Origin: a virus
Taxonomy: Duplodnaviria > Caudoviricetes
DNA length: 64,000 nucleotides
Virus record (IMG/VR): IMGVR_UViG_3300033150_000846
Coordinates: 276 to 64,275 of that record
Strand: one strand, 5' to 3'
Below, in pieces: positions 1 to 64,000 of the stretch. The position numbers were made by a program, and so were the translations under genes. The notes beneath the pieces are model-generated. The model was not told where the DNA came from and made no database searches. It was given only the letters and a program-made list of their open reading frames with translations. How positions within the stretch are numbered: position 1 is the first letter of the stretch; the number at the start of each line of letters is the position of its first letter.

Positions 1-41
1 TCGAACTTGAACGAAACGATAGACATTGGTGCGAACTGTTC

Positions 42-563
42 ATGGTAGCGGCGTCTTGGATCGCTGTGCTGTTCGTCATCATTTTGACCGCTGGGGCGCT
101 GTACGGACAGGAATTGAAGCCGCTAGAGGCTCCGGCAACCGACAGCGCTTGGACTGCCTACCGCAGGCCGACAGACGCCACGGAACTTGCCGAGAAGCTG
201 AGACAATTGCGGCGCTATTGTGCAGCCGGGCGAGGGCTTGCCTTTGGAACGCCGGCGCTGTTCCGCGATCCTCAGGGGCGACTTGTGGCGGCGTTCAGTC
301 ATCCGACATTTGCCGCACCGCGCAAGGTTGTCCAGGACGCCGAGGGCAACATCATCAGCGAGAGTGGCGGAGACAGAATTCTCCTGGTGCGCGGCAAGGC
401 ATTGATCCAGGCTGCTTCACAGCTTTGCGCCCCGGCTTTTAGAGATGGCCGACGCGACCGGCGCTTTCTGCGGGCATTTTGGGAGCTGGATCAAGCTAGC
501 GGCAATGTGCGGTTTGTGCGACGGATTCCGGAGGGACTGAAGCCGGTGGAGGCCCCGGAGTGA
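42..563 (+). CDS. Hypothetical protein with N-terminal signal peptide or membrane anchor
   Basis: Hydrophobic N-terminus WIAVLFVIILTAGALYGQ; stop overlaps the next start. Confidence 0.6.
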   Translation: MVAASWIAVLFVIILTAGALYGQELKPLEAPATDSAWTAYRRPTDATELAEKLRQLRRYCAAGRGLAFGTPALFRDPQGRLVAAFSHPTFAAPRKVVQDAEGNIISESGGDRILLVRGKALIQAASQLCAPAFRDGRRDRRFLRAFWELDQASGNVRFVRRIPEGLKPVEAPE

Positions 564-790
564 AGTTTCTTACTAGCCAACTGTTTCCACGTGACACTTT
601 GGAGGCAGAAGCAATGACTTGCCCAAGCTGCGGCTGCTCTGTGCCTTTAACGGCTTCACGATACGCAGTCTCCCTCATTGAAGCGCTGTGCGACGAACTC
701 GCTCGACAACAGCACAAAGACCCCGAAACAAAACAACTACTAAACCAAGCAGAAGCCTTCCTCAAAGGAACCAGAGGCAAAACAGAATAG
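560..790 (+). CDS. Small CxxC-containing hypothetical protein
   Basis: CPSC motif; GTGA overlap with the upstream gene. Confidence 0.55.
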   Translation: MKFLTSQLFPRDTLEAEAMTCPSCGCSVPLTASRYAVSLIEALCDELARQQHKDPETKQLLNQAEAFLKGTRGKTE

Positions 791-794
791 CTGT

Positions 795-1319
795 ATGATA
801 AAGCACCTACGATACCTACACTATGTACTGCGGCACAAATATTACGTGCTCCGTGAGTGCTGGAAGCATGGCCTGATTTGGCGCGGGTTGACCCATGACT
901 TAAGTAAATTCCTTCCTAGTGAATGGCTCCCATACGCAAATTACTTCTACGGCAAAGCCCATACTGTTCGGGACGAGACAGGTTACTATAAACCTACTGA
1001 TACTGGTGATGCAAGGTTTGACTTCGCTTGGCTCCTCCACCAGAAGCGCAATGATCATCATTGGCAATGGTGGATTTTACCGGAGGATGAAGGTGGAATA
1101 AAAGTGCTGCCCATGTCACGTGAAGCTCGCCTGGAAATGCTCTGTGACTGGATCGGTGCCGGTCTAGCCCAGGGAACACCAGGCACTCGTGCTTGGTACC
1201 TAAAGAACAAAGACAAGATGCTGCTACATCCAGAGACACGTGCATGGGTTGAACGCCAGCTTAGCACAAGCAATCCTTTGATACTGTCCAATGAACGCCA
1301 AACTCAAGCAACTGGTTGA
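795..1319 (+). CDS. DUF5662-like HD-type putative phosphohydrolase
   Basis: Motifs LRHK, HDLSKF, HQKRNDHHWQWW and EMLCDW. Confidence 0.75.
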   Translation: MIKHLRYLHYVLRHKYYVLRECWKHGLIWRGLTHDLSKFLPSEWLPYANYFYGKAHTVRDETGYYKPTDTGDARFDFAWLLHQKRNDHHWQWWILPEDEGGIKVLPMSREARLEMLCDWIGAGLAQGTPGTRAWYLKNKDKMLLHPETRAWVERQLSTSNPLILSNERQTQATG

Positions 1320-1554
1320 CGCCCTGCCATGGAACTGGAAGGACCTAGCGCAACATCTGGACATGCTATCCCTGCGCTGCGAGAAGAAGCCGCCGGGCTG
1401 GGTCGACCCGAATGATCCGATTGTCCTAGATCTCATGAAGACAGCGGCGAAGGTTTCCAGGGATCGCGGGCTGAAACCGCCACCAAATTACGACGAGGAA
1501 TACCGGCAGTTCATGGAGTGCTTCGAGGAACTGTACACCAAGGGTGAAATATGA
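1291..1554 (+). CDS. Hypothetical protein
   Basis: ORF packed in the co-directional run. Confidence 0.55.
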   Translation: MNAKLKQLVDALPWNWKDLAQHLDMLSLRCEKKPPGWVDPNDPIVLDLMKTAAKVSRDRGLKPPPNYDEEYRQFMECFEELYTKGEI

Positions 1555-1615
1555 CAGAGTCCTGACTGGTGAATTCAAACAAAGCGAAAGTTAGGTATAA
1601 TAGAGAGGCAAGACT

Positions 1616-1783
1616 ATGCCAAAAGAACTGGAAAGAAAGCTACGACGACAGGTGAAGTACATGAAGCTTCGCCGAAGAAAAGGCGAAACCCGTAAAGAAG
1701 CCGAGGACCGCTACGTTTACGGAACTCTCCGTAAGACAGGTTGGAAGCCCAAGCGTAAGAAGCACACAAAAAAGAAGAAATAA
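1616..1783 (+). CDS. Small very basic 55-aa protein, not in the ORF track
   Basis: MPKELERKLRRQ...YVYGTLRKTGWKPKRKKHTKKKK. GAGAGG SD and TATAAT upstream; TAATG overlap with the next gene. Confidence 0.7.
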   Translation: MPKELERKLRRQVKYMKLRRRKGETRKEAEDRYVYGTLRKTGWKPKRKKHTKKKK

Positions 1784-2400
1784 TGCGACTCGCCAAACTA
1801 GCATGTATCGCAACAATCTTTGCGGCCACCGGCCTGGCTTGTGAACCAACACTCAAGCCCTGCTTGGTTACCGCCAACTTCTCGACAAACCTTGAAGGTG
1901 ACCCAGATACACGCCCTTCCACGTGGGGCATGGCCAAGGCTCAGACATGGACGCTACAATTCACCCCGCTGCCAAACACCCGAGTGGAGATTCTTGAGGT
2001 CTCAGGTGACTTAGTGGCATGGCCGACTACAGGGGGCCTTGGCCCGGCAATTGTGGAGCCAGGCCGTTTTGCCGGAGTGCTGTTTGGGCTACAGACGACT
2101 GAGCCTGAAGGCTCAACCCGTGCTTTCCCAGCTTCCGACAACACTCTGGTCTACATTCAGGACGCGGTAGCCCAGGAGCCCAGACGTGCCTCTTTCGACC
2201 GTCACATCAGGCGTACTCTGCCTGCCGACAACAAAATCATCGTGAAGGTCGCAGTCTGGCTCAACGACACCGGCTACAAAATCCACATTGAACCAACATT
2301 CACCATCAAGTACCGTTTCGTCCCCGCCAACTACAAGGGGTGGGGAGAGTTTGGCAGCGGGGTTCTAGAGTTTCGACCGGCCTCGGAAAAGGAGGAATAA
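1783..2400 (+). CDS. Secreted or lipoprotein-like hypothetical protein
   Basis: MRLAKLACIATIFAATGLAC resembles a signal peptide or lipobox; beta-rich body. Confidence 0.6.
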   Translation: MRLAKLACIATIFAATGLACEPTLKPCLVTANFSTNLEGDPDTRPSTWGMAKAQTWTLQFTPLPNTRVEILEVSGDLVAWPTTGGLGPAIVEPGRFAGVLFGLQTTEPEGSTRAFPASDNTLVYIQDAVAQEPRRASFDRHIRRTLPADNKIIVKVAVWLNDTGYKIHIEPTFTIKYRFVPANYKGWGEFGSGVLEFRPASEKEE

Positions 2401-2610
2401 ATGATGGATAAGCTTCTTAAGGTATTGTCTCCCGGCAAGACAGTCGGGATGAACACGACACTTGGGGTTGTTTTGTACTGGATTTCTCAGATGGAGTTCC
2501 AGACGGAAGTGGGGCGGATTGTCCAGATGGTCGTGATGGCGGCTACTGTTGTCGGTATTGCCGTGGTCACGAACCTTGCACATCAGGCTCCAAGTCCTCG
2601 TAAGAAATGA
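2401..2610 (+). CDS. Small two-TM membrane protein (holin candidate)
   Basis: Two hydrophobic segments, basic C-terminus, Met-Met start and AGGAGG SD. Confidence 0.5.
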   Translation: MMDKLLKVLSPGKTVGMNTTLGVVLYWISQMEFQTEVGRIVQMVVMAATVVGIAVVTNLAHQAPSPRKK

Positions 2611-2936
2611 CTAAGCAGACAAGGGTTGAGAGACAGAAGAAAGCTATTGCAGACGCTGATCTTGTCACTAACTTGCTGGAGCACGCTGGCTGGGTGGATG
2701 TAATCAAGCCCAGGCTGGAGGCCAAGGTGAATGAGCTTAGGACTTTGCTCCCGCAACTTGTGCTGAGCTCGGGTCTGCAGGTGACTACAGGAGCTACGAA
2801 GGAGCAAGTAGCTGCTAGAATTCAAGGTATTACCGAGGTCATTAAGCTGATTGAGAATATCCTTCGGGATGGAGCTACGGCTTTTGAGGAGCTTAATGCC
2901 TTTGGTAAGCTAAGTACGCAGGAGAAGCCCAGATAG
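2607..2936 (+). CDS. Hypothetical head-module protein
   Basis: Small helical ORF immediately upstream of the scaffold gene. Confidence 0.55.
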   Translation: MTKQTRVERQKKAIADADLVTNLLEHAGWVDVIKPRLEAKVNELRTLLPQLVLSSGLQVTTGATKEQVAARIQGITEVIKLIENILRDGATAFEELNAFGKLSTQEKPR

Positions 2937-2956
2937 TATAATATAGAGGTAACATT

Positions 2957-3919
2957 ATGCCAGACAACGATATCACCAAAAACGAAGAAAGCACTGAGGA
3001 AGCACCGGTTACGGAACCGGAAAACAGTGGTGTGGAAGAGAAGACCGCCCGCGAAAAGATTTATGAAAAGTACTACGGGAGTCAGACAGACTCGCCTGTT
3101 GTGAGCACGGAGGGAGCTAAGGAAGAGGAATCCTCGGCTCCGCAGGAGGAGTCTGCGGTTGACAGGGACCAGGAGATGTCCGCGAAGGAGGCCCCGGAGG
3201 CTAGCGAGGGTTCGACTGGTCCGCGTAGTGAGGAGGAAATTGCTCGGAAGTTGGCTGAAGTGGAGGCTTTGATCAAGGCACAGCAGGAGGAAATTGCCCG
3301 CTTCAAAGCGGCAGCATCTTCTAATGAGCCTGAAGCTCCGCAGCCAGCCGAGGAGCAGAAGCAAGAGAGTTGGGTAGAGCTTTATCGTGAAGGCAAGTTC
3401 GAGGAAGGTGATCGTGCTCTGGCTCGGCGCATTGATGAGTTGAATGCTCAGAAGAGGGCTTCTGAGGCACAGGCTATCATGGCGCAGACAGTCGAGATGC
3501 TTGAAGCCAAGCACAGAATGCAGAAGTTTACCGACGAGATTAAGCGAGAAAATCCCCATTTGAAGAATCTTGAGGGAGTTTTCAATTCCGCTATTGAGCG
3601 CGATATCATTCGTGCGAAAGAAGAAGGCAAGATTAGGAGTCACAAAGACTTTGCCGATTTCTATGTTGAACGGCTAAAGGCTTATGTGGACAGCGCGAAT
3701 AATGTTGTTAAGGAGTCCCGCGCCTCTGGTGCCAAAGACGCTACTGTTAGAACGCAGGAAGTTATCAGTGAAGGGGTAATGAAGCCACAGGAGGTTTCGT
3801 CTCCTCGGGTTCCCGAGAAGGAAGAGGAGAAGAAGCAAGAAGTGCCGGAAGACCCTCTCGAAGCTTATATCTTTTTGCGGAGACAACAGGCAGCGAAACG
3901 TGATGGGCTAGCAACTTAA
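2957..3919 (+). CDS. Capsid scaffolding protein
   Basis: Acidic, low-complexity N-terminus and coiled coil, directly upstream of the major capsid gene. Confidence 0.75.
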   Translation: MPDNDITKNEESTEEAPVTEPENSGVEEKTAREKIYEKYYGSQTDSPVVSTEGAKEEESSAPQEESAVDRDQEMSAKEAPEASEGSTGPRSEEEIARKLAEVEALIKAQQEEIARFKAAASSNEPEAPQPAEEQKQESWVELYREGKFEEGDRALARRIDELNAQKRASEAQAIMAQTVEMLEAKHRMQKFTDEIKRENPHLKNLEGVFNSAIERDIIRAKEEGKIRSHKDFADFYVERLKAYVDSANNVVKESRASGAKDATVRTQEVISEGVMKPQEVSSPRVPEKEEEKKQEVPEDPLEAYIFLRRQQAAKRDGLAT

Positions 3920-3935
3920 CCAAAGGAGATGAATT

Positions 3936-4214
3936 ATGGCAGGACAAACATGGTCAGTTGGCTCTCTTGGAGGCACAGGCATCGGCGCGGTTCCGTATCT
4001 GTCGGATCGTTTGCGCTATGTGGCGCAGCCGGAGTGGAGACTGCGCAGCTTTGTGGACGTAAAAGAGGCCATTGGCAAAAATCGTGGAGACACCTGGCTT
4101 TTTGACAAAGTCGGGAACCTTGCTACGCAGGGTACCACGTTGATTGAAACGGCTACCATGCCGGAGACCAACTTTACGGTTGGTCAGGGTACGGGAACTA
4201 TTGATGAGTGGGGT
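3936..4214 (+). CDS. Major capsid protein, exon 1 (N4-gp56-like family)
   Basis: AAGGAG SD; ends ...TIDEWG and joins in frame to NSVPYT at 4849, giving a 318-aa product. Confidence 0.85.
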
Positions 4215-4848
4215 AAACTGAATTGATTGCCCTTTTACGTGGTAGTTGCAGGAAAGCCCTAAAGCCATCGGCCCCTACTGATGGAACAGTTCGATGGATG
4301 TAACAATGGGTAACCCGCATATGCAAGAGGTTGAGATGGCATACTTGGCAGGATTGATTGATGGGGAAGGGACGATTACCTTAGAGAGGTCAGGTAACCG
4401 TCGCCTGAATGGCATGATGGGCCTGAGCCCCAAGGTGATTGTAACCGACACAGACCGGGCGATTGTTGACGCTACTATGACAATCATGCGTCGGCTCGGT
4501 GTGAACCCCTATGTTAAGGTACAGTCTCCTGCTAAGCGCAAGAAGGCTTGCTTTTGGGTTACGGTCAGCGGTCTTAGTAAGTGCAAGAAAGTGCTGGAGG
4601 CCGTGAAGCCTTACCTGGTCGGCAAGTTGGCGCAGGCTCAGCTTGTACTGGACTTTGTGGAAAGCCGAGGCAATTCGCAGGCTGCTAAAGGCCAACAGTA
4701 CAGTGAAGCTGAGCTGCAAATTCTGGATAAATTGCGTGCTCTCAACCATCGAGGCGTGTCAGAGACTGAAGACCACGGACTCCGTTGGAAGCTAGCTTCC
4801 AAGAGTCAAATGACAGTCCACTCCGCAGTGAAAGCTGCGGGCTGAGTG
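4215..4848 (+). ncRNA. Group I self-splicing intron in the major capsid gene
   Basis: Exon ends in U (GGGGT|) pairing with IGS GCCCT. P3 CGTGGT(4238)/ACCACG(4772); P7 TCAGAGACTG(4759)/GACAGTCC(4812); P8 hairpin; P9 CCGCAGT-GAAA-GCTGCGG; terminal G4848. Confidence 0.9.
4294..4845 (+). CDS. Intron-encoded LAGLIDADG homing endonuclease, single motif (start may be 4306 or 4321)
   Basis: YLAGLIDGEG motif and VKPYLVGK...QA C-terminal signature. Confidence 0.9.
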   Translation: MDVTMGNPHMQEVEMAYLAGLIDGEGTITLERSGNRRLNGMMGLSPKVIVTDTDRAIVDATMTIMRRLGVNPYVKVQSPAKRKKACFWVTVSGLSKCKKVLEAVKPYLVGKLAQAQLVLDFVESRGNSQAAKGQQYSEAELQILDKLRALNHRGVSETEDHGLRWKLASKSQMTVHSAVKAAG

Positions 4849-5526
4849 AATAGCGTTCCGTACACCCTGAAGATTGATGCTCTTGGGCAGATTTCGATCT
4901 CGTCCGTTACTGAGCACAAGCTCAGGGATGACATGGTGGCTGCCCTGGAGAATGGCTGCGGTGACGAGTATGTGAAGACTGACTTCATTGCCGTCAACGT
5001 GGGCACTGCTTCAGTGGCGATCACAACTGATGGTACCGCCACTGCTACTGCTTCGGCGGATCTCACTGCCGCGAATGTTCGTTCCATTGTGAACTTCATG
5101 AAGCGGAAGAAGATTCCCAAGTATAGTGGTGGGACATATGTGTGCGTTGGCTCGGTGAATTTGCTTGCTGGACTTCAGGCCGACACCGCGACTGGTGGCT
5201 GGATTGATGTGAGCAAGTATACTGGTGAATTTGCCCGTAACATTCACAACGGCGAGATTGGTAAGTTTTACCAGACTCGGTTTGTGGAGGAAACCGGGTA
5301 CTTCTCCAATACCATCGGTAGTGGGAGCGACAACGGCTCCGGCGTCTTCTTCGGGATGGACAACGTCTATGAGGCGGTGGCTATTCCGGAGGAAATTCGC
5401 GTGAAGAATTCCACTGACTACAATCGAGACCTGGGCTTGGCGTGGTACGCCCTGCTTGGCTTCAAGATTGTGTGGGATTACTCTGCCGACAATGAGCAGC
5501 ACATTGTCTACGTGACAAGTGCGTAG
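4849..5526 (+). CDS. Major capsid protein, exon 2
   Basis: GEIGKFYQTRFVE and DYNRDLGLAWYALLGF are typical of N4-gp56-type capsid C-terminal halves. Confidence 0.85.
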   Translation, partial: NSVPYTLKIDALGQISISSVTEHKLRDDMVAALENGCGDEYVKTDFIAVNVGTASVAITTDGTATATASADLTAANVRSIVNFMKRKKIPKYSGGTYVCVGSVNLLAGLQADTATGGWIDVSKYTGEFARNIHNGEIGKFYQTRFVEETGYFSNTIGSGSDNGSGVFFGMDNVYEAVAIPEEIRVKNSTDYNRDLGLAWYALLGFKIVWDYSADNEQHIVYVTSA

Positions 5527-5543
5527 GGAAAGGAGGAGTAATT

Positions 5544-5957
5544 ATGGCATACCCTGACCAGAAGTATTACACACGGCAGGTAAACCTGTGGGGCCAAGCA
5601 GTAGACTTCGGCACTGCGGGCGGCACAACTGTCAGCTCGGCAGATGCTGTGAAGCAGCTTCCGAAGTTCTTCCGCAAAACCAAGGTTAACAAGCTCCGTC
5701 TGCGTTGCACAACCATTCCGAACGCAGAAGCTACTGCTCTGGTGGCTTCGTTCTTGAATGGGACAGACACGTTTGCAACTGTGACTTTGACGACAGCAAC
5801 TGCTGATCAGTCTCTTGATGCTACAGTCACTAGTGCAAACGCTGTGTTTGACGCAGACTCTCAGCCAACTGTGAAAATCACTGGGACGGCTACCGCTTCC
5901 GGCGATAGCCTCGGTGACTTTGACATTTGGGCTGAGACCCAGGAAGTCTACGAGTAG
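5544..5957 (+). CDS. Capsid decoration or cement protein (putative)
   Basis: Thr/Ala-rich beta protein right after the capsid gene; strong AAGGAGG SD. Confidence 0.6.
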   Translation: MAYPDQKYYTRQVNLWGQAVDFGTAGGTTVSSADAVKQLPKFFRKTKVNKLRLRCTTIPNAEATALVASFLNGTDTFATVTLTTATADQSLDATVTSANAVFDADSQPTVKITGTATASGDSLGDFDIWAETQEVYE

Positions 5958-5968
5958 TAGCCTTAGAT

Positions 5969-6007
5969 TGCTAGGAGCTGGGGCATCCTGGCTCCTAGCC
6001 CACTTTC
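5969..6007 (+). terminator. Hairpin and probable terminator after the capsid operon
   Basis: GCTAGGAGCTGG...CCTGGCTCCTAGC inverted repeat followed by CACTTT. Confidence 0.55.
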
Positions 6008-6048
6008 TACCTACTCAACTTGGTGCAAGCCCTTGAGTAGGTTATCAC

Positions 6049-6077
6049 TTGACTTTTGTCAAGGTTTGTGGTATAGT
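6049..6077 (+). promoter_or_regulatory. Sigma70-type promoter
   Basis: TTGACT-17 bp-TATAGT with TG extended -10. Confidence 0.75.
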
Positions 6078-6083
6078 GAGAGT

Positions 6084-6150
6084 GGAGGCTGCCCAAGGGT
6101 CTAGGCTGCTTGGGAGGTCTCCCCTTACGGCCCGAAAGGGCCGTTTTCTC
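6084..6150 (+). ncRNA. Predicted ~65-nt structured small RNA
   Basis: Lies between the 6049 promoter and terminator ACGGCCC-GAAA-GGGCCGT-TTT; contains a GGAGGC..CCCAAG..CTTGGG..GTCTCC hairpin and no ORF start. Confidence 0.55.
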
Positions 6151-6179
6151 TTGACAAATGGAGAAGTTTGTGGTATACT
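6151..6179 (+). promoter_or_regulatory. Sigma70-type promoter
   Basis: TTGACA-17 bp-TATACT with TG extended -10; ATG at 6190 gives a very short leader. Confidence 0.8.
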
Positions 6180-6189
6180 CAGTGTGAGT

Positions 6190-6633
6190 ATGCCTACAAA
6201 ACAACCTGCAAGAAAGACCAAAACCAACTGGAAGGCCCTTTACCAGGCTAAGATCTGGCCAAAGGAAATCATTTGTCAAAGCTACTATCCTACCCACTTC
6301 GCAAATGTAGCTTGCCATAGCCGCATTATTCCCAAGGTAGAGAACATCAAGAATCACATGAGGAACTGTTCGGACGATGTCGGCTTGGGTATCTATGTCG
6401 TTATGGAAACCCGTTCCGAGGGCTGCCCCTTGTGGAAAGACCTGGAGGAAGCTGGCATTGAGGCGCTGGATTTTCGCTGTGCCGTAGACAACCATATTGT
6501 TCCGTTCCACCCCTTCCACATCGCAAAGCACACCAAGCCGCACTCGGGCAACCGCCGGAGAGTGACTGAAGGGAACAGGTTCTACTTCACGTTGTCTTAT
6601 GAGCAGCCCATTGACGAAGAAGAAGAGTTCTAG
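6190..6633 (+). CDS. Hypothetical Cys/His-rich protein
   Basis: ATG just downstream of the promoter; the track's longer start at 6049 overlaps promoters and hairpins. Confidence 0.65.
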   Translation: MPTKQPARKTKTNWKALYQAKIWPKEIICQSYYPTHFANVACHSRIIPKVENIKNHMRNCSDDVGLGIYVVMETRSEGCPLWKDLEEAGIEALDFRCAVDNHIVPFHPFHIAKHTKPHSGNRRRVTEGNRFYFTLSYEQPIDEEEEF

Positions 6634-8089
6634 GCTGCCGCCGTGGGTAGTTTACCATAGTGCTGCATACATGGGAGGTAAGGGGCTGCTGTACGGTACC
6701 GGCCCCATATACAACAGGGAGGCTCGTACCAAACAGAACTTTGCCTTTCCGGTAGAGAACGGCGATTTTTCACTATTTGCAAATGACAGATTCGACTTTG
6801 TTTTACTGGGCAGTGTTGGTGCTGATATCACTGAGTCTGTTGTATCTGAAGCCGCCGGACACTTACGTGTAGGCGGCAACTTAATTCTTGCTCTGTCCTT
6901 CTCGGACCCTTCCTCGGCCCTCCCCCAAATCAATGAAGTTGTCTCCAAGTGTGGGTACTGGCTCAAGAAAGACCAGTTCGTCAAAGACGGCATAGTCTAC
7001 GCTATTTTTAAGCGGCTTCGGGGGCGGCTTGGGCTGAAGCAGAACCCCGCTGCCAAACTCCCTCGGGCGTGTGTGAGCCGGTTGGGGGCCATTGGGGACA
7101 TGATTATGGTCACTCCTTTGCTCAGGTGCTTGAAGGAGGACGGCTACTATGTGACCGTCAATGGCTCAACGGCGAGCATTCCGGTGCTGTTCAACAATCC
7201 CAATGTGGACAACATAGTTCCGCAGGTTCGCAACATTGTGCCTAACCGGGAGCTTGGGCAGTACTGGGCGTATTGGGCCAAGAAATACGATAAGTACGTG
7301 AATCTTTCTGAGAGTATTGAGGGGACACTGTTGAAGGTCGAGGGTAGACGAGACTTCTACACAACTAAAGAGTGGCGGCACAAGATGTGCAATGTGAACT
7401 ACTATGATGCTAGTTTGGCAGCGGGGTCATATGGGCATGTGAGGGGAAGGAACGGGGAGATTTACTTGACGGCCAAGGAGCGCAGGTTTGCTAAGCGGAT
7501 GTTGCCGGACGATACGTTTAATATTGTGGTGTCCTTGACCGGTACTAGCCATCACAAGTATAATCCTTTGCTTGGTCCTATTCTTGGGCGATACTTGAAT
7601 GAGCACCCTGAGACGAGGGTTTTCATGGTTGGGGACGAGCGAGCCAGCCGGGTGACGTTTGTGCATTCACAGGCGATTGATCTTACGGGGAAGACAACGT
7701 TGAGGGAGGTGTTTGCTCTGGTGGAGCGGGCGGATCTGGTTATTGGGCCGGAGACGGCGCTGACAAACGCGGCTGCTTGTTTTGACACGCCTGAGATTGT
7801 CTTTTTGTCTCACAGTACGCGGGAGAACTTGACGAAGTACTGGAAAAATTGCGTGGCACTGGAGCCGGAAGGGTGTCCTTGTTACCCGTGCCACCAGCTT
7901 CATTATAGTGAGGATAGTTGTCCGTTGGCCAATATTCAAGATGAGAAAGGGGAGGTGTTGGCTACCGGTCCGCTGTGTGCTATGGGAAGCGTGTCAGCCG
8001 AGAGAATAGTCAAGGCCATCGACGATTTGAGGGGTGACTGTGCTATAATGAAGAGGCATGGCACTACAATGGACGCGGAGCGAACTTAG
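6599..8089 (+). CDS. GT9 (heptosyltransferase-like) glycosyltransferase with a degenerate methyltransferase-like N-terminal domain
   Basis: RLGAIGDMIMVTPLLRCLK and DLTGKTTLREVFALVERADLVIGPETALTNAAACFDTP. The N-terminal FANDRFDFV...LRVGGNLIL resembles class I SAM methyltransferase strands. Confidence 0.85.
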   Translation: MSSPLTKKKSSRLPPWVVYHSAAYMGGKGLLYGTGPIYNREARTKQNFAFPVENGDFSLFANDRFDFVLLGSVGADITESVVSEAAGHLRVGGNLILALSFSDPSSALPQINEVVSKCGYWLKKDQFVKDGIVYAIFKRLRGRLGLKQNPAAKLPRACVSRLGAIGDMIMVTPLLRCLKEDGYYVTVNGSTASIPVLFNNPNVDNIVPQVRNIVPNRELGQYWAYWAKKYDKYVNLSESIEGTLLKVEGRRDFYTTKEWRHKMCNVNYYDASLAAGSYGHVRGRNGEIYLTAKERRFAKRMLPDDTFNIVVSLTGTSHHKYNPLLGPILGRYLNEHPETRVFMVGDERASRVTFVHSQAIDLTGKTTLREVFALVERADLVIGPETALTNAAACFDTPEIVFLSHSTRENLTKYWKNCVALEPEGCPCYPCHQLHYSEDSCPLANIQDEKGEVLATGPLCAMGSVSAERIVKAIDDLRGDCAIMKRHGTTMDAERT

Positions 8090-8990
8090 GGCGGCTGTAC
8101 GTAGGGAGTTGATGGACTCCGGGGGAGCTTGGTGGACTGACTCTGAGCTTAACAATTACCTGGATGCTTGGCAAGACAAGGTAAATGATGAGCTTGAGTT
8201 TGTTTGGGGAACCGCGACATACGCTACTTCTTCCAGCACTTGCACTCTTACCGACATTGCCACTGATATACTAAGGCCCAGCCTTGTATATTGGGAGGCT
8301 ACTCTACTTTCTCCACTCACTACAGAGGAGCTCAGTATTATTAAGCGTGATTGGCGAAATGTGACTACTGGGGGAGTGCCTGCTGTTGTTTACCGGGAGA
8401 CGGAAGGGGAGTTCGGGTTGTGGCCTCCTCCCGACAGCACGGGCACACTTACCTTGGAGTACCCGGTCAAGCTGTCGTTTTCCACTGACACGGACACTTG
8501 TAATCTTCCTCCGTGGACGCGGTACAGTTGCGTGGATTATTGTGCGTACAGGGCCTATGCTCGGAATGGGCCGACAGCGGACATGAACCGGGCTTTGGCC
8601 TACAAAGCAGCGTTCAAGGAGCGTTTGCTGAAGTATAAGAAAGTGAAAAGGAAGTTCTTCCCGAGGCTGTACACAGGCTTTGTTGAGGCTGAAGACTTCG
8701 AGAAGAGACTTGTTAGTCCGTCGTTTGGAGGTTTAGACGTGATTGTTACCGGGCCTTCTGGTTTGGCGTTTTACGATGAGGTACCCTCTGGGACCATTAA
8801 TGGTTCAAATGATACGTTCACGCTCACTCACTCCCCCAGCCCAACAGACAGCTTGAAGCTGTTTCTGGATGGCGTGTTGCTGAAGCAAGACACTCACTAT
8901 ACGCTTAGTGGCAGCACAATTACGTTCGTTGCAGCGTATATTCCGCAGACCGGGCAGACACTGTTTGCTAGCTACAGATACTCTACGTAG
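8058..8990 (+). CDS. Head-tail adaptor-like protein with C-terminal beta-sandwich domain
   Basis: WTDSELNNYL N-terminus and LWPPPD motif; C-terminal GTINGSNDTFTL...YTLSGSTITF repeat type; TGCTATAAT at 8041. Confidence 0.65.
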   Translation: MALQWTRSELRAAVRRELMDSGGAWWTDSELNNYLDAWQDKVNDELEFVWGTATYATSSSTCTLTDIATDILRPSLVYWEATLLSPLTTEELSIIKRDWRNVTTGGVPAVVYRETEGEFGLWPPPDSTGTLTLEYPVKLSFSTDTDTCNLPPWTRYSCVDYCAYRAYARNGPTADMNRALAYKAAFKERLLKYKKVKRKFFPRLYTGFVEAEDFEKRLVSPSFGGLDVIVTGPSGLAFYDEVPSGTINGSNDTFTLTHSPSPTDSLKLFLDGVLLKQDTHYTLSGSTITFVAAYIPQTGQTLFASYRYST

Positions 8991-8998
8991 GGGGCGTT

Positions 8999-9658
8999 AT
9001 GAGTCTTGTTACGGATGTACAGGAAATTTTGGGGGAAGCCGGTGGTGCGACGTTCTGGACCAAGGACCATATTTACGATGCTTTGAATGACGCGCTGTTT
9101 GACGAGTATACGCTGGACCACAATAGTGTTGTCGTTGGGACCAGTATTTGCTCTGCGGGGAATCCATGGATGAATATTCCCAGCAACGTGATGATTCCCC
9201 AAACAATCAGCTATAATGGGCAGGACTATTGGCCTACCACGTATGCCGAGTTGGAGAGGTATTCGAGTACGTGGAAGGGGGAGACGGCTGACCGGCCTAT
9301 TGCGTTTGTCCCCGTGTCATGGAACGTTCTTCGTGTTTGGCCGGTACCGGATGCGCGATATGAGTTCATTGTTAGGGGAGTTCCATGGCCTGCTGAGATT
9401 GCGGCTGGCACGGAAGATGTAGCATTGAACTCTATTTGCAAGAGAGCGATTGAGCTAAAAGCTGCCTCCAGGTTGGTCAGGAATACACTTCCTTTGTTCG
9501 CTAGAATGTGGGAGGCGGAGGCCCTCGAAGAAAAAGCCAAGTGGAAGAAGCATCAACGTAACAGGAGAGGGAAGTTTCGCTTTAACCGGCTGCGACCAGT
9601 AACCAACTATACTGTTGGTCAGCGTGGAGCTATATCAGTAATTAAGAGTTGGAGCTAG
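8999..9658 (+). CDS. Second adaptor-like protein, paralogue of the preceding gene
   Basis: FWTKDHIYDALN and LRVWPVPD mirror motifs of 8058-8990. Confidence 0.6.
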   Translation: MSLVTDVQEILGEAGGATFWTKDHIYDALNDALFDEYTLDHNSVVVGTSICSAGNPWMNIPSNVMIPQTISYNGQDYWPTTYAELERYSSTWKGETADRPIAFVPVSWNVLRVWPVPDARYEFIVRGVPWPAEIAAGTEDVALNSICKRAIELKAASRLVRNTLPLFARMWEAEALEEKAKWKKHQRNRRGKFRFNRLRPVTNYTVGQRGAISVIKSWS

Positions 9659-12600
9659 GCGTGAAAAGAGAACAGCATTTGGTTGTGTTCAACAAAGTCA
9701 ACTCTCGTGCTGCCGAGCATCTTCTCGCTGAGGACGAGGTAGCAACTGCTACTAACGTTGACTTTGCAATGGGGGCTGGCGGGGCACGTGTGAGAAGGGG
9801 GAGTTGGAAGCGGTACACTGCCGGAACCGGAACAGTCACCCAGTTGTACAGACACTATGACTTGGGTTTGGGCAGTGACTCCAGGGTGTTTGCGATTAGT
9901 GGGAAGGATTTGTACCAAGGCTACACTGGGACGTTCAGCCTGGTGCAGAGTGGCGGGCTCAATGATGCTAATGGCATTACGTCGTATGGGAACCGAGTAT
10001 ATGTGTCTCTTACACCTGGAGGCAGTTCTGTAGCTGTTGATACTGACGGGTCTGCTGTGCCTTGGCCGCCGGGAGCTCCGTCTGGCGCTCCTACAATCGG
10101 AAGTTCTACTCTTACTCCACTGACCGTAGTTTCGACAATGACGGTCGAGGAGGGTACAGACGGGGGAGCAACTTCCGGAACATCTACAGGGACTACTGAC
10201 GCCACTACATTGAGGCTCGAATTCAGGCACGTTCCCGGCACTAGCGACTTGTCGGTTAATGGCACACACACGATAGGGGATTATGGCATTCATGGAGTAT
10301 CGCTGAAAATCAGCGATCCTGCCAAGGTCGTGAAGGTGTCCCAAGACTATTCTATTGGGGATGCAACCTTCACGAACTTTTGGCACACTGAAATGGATGT
10401 TTTGTTGGAGTACAAGAGTCTGGCTGACCCGGAGACTCTCGTGGACTCTCTGTTGCAGAGCGACACTGGGACAGCGGTGAATGCCGACCAGCGCGAGGCA
10501 ATGGTCAGCATTGCGAGGGACGCTGTTCGGGTTCCTGTGTCCCATGTGGCTGCCGCCAAGGACTCTTGGACGGTCTGGAAAACAATGAGACCGGATTTTA
10601 AATTGATTGGGGAAGGCGGCTCATGGAGTAATATTGGGGCGGTTCGGATCGTTATTGAAGCGCGGGACCTTGTCACTGTTGAGCTTACCGACTTCAACAT
10701 ATCAGGGGCCGAGGACTACCCGCTCAACGATGCTAATGTGGGGTATGCATATTGGGAGACCTGGGTAGAGAAGGACTCTGACGGTAACATTATTAGTGAG
10801 AGTGCCCCAAGCCCTGTGAGTGGTCGAGTGAAGATGCAGTATGCTCAGGCCACCGCAACATTTACCGACACTGCTCCAGCAACTCCTTACACGCACAGAA
10901 TATTGTATGCTCAGGGCGGGTACATGCAGCAGCCTTACGCAGTGGCGACGGTTACCGGCACTGCAACCACCGCAGTCCATAACATAACGGACGTGACGGC
11001 GATTAGTCGGGGGCGGCCCTTGGATACAGGGGTTTTGTCCGCTCTCTACAACAACATAACTGTTGCAAGCAAGCCCTTCCTCAACAGAATATTTCTTGGC
11101 CACATTAACGAGTTGATGTGGACGGTGCCTGGAAAGCCCAACACTATCCTTACCGGCAATAGTGCCACAGTAAGTCACAAAGGAGACCCAATCAGAGCAA
11201 TCATTCCCTGGGCATCTACCCTAGTCATTGTCAATAGGGACACGATTTATGAGATGCATGGAAATGTCTTTGAAGGGAGAGGACAAGACTGGGTGCTGCA
11301 CAAGACAGCGGCACGTCGAGGGAGCCTGGCCTTCAACTCTGCAATCGAAACTCCTTACGGAATTCCTCTGGTTGGATTTGATGGGCTGTACTTCTATATT
11401 CCGGGGCAAGGCATTGAGCAATCGATTGGGTGGATTACCGAGGCGCTTAAGGATGCATGGGAGGGTGTGGAGATTACTGACCCAGGCACACTGAAAGGGG
11501 GCAGAATTCCGGTCATCAACTCTTACATCTTTAATGCTGTTACCGCCTTCGGCGATGAGAGGCTATACTTGGCGGTACCGACCGGCACCGATCAATATCC
11601 AAAGACTCTGTTTGTAATAGACTTTAAGAGTCAGCGGGTGTGGTGGTACACGTACCCATTCTCGATCTATTCACTGTTTTGGGACGCTATTAACAAAGAG
11701 GTGATTGCAGGCTCCTCAAATGGAGCTATACTCAAGCTTGAAGGAGCGTCGCAAGACACGACGCCTGACGGCACTGTTACACCCATTTCGTGGTTGGTCA
11801 AGACCAAGAAGTGGACAACTCCTTCCGACCTTGTGCTGGAGAATGTACAGGTGGAGTACGAGGGAACAGGGGTCGCTGTCCACGCGTACATTGATGGTAC
11901 AACCACCATGACGTTGGGCACCCTTACCAGTGCAGAGCGCACGTGGGACACTTTGCCGTTTCACGGGACGGTCGGGAACTCTTTGCAGTTTAAGTTTAGT
12001 GGGTTGAGGAATTTTGATGGGGACTGTTGTGTGTATGGGGTGAGTTGGGAAGCCCTTGTTGAGCCGCCCCGCGTAAAGTACTACAAGACTGACTACTTCA
12101 ACAACGGTAACGATGGGGAGAAGCGCTGGATTGCAGACTTGACCAAGATCGAAATTCCAGGAACCTCTACGGTGACGAAAGTCAGCTATGTTGACGGCGT
12201 TGCCAAAATGACCAGTACGTTCACCGGCCCGACGAGCGGTCAGCACGTGTTTGTCAACAATTTCCCGAACGAGACATATGGCAACATAGCGTATGGCACT
12301 CTTACTGGTAATGGCGAGTTTAAAGTGTGGGACACGCAGATGGCCGCTGAAAACGAGCCTCTTCCAGTCACCTCCTGGAAGACCGACGTTACGTCCCTTG
12401 AAGAGAATATTGTAGACGCCTTTGACTGTGACATAAACCCAGGTGGTGGTACAGTGTACGGGACGTGCTTCGTCGATAACACTGCTGTCAGCACTGGCAC
12501 TTTTACTGGCACAAAGAGACAGTCCTACACATGGAAGCTCCCCGTTGAGACCTACGGCAGAACTGTCTATGTGTTGTACAGTGTTGCTTCCGGGGGTACC

Positions 12601-13596
12601 TTTAAGCATTACAATACGTGGTTTCATCTTCGGCCACAGCCGGACAGATGGACCAACTATGTAACAGACAAAATTTCCGGAAACGAGCAAAGATTCGAGA
12701 GGCACGAGTGTATTCTAGATCCTCTTGGGAACACTGTGTACGGGACGGCTTACGTTGATGGGACGGCAGTGAGCACGTTCACTTACACCGGCACTGGGCA
12801 AACCTCTTTTGTGAATGCGTTTCCTGCTGACACGTATGGGCGCACCAGCTATACTATTTACAATGTGGCTAGTGGCCGCTTCAAACACTACAAGACATGG
12901 GTAGAGGGTCAGCCTGAGCCGGACAGGGTGGACAAACACACGGAAATCATTACTCTGCCCACAAAATCAAACCTAAAGACTTGGCTGGCCGAGCTCAACC
13001 CCCTCAACCAAACTGTGACAGGAACAGCCTACCTGGATGGCACAGCCATAAGCACAGCAACGTTTGGCAGCGGGGTTCGTAAGGTTTTCAGTGTTGCTCT
13101 TGATTTGGATGGTTTGCACACTGTTCAGGCAGGCCATGCTGTAGAAATCAGGTATAATTGTGCTTCGGGCGTGTTTAAGCACTACAAGACTCGGCTGGAG
13201 GCTGAAGAGAAGCCCTTTGGTAAGAAACAATGGGCAATGACGTACAAGAAGGTAGGTGGGGCGACCTCCCTTGACCTTTTGCGGTATTGGCACTTGGATG
13301 CTGAAGCGGAGGGAACGGCTACTATTACCAGTGTGTGGGACGTTGATGGTACTAGTACGCACACACAGACGCACACCTTGACAGGGAGAGAGCGTCTGTC
13401 GGACATGAGCTTTCCTCCTGGAGTCAGGGCACGCATTTGTCAGGTTAGATTGTGGAGCTCGGAGAACTTTGAAGTGTACAAGAGTGAGCTCGACATTATG
13501 CGGGTTGGTGTGAAGGGCTTTAGTCGAGTGACTGTCCCTGGTACGCCGGTTGAGCAGAAAGTTTTGGTGGGTGAGGAGCGTTTGATCAATGGGTAG
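9649..13596 (+). CDS. Tail tube or stabilisation protein (tail tubular B / P22 gp10-like, extended); start may be GTG 9661
   Basis: Large beta-rich protein after the adaptors, with propeller-like segments and several C-terminal repeats (FPxETYG...FKHY..W...PEP). Confidence 0.65.
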   Translation: MELGVKREQHLVVFNKVNSRAAEHLLAEDEVATATNVDFAMGAGGARVRRGSWKRYTAGTGTVTQLYRHYDLGLGSDSRVFAISGKDLYQGYTGTFSLVQSGGLNDANGITSYGNRVYVSLTPGGSSVAVDTDGSAVPWPPGAPSGAPTIGSSTLTPLTVVSTMTVEEGTDGGATSGTSTGTTDATTLRLEFRHVPGTSDLSVNGTHTIGDYGIHGVSLKISDPAKVVKVSQDYSIGDATFTNFWHTEMDVLLEYKSLADPETLVDSLLQSDTGTAVNADQREAMVSIARDAVRVPVSHVAAAKDSWTVWKTMRPDFKLIGEGGSWSNIGAVRIVIEARDLVTVELTDFNISGAEDYPLNDANVGYAYWETWVEKDSDGNIISESAPSPVSGRVKMQYAQATATFTDTAPATPYTHRILYAQGGYMQQPYAVATVTGTATTAVHNITDVTAISRGRPLDTGVLSALYNNITVASKPFLNRIFLGHINELMWTVPGKPNTILTGNSATVSHKGDPIRAIIPWASTLVIVNRDTIYEMHGNVFEGRGQDWVLHKTAARRGSLAFNSAIETPYGIPLVGFDGLYFYIPGQGIEQSIGWITEALKDAWEGVEITDPGTLKGGRIPVINSYIFNAVTAFGDERLYLAVPTGTDQYPKTLFVIDFKSQRVWWYTYPFSIYSLFWDAINKEVIAGSSNGAILKLEGASQDTTPDGTVTPISWLVKTKKWTTPSDLVLENVQVEYEGTGVAVHAYIDGTTTMTLGTLTSAERTWDTLPFHGTVGNSLQFKFSGLRNFDGDCCVYGVSWEALVEPPRVKYYKTDYFNNGNDGEKRWIADLTKIEIPGTSTVTKVSYVDGVAKMTSTFTGPTSGQHVFVNNFPNETYGNIAYGTLTGNGEFKVWDTQMAAENEPLPVTSWKTDVTSLEENIVDAFDCDINPGGGTVYGTCFVDNTAVSTGTFTGTKRQSYTWKLPVETYGRTVYVLYSVASGGTFKHYNTWFHLRPQPDRWTNYVTDKISGNEQRFERHECILDPLGNTVYGTAYVDGTAVSTFTYTGTGQTSFVNAFPADTYGRTSYTIYNVASGRFKHYKTWVEGQPEPDRVDKHTEIITLPTKSNLKTWLAELNPLNQTVTGTAYLDGTAISTATFGSGVRKVFSVALDLDGLHTVQAGHAVEIRYNCASGVFKHYKTRLEAEEKPFGKKQWAMTYKKVGGATSLDLLRYWHLDAEAEGTATITSVWDVDGTSTHTQTHTLTGRERLSDMSFPPGVRARICQVRLWSSENFEVYKSELDIMRVGVKGFSRVTVPGTPVEQKVLVGEERLING

Positions 13597-15205
13597 ACCG
13601 CACTTCTCCGCAAATGTACCATATGTCGAAGATATTGATGAGTTGAGGCTGCACGTCATCAATGAAATAAACCGTCTGGCTGGCGTGACTTCCGACCAGA
13701 CGTTCTATAGTGATGTGTCAGCCAACAACAACAGGCTCAAGGAGTTGGCAAACCCTGCCGGTGAATACGACGCGGTCAATCTGCACACGTTGCGGCGAGA
13801 GATTGACAAAGCCATGAAGGAGCTTTATGCGAAGCTGCACCGGCCCAACTTGGGGAAAGCGTTTCGGTACAATGACGAGGAGTTTGAGGTAGTCCCTGGA
13901 GGCTTCACTATTAAAGGCGTCGATATGACGAAGGCTTTCAACTTCGACACCGACATCTTTGGAAACACCGTAGACTTTACGATCCTCAACGAAGCCATCA
14001 AAGAAGACCACATTGCGGCTGGTGCAGTTACGACTTTGAAGTTGACGACGCAGGAAATTAACATTGGGTATGGCGGCAATGACATGCCGGTCCGCCTGCG
14101 AATCTATGATGCTGCGAATAACCCAATTGCTTGGATCGGTGATGACTCTGCTGACCATGGTGGCGACACGGATTACGTAGGGGCTTGGTTTAAGAGAGTG
14201 CTGTTTGGCGGGGACGGTACTATGGCCAACATGAAGGCGTTTGCCGATGCCAACGGCAACTTCGTGTTGAAGAGTGTTTGGGTATATGATGCTCTTGGGA
14301 CTGTTGGTTGGATCGGCCATAGGCAAATATCTTCGGTTGATTACTATGGGGGTTGGTTTAAAGAACTCTATATTGGCGGGACCGACCCAGCTAGTGCAAA
14401 GATCTATGCTGACGGTACCGGCAATGTTAGCATTGACGGTGCCACATTTACCCTTACAGCCAACGATATTACGACAACCATAGATCATAGCAGTTACGGC
14501 GGAGCTTATCATGGGGTTAGAGTATCGGCTTCTACTGGACCTGCGTATACCAGTAGCATTACACCTACTGGATTTTCCCTATTCAACGGAAGTACCCAAA
14601 CACGCGGTTATTTGTATCTTGATACTGCTACTGATGCAGGTAGACTTGCATTAAAAGATACCAATAATGTTGAGAGGGTCGTCTTATTTGCTGGGGCTGG
14701 TGCTGGTAACGATAGTCTTTATTGCTATAGGGATGCCACCATTGGAGGTGAGCTTACAGCAGCGTCAATTGCAGCCCAACCAACTGTTGGAGTTTATAAG
14801 CTTGGCGTTAACACCGTTATTGACGCCAGTGGTAATGTATCTAATCTTAATAATGTTACCCTTGGAGGCAATATTAATGCAACTGGATATGTTAACACTT
14901 CTGATGTCTACAAGATGGATGGTATTGAGATTGTTAACACCAGTAGGCAGTTCACTGGGGGTGGGATTGCAACTAACAATGGTATTGGCTGTACTGGCTT
15001 GAACATCTACACGAGCTACCCCAGTAGCTATGTTAATGTAATTGGTTCGAGTGGTGAGATAAAGCCCAGGTACTTCGGCGCTTCTAGCAGGCCCACCTTG
15101 TCGGATGGAGAAGGAGCTTTTTGGTGGGATTCTGCGAACAGCAAGTTTTATTGGCTGGCCCGAGTAGGCAGCAACTACTTCAAGGTTGAAATGCCTTTAG
15201 CATAG
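13589..15205 (+). CDS. Tail fibre-like protein
   Basis: Gly/Thr-rich beta repeats; LANPAGEYDAVN fibre motif. Confidence 0.65.
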   Translation: MGRPHFSANVPYVEDIDELRLHVINEINRLAGVTSDQTFYSDVSANNNRLKELANPAGEYDAVNLHTLRREIDKAMKELYAKLHRPNLGKAFRYNDEEFEVVPGGFTIKGVDMTKAFNFDTDIFGNTVDFTILNEAIKEDHIAAGAVTTLKLTTQEINIGYGGNDMPVRLRIYDAANNPIAWIGDDSADHGGDTDYVGAWFKRVLFGGDGTMANMKAFADANGNFVLKSVWVYDALGTVGWIGHRQISSVDYYGGWFKELYIGGTDPASAKIYADGTGNVSIDGATFTLTANDITTTIDHSSYGGAYHGVRVSASTGPAYTSSITPTGFSLFNGSTQTRGYLYLDTATDAGRLALKDTNNVERVVLFAGAGAGNDSLYCYRDATIGGELTAASIAAQPTVGVYKLGVNTVIDASGNVSNLNNVTLGGNINATGYVNTSDVYKMDGIEIVNTSRQFTGGGIATNNGIGCTGLNIYTSYPSSYVNVIGSSGEIKPRYFGASSRPTLSDGEGAFWWDSANSKFYWLARVGSNYFKVEMPLA

Positions 15206-15211
15206 TAGAGT

Positions 15212-15808
15212 ATGAAAATGCGAGTGATTAGTGGAACAACCGTAGATATAATCGAGCCCTTTCCTGAAGGGCAATACAGTCGCCTTTGGCGATGGACCAA
15301 GATGACGAAGATGATTACGGCTCTCGATGGGTCTCCCCAATCGGAGAAGGACTTCATAGAGTTCATGAAGAACACTTCTCCATTCTGTCGCTCCTTTGGG
15401 GTGATCGACAAGAACAATGAGCTAGGGCTTAGACACGAGGCTCCGATTATCGGGTTTGTAATGTTCGAGCCGATGCCGCCTTGCTCGTTGTATGCTCACA
15501 TAGCGTCAAGCCGCAGGGCCTGGGGAACAGGCCTTATGGAGGAAGCAGCCAAACTTGCCATTGACGAAGTGTTTAAGACAGAGCCAGGAGCTCTTAGAGT
15601 AAGCGCGGCAATTCCTGCTTTTAACAAGAGGGCCATTGAGTTTGCCAAGAAGGTAGGTATGCACAAAGATGGGTTCTTTTTGAAGGCAGCAACCATAAAG
15701 GGCAAACCAATCAATATCGTGCATTTTGGTATAATAAGAGAAGACAAAAAGGAGACAGAGGAAGATGGCGTCAGCACTGGTAGGGATAGCGAAGCCCTTG
15801 ATAGGTAG
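15212..15808 (+). CDS. GNAT-family acetyltransferase-like tail assembly protein
   Basis: AWGTGL acetyl-CoA motif and FNKRAIEFAKKVGM; position before the ejection genes as in podoviruses. Confidence 0.75.
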   Translation: MKMRVISGTTVDIIEPFPEGQYSRLWRWTKMTKMITALDGSPQSEKDFIEFMKNTSPFCRSFGVIDKNNELGLRHEAPIIGFVMFEPMPPCSLYAHIASSRRAWGTGLMEEAAKLAIDEVFKTEPGALRVSAAIPAFNKRAIEFAKKVGMHKDGFFLKAATIKGKPINIVHFGIIREDKKETEEDGVSTGRDSEALDR

Positions 15809-16526
15809 TGCTTTAGGGGGTTTGTTCGGCAGTCGGCCTAGCCGCAGCACTCAAACAGTGGAGAGCCGCAAGAAGGCTACTGTGTCCAGCAAGGAGGCCA
15901 GTCGAGGGCAATCCCTCTTGGACTCGATGTTCAAGAACTTGATGCTTCCGGTCGAGGACCCCTTGATGGCCCAGTTTCGGCGAAGTTTGCTCCCATTGAT
16001 GGCAGAAGAGTATACGCGCATCCAAAAACCGATTTATGGAGAAGGGGAAATTGCGTCCCAGCTCCAAGATATAGGGAGACAGTACAGCGGTGCTTCAGAC
16101 TTGATTCTCAGTAAGCTGGCTAGTGTCGGGGCTCTTGGGTCCGGTCGTTCAGTCCAGGCGTTGACCGACATTGGTTTGGGAGAGGCCGGAGCAAAGGCCG
16201 CTTTCCTTTCCGGTCTTCCAATGAAGGAAGAGTTAGCGAGACGATCGGGGTTAGGCCAGATCTTCTCGCTGATGACCGGGCTTACTGGACGTGCTCCAAT
16301 TGGGCAAGTCGGTACCGGCACCCAAAAGCAAGCTCGTGAAATGACTACTACTACCGAAGCTCAGAGAATCGCCGAGGAAGAAGCTCAAGAGCGCCAAACG
16401 ACTTCTGCTGCCTCGGGCGGGTTCTGGCGCAACTTTGCTGGCAACATTGCCAAAGGAATGGGCATGGGCGAATTTGACCCGGCCTTTGAGAGCCTGTCTA
16501 ATCTGATGTTTGGGAACGAGCCCTAA
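15765..16526 (+). CDS. Internal virion (ejection) protein
   Basis: Gly/Ala-rich amphipathic N-terminus (IGSALGGLFG); synteny. Confidence 0.65.
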   Translation: MASALVGIAKPLIGSALGGLFGSRPSRSTQTVESRKKATVSSKEASRGQSLLDSMFKNLMLPVEDPLMAQFRRSLLPLMAEEYTRIQKPIYGEGEIASQLQDIGRQYSGASDLILSKLASVGALGSGRSVQALTDIGLGEAGAKAAFLSGLPMKEELARRSGLGQIFSLMTGLTGRAPIGQVGTGTQKQAREMTTTTEAQRIAEEEAQERQTTSAASGGFWRNFAGNIAKGMGMGEFDPAFESLSNLMFGNEP

Positions 16527-16537
16527 GGAGGATAATC

Positions 16538-17536
16538 ATGGGAGCTTCTCCATTTCCATATTTCGATGCACGAGAAAAGATTCTTCAGCGGCAAGCAGCG
16601 GCAGCAGAAGCACTGAAGCAGCGGGAGTTCGAGGCCGCCGAAAAGGAGAAAGACCGCAAGCAAAGAGCCGAAGAGTTTGCAAAAACCTTCTCGCTCCGGG
16701 AGAGGCAAGCCAAGCTGGAGGAAGAGCGCTTTGGTCTTGAGAAGAAACGGACAAAGGCTACCATTGACTACACCAAGGCAATGACCCAAAATCTCAAAGA
16801 CCAAAAATCTAAGCTCATGCTTGACATCGGCAAAGAGGTTACAGCAGGTAACATTGTCAGAGTTGAGCCTGAGACTCCTGGAGCGTATTCCATAGATGGC
16901 GTGTGGTACAGGCCAGCTAAGCCTCAAGAGAAGACGGAGCAGGCAATTCGTCAAAGACGCCAGCTTGAACTGGCTGCTGAAGCGGACTGGAAAATTAAGG
17001 CTTTCTCTTTGGCTAAGACCGGGGCTGTTCCCGAGGAGGTAGCGGCCGTTTTGCCGTTTGTCGGAGAGAAGATCGGCCTTGCCATCCTGTCAAGTACCAT
17101 GGCGGCTTCCCTCAGCCCAAGCAATATGTACCAATTCGTCAGTTCACTGACAAAGAAACTTGAAACAGGCAAGATGACGATGGACGAGGTCCGAAACACC
17201 TTGGGCATCTTTCGCCAAGTCAGTGAGGCTGCCACCGCGCAACCAGGATCCGTAGAGTATCTCAAGAACCGAAACAGGATACTTGAGTTTCAAATTGAGA
17301 AATACGAGGTATTGCCGAAGGTGTCGCAGTTAGTGTTCTCAATGGTCAGCCCCAGCCCCAAAGACCCTAACTACAACAAGATCATCGGTTCCGCTGTAGG
17401 CGAGCTTATGAGGAAGGGCAAAATAACGGAGCGGGAAGCCGGAATCTTCATGCATGACTTGTTTGAGAAAACCCGGATTACTCCAGGAGACTTCATGGAC
17501 GCCATGATGGGGAAGATGCGCTTCCAAGGTGAATAA
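16538..17536 (+). CDS. Internal virion (ejection) protein
   Basis: Coiled coil; AAGGAGG SD; synteny. Confidence 0.6.
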   Translation: MGASPFPYFDAREKILQRQAAAAEALKQREFEAAEKEKDRKQRAEEFAKTFSLRERQAKLEEERFGLEKKRTKATIDYTKAMTQNLKDQKSKLMLDIGKEVTAGNIVRVEPETPGAYSIDGVWYRPAKPQEKTEQAIRQRRQLELAAEADWKIKAFSLAKTGAVPEEVAAVLPFVGEKIGLAILSSTMAASLSPSNMYQFVSSLTKKLETGKMTMDEVRNTLGIFRQVSEAATAQPGSVEYLKNRNRILEFQIEKYEVLPKVSQLVFSMVSPSPKDPNYNKIIGSAVGELMRKGKITEREAGIFMHDLFEKTRITPGDFMDAMMGKMRFQGE

Positions 17537-17539
17537 GAG

Positions 17540-20500
17540 ATGCCGAAGCCTGAAACCCCGCCGCCAAACTCCTCATTCATTGATGAACTGCTCAGTACAG
17601 TGAAGCAGGTTCCTACCTTCTTGGGGCAGCTCCCACCTTTTGCACCAACTGAGCCGACAGCCGCTGACAAGGAGCTTCTCTCCTACTTGTCTTATTGGAA
17701 CAATGTGGTGACTGAGAAGCCCAAGAGAATGGTCAATGAGCTTGGGAAAATCTTCTTTCACACCGGTGAGGACGCCGAGACCAAGCTCAACCGGGACGGC
17801 TCTCTGAAAGGTGAGGACATTCTTGGCAAGCCCCCGGAGACAGTGTACTTTTCTGATGATATGATTGCCGAGTTTCGGAAGAAGGGCTACGATGTCTCTG
17901 ACTTGCCGGTGGAGCCAAGGGCTTTAAGGGCTGCGTGGGAGGCGGCCAAGCATCCCATTGAAACGGGGGTTAAGGGGCTTTTGACCCCTGTGGCGGACTT
18001 TGCGGGGATGGTATGGAAGATGGCCGAGCCTGACTATGGGCCAAACGCCCCTTTGTATGAGAAGGTCTTTAAGGACCTTACCAAGGTTTACGCTTTGGCT
18101 TATGGGCTGACGTTGAAGCCTCTAGTTGACAACATTAAGGCGACCAAGGACCCGGACGATCCGTACTCTCACATTAACATTGAACAGGGGTTGTGGAAGA
18201 CCGTCGAAGACTTTCTTCCACTTCGGGAGGTGTTGGCTTTGGCGACCGGACGAAACCCGGAGACCAAGGAACTGCTCACTCCGAAGGAGTGGGGAGCCAA
18301 CCTTACAACAGGCCTACTCAAGTTTTGGATGGCGAAGGCTGGAACTGATTGGGCCAGAGGGAAATGGCGGGCCGACATTGAAGTGACACACCCGGCTCTT
18401 CTGGATATTCCTAAGTCGAGGTTCTTGGAAGAGCAGCAAGCCCTTGAATTGGAGGCCGCCAAGAAGGGTATAGCGTCTGGAAAACGTGCCGCTACAAGGG
18501 AACTGAAGAAGGCTGCTGAAAAAGGGCAAAAGACTGTTGCTGAGGCAGGGGCGACTTTGGACGAGGCAATGGACGTAATTGACCTCAAGACTCCTGTGGA
18601 CAAAGCTAAGCTGAGTCCGGAAGTTCGGAAGATCGCCGACCAGGTTGAGGATGCAGGGGCCGGTCCTTTGACAGTAGAGGACTTCGTTGATGTTTACAAG
18701 GAGCTAGGGCTTGAGCCTAGTACAATACCGGACCTTACACCAGCCCAACTCTACAAGATCTTCAATGAGCTGGGGAACAGCCTCAGTGATTTGTACAAGA
18801 CGAATCCTGACAAGTTCCAGGAGACTTTGTTCAATGTTGCGATGAAGCAAGCGAAAGCTAAGAAGCTTGCCCAGGCTGCCGGTAAACCAACTGGCCTCAC
18901 AAAGACCAACATATTTGCTGATCTTGTTCGGTCGGAGGCTCTTGGACCGAGGGCGATTGCTGATATTTTTAAGCGGAAAACTTTGGACACTGGCATGTCT
19001 CCGGAGGCGGTCGCCCGAGAAGCTCAGGCAATTGCAGCCTTGATTGAGGACAGTCTGAGTAAGAGCGGGGCTAGACTGAATGCTATTTCAAAGGCTACGC
19101 TGGAGGGGCTGGAAGAGGTTTTGGTTGGGAACCCCGAGGCTCTTGAGGCTCTTGGAGGGCTGAAAGAGGCGCTGAGCCGTAACTACAAGTACATGGGGAC
19201 TTTCCAGAAGATAAACTACTTCTACAGAAAGTTTGGCCTGAAGTGGACTCGTGGTGGAGCTACTTCCCAGCCCGCTACTGTTGCCCGTAACGTCAGTGTT
19301 CAAGGCGGGGCTTATCTTGTGGGCACATGGGAAGACTTCTTGGGTGATTTGCGAATATGGACCAAGAGCATGAAGGATGCTGTAACCCGAGGAGCAAGAC
19401 CCCTGTCTCCGTCAGAGGCTTTTCATCAAACCCTTTTTGACATCACCAATATCATTCATCAGTTACATGGGGCAAGTGTCAAGGCCTACGGTTTGGGTAA
19501 GTTCGCCCTTACCAAGATGGGCAAGAAGACAGGGGAGAACACCTATGAGTACATAGTGAAGAACCCTAAGAACTTCAAACCCCTTTACAATGTCTATGAC
19601 AAGATCATGGAGGCTCTTCCCGTAGAGGAGGCTGCCAAGCTGGAGCACACGTTCTCAATGGAGTTTGAACCAGCCAGTGTCATGACTAAGGCTTACTGGA
19701 AGAACTTCATTAAGAAAGTCACTGTCTTGAACAGAGACCCAACTTACGGCCCTATGTCCAGGCTCGCCAAGCAGGGAGCTACCATCATGGACACGATAGT
19801 GGACCTTGGTGGCATAGGAAACATGACGCAAGAACTCTTTTGGCGCAGGGCATTCTTTGTGCGGGCCGTTGAAAAATATGCACGTGAAAGGGGCTACCTT
19901 GGGGCTGAGGATTATTGGCAAGCACTGAAGGCAGGACGTACTGACTCACGCACCACCATGATTGGCGGGTTCCGCAATGCTGAAGAGGCTTTGGCTAGAC
20001 TCAAGAAGCTCAAGGAAGAAGATATTCCGCAAATGGCTGATGAGACAGTGACCAAGATGGCTCAAAGCTTCAAGAAGCGAATGAAGGACCCTTACAAGCT
20101 TGGGAACCGGATTCTCGAAGCCCGAAAAAACATAATTGATGACTTGAATAAGAAGGCGGACGAAGCCATAAGGCTGTTGGAAGCGAAAGTCAACCCGAAC
20201 GAGGCCCTTGGAGTGTTGCCCGACAGTCTTGCTAAAAGGCTTGGAGGGGAAGTTGAAACCGACATGACTGTGATTAGTAGGGCCAGACATGAAGCGCATG
20301 TGAACACGTTTGCGGCAACTCCTCCTCAACACACTTTTGCCGGGCATGTTTTGCAAGCCTACAGAACACTTCCCCTTGCAGGAGTAGGGCCTTGGTTTCC
20401 TCGCTTTCTGTCCAACTTGTACACCTGGATGAATGAGCGCAATCCTTTGGCTTACAGCCAGTTCGCCAAAACACGGATTGCACAAGAGCTGGACGCTTTT

Positions 20501-21658
20501 GTTGGAAAGCGCACTACGGTCGGTTTGTCCAGAAGAGCCCTTGATGAATGGGCCAGACACGTCGATGGAATCATCATGCTTGGTACAGCGAAGTTCATTC
20601 AAGGTTCTTCGCTGGCTGGCCCGGCTTACTACCAAGTATGGACAGGCTTGAAAGACAAAGAGGGCAACAAGATCTTTTGGGATGTGAGGCCACTTCAACC
20701 CTTCTCGACCTTCATGTTTCTGCAAAAAGCGTTTAGTCTCGCGGCTACAGGAGCCAGCTTCAAAGGAAAGATCAGCCCTAGTGACATTTCAGATGCTTTG
20801 GTTGGGGTTCGTAGATTACAAGATCAGCTTGGCTTTGCTTTCACTGACTTGGTGCGGCAGATAAGTACCGACAATCCCGACAGCTTTTGGCGAAGCGTCA
20901 AGAGGCTTGCCGGGCAGCCGCTGGCAATGCCTTTCTTAGGACTTCGTGGTTTTGTGAACATGCTGGCTGATGTCGGTCTTGGAAAGACCTACTCGGAAGT
21001 TCGGGACATGACAGGCCAGGAACTGACCGGCCCCGTGCTCAATGACATTGCTCCGTCCTTGCTTCCTAAGCAGTATGATCCGTACACAGGGGAAGTGAGG
21101 GAAAGCAAAGTCGATATAGCTACGAAGGTTCCGCCATTCATTGACATGACAGGAAAGGAACCTACAGTGAAAGAGAGTGCTGAACTAACGCTTGGGCCGC
21201 GCTTCAGACAATTGACCGGGATGTCGCTGCAAGAAATATCGCCTTTGGAAGAGTACTTCTCGCATCTCGGAATTAGCACAACTGACTTGGTTGGCCGCTG
21301 GAAGTCCCAGGAAGCAAGCGCCTTGGTAAGACGCATCATGGGTGAGGTCCTTGGGCGGAAGCAAGAAAACGGGGAAACTACCAACGCAGCCCTTGCCAGG
21401 ATTTTACGGGAAGGGCTAAGAGCCGTGCCGGACCCCCTAGCCAGGATGCTCATAATGAAAGAGTTTGTCATTCCGTTTAGGAAAGCCGTAGTGGACCGGG
21501 CTGCTTTGGAAGCTCCAAAAGTGTTTGCCAAAGAGGAACGAGGTTCCCCAGTGAAGGTGTCGGCCCCCAAGGTCATGCAGCCGATGTTCCAGAAATTCAT
21601 TGAGGAGGGCCTTCCAAGCCACATAGATTGGGAGAAGATAGGAGAGACTTTGAAATGA
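17540..21658 (+). CDS. Large internal virion (ejection) protein
   Basis: 1372-aa helical protein, last of three ejection-type genes. Confidence 0.6.
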   Translation: MPKPETPPPNSSFIDELLSTVKQVPTFLGQLPPFAPTEPTAADKELLSYLSYWNNVVTEKPKRMVNELGKIFFHTGEDAETKLNRDGSLKGEDILGKPPETVYFSDDMIAEFRKKGYDVSDLPVEPRALRAAWEAAKHPIETGVKGLLTPVADFAGMVWKMAEPDYGPNAPLYEKVFKDLTKVYALAYGLTLKPLVDNIKATKDPDDPYSHINIEQGLWKTVEDFLPLREVLALATGRNPETKELLTPKEWGANLTTGLLKFWMAKAGTDWARGKWRADIEVTHPALLDIPKSRFLEEQQALELEAAKKGIASGKRAATRELKKAAEKGQKTVAEAGATLDEAMDVIDLKTPVDKAKLSPEVRKIADQVEDAGAGPLTVEDFVDVYKELGLEPSTIPDLTPAQLYKIFNELGNSLSDLYKTNPDKFQETLFNVAMKQAKAKKLAQAAGKPTGLTKTNIFADLVRSEALGPRAIADIFKRKTLDTGMSPEAVAREAQAIAALIEDSLSKSGARLNAISKATLEGLEEVLVGNPEALEALGGLKEALSRNYKYMGTFQKINYFYRKFGLKWTRGGATSQPATVARNVSVQGGAYLVGTWEDFLGDLRIWTKSMKDAVTRGARPLSPSEAFHQTLFDITNIIHQLHGASVKAYGLGKFALTKMGKKTGENTYEYIVKNPKNFKPLYNVYDKIMEALPVEEAAKLEHTFSMEFEPASVMTKAYWKNFIKKVTVLNRDPTYGPMSRLAKQGATIMDTIVDLGGIGNMTQELFWRRAFFVRAVEKYARERGYLGAEDYWQALKAGRTDSRTTMIGGFRNAEEALARLKKLKEEDIPQMADETVTKMAQSFKKRMKDPYKLGNRILEARKNIIDDLNKKADEAIRLLEAKVNPNEALGVLPDSLAKRLGGEVETDMTVISRARHEAHVNTFAATPPQHTFAGHVLQAYRTLPLAGVGPWFPRFLSNLYTWMNERNPLAYSQFAKTRIAQELDAFVGKRTTVGLSRRALDEWARHVDGIIMLGTAKFIQGSSLAGPAYYQVWTGLKDKEGNKIFWDVRPLQPFSTFMFLQKAFSLAATGASFKGKISPSDISDALVGVRRLQDQLGFAFTDLVRQISTDNPDSFWRSVKRLAGQPLAMPFLGLRGFVNMLADVGLGKTYSEVRDMTGQELTGPVLNDIAPSLLPKQYDPYTGEVRESKVDIATKVPPFIDMTGKEPTVKESAELTLGPRFRQLTGMSLQEISPLEEYFSHLGISTTDLVGRWKSQEASALVRRIMGEVLGRKQENGETTNAALARILREGLRAVPDPLARMLIMKEFVIPFRKAVVDRAALEAPKVFAKEERGSPVKVSAPKVMQPMFQKFIEEGLPSHIDWEKIGETLK

Positions 21659-21909
21659 CGTTGAATGGGCGCTTACGCAACATAACAGACTCGAAGATGC
21701 TTGTAGGCATCATCATAATGCTCATTAGTGCTTGGGCATCTTGGTCTACAACCGCGATCATACGAGCTTCGGAGCAACGCGCCCAAATCAGAGAAAACGT
21801 CCAAAGGAATGCTACCACGAACGAGAGCATTCAGAAGAGTCTGGAAGACATCAAGAAGACTGTAGACACTCTTCTACAGTTAGAGTTGGAGAGAGTCAAT
21901 GCACGTTAA
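21655..21909 (+). CDS. Single-TM coiled-coil protein (holin or lysis accessory candidate)
   Basis: TM segment MLVGIIIMLISAWASW then coiled coil; ATGA overlap. Confidence 0.55.
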   Translation: MTLNGRLRNITDSKMLVGIIIMLISAWASWSTTAIIRASEQRAQIRENVQRNATTNESIQKSLEDIKKTVDTLLQLELERVNAR

Positions 21910-22426
21910 ACACCTCCTCTTGTATCCGCAGGTCATACAAGAGTGGATCACTAATATAGAGGCCAAGAAGGACAACGTAGAGGAGCCAAGCAAGAGCCCA
22001 AAGCCCCTGTTTACTGATCCGGAGGGAGAAGCTCTAATGGCCAACCTCCGCAAACTCTTCTTGGCCAGGGGAATCAAGGACATGACATCCCAGGAAGTTT
22101 TCTCTCTCCAGCCCTCTAGAGAAAAGATGTCAATGGAGGAGATGTTTGGCAGCGGGGTCATCCTCGACAAAGTTCGGGGGAAGATTCAGCGGTCTTTCAG
22201 CAACGACGAAATTCGGGCTGGAATCTCCAGGGCTGTGGGTAGCAAAGCTTTGCGAAGAGACCTGTACACGGTTCTGCCGAAAGCAAAAGGAAAGCTTCCG
22301 GAGCGGTTTCCGGACAGAACCAATCTTGGGGCATTGCGTGACGGAGCCGAGAGGGTTTTGGACTATCTTGTGGCCTCGAAAAAAGTGAGAAAAAAGTCGC
22401 CCAGGCCCTTGACAAACTTCCCCTAG
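21899..22426 (+). CDS. Hypothetical basic protein
   Basis: Co-directional ORF that contains a motif copy and ends inside the sRNA promoter. Confidence 0.55.
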   Translation: MHVKHLLLYPQVIQEWITNIEAKKDNVEEPSKSPKPLFTDPEGEALMANLRKLFLARGIKDMTSQEVFSLQPSREKMSMEEMFGSGVILDKVRGKIQRSFSNDEIRAGISRAVGSKALRRDLYTVLPKAKGKLPERFPDRTNLGALRDGAERVLDYLVASKKVRKKSPRPLTNFP

Positions 22427-22437
22427 TGTAGTATACT
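22409..22437 (+). promoter_or_regulatory. Near-consensus sigma70 promoter
   Basis: TTGACA(22409)-17 bp-TATACT(22432); predicted +1 at about 22444. Confidence 0.85.
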
Positions 22438-22443
22438 GAAAAT

Positions 22444-22504
22444 AACCCCGCTGCCAAACACAGAGTGGTTGGGATGTAGAACCGGCATCCCAGCCACTCT
22501 TTTT
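22444..22504 (+). ncRNA. Predicted ~60-nt small RNA: 5' single-stranded motif, 15-bp hairpin and U tail
   Basis: AACCCCGCTGCCAAACAC, then AGAGTGGTTGGGATG(22462-76)/CATCCCAGCCACTCT(22486-500), then TTTT. Confidence 0.7.
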
Positions 22505-22522
22505 GTATTGGGGCCGTTTACT

Positions 22523-23041
22523 ATGAGAACCAAAGTGATGGTAGGAGCCATTGCCTGTTGCCTGGCAGTGAGGCAAGGAGCAGAGGTGGCTATACCGAAG
22601 AAACTTGAGAGAGAAATGGTTAGTCCGAACCGAGACCTCAGTATTGAAGAGCAGGCACCCTTGGTACTTTTGCCTATGACTGTGTGGGGAGAGGCAAGAG
22701 GGGAGCCGTTCCTTTCCAAGATCTGTGTTGCTCATGTCATTGTGAACAGGAGCAAGAAGCGCCGTATGTCGATCAAGGAGGTGGTGCTTCAGCCGAAGCA
22801 GTTCTCGGTATTTAACCTGAATGATCCTAACAGGGACAAGCTGCTGTTGGCGGATTCCTTGGAAGGTGAAGAGGTTTGGGGAGAGTGCGTGGCGGCTTCG
22901 TGGGTTGCCCTGGTAAGCCGGGAGTATGATCCGACTAACGGGGCAACCCACTACTACTCAGGGAAGCGGCGGCCCAAGTGGGCAAAGAGAATGAGAGAAA
23001 CCCTTACTCTTGGGCGTCTTCACTTTTTGCGTCCTGGGTAA
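22523..23041 (+). CDS. SleB/Hydrolase_2-family cell wall hydrolase (endolysin) with N-terminal hydrophobic anchor
   Basis: TVWGEARGE, VAHVIVNR, PKQFS, DPTNGATHYY and HFLR motifs. Confidence 0.9.
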   Translation: MRTKVMVGAIACCLAVRQGAEVAIPKKLEREMVSPNRDLSIEEQAPLVLLPMTVWGEARGEPFLSKICVAHVIVNRSKKRRMSIKEVVLQPKQFSVFNLNDPNRDKLLLADSLEGEEVWGECVAASWVALVSREYDPTNGATHYYSGKRRPKWAKRMRETLTLGRLHFLRPG

Positions 23042-23255
23042 GGTAGAGGCCGTCGTTTCTGATGGTTGTCGGCTTTCCTTTGCTGACTAAGTGGCAGAAG
23101 TCAGCGAATCCCTCCTTTAGAGTGTTGAGCTTGGCTTCCAGAAGCGTAATGGAAATCAAGTACTTCTGAAAGATCTTCTCCTCTAGCTTGGACATTTCAA
23201 TTTTGACGGGAGGCGGAGCCTCTCGGGCTGTGGGGGATTTACTTTTTTGTGACAT
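23004..23255 (-). CDS. Hypothetical protein
   Basis: AGGAG SD before MSQK; last gene of the leftward arm. Confidence 0.5.
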   Translation of the reverse strand: MSQKSKSPTAREAPPPVKIEMSKLEEKIFQKYLISITLLEAKLNTLKEGFADFCHLVSKGKPTTIRNDGLYLTQDAKSEDAQE

Positions 23256-23559
23256 GGTGATTCTCCTGCTGGTCGGTGCCGTACATTTCATTGAAGATAT
23301 ATTCGGGTAGAGATGGGCCGTGAGTTTTCATGTGCTGGAGGCGGTCGTATCGAGCTTTCCATCTCTTTAGGTTCTTTATTATGTGGGCTTCGACAGTGGG
23401 TACGTCGAAGAAGATTGGCTTTCCTCTTGTGCCCTTTGTTCTTGGTATTGGGCGTGGGTTGTATCCTTTGTGACAGTTTTGGTACATTGTGGCCTTTGAT
23501 ATTCCCAGCACGCGAGTCACTTCCTCTAAAGTCAAAACGGTTCTTTTGGTTTGCTCCAT
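23239..23559 (-). CDS. AlpA/excisionase-like helix-turn-helix protein
   Basis: VLTLEEVTRVLGISKATMY. Confidence 0.75.
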   Translation of the reverse strand: MEQTKRTVLTLEEVTRVLGISKATMYQNCHKGYNPRPIPRTKGTRGKPIFFDVPTVEAHIIKNLKRWKARYDRLQHMKTHGPSLPEYIFNEMYGTDQQENHHVTKK

Positions 23560-23572
23560 GTCTTTGTTCCTC

Positions 23573-24127
23573 TTAGAGTTCTCCTAGGATGATGGCCTTT
23601 GCCTCGTTCCACGTGGTAATTCCTGGAATGGGGTCTGTGTTCGTTTTGGTGAACCAGTCATCCCAAGATGGGTGATGCACGTAGACTACATGGAATTGGG
23701 AAAGTCCGCCCTCTGTCTTTTTGCGTGCCTCCAGAAAGACACGAGGGTCATCGTCAAAGTGGACTAGAGGGCGAATTTCTTTTAGGACATGGATCTTTCG
23801 TTGTCTGCTCCCTGTGCATACCACTAGTGGTAGTTCGAATTTATCGTTACCCAGAGTATACATAGCTGTCTCATAGTCCATGTTCCTTTTGCCCGTTAAC
23901 CAGTCTAGTGTGTCGTCTGTTGTTTCGGGCGGACGGCTGGACACTAAAGCAAATTTGTAATTGTCTGGTAGCCACAGAGATGGATACAGTATGTCATGGA
24001 TGGCGTTAGGCCACCTCTTCTTGAGATTGGGCAGGTCCCGTAGCCAGCGGTCACGACCGCCGTTTTCCCAAGGATGGTAGGATGGAGTGTCGGCAAGAAC
24101 GCCGTCAATGTCCAGTGTAATCAGCAT
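23573..24127 (-). CDS. HAD-family phosphatase (5'-nucleotidase-like)
   Basis: LDIDGVLAD, VSSRP and HFDDDP motifs. Confidence 0.8.
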   Translation of the reverse strand: MLITLDIDGVLADTPSYHPWENGGRDRWLRDLPNLKKRWPNAIHDILYPSLWLPDNYKFALVSSRPPETTDDTLDWLTGKRNMDYETAMYTLGNDKFELPLVVCTGSRQRKIHVLKEIRPLVHFDDDPRVFLEARKKTEGGLSQFHVVYVHHPSWDDWFTKTNTDPIPGITTWNEAKAIILGEL

Positions 24128-24140
24128 AGTGTTACCGCCT

Positions 24141-24977
24141 TTATTGGCATTCAATTCCTTTTTCGTTGAAGGCAAACGATAGTTGCTTGCTTGGAGGCAG
24201 TTCGTCAGTTGGGCAGAGCTCGACATTGGAGGTTTGAGACACCTCAGGAGCAGCAGTACTGAGTACTACGGGAGCACTTCCTGCACTGCTTGGAGTTTGG
24301 CAGCGGGGTTCAAAGCTGAGGACGATGGGGAGGATTTTGTTGGCAGTGTCTGCTGAGGTTTCGGTTCGTGGATCGGTAGTAACTGTGAAGTCACAGTAGT
24401 AGGGGTGAAGAGAGTTTTCGGAAGGGTGGCGGGCTTGCTTTCCGGTAAGGAAACGAACTGGAGCAGGATTGTGTACCCAAAAGATGCTGCCGTTGTGACG
24501 GCGGATTGCCTCAACTTCGTTGGGGAAGCGGACATCGTCAATGAGGATGAACCGATTCTTAACAGGGGGTAGGAAGAGTCGGCTTTTTGTGAAGAAGGCA
24601 GTTACCCAGTAGTTTGGGTCTTGGGCTCGGCGGTAAGAGGTGCCCCACCATTGAAGAAGCCAACGGACAAGAGGGGCAGGAGGCTTGATGTAGAGTAGCT
24701 CCGTTATGTCTTTCTTTCTCAAGGTGAGGTAGTACTGACCAATGGCGGCGGCTATGGTTTTAGCTTTGAGAGATGGAGGAGAGTTAAGGGGTCTTCCGAA
24801 GTAGAGGTCTCTTAGCTCGTCACGGACGGCGTCGGCAAAGCTACGAACACAAGTCGAGGTTTGTGGGCGCTCCTTTAGGCGACGGGCTAAAGCATGGGCA
24901 ATGGAGGTTTTACCGGCTCCGGCTTTACCTGCAAAGCCAACAAGGATTGGAGGCTTTTGTAAGGAGTTAGGTTGCAT
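24141..24977 (-). CDS. Deoxynucleoside monophosphate kinase
   Basis: GFAGKAGAGKT, SFADAVR, LLQWWGT, IDDVRFPNE and HPSE motifs. Confidence 0.85.
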   Translation of the reverse strand: MQPNSLQKPPILVGFAGKAGAGKTSIAHALARRLKERPQTSTCVRSFADAVRDELRDLYFGRPLNSPPSLKAKTIAAAIGQYYLTLRKKDITELLYIKPPAPLVRWLLQWWGTSYRRAQDPNYWVTAFFTKSRLFLPPVKNRFILIDDVRFPNEVEAIRRHNGSIFWVHNPAPVRFLTGKQARHPSENSLHPYYCDFTVTTDPRTETSADTANKILPIVLSFEPRCQTPSSAGSAPVVLSTAAPEVSQTSNVELCPTDELPPSKQLSFAFNEKGIECQ

Positions 24978-25374
24978 GGGTTGGTTCCTTTTCGTAGTAG
25001 ATGGTTAGGGGAATCTTAGCTTTTTTGGTAAGTGCTACCATGTTGGCTGTACCCCTGGTTAGGGTGCTGCCTGCAGTGAATGCACATACGAAAGTGGGCC
25101 TTCCTTTGGTCAGCATTTCGCGGTTGCGTATCATCCCGGCTTTGCGCCCGTGTATTGACCACTTGGCTGGGAAGGCTAGTATTGGGACGTGGTTTTGTTT
25201 GGCCCAATCCTTAGCCATTGTGTCGGCACCGGCAGCTTCACCTTCAATGAGGAAGGAGAGACCTCCGCTTTTTTGGGCTATGTTGGTAAGGACCTGGTGT
25301 AGGAAGGCTTTGTCTTTCCAGGCTCTGCTGCCACAAACTAGGAGGCGAGGGCCTTTGGTGTTGTGAAGGCTCAT
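24967..25374 (-). CDS. SLOG-family protein (DUF2493/YspA-like)
   Basis: LLVCGSR, IEGEAAGAD, AGMIRNREM and GTANM motifs. Confidence 0.85.
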   Translation of the reverse strand: MSLHNTKGPRLLVCGSRAWKDKAFLHQVLTNIAQKSGGLSFLIEGEAAGADTMAKDWAKQNHVPILAFPAKWSIHGRKAGMIRNREMLTKGRPTFVCAFTAGSTLTRGTANMVALTKKAKIPLTIYYEKEPTHAT

Positions 25375-25694
25375 TTTATCTTTCCTTGTTTATCGTTTAT
25401 CTTTCGCGCGCTGAGCTTCAGCTCGTAGCCCAGCTCGTACAGCATGGCGGCAAGATCCCGAAGTAAAACCTCGCCACGAGACAAAAGCTTGTTGACAACC
25501 TGCTTACCATCGCTGATCCCGTAGTCCCGTGTCAGTTGCTCGCCAAGCCAATCTCTGCCGCAGTTTTCCTTCTCCAAGAACCGCGCCACCAGTTCTGCAG
25601 CATCAATGCCAGCACCGTGTACATAGTAGAGTCGGCGGTACGTTGGGCTTCGCATGAGCTTTTCGTGTGTAGTCATTTTAACTTTGTTTCTCAT
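25371..25694 (-). CDS. HTH-like hypothetical protein
   Basis: Xre-antitoxin-like C-terminus LRDLAAMLYELGYELKL. Confidence 0.5.
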   Translation of the reverse strand: MRNKVKMTTHEKLMRSPTYRRLYYVHGAGIDAAELVARFLEKENCGRDWLGEQLTRDYGISDGKQVVNKLLSRGEVLLRDLAAMLYELGYELKLSARKINDKQGKIK

Positions 25695-25861
25695 ATTTTA
25701 GAGGCTGCGACTGGTCCGAAGCGGTTCAGCCATTGTAAAAGGTTTTTGAATGGCTGCCCAATGAAGACTCTCCATACTGGAGGAGCAGCTATGATTTTGT
25801 GGTTGCTGTCGATGTCTACTTGTCCGGTCATCTTTGAGCAAGAGATGTAAAGTTTTTTCAT
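25691..25861 (-). CDS. 56-aa hypothetical protein, not in the ORF track
   Basis: MKKLYISCSKMTGQVDIDSNHKIIAAPPVWRVFIGQPF...; fills the gap with an ATGA overlap. Confidence 0.55.
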   Translation of the reverse strand: MKKLYISCSKMTGQVDIDSNHKIIAAPPVWRVFIGQPFKNLLQWLNRFGPVAASKI

Positions 25862-25863
25862 TG

Positions 25864-26703
25864 TTAGTCTTCTGTTAGAAGGTAGTCGGGGGCTACGCCA
25901 AGTTTTTTGGAGGTTGATAGAGGAGCGTGGACGAACTCGGGGGTGATTGAGACTGTCAGGTGTTTGCCTTTTCGGGCTTGGGATAAGTGGAGGATGACGT
26001 GGGAGGCAGTTATTGGGCTGTACAGTTTTTCTTCCGCGTAACCGGTGCGTCCGTCATAGGCTGAGCCACAAGCAAACACTCTTGAGGAGATCCACTTTAC
26101 CCGTCCGTTCTTGAGGGTTGCATAGACGTTAGGGGGCCAAACTTCTCCACAACCGTGGCTATGGCCGGTAAGGATTATGTCTGCTAGAATGAAGGCTACT
26201 GGCTTGGTAGCTGCCTTGATTTTGCCGGTGTGCGTAGTAGCTACGCTTACACCGTGGTGAGCATAGAGAGAGGTTGTGGTTCGGCGATTGTTAGCTCCTT
26301 CCAAGCGAAGGCTTACCATGGCTGAGACGCCAGCGTAAGGTAAGTTGAGGGTTCTGCAAAGGACTTCATCCCACTCGACTCCAGTATCTTTGTCGATTCT
26401 GTCTCCGTGGTTTCCACGAATGCCGAAAAGGCCTTTGGTCATGACTGGCTTTAGGATGTTGTAGATGATTTTTAGTTGGGTGCCAGGATCGTACACTTGC
26501 TCGTGGACACGCCCTTTCGAAGACTTTGTTACGCATTCTCCTCCGTCACCAAGGTAGAGCCAGTATCCGATGGGGTCGTTCTTGACACGGTTGACCATGT
26601 GCTCTATGAACTGGAAGTCGCATTGCTTGGACCCAACATGCCAGTCCGTGAAGGGATAGATGTTTACTTTTGGTGTTTTAAACTTGAAGGTTAGATGTTT
26701 CAT
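25864..26703 (-). CDS. Calcineurin-like metallophosphoesterase
   Basis: DWHVG, LGD, GNHG, HHG and GHSH motifs. Confidence 0.9.
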   Translation of the reverse strand: MKHLTFKFKTPKVNIYPFTDWHVGSKQCDFQFIEHMVNRVKNDPIGYWLYLGDGGECVTKSSKGRVHEQVYDPGTQLKIIYNILKPVMTKGLFGIRGNHGDRIDKDTGVEWDEVLCRTLNLPYAGVSAMVSLRLEGANNRRTTTSLYAHHGVSVATTHTGKIKAATKPVAFILADIILTGHSHGCGEVWPPNVYATLKNGRVKWISSRVFACGSAYDGRTGYAEEKLYSPITASHVILHLSQARKGKHLTVSITPEFVHAPLSTSKKLGVAPDYLLTED

Positions 26704-27836
26704 GTTTGAATGACTTTCTTGGTTTTCGGGTCTAGCTGTATAAGCTTTGCAGCTAGCAAAACTTTCTCAGCATTGACTATTTGGAGATTGTCATAGGTTT
26801 TGCGCAGGCGACGAAACACCCCTGCACGAGTGGCAGGAAGGGCCTTTAGGTAATCTTGCTGGCACTGTCCCTCCTTGGACATGGGCTTGATTACGGTTTC
26901 TATGCTGGAGCATGTGTACCTCATGATTTTATCAGCACACTCCATGTCATGCTCGTCGATGTAGTTCTTGTCTCTAGTGAAAGAGACGATAAGAGCCAAC
27001 CGCAGCATTTGGTCCCTGGCGCGACTGGCGTATTCCTGCATGGACGGAGCAAAGTACCTAAACCTATTATAATACCAATTAGCATAGTAGTCAATAGCTT
27101 TTTTGGTTGAAGGCACTGCTCTTGGCGTTTTCCGTGCTTCTGAGACAGCTTCTTGCGCCCATCGGTAGAAGTGTTGGATTGCAGCTTCCCGACGAAGAAT
27201 CTCTTTTTTGGTGCCAAAGAGCTTTACCCAGGGGACGAACTGTCGAGGGGCGGTTTCATGGACTACAACGAAGCGAGGGAAAAAGCCGCCTTCCATGGAA
27301 CCACGGGGCATGTTGGTCTGTAGCCAAGCTGCTGTTGAGCCGAACATGCAGGACACAGTAGCATTTCGGATGTAGGAGTCTCCATCCTTTTGGGTTGAAA
27401 AGTCTACTTTGGGCTTTGTTGATAGAAGTTCTGTGATGAATTCGATCTTGCCGCTCTGGTACTCCTTTTTTCCAAAGAAGGCGGTTGCCTCTGGTGCTAC
27501 GATTGCAGCAACCGCCGGGTTTCCTAAGCGGATTAGCTTAGTGCCTATGTACTCAACGGTCCTGCCTGCAATTACTGGAACGTCTAAGGTCTCTAGGAGT
27601 TTGACGCCCTCGTCGATTGAAGTATCTTTGCCTATGCCGGAAGGGCCTACAAGAAAGATGGACAAGTTGGGGAAGACTTTCCATCTTTCCTGGTCAATCC
27701 AGCGTGAGCGGCCAAGGCTGACTCCTAAAGAGCTGAGGCACACCAAGGTTAGGAAAGAGGTTGGTGCCTCAAGGGAACTGAGACCGTCGAGGAACGTGTG
27801 TATTTGGCTGTCTTTTGGTATTATGGTCTCATTCAT
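26700..27836 (-). CDS. DUF3987-like P-loop ATPase (putative replicative helicase)
   Basis: LVGPSGIGKD Walker A, APE Walker B-like motif and GGFFPRF arginine finger; no primase domain attached. Confidence 0.75.
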   Translation of the reverse strand: MNETIIPKDSQIHTFLDGLSSLEAPTSFLTLVCLSSLGVSLGRSRWIDQERWKVFPNLSIFLVGPSGIGKDTSIDEGVKLLETLDVPVIAGRTVEYIGTKLIRLGNPAVAAIVAPEATAFFGKKEYQSGKIEFITELLSTKPKVDFSTQKDGDSYIRNATVSCMFGSTAAWLQTNMPRGSMEGGFFPRFVVVHETAPRQFVPWVKLFGTKKEILRREAAIQHFYRWAQEAVSEARKTPRAVPSTKKAIDYYANWYYNRFRYFAPSMQEYASRARDQMLRLALIVSFTRDKNYIDEHDMECADKIMRYTCSSIETVIKPMSKEGQCQQDYLKALPATRAGVFRRLRKTYDNLQIVNAEKVLLAAKLIQLDPKTKKVIQT

Positions 27837-28048
27837 TGGCCTTGGTAAAGGAGCTTTGCTTTTGAGATTTGGGCTTTGGTAGCTTCAAGGGAGGCTACCA
27901 GGTCCTTGTAGTGTTTGTAGGTGCTCAGTATGGCCAAGCATGTTGGGCATCCTCCACGTATCGCCCCTTCTCCCATTGTAGCAGGATTGTACCGCCTATG
28001 TCTAGGACACGTTAGGTGAATGCTCATGGAGACTTTCTTTTTCCACAT
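27833..28048 (-). CDS. Small zinc-finger protein
   Basis: CPRH...CPTC. Confidence 0.55.
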   Translation of the reverse strand: MWKKKVSMSIHLTCPRHRRYNPATMGEGAIRGGCPTCLAILSTYKHYKDLVASLEATKAQISKAKLLYQGQ

Positions 28049-28054
28049 TGCTAC

Positions 28055-28336
28055 TCAACCGAGGTCTTCATAGGCGTCCAGCAGGCGATTCAGGATGACG
28101 CTTAGGTCTTCCGGGAGTTCTTGGCCATCGACAAGTAGGACCGGAGATGCTCCTTCTTTGTCGTAGTCTCTGTCGATCACGTCAAACAGTTGTCCGAGCA
28201 GGTCGAAAACTTCGCGCTCTCTTTCCTTTTTGTATGAGAGTGGTTCGAACACATCAATGGCCTCGTCTGACAGTTTGTATGAGACTATTGTAGCTTCATC
28301 GCCGAAGATGATGTCAGTGTTGTGTTTGGCAGTCAT
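28055..28336 (-). CDS. Acidic hypothetical protein
   Basis: Co-directional and tightly packed. Confidence 0.5.
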   Translation of the reverse strand: MTAKHNTDIIFGDEATIVSYKLSDEAIDVFEPLSYKKEREREVFDLLGQLFDVIDRDYDKEGASPVLLVDGQELPEDLSVILNRLLDAYEDLG

Positions 28337-28352
28337 TCTGATTGTACCTAAG

Positions 28353-31091
28353 TTACATTCTTATAGTGTGGATGGTTTGGCAGTCTCCCCATGACCGGCC
28401 CTTCCCGCTGTAGCCTACTTCTACTCCCAGCCTGAAGCCTTCAAGTTCACGCCAAGGTTGTGTAGCTACCGCAATGAGAGCTTTTGCTGCTTCTTCATGG
28501 GATTCGTCCGGACCTTGTACAACCAGCTCATCGTGGACTTGGATGCTAAGGTACCAGCCTTCTGGCAAGACTGCCGTTGTTGCTAAACGTAGTTGTTCAA
28601 TTTCTTCTGAAAAACGCTCGGGGTGGAGAGCAATCATTATTCTGAGGACTATGTCTGCGAGGGAGGAGGCAGGCAAGAAAGCCAGCGCCTTGTTTTCCAT
28701 GCGGGCCATGTTGAACCATCGTTTGCGGCCAAACGGGTTGACTAGGAAACCTTGTCTTTGGGCAAGTTTGATGGTTCGTTCTTGCCAAGCAGCAGTCTCG
28801 GGGTTGAGTTCAGTTGACCAAATGTGAATCATCCTCTTTACATCTTGGGCGGTTATCGAGGTGTAGCCTTCGTTGTGGATATACTCAAGGGTCTTCTTCC
28901 ACTTGAGGCCGTAGTTCCTACCGTGGTTCACGATTTTGCCTAGTTTGTACAGGTGAGAGTTCTCTCCGTGTTTGCGGACAGGAACACCAAAGGCCCGAGT
29001 AGCAATGTCTTCATGTTCGTTGTAGCCAGGAGTGTGGAGGCGCTTGAGCCTGTCTGTGTCGTTAGCTAGAAAGGCGGTCAGCATGTTCTCCCCCTGGATT
29101 ATGTCCGCCGTGATGAAACTGAAGGATGGGTCATCGGGGACGAACAATTTGCGAATTTCTTTTGGTTGGTTTTGGATGTTGGGGTCTATGCCTCGACGTT
29201 GGCCGGAACAAGAGAGACGGCCTTCACTCGTGCCATGGACCTTGAGGGAGAAAAAGACTCTGTCTACTTCTGTAAGGCCGTTCTTTGCAAATGTGTTGAG
29301 GAGAGTAGCCGTCTTCTTGATTTGGTCGAGGATGATGAATTCAGGGGCTTTGGTAGCCCAAAGTGTCCTGGCCGACTTGTCGGTTGCTATCTTGCCCGAA
29401 GGTGTAAGCTTCGCTTTCAGCCCTTTTGCCTCAATGTACTTGCGCAACTCAACCGGGCTATTCCAAGGACGTACAACTTTCTCAACATCTTCTGTAATGA
29501 GAGTTGCCTTCTTCATGACCCCAGGCTCTATCATCCGTCCACAGACTGGGCAGGGTTTGGCAGCGGGGTTCAAAAATGTGATTGGAGTGGGGTCATGGGC
29601 AGTTTTGTCTTTGACGAAGCCTTTACAGATTTTTGTTTTGGCTTTCCAGGGAGCCCGGTCTTCAGGGATGCGCGTGAACTTCTTGTGTTTTTCTGTGTAG
29701 GGGCGGAGTTCGGGAGGGAGCTTGGCTTCCAGGGAGGCAATTTGGTTTGTGTACTCTTCCCTGATTTTGACGAGGGCGGTCTTGTCTATTTTGAGGCCCC
29801 TGTTGTTCATGTCTCGGCATATAAAGGCTGCCGGTATCGACACGTTTGTGTAGACGTGGCGCATGTTGTAGTGGTCTAAGAGGGTTTGGAGAGGTTTTGA
29901 AATTTGAAGGGAAGCGTCAGTGTCTCTGGCGTTGTAGAGAGCAAAGGCTTCTTGGGTAGAGGTACAGCCGCCGTAGCCGCCCAGTTCTCTTGGGATTGCG
30001 CTGGGTTGGTTCCAAGTTTTGTGTTGGGAAGAGAAGACGATGTTTCCTTTTTCGTCTTTGTGGGAAGAGGAGCCGCCCTTCCAAGCTACCTTGTTTGTAA
30101 ATACACTGGCGACGAAAGCGAGAGAGTGGGGGAAGTCGGGCTGAACTAAATGCTGGATGAGCATTGTGTCGATGTACTTGGCTTTTACGTCCCATCCTAG
30201 TGCGTTGAAGTAGAGACTGTCAGCCCCGACTATGTTGTGGCCGATGAGAGCTTCTGCGTTTTCGAATATGCGTTTTAGTTCTTGGATGTAGGGCTCGACG
30301 AAGGGGACTACAATGGCAGTGTAAGGTTTGGCGGACAAACCGCAGAGGGTTATTTCGCCTGTGTTGGGGTCCCACTCAAAGTCGAAAGCGAACTTTTTGG
30401 GAGAGAAATTCTTTACTTCTTCTATGGTTGGGGCAAGGTTGTAGTTCTCTGGGGGAACTGCTGGGTACCTTCTGAAGTCTACCGTGGCACACACCGAGAA
30501 AAGTTTAGAGTCACGAGCATGAGCGGCGGGGTGAATGGTAGGGATTACTAGGGGCTTGGAGGAGTGTAAAGAGCCACAGTCCAGGGGAAGAGGGGAACCT
30601 CTCCAAGTGTGAATGCCTTCTCGCTTTGTTAGGGCTTTCAGGGCTTTGTTGCCTAAAGCAATTATGCGTTGCCATTTTTGGGTCTTGAGGTATGGGAGCA
30701 GGTGATGGTTTCGGCAATACTTTAGAGCCGCGTAGGCATCTTCCTTGGGTGTGAAGGTCCAGTCAGGATCACCGGGAAAAATGTTCTTTGGCGGGCGGCA
30801 CCCAATTACGTTAATGATATGGAAGATAGATCTGTCTAGGCCTGCATTTCGTAGAAGGGAGTTTAACCAGCGGCCTGCCCCTCCAACAAAAGGTTGCCCA
30901 GCATAAACTTCGTCTTCACCGGCAGCTTCACCTACTAAGAGCTCTGGCCTAGTTCCTTTGTGGGGTGGGATGTAGCCTAGTGTGACGTGGGCTATTGGGC
31001 ACTTTGCACAGAAGGAAGGCCTGTTCTTGTTTAGTTCGCTTCTTACTGAGGGGTCGAAGAAGGGGGCTAGCGCCTTGTCAACTTTTGGCAT
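28353..31091 (-). CDS. polA: Family A DNA polymerase with N-terminal family-4 uracil-DNA glycosylase-like domain and 3'-5' exonuclease
   Basis: UDG: CAKCP, GEAAGEDE..GQPFVG.AG, CRPP.N, HPA. Exonuclease: FDFE, GHN..D, YNARD. Polymerase: GRLS, NIQNQP, TADIIQGE, KIVNHGRNYG, QVHDEL. Confidence 0.93.
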   Translation of the reverse strand: MPKVDKALAPFFDPSVRSELNKNRPSFCAKCPIAHVTLGYIPPHKGTRPELLVGEAAGEDEVYAGQPFVGGAGRWLNSLLRNAGLDRSIFHIINVIGCRPPKNIFPGDPDWTFTPKEDAYAALKYCRNHHLLPYLKTQKWQRIIALGNKALKALTKREGIHTWRGSPLPLDCGSLHSSKPLVIPTIHPAAHARDSKLFSVCATVDFRRYPAVPPENYNLAPTIEEVKNFSPKKFAFDFEWDPNTGEITLCGLSAKPYTAIVVPFVEPYIQELKRIFENAEALIGHNIVGADSLYFNALGWDVKAKYIDTMLIQHLVQPDFPHSLAFVASVFTNKVAWKGGSSSHKDEKGNIVFSSQHKTWNQPSAIPRELGGYGGCTSTQEAFALYNARDTDASLQISKPLQTLLDHYNMRHVYTNVSIPAAFICRDMNNRGLKIDKTALVKIREEYTNQIASLEAKLPPELRPYTEKHKKFTRIPEDRAPWKAKTKICKGFVKDKTAHDPTPITFLNPAAKPCPVCGRMIEPGVMKKATLITEDVEKVVRPWNSPVELRKYIEAKGLKAKLTPSGKIATDKSARTLWATKAPEFIILDQIKKTATLLNTFAKNGLTEVDRVFFSLKVHGTSEGRLSCSGQRRGIDPNIQNQPKEIRKLFVPDDPSFSFITADIIQGENMLTAFLANDTDRLKRLHTPGYNEHEDIATRAFGVPVRKHGENSHLYKLGKIVNHGRNYGLKWKKTLEYIHNEGYTSITAQDVKRMIHIWSTELNPETAAWQERTIKLAQRQGFLVNPFGRKRWFNMARMENKALAFLPASSLADIVLRIMIALHPERFSEEIEQLRLATTAVLPEGWYLSIQVHDELVVQGPDESHEEAAKALIAVATQPWRELEGFRLGVEVGYSGKGRSWGDCQTIHTIRM

Positions 31092-32097
31092 TTCGTCCTT
31101 TCTGCGCTTCGAGGTACTGGGGGCTTACTGCCTTGAGAATGACTCTGTCAAGTTTGAGGTTGGAACGTTCGGCTACGGGACGGATTACTACTCCCTCACG
31201 AAGGTGGTCTGCACCTTCGATTTTTGTTTTTCCATCTATGTACTTTTGCACAGTAGGGGTGGAGTATGGGCCGAAGTAAAGGATTGGAGGTCTTCTTTGG
31301 AGGTCAAGGCCCAAGATTGAGTTGCGTTCGTCCAGGTTCAAGAACCTCATGTCAAGAGGATCGTAGATGTCGAAGAGTACGATTTTGTAAGGGTTGTCGG
31401 GGGTTGCTCCGTAGTGAAGATTTTGGACCATGCCAAAAACTTCCCCGTAGAAGATCTTGATGGGGTATCTTTGGGCAAGTTCTTTTACCCAAGGGTTTGC
31501 TTCAAGGGCTTGGTGGTAGGCATCCTTTTTGTTGTCTTCAGGAGGTTTTATCCACCTATGGCGGGAAGCAACGAAGAGTTTGGGAGTGCCGTCTTTGGCT
31601 TCTTGCCAAGTTACCCTGAAGTTCGTTCCGTGGATCTTCTCCGAGATTTCTACTTCTTCTCCATCCTGGAAAGAGGATGCGTACTTGTGCCAGTTTTCGA
31701 TGTCGTAGGTTGGGCCGGTCAACGGTGGAGGCTCTCCAGCGGTAGGCTTGCCTACTAGTGGTGGAGGCTCATAGTGAGTTACGCCTAGAACTTTGGCAAA
31801 GTCTTTGCCTATTGGGGCTTCCGGAGGAATGGAGGGAAAGGCTGATAAGGGCATTAGCAAGCCTTGGCTCATCACGCCTCTGAATCTTCTGACAGTGACT
31901 CTGCCGTCTTTCAGGAAGCCAGGGGGAAGTACAGAGTCCGGGGGAAAGTAGATGCCCTTGTTGTCGTTTGCAAAGTCTTCGGTCCTGACGCAGACCGTGT
32001 ACTTGTCGAAGACTTTGACAATGCTCAGATTGGTTGCGTTTGGGTGAGGTTCCAGTATGATTGGGACTACTTCACATCTGTGTGTGCTTACAGACAT
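31078..32097 (-). CDS. RNA ligase, DRB0094 family
   Basis: HPNATNL and FRGVMSQGL N-terminal OB domain; EKIHGTN, GEVFG, FDI, REGVVIR and ILK motifs. Confidence 0.9.
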   Translation of the reverse strand: MSVSTHRCEVVPIILEPHPNATNLSIVKVFDKYTVCVRTEDFANDNKGIYFPPDSVLPPGFLKDGRVTVRRFRGVMSQGLLMPLSAFPSIPPEAPIGKDFAKVLGVTHYEPPPLVGKPTAGEPPPLTGPTYDIENWHKYASSFQDGEEVEISEKIHGTNFRVTWQEAKDGTPKLFVASRHRWIKPPEDNKKDAYHQALEANPWVKELAQRYPIKIFYGEVFGMVQNLHYGATPDNPYKIVLFDIYDPLDMRFLNLDERNSILGLDLQRRPPILYFGPYSTPTVQKYIDGKTKIEGADHLREGVVIRPVAERSNLKLDRVILKAVSPQYLEAQKGRNAKS

Positions 32098-32108
32098 CTT
32101 AGCTCCTT

Positions 32109-32143
32109 GAAAAAAATGGGGGTAAGGCTAAGCCCTACCCCCT
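32109..32143 (-). terminator. Intrinsic terminator
   Basis: Minus strand GGGGGTAGGGC-TTA-GCCTTACCCCC-ATTTTTTT. Confidence 0.75.
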
Positions 32144-32166
32144 TCCCTATAGGAGACACAACGCTG

Positions 32167-32646
32167 TCATTCTGTGGGCTCTTCGAGTGCAGAGGCTTCT
32201 GTGTAGGGTTGGACTTCGAACCAGTTCACAGAAACCTCAACGTTTTCGCCTTCGCCAGTAGTTCTTACCTGGCAAGTGACGCAAGGTTTAGTGGTGTCGA
32301 GTTTCTTGAGCCAATCGTCAAAGTCGCCATCTTGTTCAATTCCCGTAGCATCGGCAATACGCCGAAGTGCTTTGAACGTTGCAGGGCGGGGCCACAATGT
32401 GCCCCGAATAGAACGTCCGGAAAGTGTAGGATGATCGATGATGACTACTCTGTAAGGGATTCTGTCGCCCTTCACATCACCGGCCATTGCTTCACCAGCC
32501 ATGACCTTTGGGTCATCTTCCTTGTAGAAGTAAGGGCGGCGCTCAATGTTCATGATGCGAAGGTTGTAGATCCCGGTTTCAATAGGCTCGAACTCCGGAT
32601 TGATATCAGGAAGGTTAAGGTGTTCAAATGTAGAAGGTTGATCCAT
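32167..32646 (-). CDS. DUF669-like single-stranded DNA-binding protein
   Basis: FEPIETGIYNLRI N-terminus and acidic C-terminal tail; next to AAA_24. Confidence 0.7.
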   Translation of the reverse strand: MDQPSTFEHLNLPDINPEFEPIETGIYNLRIMNIERRPYFYKEDDPKVMAGEAMAGDVKGDRIPYRVVIIDHPTLSGRSIRGTLWPRPATFKALRRIADATGIEQDGDFDDWLKKLDTTKPCVTCQVRTTGEGENVEVSVNWFEVQPYTEASALEEPTE

Positions 32647-32676
32647 GTTGTTCTCCGTTGTACAACGCTGTCATTT

Positions 32677-32705
32677 ACTCTACCACAAAGTTTCGCTGTT
32701 GTCAA
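32677..32705 (-). promoter_or_regulatory. Sigma70-type promoter for the SSB gene
   Basis: Minus strand TTGACA-17 bp-TAGAGT with TG extension. Confidence 0.65.
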
Positions 32706-33640
32706 GTGTCTTGTCGTTCTTTCGTCGTTTTCTCCACTGCTGGAATCCAGAACTCCTCGAAGATCTTGTCAAGCCCGACCGGGTTGCCGTCAAGGTCTGT
32801 GAGTGGGAAGTTGTTCGGAAAGATCCCGGTGCGGTCATCCAGGATTTCCACGCCGTCAGACTTGATGCGAAGAAAGTGCATGTGAACGCGTTTCCGCTTC
32901 TTCCCGGTAGGATCGTTTGGATCAGGAACAGCTTGAGCCTTTACCCCAATTTGGGCTACAGTCTGAAACATGGCCGTAGCAGAATCAGACATTGCGCCTG
33001 GAAGATCCGGGCACACACGATACAGATTCCCTTTCTCGTCAAACTTTTCCTTGATTAGAGCGGTGACAATCAAGTGTTTTCGTATCGACAAGTCTGGAGT
33101 TGAGGTTAGTTCGATTAGTCTGTTGAAGAAGATGCGGCCTACTTCTCCCATGAACTGGTAATCGTTACGAGCAGGAACACCGTATTGACGGGTTGGGTAG
33201 TAGTTTGCTCCTGGGAAAGTGTTTTGAAGGGCGAAAGGCTGTAGGAAGCGCTTTACGTACTCCGAAGCAGAGTCAATTACTACGCCGCCATAGTAGGTGT
33301 CACGTTGAAGAGCTGCTATGATTCCGTCCAACTCCTTCCTTGTTCTAGGTTGGACATAGTCGATATCCAAGTCTTTGAGAGAGAGCGTACCGCCACCGTC
33401 TGAAGCTTCCATTGATACAAACAGTGTCGGTTTGTTGTCGTACTTCTTTGTGACTTTGTCCAGGGACGCAGCAAAGGTGGTTTTGCCACGCTTGGGGGCC
33501 TGGTACACCATCATGCAAACTTTGGTGTTCGGGCCGAAGACTTCTCTTGTTGAATGGACTGGAAGGCCAGCAAACAGTTTCTTGCTCATATAGGTAGTTT
33601 CCTTTTTGTTACGAATTTTGGCCAACGGCAAGCTGGCCAT
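32702..33640 (-). CDS. AAA_24 / Sak4-like ATPase
   Basis: YQAPKRGKTT, VVIDSASE and PDLPG motifs. Confidence 0.8.
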   Translation of the reverse strand: MASLPLAKIRNKKETTYMSKKLFAGLPVHSTREVFGPNTKVCMMVYQAPKRGKTTFAASLDKVTKKYDNKPTLFVSMEASDGGGTLSLKDLDIDYVQPRTRKELDGIIAALQRDTYYGGVVIDSASEYVKRFLQPFALQNTFPGANYYPTRQYGVPARNDYQFMGEVGRIFFNRLIELTSTPDLSIRKHLIVTALIKEKFDEKGNLYRVCPDLPGAMSDSATAMFQTVAQIGVKAQAVPDPNDPTGKKRKRVHMHFLRIKSDGVEILDDRTGIFPNNFPLTDLDGNPVGLDKIFEEFWIPAVEKTTKERQDT

Positions 33641-34595
33641 ACTCTCGTTCAGTTGTCTTGATCAAAAATCCTGTCGGTGTCGTCGTAATGGTGACTACTT
33701 GGTTTGGCTTAACGCCGTTCAGTATGATGCGAGCTACTGGATGGACTAGCTTCTGCTCGATGATGCGTTTCACTTGACGGGCACCAAACTCTTCAGAATA
33801 CCCGAAGTCGGTGATTTTGTCAAGTACAGTCTCATCAATCGAGACATCAACAGGAGCTCCGTCGAACACAGCAGCTAGCTCATGACGCACTACATCCTTT
33901 ACCTCCTCTCGGCTCAACTGATTCATTACCAAGATGCCATCAAGGCGATTTCTAAACTCCGGGGAGAAGAATCTTTCGATGGAAGCCTTTATTATTGACT
34001 TCTTTGCCGTTTCGGAAAGGGTGGTTGGAGTGAATCCATACTTCAGCTTTGTTGAAGTATCCTTGACGCCCTGGTTCGAGGTCATGAGAATCAAAGAAGA
34101 GGCAAACGAGGTTACTTCGTTGTTTCCCAGGGTTAGGCGGCCTGCATCCAAAATGCCCAGCAGCAAGTCATGGAACTCCGGAGCAGCCTTCTCAATCTCA
34201 TCGAATAGGACAACTGAGATTGGAGAGTGCTCCGAGGTTTGTAGCTGAAGCCTAGTTTGGCCTAGCAAAGCAGGAGATTCTCTGTGGCCTAAGTAGCCCG
34301 GCGGTGCGCCAAGTAACTTCGCTACTTCGTGGCTTTGCTGGAACTCCCCACAATCGACTCTTAGAAGTTTTTTACTGTCGTAGTGGAGAGCATAGGCTAC
34401 AGCTCTAGCCAAGGTGGTTTTGCCACAGCCCGTGGGGCCGGCCAATAGGAAAGAGCCTACAGGTCTAGTATTGTCACCTAGACCAGCAGCATAAATTTCC
34501 AGGTGCTCCAAGATAGAAGACAGAGCATCAGCATGGCCAACCAATACCTCTCTTCCAAGGGCATACTTTTCGTCGAAGAACTTTGTTTTAGGCAT
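33609..34595 (-). CDS. Stand-alone ClpA/ClpB NBD2-type AAA+ ATPase
   Basis: RPVGSFLLAGPTGCGKT, LLGAPPGYLG, VVLFDEIEKA, MTSN, FSPEFRNRLD and FGARQ motifs. Confidence 0.9.
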   Translation of the reverse strand: MPKTKFFDEKYALGREVLVGHADALSSILEHLEIYAAGLGDNTRPVGSFLLAGPTGCGKTTLARAVAYALHYDSKKLLRVDCGEFQQSHEVAKLLGAPPGYLGHRESPALLGQTRLQLQTSEHSPISVVLFDEIEKAAPEFHDLLLGILDAGRLTLGNNEVTSFASSLILMTSNQGVKDTSTKLKYGFTPTTLSETAKKSIIKASIERFFSPEFRNRLDGILVMNQLSREEVKDVVRHELAAVFDGAPVDVSIDETVLDKITDFGYSEEFGARQVKRIIEQKLVHPVARIILNGVKPNQVVTITTTPTGFLIKTTEREYGQLAVGQNS

Positions 34596-34597
34596 AG

Positions 34598-34882
34598 TTA
34601 TATCTTATCTAAGTCTTCTCGCAGCCTTGAGACAGCGCCTCCTACCTCTACAAGATTGTCGCTAAGCCAGCCATTGAACCAGTCTATGTTGGTCACAAAC
34701 CATTCAATAGCCTGAGCTAGTTTAATGGCCTTTGGCTCCTCAGGCTTCTTCTCCAGGCTCTTCTTTATATTTGACAGGTCTTGAAGCGTTTGGTCAATGG
34801 ATTCCAGCCCTGACCTGTAGGTGGTGTCACATATTGAAGAGACTTTGTTGGCTAGTTTGAGGACATCTTTTTTGTGGGTCAT
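34598..34882 (-). CDS. Helical hypothetical protein
   Basis: Co-directional ORF. Confidence 0.5.
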   Translation of the reverse strand: MTHKKDVLKLANKVSSICDTTYRSGLESIDQTLQDLSNIKKSLEKKPEEPKAIKLAQAIEWFVTNIDWFNGWLSDNLVEVGGAVSRLREDLDKI

Positions 34883-34896
34883 TGTTGTGCTCTTTT

Positions 34897-35913
34897 CTAG
34901 GAGAGTCCCATGTAGGCAGTTGGGTCAACTGTAACGAATTCAGGGTGTGAAGACGGAATAACAGCATCCTGAGTATTGTGAAGCTCAAAGTACTGGCAAG
35001 TCTGTCTCCACGTAGAGCAGTTGGGCCGCCATGGTGGAACACTCCTAATACCCTCTTTCATCATTGTCATCATTGTGTCGGCTACCTTGATAATTTCCGG
35101 TAGAGATTGGTTGAGGAGTCTCTCTTGGGTCCTGGTGACTGCGAACCTGTAGAAGTTGCACTTGGGGGCGGACTTTGGTTCTTTTACTGGAGCAAAGTCT
35201 TGTTCATGTCCACACAATTGGCACTTGTACTTGCCCTTCTGAGTAATTGTGTAAGCGTCGAAAGGCTGAATAACCCTGCAATTTTTGCAGGTTCGCTTTG
35301 GTTTGTGAATGTTGGGCTTTTCAAGAACATTCACCAGCAATCCTTGGATAGGCCCGATCTTGTGACTAAGGGCTAGGAGTTGAAAGTCAGCTTGCATGTT
35401 CGACTGCCACCCCTTCATGTAAAGGGGCATTGGGACATAACTGGATTTTGTCTTGTGCTCTTTGATCCACCATCCTTTAGTGAGAAGTGTCGTATCGCCC
35501 TGCCAACCCGTAGGCATTTCCACGTCTTCCTCCACATAGAAGTACCTATCAACCTTAGCAAGCAACGCTAAGTCCTTGGTAATAGGCCGGATAACCGGCT
35601 CCTCCACAGAGAATTGTTTGGCAGCGGGGTCATTAGTGTAGTTGCTGGTATACTGGTCTAACAGAAGGTGTGCCATAAACAGGGCATCCTTAGTTGGATC
35701 AAACTCCTTTATGACCTCTTCGCTTATCTCGTAATTGCCGGTAGCATAGAAATTTTCTAGCCCACTGTGGACTAAGGCTCCTATGCATAAAGGGTCGTCT
35801 CGCTGGCCAAGATGTCTCCGTACACGTTTGGTAACATAGTTCTCGTACCAGTGCCACGGACATATCCCGGTAAACTGGTAGTATTGTGAGTGGTCAATAA
35901 TGAACTGGGTCAT
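34897..35913 (-). CDS. PD-(D/E)XK nuclease (Cas4/RecB-like) with zinc-ribbon insertion
   Basis: CP..W, G.LVH, KVD, EHKT and Q motifs; C-terminal C..C; CKNC/CQLC insertion. Confidence 0.8.
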   Translation of the reverse strand: MTQFIIDHSQYYQFTGICPWHWYENYVTKRVRRHLGQRDDPLCIGALVHSGLENFYATGNYEISEEVIKEFDPTKDALFMAHLLLDQYTSNYTNDPAAKQFSVEEPVIRPITKDLALLAKVDRYFYVEEDVEMPTGWQGDTTLLTKGWWIKEHKTKSSYVPMPLYMKGWQSNMQADFQLLALSHKIGPIQGLLVNVLEKPNIHKPKRTCKNCRVIQPFDAYTITQKGKYKCQLCGHEQDFAPVKEPKSAPKCNFYRFAVTRTQERLLNQSLPEIIKVADTMMTMMKEGIRSVPPWRPNCSTWRQTCQYFELHNTQDAVIPSSHPEFVTVDPTAYMGLS

Positions 35914-35916
35914 GAG

Positions 35917-36132
35917 TTATTCCTTGGAGGTGAGGTGTATACACTCAGGCAACCTTCTTGTGTACTTGGTTAATGGCTCCTTCTCTAAGTATCGATGGTA
36001 GAAGGTACAAACCCTTTTGCCATCATCTTCGGTCATTAAGAAGGGGCAAGCTCCTACATCGACAAATTCACACAAGAAGTCCTTTGGTACCCTTCCTGGA
36101 CACACACTTATCGTCCGGCTTGCTTCAGTCAT
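35917..36132 (-). CDS. Small Cys-rich protein
   Basis: CPFL...CTFY...RLPEC. Confidence 0.55.
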   Translation of the reverse strand: MTEASRTISVCPGRVPKDFLCEFVDVGACPFLMTEDDGKRVCTFYHRYLEKEPLTKYTRRLPECIHLTSKE

Positions 36133-36163
36133 TGAGTTAGCTCCTAGTCAGTTTCTTCCTCGC

Positions 36164-36337
36164 CTACCACTGCTCTAGGAGGAGGTCCTCTAGTTCTATA
36201 ATTAAATCTTCAACTTTCTCCCTAGCTACGGCCAAGTCTTGAAGACAAGAGTCCATATTGCTGTACAAATCGTCTTGAACTTCCTTAACTTCAGTGGCCA
36301 GATCAAGTATTTTTTCGAGGGCGTCTTTTCGTGGCAT
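36164..36337 (-). CDS. Small acidic helical protein, fourth tandem paralogue (57 aa, not in the ORF track)
   Basis: MPRKDALEKILDLATEVKEVQ...; GGAGG SD; shares LEKILDL with 36849-37079. Confidence 0.7.
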   Translation of the reverse strand: MPRKDALEKILDLATEVKEVQDDLYSNMDSCLQDLAVAREKVEDLIIELEDLLLEQW

Positions 36338-36366
36338 TTCTACCTCCGTCCTTTGCGTCCAGTGTT

Positions 36367-36594
36367 TTAGTTTTCAACTTCGTTGAGAAGGTCAAGGATG
36401 GCGGTTTCCAAACTTGAAACAGACCTTCTAACGTCATCTTCAGCTACAATCATCGTATCGGAAAGTTCGTCAACCTTGTCGCTAATCTTGGTGATCATCT
36501 CTGCGTGACTCTCATACTGAGTACGCTCAAGCTTAGTAACTAAATCGAGCATTTCTTGGAGAATATCAGTGAGAGCTTTTTTTGTCTCAGTCAT
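36367..36594 (-). CDS. Small acidic helical protein, tandem paralogue
   Basis: LDL...Q..H.E...KI...AE pattern; AGGAG SD. Confidence 0.75.
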   Translation of the reverse strand: MTETKKALTDILQEMLDLVTKLERTQYESHAEMITKISDKVDELSDTMIVAEDDVRRSVSSLETAILDLLNEVEN

Positions 36595-36603
36595 TATGGG
36601 CTC

Positions 36604-36831
36604 CTAGTCTTCAGCTTCGTTTACTATATCGATGAGGACAGACTGTAGGTCTGATAAAGCTTCTTCAACCTCTGCTTCAGCGTCTCCTATCTTTTCTTTC
36701 AGAGTGTGGACTTTTTGCGTAACCTCGTCGAGTATCTCTTCATGGCCCTTAAACTGGGCCATGTCAAGGTCCGCGACTAAGGCAATCACCTTGTCAACAA
36801 CGTCGATTTGGTCTTGCTTTAACTTAAGCAT
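36604..36831 (-). CDS. Small acidic helical protein, tandem paralogue
   Basis: AEAEVEEALS; AAAGGAGCCAAACCAATG leader shared with 36849-37079. Confidence 0.75.
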   Translation of the reverse strand: MLKLKQDQIDVVDKVIALVADLDMAQFKGHEEILDEVTQKVHTLKEKIGDAEAEVEEALSDLQSVLIDIVNEAED

Positions 36832-36848
36832 TGGTTTGGCTCCTTTGG

Positions 36849-37079
36849 TTAGGCTTCTTCGAGTTTGTCCAGCTCATCGAGGATGATAGTGTCCAGTTTT
36901 GAGAGAGCGTCTTCAACCTCTGCTTCAGCCTCAATCATCTTTTCTCCAATACGCTGGACTTCTTCTGTAATCTTGTCAAATATTTCATCGTGGGCGTCAA
37001 GCTGAGCTTGCTTAAGGTCGTCGGTTAGGTCAAGTATTTTTTCGAGGGTGTCTTTGAGGGTTTTTGTTGTTTTGGTCAT
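36849..37079 (-). CDS. Small acidic helical protein, tandem paralogue
   Basis: AEAEVEDALS; same leader sequence. Confidence 0.75.
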   Translation of the reverse strand: MTKTTKTLKDTLEKILDLTDDLKQAQLDAHDEIFDKITEEVQRIGEKMIEAEAEVEDALSKLDTIILDELDKLEEA

Positions 37080-37097
37080 TGGTTTGGCTCCTTTGGG

Positions 37098-37364
37098 TTA
37101 GGCCATGTGGGATACAAGGGAAGCCTTTTTCAGGTCTTCCCGAGCAAGGGAAAGCCCGTCTCTCTTCAGTTGGGAGAAGAGCAACATTATCTCGTGAAGG
37201 TTAAGAATGCGGGGCTTCCACACCTTGTTGAGGCCTGGGAAGTTCGGGTCAATGAAACTAATTGCCGCTGTCATAACTAGTCTTGCTGCCGGAGTACCCC
37301 CCGGCATCGACACAACTACCCCAGTCTCAAATAATGTGTGCATCCTTTGAATTACCGCATTCAT
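37098..37364 (-). CDS. Hypothetical protein, paralogue of 37405-37686 (possible Arg-rich extension from 37412)
   Basis: Shared LF..VVVS..RLVM..F.DP.FPG..W..R..IM.LF.Q pattern. Confidence 0.65.
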   Translation of the reverse strand: MNAVIQRMHTLFETGVVVSMPGGTPAARLVMTAAISFIDPNFPGLNKVWKPRILNLHEIMLLFSQLKRDGLSLAREDLKKASLVSHMA

Positions 37365-37404
37365 TTTCCTGTTCCTTCTCTTTCTTCTTCTTCTTCTTCG
37401 TCTT

Positions 37405-37686
37405 CTACTCATGGTTAACAACTGACTGCACCAAGATCGTAGTTCCTTCAAGAGACCTTGGCCACTCTGTCCGCATTTGGTTAAATAAGTTCATGATGTC
37501 TGGGATGGAGATAGTTCGTAGCCTCCAAGTAGAGCCAAAGCCCGGAAACATAGGATCGGCAAACTTGAGGGCCGTGAACATTACCAGCCTGCTCCTGTCG
37601 GTAGGCCTGACTAGAGACACAACCACAGGATCACCAAATAAAGGGTGAACTCTATTCTTCAAGAATTTTGGTGAGCGTGGTGTCAT
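37405..37686 (-). CDS. Hypothetical protein, paralogue of 37098-37364
   Basis: Same shared pattern as the preceding gene. Confidence 0.65.
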   Translation of the reverse strand: MTPRSPKFLKNRVHPLFGDPVVVSLVRPTDRSRLVMFTALKFADPMFPGFGSTWRLRTISIPDIMNLFNQMRTEWPRSLEGTTILVQSVVNHE

Positions 37687-37921
37687 CAGGGGTTTCTTGC
37701 GCCTCCACTTTAGCGGCCGTCTTCAACTGAGTAATGTTCGATCCGAGGTCTTTGAGAGCCTTGGTAAGAATTGAAATGACTCTGAGACGAGTATCAATAC
37801 TTACTTCATCTTGGTCGGCTTCTCGGAATGCCTTGTCAACCAACCGGCTAACCCGGAGCCGAGTCTTCTTCATGGCTTGAATGGTCGCGTTAATTTCCCG
37901 CTGTATAGACAGCTCTTTCAT
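37652..37921 (-). CDS. Coiled-coil hypothetical protein
   Basis: AAGGAG SD before MKELS. Confidence 0.55.
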   Translation of the reverse strand: MKELSIQREINATIQAMKKTRLRVSRLVDKAFREADQDEVSIDTRLRVISILTKALKDLGSNITQLKTAAKVEAQETPDDTTLTKILEE

Positions 37922-38936
37922 TTGCTTTCTCCTTTTTCGTTTTTCCTTCAGTGTTCTCTTGCATGATGACTGCAAGGAGAGCACCGTTCAACAACTCGAT
38001 GCATTCAGGGCAGAGAACATCAGTGTTGCCCTTTGTGGGCTTGTGGCACCTAATGCACTGTGTTACGGTTTTGGAAACCCCGCTGCCAAACAGCTGAGCT
38101 ATAGGGGGATTGACTGGGGAGGCGTAGGGACCTCTGTAGTAGCGCTGGTAAGGAAGTTCGTAAGAATCGTCGTCTTGAAAAGTGTGGATTGCGGAAGCTG
38201 CTCGTTTCCAAATTCCTCGTTCGCCAAAAGGGAGGTCAGCGATGGGAACCAAGTTTTGTGTGTCAGCGTCGAGGTCCACCGCATAAAGAACTTTAGGATC
38301 GATTGTGTAAATGCTGGGCTCTTCTTCTCCGGTTGCAAACCTGTAGGCTGTGGTCAATGCTTCCATGGTTGAGGCGTAAGCTGTGCCGCCTTCTGGAAGA
38401 TCGACAAAGTACAAAGCCTCGTGGTTGAAGCGGAAGAAAATCATGTAAGGCTTTGGGGTGGTTACGAGGGCGGCACAGGAGCCCCAGCCTCGAATTTCCC
38501 CAACGTCCTTTTTGAGTAGGAGGTAGTCCCATATGATTTGGGAGTCCACTTCGTACTTCAGGGAGCTTTTTGTGAGGAGTTCTTTGAAGTTGGAGATGAC
38601 GCCGTTGTGAGTACCGGCGACCTTCACGAAACTGCCGTCCTCTTCTTTGCGACCAAAGAGGAAGGGGTGAGCGTTTTCTTTTGTTACATCACCGTGAGAG
38701 GCTGCCCTAGTGTGGGCGATGAAGGGGGATTTTGCTTTTGCAGGTTTGCTCAGCAGCTTCTTGGTGAAGAAGGCGGAGCTTATTCTGCCTACGTCCTTCT
38801 GGATTTTGATGCCGTCTTTGTCGAAGTAGGCCAGCCCGTAGCTGTCAGTTCCACGGGCTTCCATAGCATTGGCGAGGAACGGGGCCATAATGGCTGCTTG
38901 TTTGTTGAATTCAGTGAATCCGAAAATTCCACACAT
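37890..38936 (-). CDS. Class II (Ntn) glutamine amidotransferase
   Basis: MCGIFG start, RGTDSYG, HTRAASHG, NAHPF, HNGVISN and VDS motifs. Confidence 0.92.
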   Translation of the reverse strand: MCGIFGFTEFNKQAAIMAPFLANAMEARGTDSYGLAYFDKDGIKIQKDVGRISSAFFTKKLLSKPAKAKSPFIAHTRAASHGDVTKENAHPFLFGRKEEDGSFVKVAGTHNGVISNFKELLTKSSLKYEVDSQIIWDYLLLKKDVGEIRGWGSCAALVTTPKPYMIFFRFNHEALYFVDLPEGGTAYASTMEALTTAYRFATGEEEPSIYTIDPKVLYAVDLDADTQNLVPIADLPFGERGIWKRAASAIHTFQDDDSYELPYQRYYRGPYASPVNPPIAQLFGSGVSKTVTQCIRCHKPTKGNTDVLCPECIELLNGALLAVIMQENTEGKTKKEKANERAVYTAGN

Positions 38937-38943
38937 TTGTTTG

Positions 38944-39348
38944 TTATTCTCCTTCGATTTCCGGGAGGCCCTGGAACAAAGCATACAGGGCTTCGCTTGA
39001 GATAGAGTAGTCTTTGTTGCTCTCAATGTTGAAAGGAAACACACCGAGGATGGTGTACTTCCGGGATTTTACGAGGTCGTGGAAGGTTGTTCGTCTTTCC
39101 ATGAGGAGTGTTGCGGCTGGGTCTTCAAGGACTTGTGGACGTATTCTGCGACCATGGTTGGTTTCCCTAGCGTTGGTAGCAAACTTCTGTTGGAACAGCA
39201 CCAAGGCGTGTTCTTGGCGGAAGTAGGAGACCGCCAGAACCAAGTTTTCGATTCCTTTGGTTGCATACCAACCCTTGGGGAAGCCTTTGATTTCTACTGA
39301 TTTACTCTTCCGGTAGAGATCCATCATCAAAAAGCTCCTTTTCTTCAA
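38944..39348 (-). CDS. Hypothetical protein
   Basis: Co-directional and packed. Confidence 0.5.
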   Translation of the reverse strand: MKKRSFLMMDLYRKSKSVEIKGFPKGWYATKGIENLVLAVSYFRQEHALVLFQQKFATNARETNHGRRIRPQVLEDPAATLLMERRTTFHDLVKSRKYTILGVFPFNIESNKDYSISSEALYALFQGLPEIEGE

Positions 39349-39733
39349 TCATGAAACGTGTGATGTCGCTGTATAGAGGGGTACTCCATTCTCTCCAATT
39401 CCAAACTTTGTTGGCGGTGTGGGAAATTACTCGCACAGGCTTTCCTTGCATGACAAGAGAATCGGCCAAGTTCCTTGTGCTGCTGCTGAAGTGGCTTGCT
39501 GATGGATGAGTGTACTTTGGCGGCAGTGTCAGCAAGAGGTGGTCGAGAAGAACTTCTCGCATTGAGAAGCCACTTCGCGCCTTTTTCCATTCTTTGAAGC
39601 ACTGTTTGCACCAGGGAAAGAAGCCGCTCTTCCTGTTTTTGTCTTGGTAGAAGTCGAAGGCTGGGCGGGCTTTGCCACAGCGAGGGCAGACCCTGTCTTT
39701 AATAAGCTCCAGCTCGTCGTTTTCTTGTTTCAT
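39302..39733 (-). CDS. Zinc-ribbon protein
   Basis: CPRC...FY...CKQC treble-clef pattern. Confidence 0.6.
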   Translation of the reverse strand: MKQENDELELIKDRVCPRCGKARPAFDFYQDKNRKSGFFPWCKQCFKEWKKARSGFSMREVLLDHLLLTLPPKYTHPSASHFSSSTRNLADSLVMQGKPVRVISHTANKVWNWREWSTPLYSDITRFMIEEKELFDDGSLPEE

Positions 39734-40691
39734 GGAATTCCCACTCCTTTTGGAAGGTCTCTTGGCGACGATTGAACCAATCGACCAGGCTTTTGTTGAA
39801 GTACTTTTCGACAAATTGTTTGAGGGTCAGGTCTTTGAGCTTGTCGTAGGCCTTGACTCTTGCGGTCAAGTCTACGTAGGTGGCGCAGAAGAGGGGCCAC
39901 AGCAACCCTTCTTCGTCAATGGCTCCTTCATGTTGGCGGAACTCGATGGTTCCACGAGAGAGGTAAGAATGGATGTTGCAGCCGTAGTACCTCGCTCCCA
40001 TGTATCGAGTTCCTTTGGCCCGGATAAAGGACCGGGAGTTGAGGGGAGACAAAGTTAGCATTCCGTAAGTCCCAAATGCGAGGAGGGACTTTATTGCACG
40101 GGCTGTAGTAGCTTGTTCAAGGCGAGAGATTGCCGCTCGCATTTGTTCGGATAGAGGTTTTGCGTATCCTCCGTGGTTGGAGTCGGGGTTGTAAATTCTT
40201 CTGACCGGGAAGAGACGGTTGAAGTCCCTTTCCCATTGGCCATAAAGGAGGAGGAAAGAACGAATGTCCCAGGCGTAGAGGTCTCGGGCATCTACATGAA
40301 CGTGAAGGGAGCAAGTGTCGTTCACGGTGACTTCTTGGGCTTTGAAGAGGGTGAGAAGTTGGGGAATGTACTCCAGGATAGCGTCTCCGGCAATTGGGCC
40401 AACGACGAGTTCTTGCCGCGAGGGCCTTACGCTGCTGTCGTAGACCTGGGCAAGGTTGAGTTTTGCAGATAGAGTTTGGTAGTGTGCGGAGAGGGTTTCT
40501 TCCAGGCCGTTCCATTCAGCAAGCTCAAACTCCATCCCAATAGCTCGTTTGGTGGTGATTGTGTGGAAGGGGCCACTGGGAAACTTTTTATGTTTGGGCA
40601 AGACGAAAGGCATATGGCGACATGTGCACTTATATTTGTACTCACCGCACCACTGGCAGCGAGCGGAAGATCTGGTTTTAGCCATTCTCAA
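39699..40691 (-). CDS. Putative amidoligase (Amidoligase_2, glutamine-synthetase-like)
   Basis: GMEFE, DSSV, ELV, CSLHVHV, RYYGCN and TIEFRQH motifs. Confidence 0.88.
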   Translation of the reverse strand: MRMAKTRSSARCQWCGEYKYKCTCRHMPFVLPKHKKFPSGPFHTITTKRAIGMEFELAEWNGLEETLSAHYQTLSAKLNLAQVYDSSVRPSRQELVVGPIAGDAILEYIPQLLTLFKAQEVTVNDTCSLHVHVDARDLYAWDIRSFLLLYGQWERDFNRLFPVRRIYNPDSNHGGYAKPLSEQMRAAISRLEQATTARAIKSLLAFGTYGMLTLSPLNSRSFIRAKGTRYMGARYYGCNIHSYLSRGTIEFRQHEGAIDEEGLLWPLFCATYVDLTARVKAYDKLKDLTLKQFVEKYFNKSLVDWFNRRQETFQKEWEFHETRKRRAGAY

Positions 40692-41452
40692 TTTTCCTCG
40701 TTGATTCTGGTTTCAAGAAACTCGGCTGTCTCTTCGCCTAGAGATTGAAGGCTTTCGCTTGGGTTTTGTAGGAGTAGTGTTTGGAGGAAGCGCCGCCTTG
40801 TGTGAGGAGACTTCAGGGCGAAAGCGGAGTTGACCTCCAAGACAATGAACTCTCCTGAAGGAAGTTGTAGAATGTCTACAGCTCCAAAGTCATAACCGAG
40901 GGCGTCTACAGCTTTTCGAGCAAGAGGGCGGATTCCTTTGGGAGGCTTCTCAGTGAAGGAAATTACCCATCCTAGCCGCCTTGAGCGGATGTTTGGCAGC
41001 GGGGTTTCCTCTAGGGAGACTTTTTTGCCGACAGCGAAAGTTCGGGCTTTTGGAAGGTAAGAAGAGCTTGCACAGAAGACTCTCCACTCAGCGGTTACTT
41101 CGCTGATCCAGGCTGTCCAATAGTCGGCAGTAAGCCACTTTTCTGAGATAGTGCGTGGTGGTGTTGGGAAGTAGATGAAGCGGCCTTGTGAATGGTTGTT
41201 ACGGCGACCTACTACTAGTTGACCTTCGCAAAGGCCTTGTGTTGCTTCCTGTAGTGTAGTGTAGAAAGTTGGAACGGGAATTTCGTGGTCTTTGAGAAGG
41301 GAAAGTTGGTTGAGGCCGTAGAGTTTTGGTTGACCTCCTATGGAGTTGGGGCGTTCTATGCCCCAAGCGAGGTCTTGGTCTGAGGGGATTGGGGCTAGGG
41401 TGTTTCGTAGCCAACGTACAGTTGGCCACTTCGAGTTGCCGTAGACTTTCAT
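40688..41452 (-). CDS. ATP-grasp (RimK-like) ligase
   Basis: EWRV, ALGYDFGAVDI and VLEVNSA motifs. Confidence 0.88.
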   Translation of the reverse strand: MKVYGNSKWPTVRWLRNTLAPIPSDQDLAWGIERPNSIGGQPKLYGLNQLSLLKDHEIPVPTFYTTLQEATQGLCEGQLVVGRRNNHSQGRFIYFPTPPRTISEKWLTADYWTAWISEVTAEWRVFCASSSYLPKARTFAVGKKVSLEETPLPNIRSRRLGWVISFTEKPPKGIRPLARKAVDALGYDFGAVDILQLPSGEFIVLEVNSAFALKSPHTRRRFLQTLLLQNPSESLQSLGEETAEFLETRINEEN

Positions 41453-42276
41453 AATTCGACGTAGCTCCTTGCAACTTTGCCCTTTCGAAGGGCTTCAATG
41501 GTTTGTGCGATGTTGGGAGGGATTGTTGTTTTGTGGGCTGTGAAGAGGCTTCTGATTTGGTAAAGGATTTCGTCACAGACTGTGACTGCATTGTCGATTG
41601 TTATGGGGCGGTAATGTTTTGTTCGCCCGACTTTGTAAACAAGGCCTGAAGGAGCCACTGCGCTCAACCAGAATTTGCTACTTATAGAGGGGTTAAGGAA
41701 GGGGAAGAAGGTTTGTTGGAGGAGCTTTCCGTTTCTGAGGAGGAGATCGACAAGTTCTTTGTTGAGTGTGTACCTTTCGGTGTCTGGTTGGGTTTTGGCA
41801 AAGACTTCAGCGGCGATGGTGGAAATTGATGAGGGGGGTTCTAACTTTGGGCTGATGCTTTCCGGCCATTTTGACAGGACTTCGCACTCTCTTTGGAGGC
41901 CAGGAGCATTGGTGAAGGCTATTGTTATTCTGCTGAGGGGGGAAGCGATGATTCCTCCAAACTTGTCGGAAGGGTGTCTGTTTGATTGAAGGTAGAGTTT
42001 GCCTGATCCTGAGTAAGGGGGTAGAATGGCCCTAGCTATGGCTTTAAGGTAGGTGCGAGTGCTTAGGTCTTTGAAGGAGGAGATTCCCAAAGTGGGGTAG
42101 AGAGGGTAGACAACGCTTGAAGGCAGGCGTAAGATGGAGCTTGTCAGTTCTGGGGACCATTCCTCGTCTAGGTTTACGTTTTTGTGGACTCTTTTCTCCA
42201 GGGGAGGGTAGATCATGAATAAGAGGTTGTAAGCAGGGTGTGACTTGTGGGTTTCTGAAAGAGTGACTGTGATCAT
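41449..42276 (-). CDS. Hypothetical protein within the amidoligase cluster
   Basis: AGGAG SD; co-directional. Confidence 0.55.
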   Translation of the reverse strand: MITVTLSETHKSHPAYNLLFMIYPPLEKRVHKNVNLDEEWSPELTSSILRLPSSVVYPLYPTLGISSFKDLSTRTYLKAIARAILPPYSGSGKLYLQSNRHPSDKFGGIIASPLSRITIAFTNAPGLQRECEVLSKWPESISPKLEPPSSISTIAAEVFAKTQPDTERYTLNKELVDLLLRNGKLLQQTFFPFLNPSISSKFWLSAVAPSGLVYKVGRTKHYRPITIDNAVTVCDEILYQIRSLFTAHKTTIPPNIAQTIEALRKGKVARSYVEL

Positions 42277-42285
42277 TGGTTTCTC

Positions 42286-43740
42286 CTATAGTGAGACTAC
42301 TTTGGCTTTTCGGTTGGTTGCTCGGCGAAGAAGGTTGGTGCAATGGGATATTGCACAATCCTCTGATGAGCTATGGCCTGTCCAAGAGTCGAGTTTCCAG
42401 GCTTGGCGAGCGGACCATCTTGGAAAGGCGTCTTTTATGCGAATGTGGAACAGTTTGTTGATGGTTGTGGCGAGGTCGTACTTTAGGTAGTAACCTAGGG
42501 GGGCGGTGATTTTGGGGAGCCATTCTCTGGCGGTGGCGTAATCGTAGTTGAGAAGGGTGTGGTAAACTTTTTCGGGGTCCGGGGTTTCTCTTTCTAGTTG
42601 GGAGAGATTGCCTGTGAGGGCGGCGTCGATTACTGCTCGTCCTATTTCTAAAGCTAAGTGGACGAGTACCGGGGAATACATGGTAGCTGATGATAGGACT
42701 CTGTACTCAATGCCATGGGGAGGTCTTCGAAATTCTCCTGGAAGGCCATAGTATTTGCGACGTTCTGTGGTTTCTATCCCTTCAAGTATGCACATGTTTG
42801 GGATAGCTACGTAGTAGTCGAGCATTCTGATTAGTCGGGCTATTTCGGAGTTTGACTTTGGGGCGAACTCTTTGAGGCCGAAGTGAATGTGGAAGCCTGC
42901 TGTTCGGATTGGCATGTTGGGATCAAGGCAACGGTTTTGTGGTTGATCGTAGGCGTTCATTGAAGGATCACAGCCAAGTTCCTTGAATTGAGGAGGGTAA
43001 GAGTCGATATTGGGAATGTTGACGGTGTCGATGGGCTTGACTTTGTAGTTGTAGTAATCGCAGATGTTGATTAGTTGTTTGAAAGATGCTTGGAGGGAAT
43101 CTACGGTGTAGGCAAAACAGTAGTAGGGGTCTGTTTGGAACTCGGCTGCAAAGCCATCCCAATATGGGCCGTGAGCTTTGCGAATCGCCGTTTGGTAAGA
43201 ATCGGGGTAGACACGGTACTTCTTGAGGTAGTCTGCCATTTTGGCTTCTTGTTCCTTTAGGGTGGGAAGGAACTTAAAGGCTGGGACAAGGTTTCCTCTT
43301 CGATTGAAGACGAAAAATTCTGGGTCGAAGCCAGCTCCCATGTGCATCCAGTAGGCTTGGGGAGATCTTGGAAGGCGGTAGTTGGCGGTAGGGAGAGGCC
43401 TGTCAAAGTCCCAGATTTGGTAGATGTAGTGTTGGTTGTCGAGGGAGAGGGAGAAAGGAAGAACTGAAGAACCAAACTCCCAGTCTTTGGTCCTAACGAA
43501 GTTTATTCTTCGGTTTGTGCTGTGGGTCAGAAAGGAGGAGAGTTTTGCGGCTTCTTTTTGGGTTACTGTTGGGGGCAAAGTGTAGGGGTAGTTGTGTGCT
43601 ACTAGCTTGGTGCCCCATTTGGAGATGTCTTGGTTGGGGAATAGAGACGCCTTTCGATGGCTGCCGTCGGTTTTGGTTTCGATGAGGATGGAGGGGGCCT
43701 TTTCCAGGTCCTCCCAAGATTCAATCTTCTTGACCTTCAT
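42286..43740 (-). CDS. phiEco32-like COOH-NH2 ligase type 2
   Basis: GFDPEFF, DGFAAE, LGCDPSMNAY, RTAGFHIHFG and RRKYYGLPGEFR..HGIEYRVLS motifs. Confidence 0.9.
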   Translation of the reverse strand: MKVKKIESWEDLEKAPSILIETKTDGSHRKASLFPNQDISKWGTKLVAHNYPYTLPPTVTQKEAAKLSSFLTHSTNRRINFVRTKDWEFGSSVLPFSLSLDNQHYIYQIWDFDRPLPTANYRLPRSPQAYWMHMGAGFDPEFFVFNRRGNLVPAFKFLPTLKEQEAKMADYLKKYRVYPDSYQTAIRKAHGPYWDGFAAEFQTDPYYCFAYTVDSLQASFKQLINICDYYNYKVKPIDTVNIPNIDSYPPQFKELGCDPSMNAYDQPQNRCLDPNMPIRTAGFHIHFGLKEFAPKSNSEIARLIRMLDYYVAIPNMCILEGIETTERRKYYGLPGEFRRPPHGIEYRVLSSATMYSPVLVHLALEIGRAVIDAALTGNLSQLERETPDPEKVYHTLLNYDYATAREWLPKITAPLGYYLKYDLATTINKLFHIRIKDAFPRWSARQAWKLDSWTGHSSSEDCAISHCTNLLRRATNRKAKVVSL

Positions 43741-44017
43741 ATGTGTCTCCTAAGTTGTTGAAAGAGGCTAGGGCAGCGGCCATAGCTTCTTTGGCCCCAT
43801 CCCTTTTGACAGTACACAGTGCATCTTTGGGGATTGACACAAAGTGGGCGGGGGTTTTTCCTAGGTTTTTGGTTGGGAAGGCTGTACCTCCTATCTTTCT
43901 CATTTCCGTGCCGGGAGGAGTGTCTCCCAGTTTGTTGCAGTTGGTGAACAGTTCCATGTCCCTAACGTAGGTGTAGGGGACGAAGATGCGCTGGAGTGTT
44001 TTGGTTTCGTTGTTCAT
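43721..44017 (-). CDS. Hypothetical protein
   Basis: Packed co-directional ORF. Confidence 0.5.
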   Translation of the reverse strand: MNNETKTLQRIFVPYTYVRDMELFTNCNKLGDTPPGTEMRKIGGTAFPTKNLGKTPAHFVSIPKDALCTVKRDGAKEAMAAALASFNNLGDTYEGQED

Positions 44018-44298
44018 GACTTGACGAAGTGGTAAAGGCCCTTTGGTTTGGTTTCCTTTGTGCGGCAGTATTCTTTTGCTGCCTTTTTTGGGTTGTCGAA
44101 GGTTGTGACTTCTTTGGTTAGGCCAAGGAGTTTGAGCTCGCGCTTCAAAATTTCCGTGGCGTCTTTTTCTTTAGGAGGGTCTTTGAGCTGGTAGTAGTTT
44201 TCGAGAATGTTCTGGGGCGTGGTCTTTAGGCCTAGCTTTGTGAGGAGTGGGGTGAAATTCATTTGGCCTTCCTGCTTGGGGCTATCAAAGTTACTCAT
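44014..44298 (-). CDS. Hypothetical protein
   Basis: Packed co-directional ORF. Confidence 0.5.
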   Translation of the reverse strand: MSNFDSPKQEGQMNFTPLLTKLGLKTTPQNILENYYQLKDPPKEKDATEILKRELKLLGLTKEVTTFDNPKKAAKEYCRTKETKPKGLYHFVKS

Positions 44299-44842
44299 CA
44301 GCTACTCCTACATAGTTGCCAGTTAAACGTAGAGTTTCTTCTTGTTGGGGGGTTAAACCATGAACGTTGACGAAACAGCAGTCTCGAAAGACGTTTGGGT
44401 TGAAGTCGCTCCCGATAATCTCGACTTCGCGGAGTTCGCATTTGTAGAATGAAGGGTATGGTATTCCAGAGAATGCTAGCTTAGTGGCAAAGAACCGACA
44501 GTTGACAAAAGCAATGTTTGCCAGGCTACGGAAAACAATTTCGCTTCTTTGAAATTTACAATCAGCAAATATCATTGAGTGGGTTTGCGGGCTGGGTACA
44601 ATGGAATAATGGTCAAAGTCTCCGCCCTTGACCATAGCCTCTTCTTCAAACGCTTCAATGAATTCGTCAAGACCGAGCTCTCCAACCCACAAGACGCGAT
44701 CTAAAGATCGTATTTGCTCTAATGTTGGGTTTTCGTGGTCTATTTCTAGGGCAGCCTGGTGGAAGTCTTTGGCAAGCTCAGAGAAGAGTTCAGCCTCTCC
44801 CCATAAGGTAAGGGGAAACTCTTCGTACCTGGAAAAGGTCAC
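44291..44842 (-). CDS. Protein with pentapeptide-repeat-like C-terminus
   Basis: FADCKF, FVNCRF, FYKCEL and FRDCCF periodicity. Confidence 0.55.
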   Translation of the reverse strand: MTFSRYEEFPLTLWGEAELFSELAKDFHQAALEIDHENPTLEQIRSLDRVLWVGELGLDEFIEAFEEEAMVKGGDFDHYSIVPSPQTHSMIFADCKFQRSEIVFRSLANIAFVNCRFFATKLAFSGIPYPSFYKCELREVEIIGSDFNPNVFRDCCFVNVHGLTPQQEETLRLTGNYVGVADE

Positions 44843-45018
44843 TTAACATCTCCTTTCTTGAAGGAAGAAAGGGCTTCGTAGAGCCCAAGAATATTTTCTT
44901 TTGCCTCTTTAAGCTGCTGGTACGGCACACGTCCAGTACGAGCACGGACGCCCATTGATACAGCCAAGGTTTGAAGAGCCCTGTCTGTCTCAAGTATTTT
45001 AGTGGTAAGATCGGTCAT
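44839..45018 (-). CDS. Small hypothetical protein
   Basis: AGGAG SD before MTDLTT. Confidence 0.5.
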   Translation of the reverse strand: MTDLTTKILETDRALQTLAVSMGVRARTGRVPYQQLKEAKENILGLYEALSSFKKGDVK

Positions 45019-45229
45019 GTTGTCTCCTAGCAAGGCGGGGAACCACGCAGTCTCGGAAAGCTCTACGCGCAATTCGTTGGGCATGGAGCTGGTTCTTTGC
45101 GACGCGATGAAACTGTCCTTGGACGTAGACAGAGAAGGTTTTGTTGTAAATGCCCTTCTCAATGTGAATTGACGTGTGAGGGTAAGGTCTCTCAATTTTC
45201 ATGTGTTCCTCCTTAGCAAACGGTCCCAT
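44999..45229 (-). CDS. Small hypothetical protein
   Basis: AAGGAGG SD before the internal MKIERP start. Confidence 0.5.
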   Translation of the reverse strand: MGPFAKEEHMKIERPYPHTSIHIEKGIYNKTFSVYVQGQFHRVAKNQLHAQRIARRAFRDCVVPRLARRQHDRSYH

Positions 45230-45465
45230 TGAATGGGCTTGTTTGGCCAGAAGCCGAACAAGGTTTTGTCCTTAGGGTGTGAGTCAAAGTGAAAGCCCTT
45301 TGGAGCGGAGTCCTTAAGTTTGATGTAAAGGTCGTGGATGTACCATGGGCCTTTTGGAGGAAGCTCTTCGCCTAGTGCGTGAAGGGCTCTCTCGAAATTC
45401 GCAACCATCCTTTTAGTCTCGTAGGTACCATATGAGACTATGATGGGGTTAGGGGTCGTCTTCAT
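45199..45465 (-). CDS. Hypothetical protein, paralogue of 45831-46076
   Basis: VS.GT...F...AP.G..F..HP.D...GFW. Confidence 0.65.
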   Translation of the reverse strand: MKTTPNPIIVSYGTYETKRMVANFERALHALGEELPPKGPWYIHDLYIKLKDSAPKGFHFDSHPKDKTLFGFWPNKPIQWDRLLRRNT

Positions 45466-45471
45466 GTTTTT

Positions 45472-45714
45472 TCACCAGTAGACAGCGTGGTCATGCAACT
45501 GTCTGCGTCCAACCTTGAAAAATTTTTCAATGAGATGGTTGGCAATCGACGCGTAGTAACCACAACCTGAGATGTCATCGTTGCGGGCTGCAGCTAGGGC
45601 TTGTTGCAAGTTTGTCTCAACTTCTTGCAGGCATTGTTTACGAGCCGCTAGAACACTGTTCTGGCGGCGAAGTTTCTCTTCTTCGGGCAAATGTTCCCAT
45701 TCTTCGTATCTCAT
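45472..45714 (-). CDS. Hypothetical protein
   Basis: AAGGAG SD before MRYEE. Confidence 0.55.
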   Translation of the reverse strand: MRYEEWEHLPEEEKLRRQNSVLAARKQCLQEVETNLQQALAAARNDDISGCGYYASIANHLIEKFFKVGRRQLHDHAVYW

Positions 45715-45830
45715 TGTGTCTCCTTTTAGTCGAGGGTAGCTAGCCAGTAGGCTAGCCAGAAGTATAGTATGCCTATGGCAAAGGCTAACAATTGCATTGG
45801 CTCCATAAGCGTTTTTCTCAGCCAAGTAAC

Positions 45831-46076
45831 TTAGTAATTTTCGATTGACCAGAAGCCAAGGCAAGCCCCGTCTCCAGGGTGAGCACCAAAATAGTAGCCT
45901 TCAGGAGCAAGTTCATTGAGTTGGTCGTCTAGGTGCTCTAGGTAGTACTCATCGTGAGGTTCCTTTTCGAAAGGAATGTTGAGAGAGTTGAGGAAGTCTT
46001 CGAAGGCTTCAATTAGATCCTCTGTACGGAGAGTACCTTCAGAGACTGTGTAGTTGCGAAGATCGATGTTTTTCAT
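45831..46076 (-). CDS. Hypothetical phage protein
   Basis: SEGTLRTEDLI...APEGYYFGAHPGDGACLGFW. Confidence 0.7.
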   Translation of the reverse strand: MKNIDLRNYTVSEGTLRTEDLIEAFEDFLNSLNIPFEKEPHDEYYLEHLDDQLNELAPEGYYFGAHPGDGACLGFWSIENY

Positions 46077-46103
46077 TGAGTGTCCTTTCTTGGCAAGGTG
46101 TTT

Positions 46104-46625
46104 TCAGGTGATTTCCCAGAGGTCAAACTCCTTTTCTTTTTTCTTGAAATGGAGGTCACAGCCAGAGATGTCGCCGTTATCCAAAGCTACGGTGATTGCG
46201 TGCAGGAGGTTTTCCATCCCACGCTTTTGAGTCTTGTCTTGCGCTTTCATGTCTTCCTTTGAAGGTTCTTCGAAGTCGATGAGACTTCGAGGATCTGAGT
46301 AGCCGCCTAAGCGGGCAGCCTCGTGGAGTTTGATGATTTGGTTGTCGTCTAGGACGACTAAAGCGTTGAGGTAAGCTCCCTCCTTGGCCATTTCTTCGGC
46401 TGTAAGACCAGGCCGAGAGGGACGACCGTTTGGGAAACAAATTGCCCAGACGGCTTTGGCTATTGCAGCTAAGTGAAGGGGGATATTGCCTGCAACAACT
46501 TTGTTGCGGACATCCTTTTCTGTAACTTCGGTCTTTATTGGGGCGTTTTGAAAGCCCGGCAAGTTCTGGCGGATGAAGTCAATTGCGCCTTTGTGGCGTG
46601 AGACAATAAGGTTGTTGTTTGGCAT
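46104..46625 (-). CDS. Csx16-like (Cas_VVA1548-type) protein, putative ring nuclease
   Basis: IVSRHKGAIDFI, VVAGNIPLHLAA and LTAEEM...GAYL match the Csx16 pattern (SRHxGA, GxLPxHLAA, L.A.E...GA.L). Confidence 0.7.
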   Translation of the reverse strand: MPNNNLIVSRHKGAIDFIRQNLPGFQNAPIKTEVTEKDVRNKVVAGNIPLHLAAIAKAVWAICFPNGRPSRPGLTAEEMAKEGAYLNALVVLDDNQIIKLHEAARLGGYSDPRSLIDFEEPSKEDMKAQDKTQKRGMENLLHAITVALDNGDISGCDLHFKKKEKEFDLWEIT

Positions 46626-46649
46626 TGTGGCTCCTTTTCTTGGTTGCGG

Positions 46650-46838
46650 CTAGGCAGTGGCTGCTCTGGTTGCTAGTGGGGCAGCCACGAAGATTGTGAT
46701 TGGTTTTGGTTCACCGGCTTTGGTAAACCTCAGTTCATCGCGGAGAACTGCCAGTACCTCGCAATGCTCCCGGTGGTTGTTGATCCAAATGTCCCCTGTC
46801 TTGATAGGGGCTTCTGTTTTGTAGATTCTTGCTAGCAT
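46650..46838 (-). CDS. Small hypothetical protein
   Basis: AAGGAG SD. Confidence 0.5.
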   Translation of the reverse strand: MLARIYKTEAPIKTGDIWINNHREHCEVLAVLRDELRFTKAGEPKPITIFVAAPLATRAATA

Positions 46839-46848
46839 TTGTGTCTCC

Positions 46849-47133
46849 TTAGTCTTTTGGGACTTCGACTGTGAGGAGCCTTTTAATGTGGGCTCCGTAG
46901 AGTCGAAGTTGGGTTGCAGTTAGCCTTCTCCCTTTTGGAGGAGAGGCGTTAAAGCAAAGGGCAAAGACTTCTTTGGCTTCTGCGGCAATGGAGACTGGGA
47001 TGTCTCCTGCAATAGACGCGCCTTTAGCGTCTTCAGTGGAGATGAAGGAAAGGACACGAGCATCTTTGAATTGGGGAAGGAGCTCCCTGATGTAGTCTAT
47101 TACAGCAGGGTGTTCCGTAACAATGATTTTCAT
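46849..47133 (-). CDS. Second, diverged Csx16-like protein
   Basis: MKIIVTEHPAVIDYI, IAGDIPVSIAA and RLTATQLRLYGAHI are collinear with 46104-46625. Confidence 0.6.
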   Translation of the reverse strand: MKIIVTEHPAVIDYIRELLPQFKDARVLSFISTEDAKGASIAGDIPVSIAAEAKEVFALCFNASPPKGRRLTATQLRLYGAHIKRLLTVEVPKD

Positions 47134-47146
47134 TTGAGAGTCCTTG

Positions 47147-47377
47147 CTAGCACAGGGCAAAGACGCGTTTGTGCCTTTGGTCGAACTCAGCGCGAACTCC
47201 GTAGCCGAGTTCTTCGGTTGGGTCACAAAGAGCGTCCATATAATCGACGTCTTCGTCAAGGACTACTGCTGCAGTGAGAGGGTCAATGCGGTGAAATTCA
47301 TTTTCATGCATGTACTGGGCTAGACGGCCAAGAACATGATGTTTTTCAAAGACCGGGTCTTTACTTTCGTGAGTCAT
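47147..47377 (-). CDS. Small hypothetical protein
   Basis: AAGGAG SD. Confidence 0.55.
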   Translation of the reverse strand: MTHESKDPVFEKHHVLGRLAQYMHENEFHRIDPLTAAVVLDEDVDYMDALCDPTEELGYGVRAEFDQRHKRVFALC

Positions 47378-47639
47378 TAAAGTGGCTCCTTTCTTGTTCG
47401 TCTAGGAAGACAACCTTGTCCCTCAAGAGCCCCTGTACTAAGAGGCTTGATACGGTTTCTTTTTCCCATTGGTCGTAGTGGAAAGAGCATACCGGGAACA
47501 TTACCGATTGTAGGTTAATGTCCTCATAAACCCTTACACTATGGGTGGCTGGCTCATTACAGCCAGCAGTACTGCACAGTTGGGCAGGACCGTCAAACTT
47601 GCTACGGCCCTTGATGTACTGAGCGTAGCTTTGAGACAT
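47361..47639 (-). CDS. Small zinc-finger protein
   Basis: CSTAGC..PA...CSFH; GGGAG SD. Confidence 0.6.
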   Translation of the reverse strand: MSQSYAQYIKGRSKFDGPAQLCSTAGCNEPATHSVRVYEDINLQSVMFPVCSFHYDQWEKETVSSLLVQGLLRDKVVFLDEQERSHFNDSRK

Positions 47640-48017
47640 ACTTTCTCCCTTTTTTTAGTTTGCGACACATCCTTTGTGCAGGTTGTGCCTTTTTTGTAAA
47701 GTTGAGTGGCGGCGGCTCAAGGATTGTTGAGTGTCGCTCACTCAGATCTTGTGCCTAGGCTAAGCTAAGACTTTGGGCCGTTGGCTAGGCTAGACTGATT
47801 CTCCCAGGTGGAATATCGGTGTGCCAGGTGACGTTCGCTTCACCTGGGACGCTCACAGATGCCTGGAGCGGTTCTCGGCAGATGCCTGAGGACGCTCAGG
47901 GACGCTCAGAGCGATTCTCAGGCATGGCCAGGCACCTAGACACCTGAGAGGCGCTAGGATTGCGCCACAGGCTTGCTATGGCGCAGGGACGAGGGATTCT
48001 CAGGGGAGTAGAGGGGA

Positions 48018-48308
48018 CTACTGGCGAGGGAAGATCGCGGCACGGATGGCATGGGCGCGCGACCGAAGTTTGGCCGCTTGCCGTGCGTCGATCGAGGATT
48101 GGGTTTCAGGTCTAGGTCTCGGTCGGTGGAAGTAGGCTGGACGAACTACTACTTCAGTAGCGCGAGACCAGGGACCGTTCCCAGGCTGGATAGAGCGATG
48201 ATTAGGCGTGGTAGCACGTTTCGGTGGCCGGATGCCTTTGACCTGAGACGGGAACTGGTATCGCCACTGGCGAGAGAATGGTGGTTGAGGCGGTTTTGGT
48301 AAATTCAT
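48018..48308 (-). CDS. Pro/Arg-rich hypothetical early protein
   Basis: GAGG SD; lies downstream of a terminator, so expression is uncertain. Confidence 0.4.
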   Translation of the reverse strand: MNLPKPPQPPFSRQWRYQFPSQVKGIRPPKRATTPNHRSIQPGNGPWSRATEVVVRPAYFHRPRPRPETQSSIDARQAAKLRSRAHAIRAAIFPRQ

Positions 48309-48317
48309 AGTTCCTCA

Positions 48318-48357
48318 CAAATAAAAGAATCCCTGCCAGGCGGTACCTGGCAGGGAC
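48318..48357 (-). terminator. Intrinsic terminator
   Basis: TCCCTGCCAGG/CCTGGCAGGGA stem followed by TTCTTTTATTT on the minus strand. Confidence 0.75.
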
Positions 48358-48379
48358 AATTTCAAAGGCTGAAGGCGTG

Positions 48380-48892
48380 CTACTTGGCAGCCTTACGCGT
48401 CTTAGGCGGACGTGGAGGGGCTTTCACGGGCTTAGGCGATGCCACAGCCTGGGGCTGGGGCTGGGGCTTCACGATGCTGAAACGTGCGTCCACCGGCTCG
48501 ATTGTGAGCCACCCCCGCGACATGGGCAGGTGCAGCTTGAGCCGGACTACAGCACGGAGTGACTCGCCATTACGTGGAATCACTCCATCGGCAGAGGCAG
48601 CGGCAAGCAGTTGCTTACCTGCAGCGTCCATGGCGTTGGAAGGGACGTCAATAGTTTTTTCGATCTCCCCTTCAACGTCAACAAGATCAACGCCTTCATA
48701 AGGCGTGCCTTGCTTGCCGTCTTTGGTCTTACGGAAGCGCTGGATTGTAGCGGCCTCCAGGTCTGCGAGTGACCCAAGGCTGATGAATGCATTGCCTTGG
48801 TCGTCGAATACGATCGGGGCCGATACCGGTTTTTCCGGTATGCGGCCACTGGATGATTGGGGCTGACCCAATCGCGAGAATGTTAATGCCAT
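48380..48892 (-). CDS. Early hypothetical protein with Pro/Lys-rich tail
   Basis: AGGAG SD before MALTFS; has its own promoter and terminator. Confidence 0.7.
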   Translation of the reverse strand: MALTFSRLGQPQSSSGRIPEKPVSAPIVFDDQGNAFISLGSLADLEAATIQRFRKTKDGKQGTPYEGVDLVDVEGEIEKTIDVPSNAMDAAGKQLLAAASADGVIPRNGESLRAVVRLKLHLPMSRGWLTIEPVDARFSIVKPQPQPQAVASPKPVKAPPRPPKTRKAAK

Positions 48893-48950
48893 AGCTTTGA
48901 TTCTCCTATAGGTAGATTTTAGGGCCGGCCGGAGCACGGCCACTGCGGAC

Positions 48951-48979
48951 AGGGTAGCACAGCGGCGGCAGGGTGTCAA
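48951..48979 (-). promoter_or_regulatory. Early promoter
   Basis: TTGACA-17 bp-TACCCT with TG extension. Confidence 0.6.
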
Positions 48980-49094
48980 GGGGAAAGTGTGAAAAAAGTT
49001 GGAAGTCGTTTGTTTTCAGTGGTTTGCGGGCGGCGGGCAACTGTTCGCCGGGTGGGCGGTTTCGCCTTTTGTTCGCCTCGCGGGGCGGTGAAGG

Positions 49095-49125
49095 AAAACC
49101 CCTAGCTAGGGGATAGCTAGGGGTT
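49095..49125 (-). terminator. Intrinsic terminator
   Basis: AACCCCTAGCTA/TAGCTAGGGGTT stem with T run on the minus strand. Confidence 0.65.
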
Positions 49126-49139
49126 AGGGAGAGGTTAGG

Positions 49140-49301
49140 TTAGTGCTTAGCGACCGTTGGTTGGTCTCGTGGGTCTGGTGGCGGCGGCAAGAGTCTGGGG
49201 ATTGGCAGGGTGTGCCAGTTCCAGATGGTTCGTGCGGCAATGAGAGGGTGTCTCAGGCTGTAGCGTAGCCTGAGGATGATAAATTGTGCTTTGGTGTACA
49301 T
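49140..49301 (-). CDS. 53-aa first early protein, not in the ORF track
   Basis: MYTKAQFIILRLRYSLRHPL...; AGGAG SD; bracketed by a promoter and a terminator. Confidence 0.55.
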   Translation of the reverse strand: MYTKAQFIILRLRYSLRHPLIAARTIWNWHTLPIPRLLPPPPDPRDQPTVAKH

Positions 49302-49324
49302 AGGGTTTGTGTCTCCTGTCTCCT

Positions 49325-49353
49325 AGGGTAAGGGATGGGAAAGGGTTTGTCAA
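49325..49353 (-). promoter_or_regulatory. Early promoter
   Basis: TTGACA-17 bp-TACCCT, the same -10 as the 48951 promoter. Confidence 0.6.
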
Positions 49354-49419
49354 GGGGAAAATGCACGCCTGCCTCACTTTCTTTCTCGGCGACCAATCGC
49401 AAGCCTAAAGCCCCGTACC

Positions 49420-49580
49420 TTGCCTAGCCTGCCGCTTAAGGCGCGTTCCTCTCAGCCCAGCCTGCTCCACCCTAGCCTAGCCTAGCCTGTCGCTCGCCTA
49501 GCCCCAGTCCCTAGCCAATGCCCTAAGCCTAGCTAGTCCAAGCCTTAGCAAACCTAGCGAAAGTTTCGGAGCCCCCTAGG
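49420..49580. repeat. Degenerate (G)CCTAG short-repeat tract
   Basis: CCCTAGCCTAGCCTAGCCT and many further CCTAG/CCTAAG units. Confidence 0.6.
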
Positions 49581-49689
49581 CGATAAGAAAAAGGTTGGGG
49601 GCGGGCAATCAAAGCGCGTCTGTTTAGGGGCAGGAGGGGCGTTATACCCGCTTTCGCCCCATCCCTACCTTTCCAAACCTTCCCCCGCT

Positions 49690-50239
49690 GCCAAACCCTT
49701 TATTTTCACCAACTTAAGGGGGGCTCCCCCTCCCAAAGCCCCCAACCATGTAAAATTTACATAGTCAGCCAAAAAATCCAAAAAAGATTTTCACCCCTCT
49801 ACCTGGCTCTAACAGTCCAATTGTTAGAGCCAGGTGAGCTGCCCCTAACCCCTTTGTTTTCAACAACTTACATTTTACCTGGCTCTAACAAAAATCGGCC
49901 CAAAATGGCCTAACCCCTTCATTTTCAACAACTTCCCCCGATTACCTGGCTCTAACAATCGCCTCTACGCAAACGAACAAAAACAAAACTCCCTCCTTAT
50001 ACGCGAAAGCATTTTTTCTTTTTATATAAATACAATACTATACACCACTATATTTTTAAGCCCATATTTGGGTAAACCCCATTGTTAGAGCCAGGTCGGC
50101 CCAAAAAATCGCCCTAACTCCTTTCCCTTCAACAACTTACACCACTTCAGGCCCAAAAAATTGTTAGAGCCAGGTACTTGCAAACTCTTCATTCTAAAGG
50201 ACTTACAAAATCACTGTTAGAGCCAGGTTAGAGCCAGGT
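49690..50239. repeat. Putative origin or packaging region: inverted 14-bp repeats and IHF-like sites around an AT-rich core
   Basis: ACCTGGCTCTAACA at 49801, 49877 and 49944; reverse complement at 49822, 50083, 50162, 50215 and (13 bp) 50227; interleaved TTCAACAACTT elements. Confidence 0.8.
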
Positions 50240-50246
50240 CCGGCCC

Positions 50247-50275
50247 TTGACTTCGCCCCTTCCCTATGCTATACT
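50247..50275 (+). promoter_or_regulatory. Sigma70-type promoter giving a leaderless mRNA
   Basis: TTGACT-17 bp-TATACT with TG extension; ATG 50282 falls at the predicted +1. Confidence 0.8.
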
Positions 50276-50281
50276 CGAAGT

Positions 50282-50722
50282 ATGGCCGACCAAGCCCAAA
50301 GATTCCCAACTGAGCTCCCGGAGACTCCCCCGACCCTCTGCTCCTACCTGACCTGTCCCAACAACCACCGGTGGTTCCCTGACCTGGCTATCACAACCTG
50401 TCCTGGCTGCCATGGCCCTATTCTAGCCCTACGGCTCCAGAACTGCCCTATCTGCAACGAGCCCTCAGTCCAACTCACCCTCAGAATGGACCACACCACC
50501 CGAGCCATTCCCACTGCCCCCCTGTGTCGAGGAGCAAGCACAGCAGCCGAAGCCGGAACCCTGGAAGTTCCCCTCACTGCTTGGAAGACAGCCGAAAACG
50601 AGGAGGTGCCCATCGCCAACGACCAGTTCAAAAAGCTCCAACAAACCCTAAAAACCCTCCGTGAGGCCCAAGAGGCCCAAGAGGCCCAAGAGAAGAAACC
50701 CCAAGAGAAGACCAATGCCTAG
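50282..50722 (+). CDS. Zinc-binding hypothetical protein
   Basis: CPNNH, CPGC and CPIC motifs. Confidence 0.65.
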   Translation: MADQAQRFPTELPETPPTLCSYLTCPNNHRWFPDLAITTCPGCHGPILALRLQNCPICNEPSVQLTLRMDHTTRAIPTAPLCRGASTAAEAGTLEVPLTAWKTAENEEVPIANDQFKKLQQTLKTLREAQEAQEAQEKKPQEKTNA

Positions 50723-50963
50723 CCCGACCAACAAAGAGCCCATTTCTCGCATGATCATCGTCCGCATCGATGACATCATCAACCTCTTCAAGGACTACCT
50801 GGACGAGAGCGACATTCCCCCTGACACCAAGCCTCTTCGTCTGTTCCTCAACCCAAGAGACAAAAAGATCGGCATTCTGTGCGAAAGCACAAAGTGGAAG
50901 CCCATCAACGAAACCATTGAAATTCCCGTGCAGTTCAAACTAAAGAGGATCTACAGCGTATGA
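50715..50963 (+). CDS. Hypothetical protein, paralogue of 50960-51292
   Basis: R.I.V...D..NL...Y...D.P.D..PL....N....GI...S..W. Confidence 0.65.
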   Translation: MPSPTNKEPISRMIIVRIDDIINLFKDYLDESDIPPDTKPLRLFLNPRDKKIGILCESTKWKPINETIEIPVQFKLKRIYSV

Positions 50964-51292
50964 ACAAGGAAACGATCCAACTAGGGGAGCCAGGCCGACG
51001 CATTCTCGTCGTGAGCGTCGAGGACCTTCTCAACCTCCTCACGCACTACACAGACGGCGACGTTCCCCTTGACGCCGAGCCCCTCTTCGTGGGCTTCAAC
51101 AAGTACCTGCAGCGCATGGTCGGCATTTTCACCCGTTCCCGCCAGTGGCGACACGCAAGAGTTGACCCCGTCACCGGCGTCGCCAAGCCCCTGCACATCA
51201 GGTACGAAGGCAAGAAAATCATGAGCTGGCACCAAAGGCCCGAAGAGCCCACAGCCTGGAAGGAAGGTCCCGATGCACCCAAAAGAGACTAA
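50960..51292 (+). CDS. Hypothetical protein, paralogue of 50715-50963
   Basis: Same pattern as the preceding gene; ATGA overlap. Confidence 0.65.
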   Translation: MNKETIQLGEPGRRILVVSVEDLLNLLTHYTDGDVPLDAEPLFVGFNKYLQRMVGIFTRSRQWRHARVDPVTGVAKPLHIRYEGKKIMSWHQRPEEPTAWKEGPDAPKRD

Positions 51293-52139
51293 AGGCTCAG
51301 TCCTCCTCGTCGGCGATGCAATGATTGACGAGTTCATTCTCGTCACTAAAAGGAAGTCCCACACTCCCCTCGTTTACTACGCAAGCCCCCCAGCGGTCCG
51401 TCCCGGCGGTGCCGCCAACACCGCCAACCTACTAAAGTATCTCGGAGTCCCAACCACCCGCGTGTACTCCAAAGACATTACATGGCGAGTCCCAACCAAA
51501 ACGTACATTCTCGCCTCTGACAACGCCATTCTTCTGCGCCTCGACCGGGACGACCATGTCAGGCCCCTGGACTACGACCAACTAGCCAGTCAGCTCCTCA
51601 AGTTCGACAACGTGGTCGTGAGCGACTATAACAAGGGAACCATCGACGACAAAGCTATCGACCTCATAAACATCTTGGCCATGCGCCTCTTCATTGACAC
51701 CAAGCGCGACCCCTATAGTTGGCGAAAGGACGCGACCTTCTTCCCAAACGAAACCGAATTCCAAAAGTACCAAGACCACTACCTAAAACTCCCCCGTGTA
51801 GCACACAAGCAAGGGGTCAAAGGAGCCAGGTTCCTCTCTTACGGAACCGTCAAGACCGAGGTTGAAGCACCGACCATCGCGTCTTATTACGCTTGTCAGC
51901 CTCACACAATCGGGGCGGGAGACGCCTTCCTTGCAGGCTGGGTCCGTGCCACCGTCGCAGAGAACCTAACGAACGACCGGGACCGGCTGGAGTTCGCTGT
52001 AGTAACCGCCTCCCTCTCATGCACGTACCCCTACACGCAAGGAGCACCCCTCCCCCAAATAAAGAAGTACATCGAAGAAGGCTCCCAAGACCTTCTCTTC
52101 TGTGAGCCCCTAGGAACTAAAAATGAAAGCTATACTTAA
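51273..52139 (+). CDS. PfkB-family sugar kinase, RfaE/HldE kinase-domain-like
   Basis: LVGDAMIDEF, PGGAANTA, LLRLD, SDYNKG, IDTK, PNETE and GAGDAFLAG motifs. Confidence 0.88.
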   Translation: MHPKETKGSVLLVGDAMIDEFILVTKRKSHTPLVYYASPPAVRPGGAANTANLLKYLGVPTTRVYSKDITWRVPTKTYILASDNAILLRLDRDDHVRPLDYDQLASQLLKFDNVVVSDYNKGTIDDKAIDLINILAMRLFIDTKRDPYSWRKDATFFPNETEFQKYQDHYLKLPRVAHKQGVKGARFLSYGTVKTEVEAPTIASYYACQPHTIGAGDAFLAGWVRATVAENLTNDRDRLEFAVVTASLSCTYPYTQGAPLPQIKKYIEEGSQDLLFCEPLGTKNESYT

Positions 52140-52380
52140 ACGTTTCGCAAAAAAGTTCGTGCTACTGGACAACTTCTGCCACTTGTGTGGTCGAAAAACT
52201 GCTCCTTGGAGGGCCTCTAACAGTCTATGGAACAAAGTAAACCCGAAGCATGAAATTCTTTGCTGGGACTGCTTCTACCAGCTAGCTAGCGACAAGGGAG
52301 TTCACGTGAGCATTCCCTTCGTGACAGAGACACGAAAATGGGTAAATACACACCACAACCGGAGGAAGCGAAGCTTGTAA
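52123..52380 (+). CDS. Small zinc-finger protein
   Basis: CHLC...LCWDC. Confidence 0.55.
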   Translation: MKAILKRFAKKFVLLDNFCHLCGRKTAPWRASNSLWNKVNPKHEILCWDCFYQLASDKGVHVSIPFVTETRKWVNTHHNRRKRSL

Positions 52381-52715
52381 ACAAAGTGTGGGGATGCGAG
52401 CAAATCGTCATAAACCGCGACTTTTGCTTCAAGATCATGTACGTGTTGCCCCATGCCCGCTCTTCAATTCACAAGCACGCAAAGAAGGACGAGCTCTTCT
52501 ACGTCCTGAAAGGCCCAATACTCTTCGAGGTCGGCAAAAACATTCGCCGTCGTCGCGAAATTGTGGCCCACGAAGGAACAATCATTCACGTTCCCCCGAA
52601 CACCTGGCACCGATTTACTAACTTTGGCAGCGGGGTTACACAATTTTTAGAAGCTTCTACACACGATGATCCAAACGACTCAAGACGAGCAACGAAGAGT
52701 ACTCGCAATTTCTGA
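52338..52715 (+). CDS. Cupin (sugar isomerase-like)
   Basis: KVWGCE, SIHKHAKKDELFYVLKG, PPNTWHRF and EASTHDD motifs. Confidence 0.85.
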   Translation: MGKYTPQPEEAKLVNKVWGCEQIVINRDFCFKIMYVLPHARSSIHKHAKKDELFYVLKGPILFEVGKNIRRRREIVAHEGTIIHVPPNTWHRFTNFGSGVTQFLEASTHDDPNDSRRATKSTRNF

Positions 52716-53640
52716 CAATATTTTCGTTCGTGACAAGGTACCAAAATATCCGGAGTGGTTTGGTCTCAACAACGAAACCTTGGAGTGGCTGGAAAAGTGC
52801 CCAACCAAGCTCAGAAAGAAAGCTGCCAAGGCAATGGCACAGGTTGAGTGGGACAAGTGCCACGACTCGCTGTTTTACTGGTTGGACCACACTCAGCATG
52901 TGAAGACGGACAAGTGGCCGGAGGGTCTCCCCTACGTCTTCACTTATGATCCTCACCAAGCGTTTCGCTGCACTCTCTGCAAAGGAACGGACAAGGACCG
53001 CACTCTGACTTTCGACAAACTGGCGGTCCACCTGGAGCTCGCCCACAGTCTCAGAGCTCCAAGCCACAGCGCTGTCCTCTCGTACTTCGAGGAACTGCCG
53101 AGCATCCGCCCGTTTCCCTACCATCTCCCTTACATCAAGCCTATAGCCGAGAGATGGCTCACGGAACGTTATCTCTTCATTATGAAGAGTCGGGACATGG
53201 TCGCCACTTGGATGGTCATTGCCTTCTACACCTGGGACACAATCTACAATGAGGGAGCGCAGAACATCGTCCAAAGTCTGAACGCGCGGAAAGCCTACGA
53301 CCTCGTCAGCCGAGCTCACCACATATACAAGAATCAACCGAAAATTCTCAGGGACATAAGCCCGGCCAAGCTGTCCGTCGGCAGCATGAAAGGTGGAGAA
53401 TTCATTGTGAAAGGGGGAGAGTCTATAATGATGGGATTCCCTCAAGACCCGGACCAGATTCGCCAGTTTCACCCTAGAGGTCTTTACCAAGATGAGGCTG
53501 CCTTTTTGCCCCAGGCAGCCGCTAGCTTCGCTGCCGCCAAGCCATCCATCCAGAATGGAGGCCGCTTCACGGCCACCAGTTCCGCCAACCCTGGGTGGTT
53601 CGAGGCGGCGTGCATGGACATGTTGAGTAACTATGACTAA
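52666..53640 (+). CDS. terL: Terminase large subunit, ATPase half
   Basis: KSRDMVATW Walker A variant, YQDEAAF Walker B and TSSANPG motif C. Confidence 0.85.
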   Translation: MIQTTQDEQRRVLAISDNIFVRDKVPKYPEWFGLNNETLEWLEKCPTKLRKKAAKAMAQVEWDKCHDSLFYWLDHTQHVKTDKWPEGLPYVFTYDPHQAFRCTLCKGTDKDRTLTFDKLAVHLELAHSLRAPSHSAVLSYFEELPSIRPFPYHLPYIKPIAERWLTERYLFIMKSRDMVATWMVIAFYTWDTIYNEGAQNIVQSLNARKAYDLVSRAHHIYKNQPKILRDISPAKLSVGSMKGGEFIVKGGESIMMGFPQDPDQIRQFHPRGLYQDEAAFLPQAAASFAAAKPSIQNGGRFTATSSANPGWFEAACMDMLSNYD

Positions 53641-54193
53641 AGACACAAAGTTCTTTGAGAGGCGCGTGCCCAAAACTTGGTTTACTTGCAAGCAACATGA
53701 AGACGTGCTGTCCGCCCTCCAGAACACAACCGCCCTCAGTCTCAACAAAGTGAAACTGCTCCCGAGGCCATTGGGTATGATTAACGGAGGGTTCGACATT
53801 CTCACAAGCGGCCACCTTCGGCTCATTGGAGAGGCCCGGCACAGGTGTGCCACGCTCGTGGCCCTCTTGGACAGTGACGCAAAGCTGAGGCGAACCAAAG
53901 GGAAGCTCCGCCCGATCATGAGCTGGCCCCAACGTGCAACATCTCTATACTACTGTGGAGCCGACGCCGTCTTCGAGGTAGACAACGACTTCGAGTTCGT
54001 AACAATCGTCGGGGCCATTGACCCAGATTTTCGGGTCCTCGGAGTTGAGTACAAGGGGCACCCTTCACGGTTCCCCGGCATACCGACAATCTACGTGCGT
54101 GACAGTGGAATACACACCACCGACATCGTAACCAAGCTAATCGAGAAAATAAAAAATGAAGAGCAAAACGACGATCTCCCTGGCAAAACTTAA
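53633..54193 (+). CDS. Nucleotidyltransferase, RfaE/HldE domain II-like
   Basis: NGGFDILTSGH, LDSD..LRRTKG..RPI...QR and HTTDIV motifs. Confidence 0.88.
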   Translation: MTKDTKFFERRVPKTWFTCKQHEDVLSALQNTTALSLNKVKLLPRPLGMINGGFDILTSGHLRLIGEARHRCATLVALLDSDAKLRRTKGKLRPIMSWPQRATSLYYCGADAVFEVDNDFEFVTIVGAIDPDFRVLGVEYKGHPSRFPGIPTIYVRDSGIHTTDIVTKLIEKIKNEEQNDDLPGKT

Positions 54194-54560
54194 AAAAGAC
54201 TCGTTGAGGTTCATTGACGATATACTGGACCTGCTAAAGCTGAACGACTGGGAAGTAACCTTCTCCATAGTCTCAAAGCTACCCGACAACGACCTTGGGG
54301 AGTGCAGATGGAACTTGGAGTTTCGGGAGGCCCAAATCAGGGTAATGCGCCCCTCCAAACTGTACCCTCTGGCGGACGACAGAATGGAAGACTACAGGAC
54401 CACTATCATCCACGAGATTGCCCACATTCTATTCGCAAAGGTGACAGGAAAGCCAGGGGTTGGTCTCTCCGTCCACGAGACTATCGCCTTGGAAAACGGC
54501 GTGGAGTCCGTAACAAACGCCATTGACACTTTAATGTTTGGGAAAAGATACAAGTACTAG
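54156..54560 (+). CDS. HEXXH zincin-like protein
   Basis: TIIHEIAHI with a downstream Glu. Confidence 0.7.
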   Translation: MKSKTTISLAKLKKDSLRFIDDILDLLKLNDWEVTFSIVSKLPDNDLGECRWNLEFREAQIRVMRPSKLYPLADDRMEDYRTTIIHEIAHILFAKVTGKPGVGLSVHETIALENGVESVTNAIDTLMFGKRYKY

Positions 54561-54561
54561 T

Positions 54562-55407
54562 ATGCCGAAAATCTTGTATGAAGACACTGGCCTTCAAATA
54601 AAGCGCAATGACAATAACGGCTTCTGCGTAGTTCGCCTTCACTACACTGCCGACCCGAGAAAGCGCTCTGAAGTGTGGAAGCGTGAAGCCCAGGCTGGAA
54701 TGCGCCCCTCGGACTGGGCCATGGAATACGAAATTGACTTCAGTGCTCTCAGTGGGGACCTTGCGTTTCCCGAAATTCGGGAGCACAAGGGCCACATAGT
54801 GGTCAGACGGCCTTACCCGGAGTTCGGCCCGGACATGCCCTACTGGGGAGGCTTGGACTATGGCTCGCGCAACCCCAGCAGTGTCCACTTCTACACCATT
54901 CACGAGGGCATAACCTACTGTGTGTGGGAGCTTTACGAGCCTTGCGTAAATATCGACGAGTTTGTATACAAGGTGAAGAGTTTTCCTTACTGGGCCAGTG
55001 TGAAGTACATAGCGGCTGACCCAACCATCTTCGGGCGCACCACCCGCAATTCTCGGGGCTTACCTTCCAGCATGTACGAATTGTTCATGGAAAAAGGACT
55101 CACTAAACTCATTCGAGGCAACAACAACGAGCAGGCTTGGCTTGCAAAAATGAAGGAGCACTGGTCGGACCCAAACCGCATCACCTTCAAAATCTTCGAC
55201 TGTTGCAAAAACATGATCCAAGAATTTGAGGGAGCTGTGTATGCCTCCATGAGCGACAAGCAGAAAGCAAGCAAGAACTGGAGGGAGACTCTTGCCGACC
55301 ATAACAACCATGCCATGGACGACTGCAAATATTACATGAACAGCAGTCCAAAGACCCCCAGAATCCACCGTAGACACGTGCGAGAATTTTGGAGATTGTA
55401 CACCTAA
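54562..55407 (+). CDS. terL: Terminase large subunit, nuclease half
   Basis: LHYTADP, EYEIDF, GLDYGSRNPS, AADP and NHAMDD RNase H-like motifs; directly before the portal gene. Confidence 0.85.
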   Translation: MPKILYEDTGLQIKRNDNNGFCVVRLHYTADPRKRSEVWKREAQAGMRPSDWAMEYEIDFSALSGDLAFPEIREHKGHIVVRRPYPEFGPDMPYWGGLDYGSRNPSSVHFYTIHEGITYCVWELYEPCVNIDEFVYKVKSFPYWASVKYIAADPTIFGRTTRNSRGLPSSMYELFMEKGLTKLIRGNNNEQAWLAKMKEHWSDPNRITFKIFDCCKNMIQEFEGAVYASMSDKQKASKNWRETLADHNNHAMDDCKYYMNSSPKTPRIHRRHVREFWRLYT

Positions 55408-55456
55408 AGAGAGTCTTATGTGGTATACTGGATGGGAGTAGGCGAGGAAGGAAGTC

Positions 55457-57466
55457 GTGGCTGGACAAACAAACCCTATTTCAATGATAGATGCTGAGGC
55501 GGAGCGCAACGGGGCAAAAAAAGAGATCGTCTCGAACATCATAGACAAGTTCCAAAAAATACGCAACGCCCGGCGCAACAAAGTGGACATTTGGACTGAG
55601 TGCTGGGAGCTTTACCGAGGCAAACAGGACTTCAGCGAAAAGGAGGAATGGAACTCCAAACTTGTCCTCCCAAAAAGCTTCAACAGCGTGAAGCAAGCGA
55701 CCTCAACCATCGAACGCTTCCTAGGCATCTCGAAAGACCCTTGGAGCATTGAGCCGGTTGACCCCGACAACTTGACGCTCGGTGTCAGGGCGGGCCAACT
55801 CGCCCAGCTCGTCCAAGTCTTCCTGGAAAACGCTGGCTACAAGGACGAGTTCAGCACGGGCCTTGAAAGTGGCTTCATCATGGGCCTTGGGGTCTGGAAG
55901 CTTTGGTGGGAGCTGGCCGACAAGCCTGAACTGGCGACTGAGTCCGGCGGTCAACTTGTGGTCCGCACCGCCAAGGAAGGCCGCCTCATGGTCAAGGCCG
56001 TTGATCCCTACAACTTCTATTGGCTCCCCGGCAGTAAGCTCAACAACTGGAAGGGCACTCTCGAAGTAATTCGTATGCCGAAGTGGGAGCTCATTGAAAA
56101 AGCCAAGCAAGGCATCTTCAACGTAGCTACTTTAGAGGAAATCAAGCGCGTCAGTCCCAGCACGGTAAAAGACGAACAGCAAAAGACCATGACGCGTTTC
56201 GACGAGTACCAGTCCGACCAAGCATCACAAGAAGAAGTCGAGCTAATCGAGTACTTTGGCCCGATCGTGCGTAACAACGAGGTCGTTGAGAAGCACGGCC
56301 ACGTAATAATCGCCGACAAGACCCTCCTGTTGAGCTACAAACCCTACAAACTGTGGTCGAAGCGCTACCCTTACGTGGCCTTCAGTCCTCTCCAAGTTCC
56401 CTTCCGCACTGAGGGCGTCGGCCTCGTCGAAATGGTCCGAGAAATCGACAAGGCCCTCAACAAGCTCGCCAACCTGAGCATGGACGCCCTTCTTTTCCGC
56501 TTAATGCCGATCTTCGAGGTCTACCCCGATCTGTTCGAAAATGAAGAAGATCTTCGGACCGGCATTGCTCCCGGCAAATTCTTCATGCGCAGCATGTCCG
56601 ACATTTCCGGGGTCCGGGCCATTCAGCCAATCCAAACAGAGGACATTAGCAATGGTGCCGTCCAACTGGTCGGCTTACTCGACAGGTCTCACCAGGAAGG
56701 CGCTTTAGTCAGTGAGGTCCAGCAGTCCATGCCTCGTTGGCGGGGCGTAACGACCGCAACCGAAATTGACAAGAAGGTCGCCCAGCAAGACACTTTCTTC
56801 GGCAACCTCGCCAGCAGCATCGAAAACCACGCTTTGAAGCCAATGGTCGAGCTATCCATCGACTTAATCATGCAATACCTGGACACAAGCAATGACCCGC
56901 GCGTCCCCGCAATTCTCGGTGTCAACGCTCCGTCAATTCAAAGCTTGACCAGGAGCCAACTTCTAGAGCTCATCAACGGGCAGTACGTCGTGAAAGTGAC
57001 CGGCATCTCCAATCAAATCAAGAACGTCGAGGTCCTGCAACACCTCGTGCAGTTCTTGAACATTCTGGGACAGAACGGCGACAAGTGGCTACCCTACATC
57101 CGTCAAGATGTCCTGCTTCGGAAAATCCTGGCCGCCTTCCGAGCCGAAATTCCGGACATCGAAGACGTGATCGAAACTCCCGAGGTAGCGACTGCGAAGC
57201 TCCACGCCTTTGGAGTTGAGAAAGTCACTCCCGACATGCTCAAGTCTCTGCCGGGCATCATCAACGCCGAGAACAAGAAGATGCAGCAACTTGCCGCTAT
57301 GCAGCAGCAACAGGCTTTGCTTGCCAAGCAGCAGCAGCGGGCCGACGAGGAGCACAGCATCAACCTCTTCAAGGCCATGATGGACATTGAGCTTCGCTCG
57401 CGTGAGCTCGACATCGAGGAAATGCGGGCAAAGGCCGCAATAAAGCAAGGAGAACAAAAGAAGTAA
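55457..57466 (+). CDS. Portal protein
   Basis: 669 aa; GLGVWK, VDPYNFY, GVGLVE and TATEI motifs with a Gln-rich C-terminal coil; TGTGGTATACT upstream. Confidence 0.88.
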   Translation: MAGQTNPISMIDAEAERNGAKKEIVSNIIDKFQKIRNARRNKVDIWTECWELYRGKQDFSEKEEWNSKLVLPKSFNSVKQATSTIERFLGISKDPWSIEPVDPDNLTLGVRAGQLAQLVQVFLENAGYKDEFSTGLESGFIMGLGVWKLWWELADKPELATESGGQLVVRTAKEGRLMVKAVDPYNFYWLPGSKLNNWKGTLEVIRMPKWELIEKAKQGIFNVATLEEIKRVSPSTVKDEQQKTMTRFDEYQSDQASQEEVELIEYFGPIVRNNEVVEKHGHVIIADKTLLLSYKPYKLWSKRYPYVAFSPLQVPFRTEGVGLVEMVREIDKALNKLANLSMDALLFRLMPIFEVYPDLFENEEDLRTGIAPGKFFMRSMSDISGVRAIQPIQTEDISNGAVQLVGLLDRSHQEGALVSEVQQSMPRWRGVTTATEIDKKVAQQDTFFGNLASSIENHALKPMVELSIDLIMQYLDTSNDPRVPAILGVNAPSIQSLTRSQLLELINGQYVVKVTGISNQIKNVEVLQHLVQFLNILGQNGDKWLPYIRQDVLLRKILAAFRAEIPDIEDVIETPEVATAKLHAFGVEKVTPDMLKSLPGIINAENKKMQQLAAMQQQQALLAKQQQRADEEHSINLFKAMMDIELRSRELDIEEMRAKAAIKQGEQKK

Positions 57467-57499
57467 GCCAAAAGTTTTCTCAAACGGGAAAAGAGCAAA

Positions 57500-60127
57500 A
57501 TGAAGAAACTTTTACTAGCACTCATCATGGCAGGAGCCCTGGCTTTCGGCCAAGGAGTTGTCTCCCCGAGAATGCTCAAGCAAGGCGGAGCAGCTTCCGG
57601 CCAGTGCTTGCAATGGGACGGCTCAAAGTGGGCTCCAGCCGCCTGCACAACCTCCGCTGGCTCCGGCACCGAGTACCAATACAACAACAGTGGGAGTTTG
57701 GCAGCGGGGTTACAATGGCACTGTCCGAGCAACATTGTGGGCTTTGGGGGCTGCACCGCGAGTTTTCCAGCACTGAAGCGCTCCGGCACGAGCCTAGAGG
57801 TGCGCCTCGCGGACGACAGTGCTGACACTCTCCTCAAAGCCAGCGTCTTCAATGCCTCGACGGGCTTCCAAGTGAGCGGTGCAGCGACGACCGGAAACTT
57901 TCTTCGAGGCAATGGAACTTACTTTGTGGCCAGTGCGATTCAAGCTGGAGACGTGCCGGACCTCTCTGCTACCTACCAAACTGTCTCCGAGAAGGGCGCC
58001 GCCAATGGCTATGCTTCGCTGAATGCTTCGTCGCTGGTGGTCCAGAACCCGGCCAATGCCACCACTACACCGACCGCGAGCAAAATTCCGATTGCCGATG
58101 CTAGCGGTGATCTCGATGATGGCTGGTTTCCCTCTACGATAACCCGGGACACCGAGATCATCAAGGGTGTTGGCAGCTTGACGACGACGAACGCCATTCC
58201 CAAAGTAACGACCAGTGGAACCCTGGGAGAGGGACTGCTCCGGGACAATGGCACGCTGATCGGCTTTGGCGGCCTAACCTCGTCCTACCCGGCACTGAAG
58301 CGTTCTGGGACTGGGCTTGAAGTCCGTTTGGCGAATGATAGCACTGATGGGTATCTCAAGGCCAGTGTCCTCAATGCCACAACCGGATTTCAGGTTAATG
58401 GTGGTGCAACAACTGGACACTTCCTTCGTGGGGACGGGACCAACTTTGTATCCAGTGCGATTCAAGCTAGTGATTTGCAGGGTCTGAACTACACTTGGAC
58501 TGGTACTCACGACTTCAGTGGGGCTACTTTGGAGATACCCAACAGCACGAGTTTGCCTGGGACGTGCGCTGTTGGTGAAGTCTATGTTGACAGTGACGCT
58601 AGTGCCGGGCAGCGGCTGTATTTGTGTGAGTCTGCCGATACTTGGGTGCTTCAGACGCAGTCTGTTTACAATGTCAAGGCGTTTGGTGCTGTTGGGGACG
58701 GTACCACGGATGATACAGCAGCTATTTTCAGTGCTATCAGTGCTGCTGGTTCCGGGGACACTATCTACTTTCCTCCCGGTACGTACCTAACCTCAGGGTT
58801 TTCTGTGACAGATAAAGCGCTTAGGCTTGTCGGTGCGGGAGTAGAAGCGTCAATAATTAAAGGCAGTGAGGCAACAGGACAGGTTTTTCTGTCTAATGGA
58901 ACCAATATCAGGTCTGAAATTCGTGATCTCACTATAGATGCTGGTGGTAGTGGGATGCATGGTATGGTCTTGAACGGGTTTGGCTATGGATTGATACAGA
59001 ATGTTCGTGTAGTCGATGCATGTGACGGTATCGCTCTAGGTGCAGGAAGCGGCTACTCAACGATCAAGAAAGTGTTAATTCAGGACTCTTCATGTTACGG
59101 TGTCTACATCACTGGAGATTCTACAGGTGAGGTCACATTGGAGGATGTGCGGATAAAGAGCGAGAATGCCGCTACTACAACTACCGCTGGAATATACATA
59201 GATAAGACAACCGTTGTAGATCTAGGAGGTTTCTATCTGCGTGGTGTCCACGTTCTCGGTGTGACCGGGACATGGACTTACGGCCTTTACTACAATTCGT
59301 CTGTTGCAGGTAACTACGGTTTCTTATTCGTAGACAACAGTAACTTTGAATTACTCCCGTTTCCTATCTATATAAAGAACGTGGATCGAGGCTACATAGA
59401 GGGGTCTTGGATTAACTCGTCTGGCTCGGGAAATGATGCCATAACATTGGATGGCTCCGATTTGTTTGTAATTGCCAATAACCTATTTCAGGGAATTGGC
59501 GCTAATGGTATAGCATTGTTGAACGGAGCTCAGAGAGCAACTATTATTGGAAACGACATGAGTGGTATAGGGGGTACTACCTTCCGCTTAGACACTGTCA
59601 CGCCACCAGTAAACTTGAGTTTTGGTCTCAATCGCTTTGGTTCCGGTTCCCTTACCAACGATGTTTCTACCTTGAACTCTGCAATGGAACCTGTCAAAAT
59701 CTCGTCGCTGGAAGTTAGTGGTGGTGACTTCCTGGTGCAGTCCACGGCACCGAGCGTCGATGTAAACGAGACAGATGCAGGGACGGACGAGAAGTACTGG
59801 CGAATCTACGCCAACGGGGGCAAGTTCTACGTCCAAACGGCGAATGACGCCTACACCGCCTTCGCCAACGCGATGTATTTCGACAGATCAGGAAATTCAG
59901 CAACGGAACTTAGAATTATGACCGGACCAAGCAATAGTGACGCAGTGAGGATCAGTTCCTACGGCCTTAAGATCTACGACATGGGAACGAAGCCAGCTTG
60001 TAACTCAACCACTCGTGGTCAAATCTGGCGCGACGAAGGCGGCGCAGGGGTCGCTGACAAGTTAGAAGTATGTGCGAAGAACTCCAGCGACTCCTACGCT
60101 TGGTACCCGCTGGCTTCAATACCATAG
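57500..60127 (+). CDS. Tailspike or fibre-like protein with pectate-lyase-type beta-helix and an N-terminal signal peptide
   Basis: MKKLLLALIMAGALAFGQ; duplicated GFGG..S.PALKRSGT.LEVRLA.DS unit; NVKAFGAVGDGTTDDTAAI...IYFPPGTY. Confidence 0.8.
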   Translation: MKKLLLALIMAGALAFGQGVVSPRMLKQGGAASGQCLQWDGSKWAPAACTTSAGSGTEYQYNNSGSLAAGLQWHCPSNIVGFGGCTASFPALKRSGTSLEVRLADDSADTLLKASVFNASTGFQVSGAATTGNFLRGNGTYFVASAIQAGDVPDLSATYQTVSEKGAANGYASLNASSLVVQNPANATTTPTASKIPIADASGDLDDGWFPSTITRDTEIIKGVGSLTTTNAIPKVTTSGTLGEGLLRDNGTLIGFGGLTSSYPALKRSGTGLEVRLANDSTDGYLKASVLNATTGFQVNGGATTGHFLRGDGTNFVSSAIQASDLQGLNYTWTGTHDFSGATLEIPNSTSLPGTCAVGEVYVDSDASAGQRLYLCESADTWVLQTQSVYNVKAFGAVGDGTTDDTAAIFSAISAAGSGDTIYFPPGTYLTSGFSVTDKALRLVGAGVEASIIKGSEATGQVFLSNGTNIRSEIRDLTIDAGGSGMHGMVLNGFGYGLIQNVRVVDACDGIALGAGSGYSTIKKVLIQDSSCYGVYITGDSTGEVTLEDVRIKSENAATTTTAGIYIDKTTVVDLGGFYLRGVHVLGVTGTWTYGLYYNSSVAGNYGFLFVDNSNFELLPFPIYIKNVDRGYIEGSWINSSGSGNDAITLDGSDLFVIANNLFQGIGANGIALLNGAQRATIIGNDMSGIGGTTFRLDTVTPPVNLSFGLNRFGSGSLTNDVSTLNSAMEPVKISSLEVSGGDFLVQSTAPSVDVNETDAGTDEKYWRIYANGGKFYVQTANDAYTAFANAMYFDRSGNSATELRIMTGPSNSDAVRISSYGLKIYDMGTKPACNSTTRGQIWRDEGGAGVADKLEVCAKNSSDSYAWYPLASIP

Positions 60128-60133
60128 GGAGAC

Positions 60134-60679
60134 ATGAATTTTTGGAAACGAATATTTGGAGGTAAAAGAGAGATGCCGGAACTACCGGAGATGTTTCAGC
60201 CGGACACTTTGCTCCAACAGGCCTACCGGGCCATGTTGGACTATGTTGCCCGACTCAACCGTAATTTGATTGCTCAGTACTACCAGGCCGTGGCTAACTA
60301 CAACGCCATGGCCAAGGTGTACTGGAGCAACAAGGCAGTCATGGGCAAGGTTTCCGTGCCGCAGGTACCTCTTGGCTATGACGTGGAAATGGACAAAAAC
60401 GGCGTTCACATTGTCCGTACCGACAAGCCCGTCTGTGACCCTCTGCCCTTGTGGAAGCACGAAGAACAGCCTGAAGGCCAGATAGCGTTTGGGCAGCAAG
60501 TGGACTTCCCCATGGAGGGCAGCTACCAAGCCAGTGCTATGATTGGAGGCAAAGTGAAGACATCTACTGTGCCGCCTGGGACTGTTGTTGAGCATGAGGG
60601 AAGGAAGTACAGGCTCCAGCGCTTCAACGTTCCGGTTGGCTACGTTGCCGTCTGGGTCCCTACGGAGGTGGAAGGATGA
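60134..60679 (+). CDS. Hypothetical protein
   Basis: GGGAG SD. Confidence 0.6.
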   Translation: MNFWKRIFGGKREMPELPEMFQPDTLLQQAYRAMLDYVARLNRNLIAQYYQAVANYNAMAKVYWSNKAVMGKVSVPQVPLGYDVEMDKNGVHIVRTDKPVCDPLPLWKHEEQPEGQIAFGQQVDFPMEGSYQASAMIGGKVKTSTVPPGTVVEHEGRKYRLQRFNVPVGYVAVWVPTEVEG

Positions 60680-60879
60680 CACCAACACAGGTTTTAGCTG
60701 CCATTCAGGCTTTGGCTACGGCCACTGCCGAAATATTTAAGTGGCTCCAGACGCCGCAGGGCCAGCAGGTGGTGGAGCAGTCCCTGAAAGATCGCCAGAA
60801 GTGGGACGAGTTCTGGCAACAGGTTGGGAGCGCCCTTCACGATCTGTTCACGGGGAAAATGTTCGATGACGGCAACTGA
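60676..60879 (+). CDS. Small amphipathic protein
   Basis: ATGA overlap with the upstream gene. Confidence 0.55.
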   Translation: MTPTQVLAAIQALATATAEIFKWLQTPQGQQVVEQSLKDRQKWDEFWQQVGSALHDLFTGKMFDDGN

Positions 60880-61354
60880 CCGGAAGGCTTTACAGTTTGA
60901 CGAAAACTTCCGTGCTTGGGCAGAGGCAGTAGGAGCACCACCATGCACCCTACTGCCTCACGTGTGTCGCCCGCTGCGGGAAGACCGAATTTTGTTCTTT
61001 GGCACGGAGCAATGGCGTGCTTTCCTAGCTTCAAGTCGCTTCGTTCCATGGAATATAATGATCAAGGAGCACGCGCCCCTCGGCCGCAAAACAGCTTTTA
61101 GGGGCTTTCGGGAGGACACTCCTTTCGCTGCTCTGCAAACCGTCCTTCACATTGACCCATACTACGGCTTCTTCATCGAAGCCGATTTCGATGTGGGCAA
61201 CCCAGCCGAAGGCCTTCTGCCCCTGTTGACTCACATAGGAGAATTCTTGTGGTATCGGCTCCCCGCCCTCATCGGCAAAAGAACCAAACTAACTAACCCT
61301 TACCTCATCCGAAGGCTTTTGGCCCGTCGGGGCATTAAGGCCCGAAAAGTGTAG
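60866..61354 (+). CDS. Hypothetical protein
   Basis: Packed co-directional ORF. Confidence 0.55.
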   Translation: MTATDRKALQFDENFRAWAEAVGAPPCTLLPHVCRPLREDRILFFGTEQWRAFLASSRFVPWNIMIKEHAPLGRKTAFRGFREDTPFAALQTVLHIDPYYGFFIEADFDVGNPAEGLLPLLTHIGEFLWYRLPALIGKRTKLTNPYLIRRLLARRGIKARKV

Positions 61355-61382
61355 AGCGATGGTATAATGGGAAGTGTTGGCC

Positions 61383-61458
61383 GCTGGTGTAGCTCAATTG
61401 GTAGAGCGGTGGGTTTGTAACCTACGGGTTGAGGGTTCGAGTCCTTCCACCAGCTCCA
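61383..61458 (+). tRNA. trnT: tRNA-Thr(TGT)
   Basis: Acceptor GCTGGTG/CACCAGC, D arm GCTC/GAGC, anticodon loop TT-TGT-AA, GAGGG-TTCGAGT-CCTTC T arm and encoded CCA; TGGTATAAT upstream. Confidence 0.95.
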
Positions 61459-61475
61459 AGTTTTGAGGAGGAAAG

Positions 61476-61766
61476 ATGATTGCTGAAGGAACAAAGACCG
61501 TCTCCAGTGCTGGTACAGCCGAAAGACTTTCAGCGACTGACGTGTACGTCTTCTGGCTGACCATTCAGGCCGATCCGTCTAACACAGGCAATGTATATCT
61601 TGGTGGGGACTCAGTCTCTTCGTCTTCCGGGATTCAACTGGCACCAGGTGACAGTCACCACTTCCCGCCGATAAGCCGCTACTACGTCTATAACCTGAAA
61701 AACATCTGGGTGGACGTAGGTGAAGACGGTGAAGGTGTAAAGTACATTGCCGAGCAGCGCTACTAA
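61476..61766 (+). CDS. Small beta-rich structural protein
   Basis: IQADPSNTGNVYLGG..V....GIQLAPG; GAGGAGG SD. Confidence 0.65.
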   Translation: MIAEGTKTVSSAGTAERLSATDVYVFWLTIQADPSNTGNVYLGGDSVSSSSGIQLAPGDSHHFPPISRYYVYNLKNIWVDVGEDGEGVKYIAEQRY

Positions 61767-61776
61767 GGAGTAGTCC

Positions 61777-63708
61777 ATGAAACGGTTTCTCCTTCTACTT
61801 ACCCTGGCAGCACTGACTTGGGGCCTGACAGCCCAAATTCACCGAAGCTTCGAGCCTCCTACCCGCCACGGGCGTGGCCTCGCAACAGCTCTTGGGCTCC
61901 CCGCCAATCCTGCCGCCCTCTACACCTTCGGCCCTGACGGCTCGCTGGTGCCCGGTGCGCGGTGGTTTCAGCCGGGGTGGAATTTGCTGCGGTGGTCGGA
62001 AACGTTTGACAATTCGGCGTGGCTGAAAGTCCGTACCACTGTCAACGCGAGTGGGACATCTCCAAGGGGTGCTACTGCATGGGCGCTTGCGGCAACTACC
62101 GACGGGCAGAGCCATAGGGTTCAGCAGAGCTTCAGTGGAGATCCAGGAGTCGTCTATACACTCTCGTGCGATGTCAAGGCTGCCGACAAGAGCGTTGCCT
62201 ATCTGGTCAGTGAGGCTACCAGTCCAACTGACTCAAATACCACTTACTTTGATCTGACCAATGGTGAAGTTCTAACATCTGGATCTAATCATAGCAACCC
62301 AACGATATCACCTCTTGGGGACGGTTGGTATCGAATCTCTGTTTCGTTCACCGGCTCGGATACGGAGTGTTGTGTTCACGTGGCCTTTGCAGAGGCTGAT
62401 GGCGATCCAGAATGGACCGGTGATGGTACGACCATTGATGGCTATGCTACGGCAATGCAACTTGAACCCGGCACCTCTCTCAGCGCCTACCAAAAAACCG
62501 AAGCCCAGCAAACCTTCCATGACTGGTCGGGCAACGGATTCGACGCCGTTCGCGGCTCCACAGAGAACGTGGACACCAACGACCCGCAGTCGACGCCGAG
62601 CAGCCGGAACCTCCTGGCGCCGGGGAGCACGGAAGATTTCGAGCACACGGCGTGGAATTCAAGCAAGGTTACGGTGACTGCAAACTACGATGGCGTCGCT
62701 GATTTATTGGTAGGTACGGGTGGTGGGTATATTCACCAGACAGTCTCAGTCATTCCAGGAGCAAGTTATACCTTCCAATTTGCAGCCAAGAAGCACGGTA
62801 CGTGCACCATTGCGCAGTATTCGGTATTCGATCTTACTCACACAGCCGATATTATTCCTACGACAAATTATGCAGACACCTTGTCGTCTGATTCTTATAC
62901 TACTGTAACGGTCCCTTTTACTGTGCCTGAAGGGTGTGACTCGGTCTCAACCTACGTTTTAAGGGGTTCTGCGGCGGGACAAACGTCAGTTTTGGTGAAA
63001 AATGTCCAGCTCGAAACCGGCTCCACCGCAACCGCCTACACCAACCCGGCCGAGGAGAGCCTGGTGCAGGGGGCGACGTTTGATGGGACGGATGATTATG
63101 TAGCGACACGTCTTACAGTGGCGGGCAATAGGGCCATTGTCGCTCTGGTTCGCAACGATGGCCCTACGGCTCCTGACTTTCAGATAGTTGCTGGCCGTGG
63201 AGGTTGCTATGTCGGTTTCAAGAACACCGTTGAACGGTTCGTGGCTTGCCACCCATATGGAGGAGTGGGGGAATGTGGCAGCTTTGGTAATGCTCCGCTG
63301 TATAAACAGTGGGTACTGGTGGCGCGAGTTGCCGAGGACACTGCCCTAGTAGGGTATATAGGTGATCAGCGATTCACTGTTGCGTCCGGCTTGACGGATC
63401 CTGATAACGGTACGTTCAACCGTATTGGCGACAACGGCGCCGGGTTATGGTGGTGGAATGGTCAGATCGCCCTTATCGCCGTTTACTCCCGCGCTCTCAG
63501 CGCCGCCGAGATCCAGCGCTCCTACCGTAGCATTGCCCGGCTCTACTGGGACTACAGGAGCATTTGCGTGAGTGGCTGGGAATCGCACTGCCAAAGCCCG
63601 CCGTTGCACGCCAAGCTTCTTGCGCCATGGCAACCTGACGGCACTTGGGCGTTGGCGATGCTGCCGAGGAAGCTGGGGCTGGTGCCGGTTTGGAGGGAGG
63701 CGCAATGA
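61777..63708 (+). CDS. Fibre or adhesin-like protein: signal peptide, two carbohydrate-binding-like modules and a LamG-like domain
   Basis: MKRFLLLLTLAALTWGLTAQ; two NLL..SE.F....W...QLE.G....AY modules; DWSGNG, FDGTDDYV and YSRALSAAEI motifs. Confidence 0.75.
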   Translation: MKRFLLLLTLAALTWGLTAQIHRSFEPPTRHGRGLATALGLPANPAALYTFGPDGSLVPGARWFQPGWNLLRWSETFDNSAWLKVRTTVNASGTSPRGATAWALAATTDGQSHRVQQSFSGDPGVVYTLSCDVKAADKSVAYLVSEATSPTDSNTTYFDLTNGEVLTSGSNHSNPTISPLGDGWYRISVSFTGSDTECCVHVAFAEADGDPEWTGDGTTIDGYATAMQLEPGTSLSAYQKTEAQQTFHDWSGNGFDAVRGSTENVDTNDPQSTPSSRNLLAPGSTEDFEHTAWNSSKVTVTANYDGVADLLVGTGGGYIHQTVSVIPGASYTFQFAAKKHGTCTIAQYSVFDLTHTADIIPTTNYADTLSSDSYTTVTVPFTVPEGCDSVSTYVLRGSAAGQTSVLVKNVQLETGSTATAYTNPAEESLVQGATFDGTDDYVATRLTVAGNRAIVALVRNDGPTAPDFQIVAGRGGCYVGFKNTVERFVACHPYGGVGECGSFGNAPLYKQWVLVARVAEDTALVGYIGDQRFTVASGLTDPDNGTFNRIGDNGAGLWWWNGQIALIAVYSRALSAAEIQRSYRSIARLYWDYRSICVSGWESHCQSPPLHAKLLAPWQPDGTWALAMLPRKLGLVPVWREAQ

Positions 63709-63920
63709 CGAACTTCGACAAAGTTGCATTGGCGTTCATCTTGATGCTACTGGCGTTCGTCCCGGACCGGCGTCTTAGGGTGCGCTACGAGTCAGTGGAC
63801 GTAGACGTTTGCCACGAGGTCGTTGTCTTGACGTGTGCTCAGGCCTTGTCGCTGGACAGAATCCAGCAAATCACCCAGCAGATGCAGCGGAGGCTTCTGC
63901 CGGTCGGAGGTGAGAGATGA
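63705..63920 (+). CDS. Small membrane-anchored hypothetical protein
   Basis: GGAGG SD, ATGA overlap and hydrophobic N-terminus. Confidence 0.5.
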   Translation: MTNFDKVALAFILMLLAFVPDRRLRVRYESVDVDVCHEVVVLTCAQALSLDRIQQITQQMQRRLLPVGGER

Positions 63921-64000
63921 AAGAAAACAACAAGGATGATCTCTATCGTAAGAAGCCAGTGATCGTCCGGGCGCGGCGCTGCACAGAGCGAACCGTGATC

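Follow-up and report, generated by a model that had tools for sequence, protein, structure and literature searches.

An exact 15-bp word dispersed on both strands of a podophage genome: possible target sites of a lineage-specific nickase or DNA-binding protein

A non-palindromic 15-bp word recurs at 16 places, on both strands and mostly inside genes, in a 64,000-nucleotide stretch of viral DNA (the window), which is nearly all of the complete 64.2-kb genome of an apparently lytic podophage. It is almost invariant, both among its copies and among related strains. We tentatively suggest, with rather less than even confidence, that the copies are the target sites of a highly specific nickase or DNA-binding protein encoded by the phage, akin to the nick motifs of T5, phiKMV and tf but distributed over both strands.

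The 13-bp core TTTGGCAGCGGGG occurs 15 times without mismatch in the window (10 times on the plus strand, five times on the minus strand) and is absent from all of 100 dinucleotide-preserving shuffles (mean 0.00, maximum 0). When up to two mismatches are allowed, the number of matches rises to 16 (10 plus, six minus), the sole addition being 17556(-), TTTGGCGGCGGGG; since 2.46 matches are already expected from the shuffles at this stringency, there are no degenerate copies beyond the motif family. Thirteen copies match the full 15-mer, GTTTGGCAGCGGGGT, at every position, and the remaining three comprise the internal mismatch at 17556(-) and terminal mismatches in 52623(+) and 49683(-) (Table 1; in the text a copy may be labeled by its core start, which is the 15-mer start plus one, so that 52623 denotes copy 52622..52636). 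The sequence-only reading, from which this analysis started, had given the same numbers of exact and mismatched copies and had claimed strong over-representation, all of which is borne out, whereas its concern that degenerate copies might have been missed proved groundless. The 64,275-base full record holds the same 15 exact core copies as the window, and therefore no copy lies in the bases outside it. The conserved block is the 15-bp G-TTTGGCAGCGGGG-T with sharp edges: the information content is 1.66-2.0 bits at positions -1 to +13 and at most 0.7 bits beyond, and the whole block amounts to about 29 bits. No other 10- to 15-mer of the window is repeated nearly as often, and no conserved flanking or promoter-like element was seen beside the 16 copies.

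Table 1. The 16 copies of the motif in the window, with the orientation of the motif relative to the gene and the peptide encoded there.
Copy	Strand	Match to 15-mer	Orientation	Gene or region	Peptide
1963..1977	-	exact	antisense	ORF 1783-2400	TPLPN
2349..2363	+	exact	sense	ORF 1783-2400	FGSG
7044..7058	-	exact	antisense	GT9-domain gene 6599-8089	NPAAK
7413..7427	+	exact	sense	GT9-domain gene 6599-8089	LAAG
13062..13076	+	exact	sense	1315-aa virion gene 9649-13596	FGSG
17555..17569	-	one internal mismatch (A7 to G)	antisense	1372-aa gene 17540-21658, codons 6-10	TPPPN
22144..22158	+	exact	sense	ORF 21899-22426	FGSG
22445..22459	-	exact	intergenic	between ORF 21899-22426 and cell-wall hydrolase ORF 22469-23041	
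24295..24309	+	exact	antisense	dNMP-kinase-like ORF 24141-24977, C-terminal tail	PRCQ
29555..29569	+	exact	antisense	DNA polymerase A gene 28353-31091	NPAAK
35616..35630	+	exact	antisense	exonuclease gene 34897-35913	PAAK
38077..38091	-	exact	sense	glutamine amidotransferase gene 37890-39044	FGSG
40991..41005	+	exact	antisense	gene 40688-41452 (PHROG name: ribosomal protein S6 glutaminyl transferase)	TPLPN
49682..49696	-	core exact, G for T at +13	intergenic	49.4-50.3 kb control region	
52622..52636	+	core exact, C for G at -1	sense	cupin gene 52338-52715	FGSG
57696..57710	+	exact	sense	tailspike gene 57500-60127	LAAG

Fourteen of the 16 copies are in coding sequence, seven in the sense and seven in the antisense orientation, and two (22446 and 49683) are intergenic. 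The coding copies use five of the six possible frames and are translated as FGSG (five copies), LAAG (two), TPLPN or TPPPN (three), NPAAK (three) and PRCQ (one); the coding copies, peptides and frames given earlier thus survived rechecking. The orientation of the motif is unrelated to the direction of transcription. Three tight inverted pairs are present (core starts 1964/2350, 7045/7414 and 22145/22446), two of them divergent (1963/2349, 386 bp; 7044/7413, 369 bp) and one convergent (22144/22445, 301 bp); three gaps of less than 400 bp among 16 random sites are not unusual (P = 0.16). The copies are fairly evenly spread, with a gap CV of 0.63 over the 16 sites (P = 0.04) and of 0.41 over 13 loci in which the three pairs are merged (P = 0.001), a merging picked after viewing the data.

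Five strain contigs contain 13 orthologous copies, representing nine distinct sites, and all 13 are intact: there are 0 changes in 195 motif positions, as against 130 in 2594 positions (5.0%) of the flanks within 100 nt on either side of the same copies (P about 4e-5 if the copies are independent). The motif is under purifying selection. That this selection acts on the nucleotides and not on the protein, as had been proposed from the sequence alone, is supported by this contrast and further by the use of five frames and both coding orientations and by the variability of the protein segments among relatives. A search of IMG/VR with the 1372-aa protein found no further strain contigs. In alignments with nine relatives, no insertion is seen at any of eight alignable sites, and the motif replaces variable residues; the sites arose by substitution at tolerant protein positions and not by insertion. 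In all nine relatives (44-52% portal identity), matches at up to two mismatches are at chance level, similar to a reversed-pattern control, and a comparable dispersed 11- or 13-mer was found in none of them. By these comparisons, the motif is confined to this phage lineage.

A relative at about 70-71% has NPTTK for NPAAK at copy 7044 and LAVG for LAAG at copy 7413 in the GT9-domain protein, and NPTAK for NPAAK at copy 29555 in DNA polymerase A. All three sites examined in it show replacements, Ala to Thr twice and Ala to Val once, each of which forces a C-to-T change at core position 9, while the remaining encoded peptide is mostly kept. Judging from these proteins and not from DNA, the sister lineage probably carries a one-base variant of the word at the same positions. 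The C9-to-T variant to be expected in its DNA is TTTGGCAGTGGGG, which has 52 matches in IMG/VR, all single.

Two contigs from two samples (G003 and G005) both stop at window position 52635, inside copy 52623, and retain only the last two bases of the motif. The 2.7 kb to the left of this copy (49936-52634) is absent from the strain contigs, and the left edge of the absent segment begins with CCCCG, the reverse complement of the CGGGG end of the motif. An ORF with a weak terminase match, at 52666, starts 30 nt downstream of the copy. The contig ends coincide with one of the 10 sites reached by strain contigs, and the chance of one such coincidence is about 0.04 by our estimate, which takes about 10 contig ends; strain heterogeneity could be an alternative cause. 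Two public sequencing runs contain relatives (word shares 0.18 and 0.06), both stored as contigs. On positions 42000-61900, 59 contigs of one run and 19 of the other could be placed; they are short, of low depth and from related strains, and one of them (X1 record 4) bridges site 52623.

What kind of molecule would read such a word? The motif would be recognized by a protein of high sequence specificity, whose action may concern the phage DNA as a physical object (its packaging, ejection, replication or self-marking) and not the expression of genes. Most likely this phage lineage would encode the protein, and its most likely activity would be site-specific single-strand nicking of progeny DNA; the motif would then correspond to the programmed nick motifs in T5, phiKMV-like and tf/Bruynoghevirus phages, but with sites on both strands. 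This reading is favored because of the enzyme-like exactness of the word (15 of 16 cores identical, 15 sharp-edged positions), the similar density of sites (16 in 64 kb), the purifying selection, building in place and confinement to the lineage, the indifference of the copies to expression (seven sense, seven antisense, two intergenic), the probable concerted one-base switch in the relative, the two contigs ending in copy 52623 and the fairly even spread. It is weakened because profile searches yielded neither a nickase nor a DNA-binding reader, and nicking in particular because published nick motifs are one-stranded, whereas 10 plus and six minus copies are found here.

The searches for a reader covered the lineage-specific ORFs with PHROGs, Pfam (E up to 0.5) and NCBIfam and found no nickase, HUH, GIY-YIG or clear HTH protein; ORF 23239-23559, which is lineage-specific, has a weak HTH_17 match under the Pfam cut-off. 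Among the 72 ORFs scanned, there was no match to an integrase, a clear repressor, a recombinase or a transposase. The genome carries a phiEco32-type ligase cluster. Only one site-specific nuclease is clear, a LAGLIDADG homing endonuclease of the single-domain type, whose gene (4294-4845) lies as an interruption within that of the capsid; no other candidate for a nicking function was found in these databases. Single-domain enzymes of this family act as homodimers on near-palindromic sites, and the motif is not palindromic. The intervening sequence in the capsid gene has no Rfam match to a group I intron, even at E up to 1. An Atlas search with ORF 41449-42276 returned low-overlap matches alone (121-126 of 256 features shared), and a single-sequence fold of ORF 23573-24226 was unusable (pLDDT 36.7).

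A more elaborate version, which we consider doubtful, is that the lineage marks its own chromosome. A reader of about 29 bits, perhaps a new kind of long-site nickase or a guide-assisted protein, would mark or nick one or the other strand of the DNA at intervals of about 5 kb; the word and its reader would co-evolve, with a one-base switch in the sister lineage, and the copy beside packaging genes would also serve as the cutting site of the packaged chromosome. If true, phages would have a nick or bookmark system of a new class, not bound to one strand, which would offer a route to the purpose of programmed nicks.

A protein that binds without cutting is an unlikely alternative to a nickase. 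The copies would then be dispersed sites for a phage genome-wide regulator, silencer, condensation factor or packaging factor, resembling P1 C1 operators or L5 stoperators without a promoter link. An asymmetric 15-bp site in many, fairly evenly spread copies would suit such a protein, as would the sub-threshold HTH_17 match and the alternation of orientations: around the circle no two minus-strand copies are neighbors, and the orientation changes 12 times, which is the maximum possible (P = 0.043 by permutation). However, the sites are genic in 14 of 16 cases, their orientation ignores transcription and they have no conserved promoter-like neighbor. Operator families are degenerate, whereas this motif is exact; neither an integrase nor a clear repressor was found among the ORFs scanned, and the contig ends inside copy 52623 would be left unexplained.

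Could the phage instead have taken over the word from its host, whose machinery would read it, for instance as a Chi-like self marker or as a DNA uptake sequence? Uptake sequences occur on both strands, in tolerant parts of proteins and in tolerant frames, with even spacing and one-base dialects between related hosts, and in these features they resemble the motif. Known uptake and Chi words are of 5-12 bases with many one-mismatch variants, whereas here a 15-bp block has a single variant copy. If the motif were a signal of this kind, the copy number should be high in the host, the condition that the sequence-only reading had named as refuting its view, yet no genome or contig has more than one match among the matches listed. 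An Atlas search with the ClpB-like ATPase as a host clue gave mixed phyla. With one genome per species, the 15-mer gives single matches only, among the matches listed (at least 120 stretches). The 17-mer GTTTGGCAGCGGGGTTC has 77 matches in metagenome contigs, all single, with no enriched contig or sample, in a collection that may lack the source samples, as the phage's own 25-mer beside site 52623 has 0 matches there. None of the nine relatives has a comparable word. A precedent exists in Pasteurellaceae phages, which accumulate the uptake sequences of their hosts, but according to the same source the carriers are temperate and the large, probably lytic phages are poor in them (PMC6776037), and the present phage has no integrase match. 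A host signal is thus improbable; it would imply an uptake- or Chi-like system new to science in an uncultured host and would allow direct host assignment for such phages.

Recombination sites or footprints, whether crossovers of a recombinase or invertase, remnants of a small mobile element or a hotspot at mosaic boundaries, are very improbable. The three tight inverted pairs, the two contigs ending in copy 52623 and the CCCCG at the left edge of the missing 2.7 kb would point this way, but the pairs are of a closeness expected by chance, the alignable sites carry no insertion and no recombinase or transposase was matched. Jumps in strain divergence are not enriched at motif sites (quantiles 0.07-0.90 for 10 site-strain pairs), and a crossover in a shared repeat would keep the whole motif at the contig end, where only its last two bases are found. 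A sigma-54 promoter was rejected, as the TGGCA-N6-TT spacing fits but GC follows TT in 0 of 16 copies (by eye) and copies lie on either strand within genes; a likeness of GCGGGG to CRISPR repeats was dropped, the motif having no hairpin partner.

With so long and unambiguous a word, and few lineage-specific genes to choose from, the responsible enzyme would be easier to find, and a sister lineage with an apparent one-base change would help further. A natural nickase or binder specific for 15 bp would be a useful reagent.

Several known systems invite comparison. L5 stoperators and P1 C1 operators are likewise asymmetric sites of 13-17 bp that are dispersed in a phage genome and have a single protein as reader, but they follow the direction of transcription or overlap promoters, lie mostly between genes, are degenerate and come from temperate phages. 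The copies here are exact and mostly genic, their orientation bears no relation to transcription, and the phage looks lytic; the stoperator analogy of the sequence-only reading is disfavored by these features, by the equal sense and antisense numbers and by the failure to find an integrase or clear repressor. The USS and DUS of Pasteurellaceae and Neisseriaceae are words of 9-12 bases that serve as signals throughout the host and have many near-variants. They share with the motif the use of both strands, tolerant protein positions, even spacing and one-base dialects; in contrast, the present word is longer, has few variants, is enriched in no genome or contig among the matches listed and belongs to a phage that looks lytic. 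In haloarchaeal pleomorphic viruses, single-strand discontinuities in the packaged dsDNA genome are reportedly associated with GCCCA, a five-base word of an unrelated archaeal virus, the likeness being a motif tied to one-strand interruptions in packaged dsDNA.

Programmed nicks were first recognized in phage DNA about 50 years ago, and what they do is still unknown (PMC11780129). The nick words are TACT/RTGMC and WACTRTGAC in tf/Bruynoghevirus phages and CGACxxxxxCCTA/CTCCGG in phiKMV-like phages, and in each published case all sites are on one DNA strand (PMC3517423, PMC11780129). The motif differs in its 10 plus and six minus copies, in its length (15 bp, whereas the T5 and tf words have 7-9 specified bases) and in its fairly even spacing, the tf sites being skewed to one genome half. 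Phage tf has 14 nick sites and just 17 sites within one substitution (PMC3517423), tf and Rembedalsseter have 13-14 sites in about 46 kb, and those of Rembedalsseter and its relatives are found both in coding sequence and beyond it, whichever strand is the coding one (PMC11780129); tf TACTGTGAC and LUZ24 TACTATGAC occupy similar positions (PMC3517423). The motif is like the nick motifs of tf, phiKMV-like phages, T5 and BF23 in having a dozen or so exact copies, rare near-variants and a placement independent of genes; relatives of the nick-site phages keep similar positions with a word one base apart, and the same may hold for our phage, to judge from proteins. The nick-site analogy first drawn from the sequence thus fails on the one-strand rule, but in the number of sites, their exactness and their behavior within the lineage, these motifs are the closest to the one described here.

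The motif, the 15-mer G-TTTGGCAGCGGGG-T present in 16 copies, is a real, selected and lineage-specific genomic word of enzyme-like exactness. Its core, TTTGGCAGCGGGG, has 15 exact matches in the window against none in 100 shuffles, so the dispersed word reported by the sequence-only reading is genuine, and the k-mer over-representation check proposed there shows that it exceeds every other 10- to 15-mer of the window in repeat count. Conservation covers 15 positions, with about 29 bits in total, and falls off sharply beyond them. It had been feared that degenerate copies were overlooked, but a scan allowing up to two mismatches added only the minus-strand copy at 17556, which was already listed; 2.46 such matches are expected from shuffles. 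Fourteen copies lie inside 12 genes and two are intergenic. The coding copies occupy five of the six reading frames, as had been claimed, and the peptides read from the frames in use are rich in Gly, Ser, Ala and Pro. The sole other repeated family is ACCTGGCTCTAAC, with eight copies, all within 49.8-50.24 kb.

The sites, at a density of about 250 per Mb, are placed more evenly than expected by chance (coefficient of variation of the gaps 0.63, P = 0.04; largest gap 8.7 kb, P = 0.04). When three tight pairs are merged, a choice made after the data had been seen, the coefficient falls to 0.41 (P = 0.001). No two of the six minus-strand copies are neighbours in circular order (P = 0.043). The orientation of the copies has no relation to transcription (seven sense and seven antisense among the 14 coding copies) or, as judged by eye, to any assumed replication direction.

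The IMG/VR record comprises 64,275 bases, of which the window covers bases 276-64275. What is labelled its "direct terminal repeat" is its two ends overlapping by 114 bases, so the genome maps as a circle of about 64,161 bases. There is no close cultured phage, the top match of the polymerase among 50,697 phage records being 24% identical, and none of the 72 ORFs scanned matches an integrase or repressor family.

Features of the phage genome (window positions)
Feature	Position	Strand	Basis
Virion proteins, cell-wall hydrolase	1 to about 23 kb	+
Major capsid gene	3936-5526
Capsid residues 1-93	3936-4226
LAGLIDADG homing-endonuclease ORF	4294-4845
Remainder of capsid protein	4846-5526
PfkB-type sugar kinase, cupin, cytidylyltransferase-like and GT9 heptosyltransferase-domain genes	51273-54193, 6599-8089
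DNA polymerase A with UDG-like domain, primase-helicase, Sak4-like protein, exonuclease	about 23 to 49.4 kb	-
DNA polymerase A	28353-31091
Glutamine amidotransferase, amidoligase, phiEco32-type COOH-NH2 ligase cluster	within about 23-49.4 kb	-
Two early lineage-specific ORFs	46104-46625, 46849-47259		Pfam Cas_VVA1548, at or just above cut-off
Low-complexity CCTAGCC-rich stretch	49420-49560
Eight ACCTGGCTCTAAC copies	49800-50240
Sugar-nucleotide enzymes, two weak-terminase-match ORFs, portal, tailspike	from 50.3 kb	+
Weak terminase large-subunit matches	52666-53640, 54538-55407
ORF between them	53633-54193
tRNA-Thr(TGT)	61383-61458

Several genes deserve description in their own right. The two parts of the major capsid gene are separated by about 620 bases containing the homing-endonuclease ORF, and this intervening sequence has no Rfam match to a group I intron; the protein is a single continuous ORF in six of the eight relatives with a match, and in relatives G010 and G014 the gene is gapped at different places. 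In homologues of the DNA polymerase, the exonuclease and polymerase domains are separated by a domain resembling uracil-DNA glycosylase (PF03167). The sugar kinase, cupin, cytidylyltransferase-like and GT9 genes stand among packaging and virion genes and are found in most or all of nine relatives, which suggests that the phage family uses a heptose-nucleotide pathway, perhaps for virion glycosylation. Both weak-terminase ORFs, separated by other genes, are present in all nine relatives, and a homologue of the intervening ORF in seven; two polypeptides may together form the terminase, or one assignment may be wrong. Cas_VVA1548 is a putative CRISPR-associated protein family.

How the sites arose can be addressed at eight of them, where proteins can be aligned with those of nine relatives. 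Since the alignments are gapless across the motif and the motif positions are places where the relatives differ among themselves, the motif was created by base substitutions where the proteins tolerate change rather than being inserted. Their maintenance was examined in five strain contigs from two other samples (75-98% nucleotide identity over aligned pieces), which cover 10 of the 16 sites at least in part and nine completely. None of the 13 completely covered copies has changed (0 differences in 195 positions against 130 in 2594 in the flanks, ±100 nt), giving P of about 4e-5 if copies are taken as independent, which they are only partly. The earlier proposal that selection acts on the nucleotides is thus supported.

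Metagenomes contain a large family of portals related to this one. A search of ten IMG/VR records whose portals are 44-52% identical, seven of the records being 82-100% complete, gave only chance-level matches to the motif (0 to 5 each at up to two mismatches), similar in number to those of a reversed-pattern control, and the nine records examined whole contain no 11- or 13-mer of their own that is both repeated and dispersed. A closer relative (identity 73% in the portal, 70% in the polymerase and 71% in the GT9 protein), with contigs of 35,271 and 21,704 bases, covers three motif sites in these proteins, and has NPTTK, LAVG and NPTAK against NPAAK, LAAG and NPAAK here, the remaining residues of the motif peptides being largely unchanged. 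All three replacements require a C-to-T change at position 9 of the core, and one requires a further such change at position 6, so these proteins suggest that the sister lineage would have TTTGGCAGTGGGG at the same places. The 15-mer with this position-9 change has 52 matches in IMG/VR, all single. That search doubles as a control for the true motif, which occurs in 61 stretches, the five strains being the only multi-copy contigs.

In each of the two samples one strain contig (G003 in one, G005 in the other) terminates at 52635, inside the copy at 52622-52636 and two bases from the end of that copy, which itself stops 30 nt upstream of the first weak-terminase ORF. The 2.7 kb leftward (49936-52634) are missing from all five strain contigs, and a third, G002, terminates at 49935, directly ahead of CCCCG. 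The chance of one such coincidence is estimated at about 0.04, given 240 bases of motif per 64 kb and some 10 ends of contigs. By itself the shared word is much too short to interrupt an assembly; a physical end, or a strain mix differing leftward, would explain the ends at 52635. If these ends reflect a nick, the break would lie between core bases 12 and 13. The coinciding ends and the missing segment may mark where the genome physically ends, or else a repeat whose coverage differs or a hypervariable stretch. The linear records of two distant relatives terminate within the counterpart of the control region at 49.4-50.3 kb rather than at the cupin-terminase junction. The ACCTGGCTCTAAC copies, in both orientations and including one hairpin-forming pair, sit there in a 0.9-kb intergenic region between divergent early and late genes, and are probably an origin, promoter or operator cluster; the contigs of those relatives (G007 and G012) and G002 end in the region matching this cluster's.

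From the matches listed, we consider it unlikely that the motif is a host signal. In a collection of one genome per species, the 15-mer has single matches only among the at least 120 stretches listed, a small part of the approximately 1,100 chance matches estimated for the whole, and a 17-mer with TTC has 77 matches in metagenome contigs, all single and in scattered samples. However, the phage's own 25-mer has no match in the metagenome-contig collection, and therefore the source samples, and hence the host, may be missing there. Uptake sequences build up in temperate phages of competent hosts, and phages that are large and probably lytic have few (PMC6776037). This phage looks lytic.

We tentatively favor, at somewhat less than even confidence, the motif being the recognition site of a putative phage-encoded nickase or a comparably specific DNA-binding protein. 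The lineage-specific genes include those for the LAGLIDADG endonuclease, an Rnl-type ligase, a metallophosphatase-like exonuclease, a dNMP-kinase-like protein, a SLOG protein and two Cas_VVA1548-domain proteins, together with many ORFs without any match. The analogues proposed from sequence fared unevenly: operator-type families would fit less well because they are degenerate, promoter-tied and found in temperate phages, and programmed nick motifs are the closest published pattern, yet with their one-strand rule broken, as the published sites of tf, Rembedalsseter and their relatives, T5 and phiKMV all lie on one strand and those of this phage on both. In phage tf, which was examined on denaturing gels with and without ligase, 14 nicks fall in TACT/RTGMC, just 17 sites lie within one substitution of it, and relatives have a word one base different at similar positions (PMC3517423). 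Rembedalsseter, for which nanopore reads of native DNA were compared with an amplified control, has 13 nicks, at WACTRTGAC, a word enriched in 60 related phages, and sites of this type lie inside and outside genes, with either strand coding (PMC11780129).

Follow-up and report, generated by a model that had tools for sequence, protein, structure and literature searches.

A promoter and a hairpin ahead of the endolysin gene

The stretch of DNA analysed here, called the window in the following, comprises 64,000 nucleotides of a complete phage record of 64,275 bp. On its + strand lies at 22523-23041 an endolysin gene encoding a cell-wall hydrolase, which was recognised through matches to a PHROG endolysin family (1.3e-16) and to Pfam Hydrolase_2 (2.2e-14) and whose product displays, by eye, a hydrophobic N-terminal stretch. 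Upstream of it, the ORF at 21899-22426 (+) is the last one of a rightward operon of about 36 kb and encodes P0122, a basic protein of 175 amino acids. A promoter-hairpin unit (22404-22505) is situated between the two genes, which are separated by an intergenic spacer of 96 nt.

A near-consensus promoter had been reported at this place in the preliminary description of the DNA and it is indeed present, with TTGACA at 22409-22414, a 17-nt spacer and TATACT at 22432-22437, matching the consensus at 11 of 12 positions. In its extended form, GGCCCTTGACA-N17-TATACT (22404-22437, +), this sigma-70-type promoter overlaps through its -35 region the final codons of ORF 21899-22426, which ends inside it. 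The start of transcription inferred from it is A22444 (+), 7 nt past the -10 element, in agreement with the start at about 22444 given earlier. From there, the predicted RNA reads AACCCCGCUGCCAAACAC, continues into a hairpin at 22462-22500 and ends with TTTTTGTATT, the same order of leader, stem and U tract as first described. The stem, previously given as 15 bp with one wobble pair, was folded into 16 pairs, eight of them G-C, around a 7-nt loop. As two G-U pairs can be read in it (our own reading), one of them being the closing pair, it corresponds to the earlier 15 pairs plus one.

The hairpin and the T run that follows it form a predicted intrinsic terminator (22462-22505, +) that was found both by scans and by folding, and the hairpin ranked as the strongest terminator-like site in each of four scans. 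The fold of the predicted RNA reaches -29.9 kcal/mol (z = -5.3), and none of 200 shuffles folded as well. In the minimum-energy structure, nucleotides 1-11 are free and nucleotides 12-15 are weakly paired with the U tail. From the start to the hairpin, the leader is occupied by an exact copy of a 15-mer, ACCCCGCTGCCAAAC (22445-22459, +), that corresponds to +2 to +16 of the inferred transcript and recurs throughout the genome. The sole + strand ORF in the unit is a TTG-extended frame of the lysin. A promoter-free gap of 22 nt lies between the hairpin and the lysin ATG, and no -10-like pause element (TAnnnT-like hexamer) is seen by eye at 22444-22461.

The unit looks like a genuine transcription unit. 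Its extended promoter has exactly one other perfect copy, which lies where the rightward operon begins. With a promoter and a terminator of its own, a length within 50-300 nt and no coding capacity, it presents in silico the features of a small RNA gene. It likewise shows the arrangement of Q/AlpA-type antitermination cassettes, in which an intrinsic terminator closely follows a promoter ahead of lysis or late genes.

A search for GGCCCTTGAC-N18-TATACT, in which 16 bases are specified, returned only two perfect matches in the window, namely the promoter of the unit and a paralogous promoter at 50242-50275 (+) that heads the long rightward operon, with an ATG at 50282. The same 7-nt spacing places the start of the paralogous promoter on the A of this ATG. 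Eight clustered copies of a 14-mer, ACCTGGCTCTAACA, flank the paralogous promoter, and two of these immediately precede its -35 element. The same promoter core thus carries two different repeated DNA words and is decorated as operators are. Another unit composed of a promoter, a short RNA and a terminator is found at 6049-6150 and is devoid of the 15-mer, and a 13-bp terminator lies 3' of the first leftward gene. Predicted terminators would thus serve as checkpoints at other places in the genome.

As regards candidate proteins, P0122 gave no match in family searches and no PDB sequence match, and the Atlas was empty. Its single homologue, P0127, is 94% identical and is carried by a JGI contig of 19.7 kb, and its structure model, with a pLDDT of 38.6, was unusable. 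At 0.8 kb from the unit, P0125 is a small HTH_17/Cox-like putative DNA-binding protein of 106 amino acids with the HTH at its N-terminus; its HTH_17 score is 21 bits against a Pfam cut-off of 27 bits, and it has no PDB sequence match. No antiterminator of the Q or AlpA family was found among the 71-73 ORFs compared with PHROGs and Pfam or the 34 ORFs compared with NCBIfam, beside which orphan ORFs remain. Family scans of the ORFs revealed no repressor homologue, integrase or partition gene. As many as 39 of the 73 ORFs have no relative even inside the phage family.

Abundance, layout and selection of the 15-mer

The motif had been said to occur at 15 other sites. This holds, as ACCCCGCTGCCAAAC is present in 16 copies, 13 exact and three with one mismatch. 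When up to two mismatches are allowed, 0.19 copies are expected and 16 are seen, a number that none of 100 shuffles reached, and no copy has two mismatches. The full record of 64,275 bp contains the same 16 copies, 6 forward and 10 reverse, and a reversed-pattern control gave 0.

Besides two intergenic copies, 14 copies are genic, evenly divided as previously claimed into seven sense and seven antisense. In ORF 1783-2400, an exact sense copy (1963-1977, +) and an exact antisense copy (2349-2363, -) are convergent at 386 bp, and ORF 6599-8089 likewise carries an exact sense copy (7044-7058, +) and an exact antisense copy (7413-7427, -) that are convergent at 369 bp. Further exact antisense copies lie in ORF 9649-13596 (13062-13076, -), in the P0122 ORF 21899-22426 (22144-22158, -; divergent from the copy at 22445, 301 bp), in the amidotransferase gene 37890-39044 (38077-38091, +) and in the tail-spike gene (57696-57710, -). 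Exact sense copies are found in the dNMP kinase-like ORF 24141-24977 (24295-24309, -), the DNA polymerase gene (29555-29569, -), the exonuclease gene (35616-35630, -) and ORF 40688-41452 (40991-41005, -). The three variants comprise an A>C change at position 1 of the intergenic copy at 49682-49696 (+), which lies about 120 bp left of the cluster of the 14-mer and shows the same variant in strain fragment G002, and a C>G change at position 15 of an antisense copy in ORF 52338-52715 (52622-52636, -). The third is the only internal mismatch, a T>C change at position 8 of a sense copy in codons 6-10 of ORF 17540-21658 (17555-17569, +), and it is present as described.

Conservation spans -1 to +15 of the 15-mer and is essentially gone beyond, in line with the limits first proposed, and the count of an A just 5' of the motif in 11 of the 16 copies was reproduced. 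At the edges it tapers, with this A at -1, a C at +17 in 9/16 and a C at +18 in 8/16 copies, and does not track the RNA sequence. A weak W-C-C preference is perceptible at +16 to +18, where the copy in the RNA of the unit reads A-C-A, a partial match. The information content of the motif amounts to 27 bits, compared with the 13-19 bits needed.

Among close strains, none of 195 motif bases is changed as against 200 of 3826 flank bases (5.2%; P ~3e-5). The genic copies occupy five of the six reading frames and, taken with the presence of both orientations, this indicates that the motif is selected as DNA and not as a peptide or as one mRNA sense. These copies sit in variable protein stretches, and not as insertions. 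In parallel, the spacing is even, with a CV of 0.41 (P = 0.0008) for 13 loci after pairs had been merged in a post hoc step, and with the largest gap significant at P = 0.035 when all 16 sites are taken. By our own estimate, random placement would bring one of 16 sites into the 18-nt gap on the right strand with a chance of about 5e-4, and of a few percent if two copies were free within about 4 kb of non-coding DNA.

The ten family relatives (portal 43-51% identical), compared whole or to contig ends, contain no over-represented word; their maxima are at most 4 at k = 14 and at most 8 at k = 10, versus 14-15 in the window. The lysin and P0122 are absent from all ten. Two closer relatives are known from proteins, one from P0002, a portal 73% identical on an ENA contig of 35 kb, and the other from P0127, the 94% homologue of P0122. 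Viral contigs gave no match for P0122 and matches of 27-28% only for ORF 51273, and metagenome contigs gave a single match for the lysin, at 37%. No DNA match to 21600-23100 was found in cultured phages, and, among the runs listed for this stretch, none is RNA and one is a DNA run, whose contigs contain a 90-99% relative in 27 of the 30 bins of 12000-31999. The 15-mer is real, strongly selected and confined to one phage lineage.

As for other origins of the word, a host word such as an uptake sequence, Chi or REP found no support, with no enrichment among the bacterial matches listed. Scanning bacterial genomes for the 15-mer gave single chance-level matches only, among the matches listed, and three genomes checked whole contain 1-2 exact copies each. 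A Nodosilinea MAG carries two exact copies in chromosomal contexts devoid of phage homology. For 401 cyanobacterial genomes, one copy was found in four and more than one in none, which is not above chance; the HIP1 count in the window is 0. Other readings were rejected. An insertion or MITE origin is opposed by homologous proteins whose alignments run across 8 of the 14 genic sites with no consistent 5-codon gap, and a peptide-coding origin by the use of five of six frames. Finally, a promoter for a phage polymerase or sigma-54 is not tenable, as the flanks are not conserved and half of the copies are antisense within genes.

Possible roles of the unit and of the motif

We tentatively propose that the unit controls the lysin as a promoter-proximal termination checkpoint in which the copy of the 15-mer acts as a DNA-level operator. 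Host RNA polymerase would transcribe the self-contained unit 22404-22505 from A22444 to the intrinsic terminator, the unit lying between the last gene of the rightward operon and a promoterless endolysin gene. Transcripts coming from the unit's promoter as well as from the upstream operon would mostly halt at the hairpin. By default, a leader RNA of about 60 nt that ends at the terminator would be produced, and the lysin would be made only through terminator read-through. The 15-mer itself would be a double-stranded DNA site for a putative sequence-specific factor of this phage lineage, which, when bound at +2 to +16, would block or modify the polymerase right after initiation and hence act on an operator. 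Across the genome, the other 15 copies may be used by the same factor in either orientation, be it as roadblocks resembling stoperators, as loading sites or as architectural ones. If the same factor acts at the operator and at these 15 sites, lysin expression would be tied to site occupancy.

For the copy of the 15-mer, a control site in the DNA is thus likelier than a guide RNA. The promoter and its paralogy, the strong terminator close to the lysin ATG, the terminators elsewhere in the genome, the 14-mer as a second word at the paralogue, the proximity of P0125 and the DNA-level selection of the motif all speak for the proposed checkpoint and operator. Precedents have been described for dispersed asymmetric phage operators (PMC9283540) as well as for the layout of promoter, terminator and lysis gene (PMC9371919). 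On the other side stand the score of P0125 below the Pfam cut-off, the unusable model of P0122, and the lack of a Q/AlpA match and of a pause element in the searches given above. Since 14 of the 16 copies are located within ORFs, where an operator explains nothing, a second role must be assumed. Repressor sites are expected to be less strict than this motif, which has 27 bits, 13 perfect copies out of 16 and no copy with two mismatches. Moreover, an RNA hypothesis predicts that the motif should fit the unpaired 5' tail exactly, which an operator only permits.

It is also possible, although we hold it for rather doubtful, that motif and unit are co-located with no regulatory link between them. 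The 15-mer would then have a genome-wide DNA function of its own, for example in nicking or cleavage, in replication, in packaging or in condensation, the unit would be an ordinary attenuator or insulator of the lysin, and the copy at 22445 would simply occupy the only 18 unconstrained nt of the spacer. The number of intergenic copies (2/16), which is about that given by chance, the second promoter-terminator unit free of any motif, and the even spacing with its indifference to orientation are all consistent with such a coincidence. In the phages T5, phiKMV and tf, dispersed conserved words of 9-19 bp are described as sites of nicking (PMC3517423). In addition, two contigs of close strains, each from another sample, stop at 52635, 2 nt inside the copy at 52622-52636 and beside a terminase-like gene, which would fit a DNA end or break there; however, the same contigs cross six other copies unbroken. 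The nick motifs known from that source are one-stranded (PMC3517423), whereas the 15-mer has 6 copies on the + and 10 on the - strand. The placement at the unit is also exact, as the motif spans +2 to +16 in the sense that is transcribed, with a chance that we put at 5e-4 to a few percent.

Pairing of the RNA with the phage's own DNA, which was the proposal of the preliminary description, appears unlikely. The RNA of about 60 nt, probably together with a partner protein, would work in trans as a guide, a primer or an R-loop anchor, and its unpaired 5' 16 nt would pair with the complementary strand of the 15 other sites. In favour of this, the motif coincides with the 5' tail, of which nucleotides 1-11 are unpaired and 12-15 weakly paired, and the A at -1 is shared with the RNA in 11/16 copies. 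Recognition by pairing would also agree with 27 bits where 13-19 are needed, and with a sharply bimodal mismatch spectrum that comprises no degenerate copies. All three variants are either terminal or G-U compatible; by our own count 9 of 45 single changes qualify, which gives (0.2)^3 = 0.008 as a post hoc value. The 7:7 orientation favours DNA over mRNA as the target, and phage-encoded RNA-guided DNA binding is documented in the case of VIPR (bioRxiv 2026.10.15.759431). Of possible relevance too is an Rnl2-type RNA ligase gene that adjoins the polymerase gene and has a match in 1 of the 10 relatives.

Several findings argue in the other direction. No member of the Cas, TnpB, IscB, Argonaute or reverse-transcriptase families was found among the scanned ORFs (71-73 against PHROGs and Pfam, 34 against NCBIfam), of which 39/73 are orphans. 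A search for GGYNN arrays of the VIPR type detected none. The unit belongs to no Rfam family, since at gathering scores Rfam gave one tRNA only; near the unit, weak miRNA-like hairpin matches obtained under an E-value threshold fall far below these scores. Priming would require removal of the 3' hairpin. The RNA is C-rich (8 C and 2 G), and such RNAs form the weakest and least stable class of RNA:DNA hybrids. The sites prefer T/A-C-C at +16 to +18 where the RNA has A-C-A, and at the paralogous promoter stands another repeated DNA word, arranged as ordinary operators for proteins are.

Put in full, the 5' 16 nt would be a pre-made guide to 15 evenly spaced sites of self DNA in either orientation, a proposition to which we give little credence. 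Its partner, so far unrecognised, may be among the 39 lineage-specific ORFs, and the RNA would mark, nick, prime or loop the phage chromosome every ~5 kb. Copies in variable stretches of essential genes would be kept identical because recognition takes place by base pairing.

A small RNA acting at the RNA level is quite improbable. It would pair with seven mRNAs, those of ORFs 1783, 6599, 9649, 21899, 37890, 52338 and 57500, or else compete with copies of its own sense that other mRNAs carry. Trans-acting small RNAs classically have a 5' seed that is single-stranded and, after it, a Rho-independent terminator, and the predicted RNA has this architecture; besides, 6 of the 7 antisense copies belong to the rightward, structural operon. 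Nevertheless, the sense of half of the genic copies does not allow pairing, and the complementary ones (7 of 14 genic) are all deep in ORFs and not at ribosome-binding sites, whereas the mRNA targets of such RNAs usually lie at translation starts. A perfect match of 15 nt is far beyond what trans-acting small RNAs need, and the same-sense copies are under equal selection.

Finally, it is highly improbable that the RNA is a decoy that mimics one strand of the sites and titrates a factor that reads the motif in single-stranded form, such as at replication forks or within bubbles of transcription. The RNA does share the sense of the motif strand and presents the motif unpaired, and recognition is very strict, but this purely inferential idea comes with no candidate factor.

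Relation to known systems

In phage lambda, pR'-qut-tR' associates a strong promoter with a close terminator, upstream of the lysis genes, and yields a short terminated RNA. The AlpA cassette PalpB-tB of Pseudomonas aeruginosa is likewise described as a strong promoter with a terminator within tens of bases, ahead of lysis genes; its promoter contains a DNA element read by a small phage-type regulator and its default product is a short terminated RNA (PMC9371919). The Q/AlpA cassettes also need, according to the same source, a -10-like sigma-dependent pause element (PMC9371919), whereas none is seen at 22444-22461. Their element is located between -35 and -10 and the 15-mer at +2 to +16, and they possess nothing like 15 further intragenic copies. 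The nearby P0125, with its 106 amino acids and N-terminal HTH, differs from the Q/AlpA regulators.

The operators of C1 in phage P1 are asymmetric and dispersed, number about a dozen per genome and are read by a monomeric repressor. With more than 10 asymmetric sites genome-wide and one of them at a promoter, the 15-mer shows the arrangement that is characteristic of stoperators. The gp71 stoperators of L5, in cluster A mycobacteriophages, are similar in that asymmetric sites of 13-17 bp are present genome-wide with one at a key promoter, and more than twenty per genome are reported to be read by a monomeric repressor (PMC9283540). The L5 sites described there occupy promoters and short spaces between genes and follow the direction of transcription, reversal abolishing their function (PMC9283540), whereas 14/16 copies of the 15-mer are inside ORFs and their orientation is 7:7. 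The sites of the 15-mer are also more uniform than those of L5 and P1.

The nick words of T5, phiKMV-like and tf/LUZ24-like phages resemble the 15-mer as non-palindromic words of 9-19 bp, present in 4-14 copies that are mostly intragenic, and their function is given as still unknown (PMC3517423). They are all reported on one strand (PMC3517423), in contrast to the 6 + and 10 - copies found here. No RNA link is known for these words.

Trans-acting small RNAs, the vrRNA of VIPR and CRISPR guides have in common with the unit a promoter of their own, an unpaired recognition segment and a terminator hairpin. The targets here would differ from those of VIPR and CRISPR guides in being the phage's own DNA, in both orientations. 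As compared with VIPR, there are no GGY/NN repeat units, the scaffold would be a single hairpin of 39 nt and no effector gene was recognised. DNA uptake sequences and Chi words are strictly conserved, occur in both orientations, lie in variable parts of genes and recur every few kb, although Chi sites are much shorter than 15 bp.

No known class of phage genome word fits the 15-mer fully, because stoperators are oriented and intergenic, nick words are one-stranded, and uptake and Chi words are owned by the host. The placing of one copy within the control region of the lysis enzyme provides a direct experimental handle. If the motif is a protein site, it would reveal a genome-wide DNA-binding system coupled to the timing of lysis in an otherwise unstudied family of podoviruses that look lytic. 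If it is instead the target of an RNA guide, it would represent a new use of RNA-guided DNA recognition, directed at self rather than at an enemy.

The unit upstream of the endolysin gene

A unit (22404-22505, +) composed of a promoter, one copy of the 15-mer (22445-22459) and a terminator hairpin takes up the 96 nt that separate ORF 21899-22426 from the endolysin ATG (22523). The ORF encodes P0122, a basic protein of 175 aa without a family match, and its last codons form the -35 region of the promoter. As the preliminary description had it, TTGACA (22409) and TATACT (last base 22437) stand 17 nt apart; together they match at 11 of 12 positions. The hexamers alone are weak proof of a promoter because 11/12 is attained at four places in the window, three of them within ORFs. 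The extended promoter GGCCCTTGAC-N18-TATACT (16 specified bases) has two perfect matches in the window (22404 and 50242), and every other site differs at 3 or more positions. The copy at 50242-50275 (+), referred to as the paralogous promoter, stands ahead of the gene that opens the rightward operon, and counting 7 nt on from its -10 leads to the first base of ATG 50282. Promoter-like sites at 6151 and 12827 share the -10 TATACT. Judging from these sequences, the promoter of the unit is probably real. The same 7-nt rule makes transcription start at A22444, the base before the 15-mer, a reasonable inference; this A is found seven bases past the -10 and is followed by AACCCCGCTGCCAAACAC, as previously described.

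The hairpin (22462-22500, 16 pairs of which 8 are G-C, 7-nt loop) and the T/U tract after it (TTTTTGTATT) were likewise found where they had been placed. Folded as RNA, 22444-22506 reaches -29.9 kcal/mol (z = -5.3), and none of 200 shuffles folds equally well. The 5' leader had been described as unpaired, which holds for its first 11 nt, but nt 12-15 form weak pairs with the U tail in the lowest-energy fold. Between terminator and endolysin ATG there are 22 promoter-free nt. In this predicted layout, the lysin would be reached from the unit promoter or from the 36-kb upstream operon only by read-through.

The endolysin matches Pfam Hydrolase_2, and a hydrophobic N-terminal stretch was read by eye in its translation. 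In the vicinity, 21628-21909 encodes a 93-aa protein with a single hydrophobic segment. On the opposite strand, 0.8 kb from the unit, a 106-aa protein has an N-terminal helix-turn-helix (HTH_17 at 21 bits vs a 27-bit cut-off), and its Atlas neighbours, HTH/DNA-binding and Cox-like clusters, are leads only.

A 15-base word dispersed in the genome

The over-representation of the 15-mer ACCCCGCTGCCAAAC was borne out, with 13 exact and 3 one-mismatch copies. At up to 2 mismatches 0.19 copies would be expected, and none of 100 shuffles attains the 16 observed. Six copies are on the + strand and ten on the - strand, and the reversed-word control gave 0. Two further claims also stood, namely the A directly before the word in 11/16 copies and the even split between sense and antisense (7 each among the 14 copies within ORFs). 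All three sense and two antisense reading frames are used, and the 15-mer is a DNA-level word. Apart from the -1 A, its flanks are unconserved except for a weak W-C-C at +16 to +18 (T7/A6, C9 and C8 of 16), a preference that departs from the RNA sequence of the unit and thereby speaks against the earlier proposal that the free 5' end of a ~60-nt RNA starting at 22444 pairs with the other 15 sites.

The mismatch spectrum is sharply two-peaked, with 13 copies at 0, 3 at 1 and none at 2 mismatches, while higher classes are at chance (1, 18 and 108 observed at 3 and more mismatches vs 2.0, 18.2 and 110.1 expected in 20 Markov simulations). The word holds ~27 bits; 13 bits are needed for 16 sites in the phage genome and ~19 bits if a 5-Mb host is also to be avoided. 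Both this excess and the absence of degenerate copies are in favor of RNA pairing. Comparison with five same-species contigs (93-97% identical and partly non-independent; 9 sites, 13 site-by-contig comparisons) revealed changes in 0/195 motif bases vs 200/3826 flank bases (P about 3e-5) and, on this sequence evidence, the 15-mer is under selection.

The copies are spaced fairly evenly across the genome. Three close pairs are 301, 369 and 386 bp apart; when these are merged, a choice made post hoc, the gaps among the resulting 13 loci vary with a CV of 0.41 (P = 0.0008). Unmerged, the 16 sites leave a largest gap of 8.7 kb (P = 0.035), and three gaps below 500 bp are not unusual (P = 0.25). An origin of the copies as insertions was rejected, since no consistent 5-codon gap appears where relatives' proteins align through the sites; this covers the 8 of 14 genic sites with homologues in ten uncultured relatives, and these sites sit in poorly conserved protein stretches. 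Two strain contigs from different samples both end at 52635, 2 nt into the copy at 52622-52636 and 30 nt upstream of a terminase-like ORF. They continue through six other copies, and no IMG/VR contig carries the sequence beyond this end. The shared end could reflect a polymorphism that starts where the motif does, a real terminus of the DNA or an accident of assembly.

Elsewhere in IMG/VR, the word was found at 61 loci, nine of which (12 matches) are on the five same-species contigs; the remaining 52, with a single match apiece, are at chance level. No comparable word was found in the ten relatives (six rated 100% complete), where the commonest 14-mer occurs at most 4 times vs 14 in the window. 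The 185,579 species genomes gave at least 120 matches and, among the matches listed, each is single in a separate record. Three such genomes counted whole have 1-2 exact copies each, the one with two being a Nodosilinea MAG in which both lie in chromosomal genes without phage homology. Among 401 cyanobacterial genomes, 4 carry the word, each of them once. Absence from the relatives and chance levels elsewhere suggest that the 15-mer belongs to this phage lineage and not to any host found.

Genome context and other control elements

The window covers bases 276-64275 of an IMG/VR virus record of 64,275 bp. The ends of the record are identical over 275 bp (completeness rating 100%), which is read as circular assembly overlap because the repeated end lies in coding-looking DNA. 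One gene block runs rightward from ~50282 across the record end to 23041, and another leftward from ~48979 to 23004. PHROGs and Pfam identified structural and lysis genes (portal, terminase-like pieces, adaptor, tail spike, endolysin), replication genes (family A DNA polymerase, primase-helicase, Sak4-like annealing protein, exonucleases), an RNA ligase, a dNMP kinase and an amidoligase / amidotransferase / COOH-NH2 ligase cluster. The window ORFs included no recognisable gene for an RNA polymerase, an integrase or partition. The cluster (37890-43740, -) groups class-II amidotransferase, amidoligase, ATP-grasp-like and phiEco32-type COOH-NH2 ligase genes with three interspersed motif-free orphan ORFs, and is retained in 8-10 of the ten relatives.

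Against 50,697 cultured-phage records the portal has 12 matches only, all in podophages of filamentous cyanobacteria (~20-24% identity), and it is 43-51% identical across a large uncultured family with genomes of 60-75 kb. Of the 73 ORFs, 39 are unmatched in all ten relatives, including the lysin, P0122 and the entire 23-27-kb block. A LAGLIDADG homing-endonuclease-like ORF (4294-4845), missing from 10/10 relatives, is flanked by ORFs 3936-4226 and 4846-5526, which in eight relatives match adjacent DNA (58-66% identity); the latter matches a major-head-protein family, and the arrangement within 3936-5526 looks like a capsid gene interrupted by an intron or intein. Terminase-large-subunit matches are split over ORFs 52666-53640 and 54538-55407, separated by a cytidylyltransferase-like and an orphan ORF; the order of the two pieces and the cytidylyltransferase-like ORF is kept in relatives. 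The early ORFs 46104-46625 and 46849-47259 (-) reach or barely exceed the cut-off for Pfam Cas_VVA1548, a putative CRISPR-associated protein family, and may represent a phage counter-measure to a CRISPR system. Four similar tandem ORFs of ~70-80 codons sharing the motif 'LEKILDL…AEAEVE' (36170-37080, -) were at first taken as non-coding. The stretch 61361-61458 contains a tRNA-Thr (anticodon TGT) with an extended -10-like TGGTATAAT in front of it.

A second promoter-short RNA-terminator unit (6049-6150) occurs in the stretch 6049-6190, which has no 15-mer copy. Its promoter (TTGACT-17-TATAGT, 10/12 match) precedes a 60-nt RNA with two hairpins (-36.9 kcal/mol) ending in GGCCCGAAAGGGCC+TTTT, after which come a terminator, another promoter (TTGACA-17-TATACT) and ATG 6190, the stretch being nearly unchanged in a 97% identical strain contig. 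A 13-bp terminator (48329-48357, -) directly follows the first leftward gene, and two leftward promoter-like sites CCCCTTGACA-N17-TACCCT were read by eye upstream (48953-49353), which suggests that the leftward genes may also be under checkpoint control. Terminators thus appear to serve as checkpoints elsewhere in the genome.

Another word, ACCTGGCTCTAACA, has 8 copies (7 exact, 1 one-mismatch), all in 49801-50239, vs 0.53 expected; a ninth match, which differs at two positions, is found beyond this cluster at 50382. Four copies, mostly +, are left of an AT-rich centre (~49990-50060) and four, -, are right of it. Located between the two divergent gene blocks, the cluster looks like origin iterons and/or operators. 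The same region contains a 38-nt module (…TTTTCAACAACTT…) three times, and dense CCTAGC/GCCTAG-like short repeats occur in non-coding DNA to the left of the cluster (49380-49560). Two ACCTGGCTCTAACA copies immediately precede the -35 in the paralogous promoter. One promoter core thus occurs twice, each time next to a different repeated DNA word. This operator-like decoration is a further argument against RNA pairing.

Possible roles of the unit and relation to known systems

The promoter-terminator unit itself is an ordinary kind of element. By analogy, it is tentatively proposed to work like known systems, as a promoter-proximal termination checkpoint for the lysin with its 15-mer copy as DNA operator. 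The operator would be bound by a putative factor reading the other 15 copies as well, and the ~60-nt RNA would be the terminated leader. Genome-wide, such a factor could act as an orientation-independent roadblock or use the sites for loading or architecture. It is rather doubtful that unit and 15-mer are merely co-located, the 15-mer having a DNA function of its own. Base-pairing of the RNA with the dispersed sites as guide, primer or R-loop anchor is improbable. The motif does match the free 5' tail of the predicted RNA, and 3/3 variants are terminal or G-U compatible (by a post hoc count, so are 9/45 possible single changes), but proteins too are lenient at edge positions, an effector family search of the window ORFs (PHROGs, Pfam, NCBIfam) gave no recognised match, VIPR-type arrays are absent from the window, Rfam has no family for the RNA, and the predicted RNA is C-rich, which counts against hybrid formation on thermodynamic grounds.

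Uptake and Chi words are host words. The order promoter, short RNA, terminator, lysis gene is that of lambda pR'-tR'. It is also that of PalpB-tB/AlpA (PMC9371919), and the unit resembles both. L5-type stoperators are dispersed asymmetric sites that a single monomeric phage protein reads, one of them being located on a key promoter (PMC9283540); the 15-mer is similarly asymmetric, dispersed and present at a promoter but, unlike these oriented sites, is not aligned with transcription and lies mostly within ORFs. For these reasons, and because no Q or AlpA family protein was found among the scanned window ORFs and no -10-like pause element in the initially transcribed bases, unit and 15-mer are members of neither antitermination cassettes nor stoperators. 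In T5, phiKMV and tf phages, the known nick words are confined to one strand (PMC3517423), whereas the 15-mer occurs on both strands. As far as a few keyword searches of the literature show, the novelty lies in the dispersed 15-mer and in its tie to the control region of the lysin.
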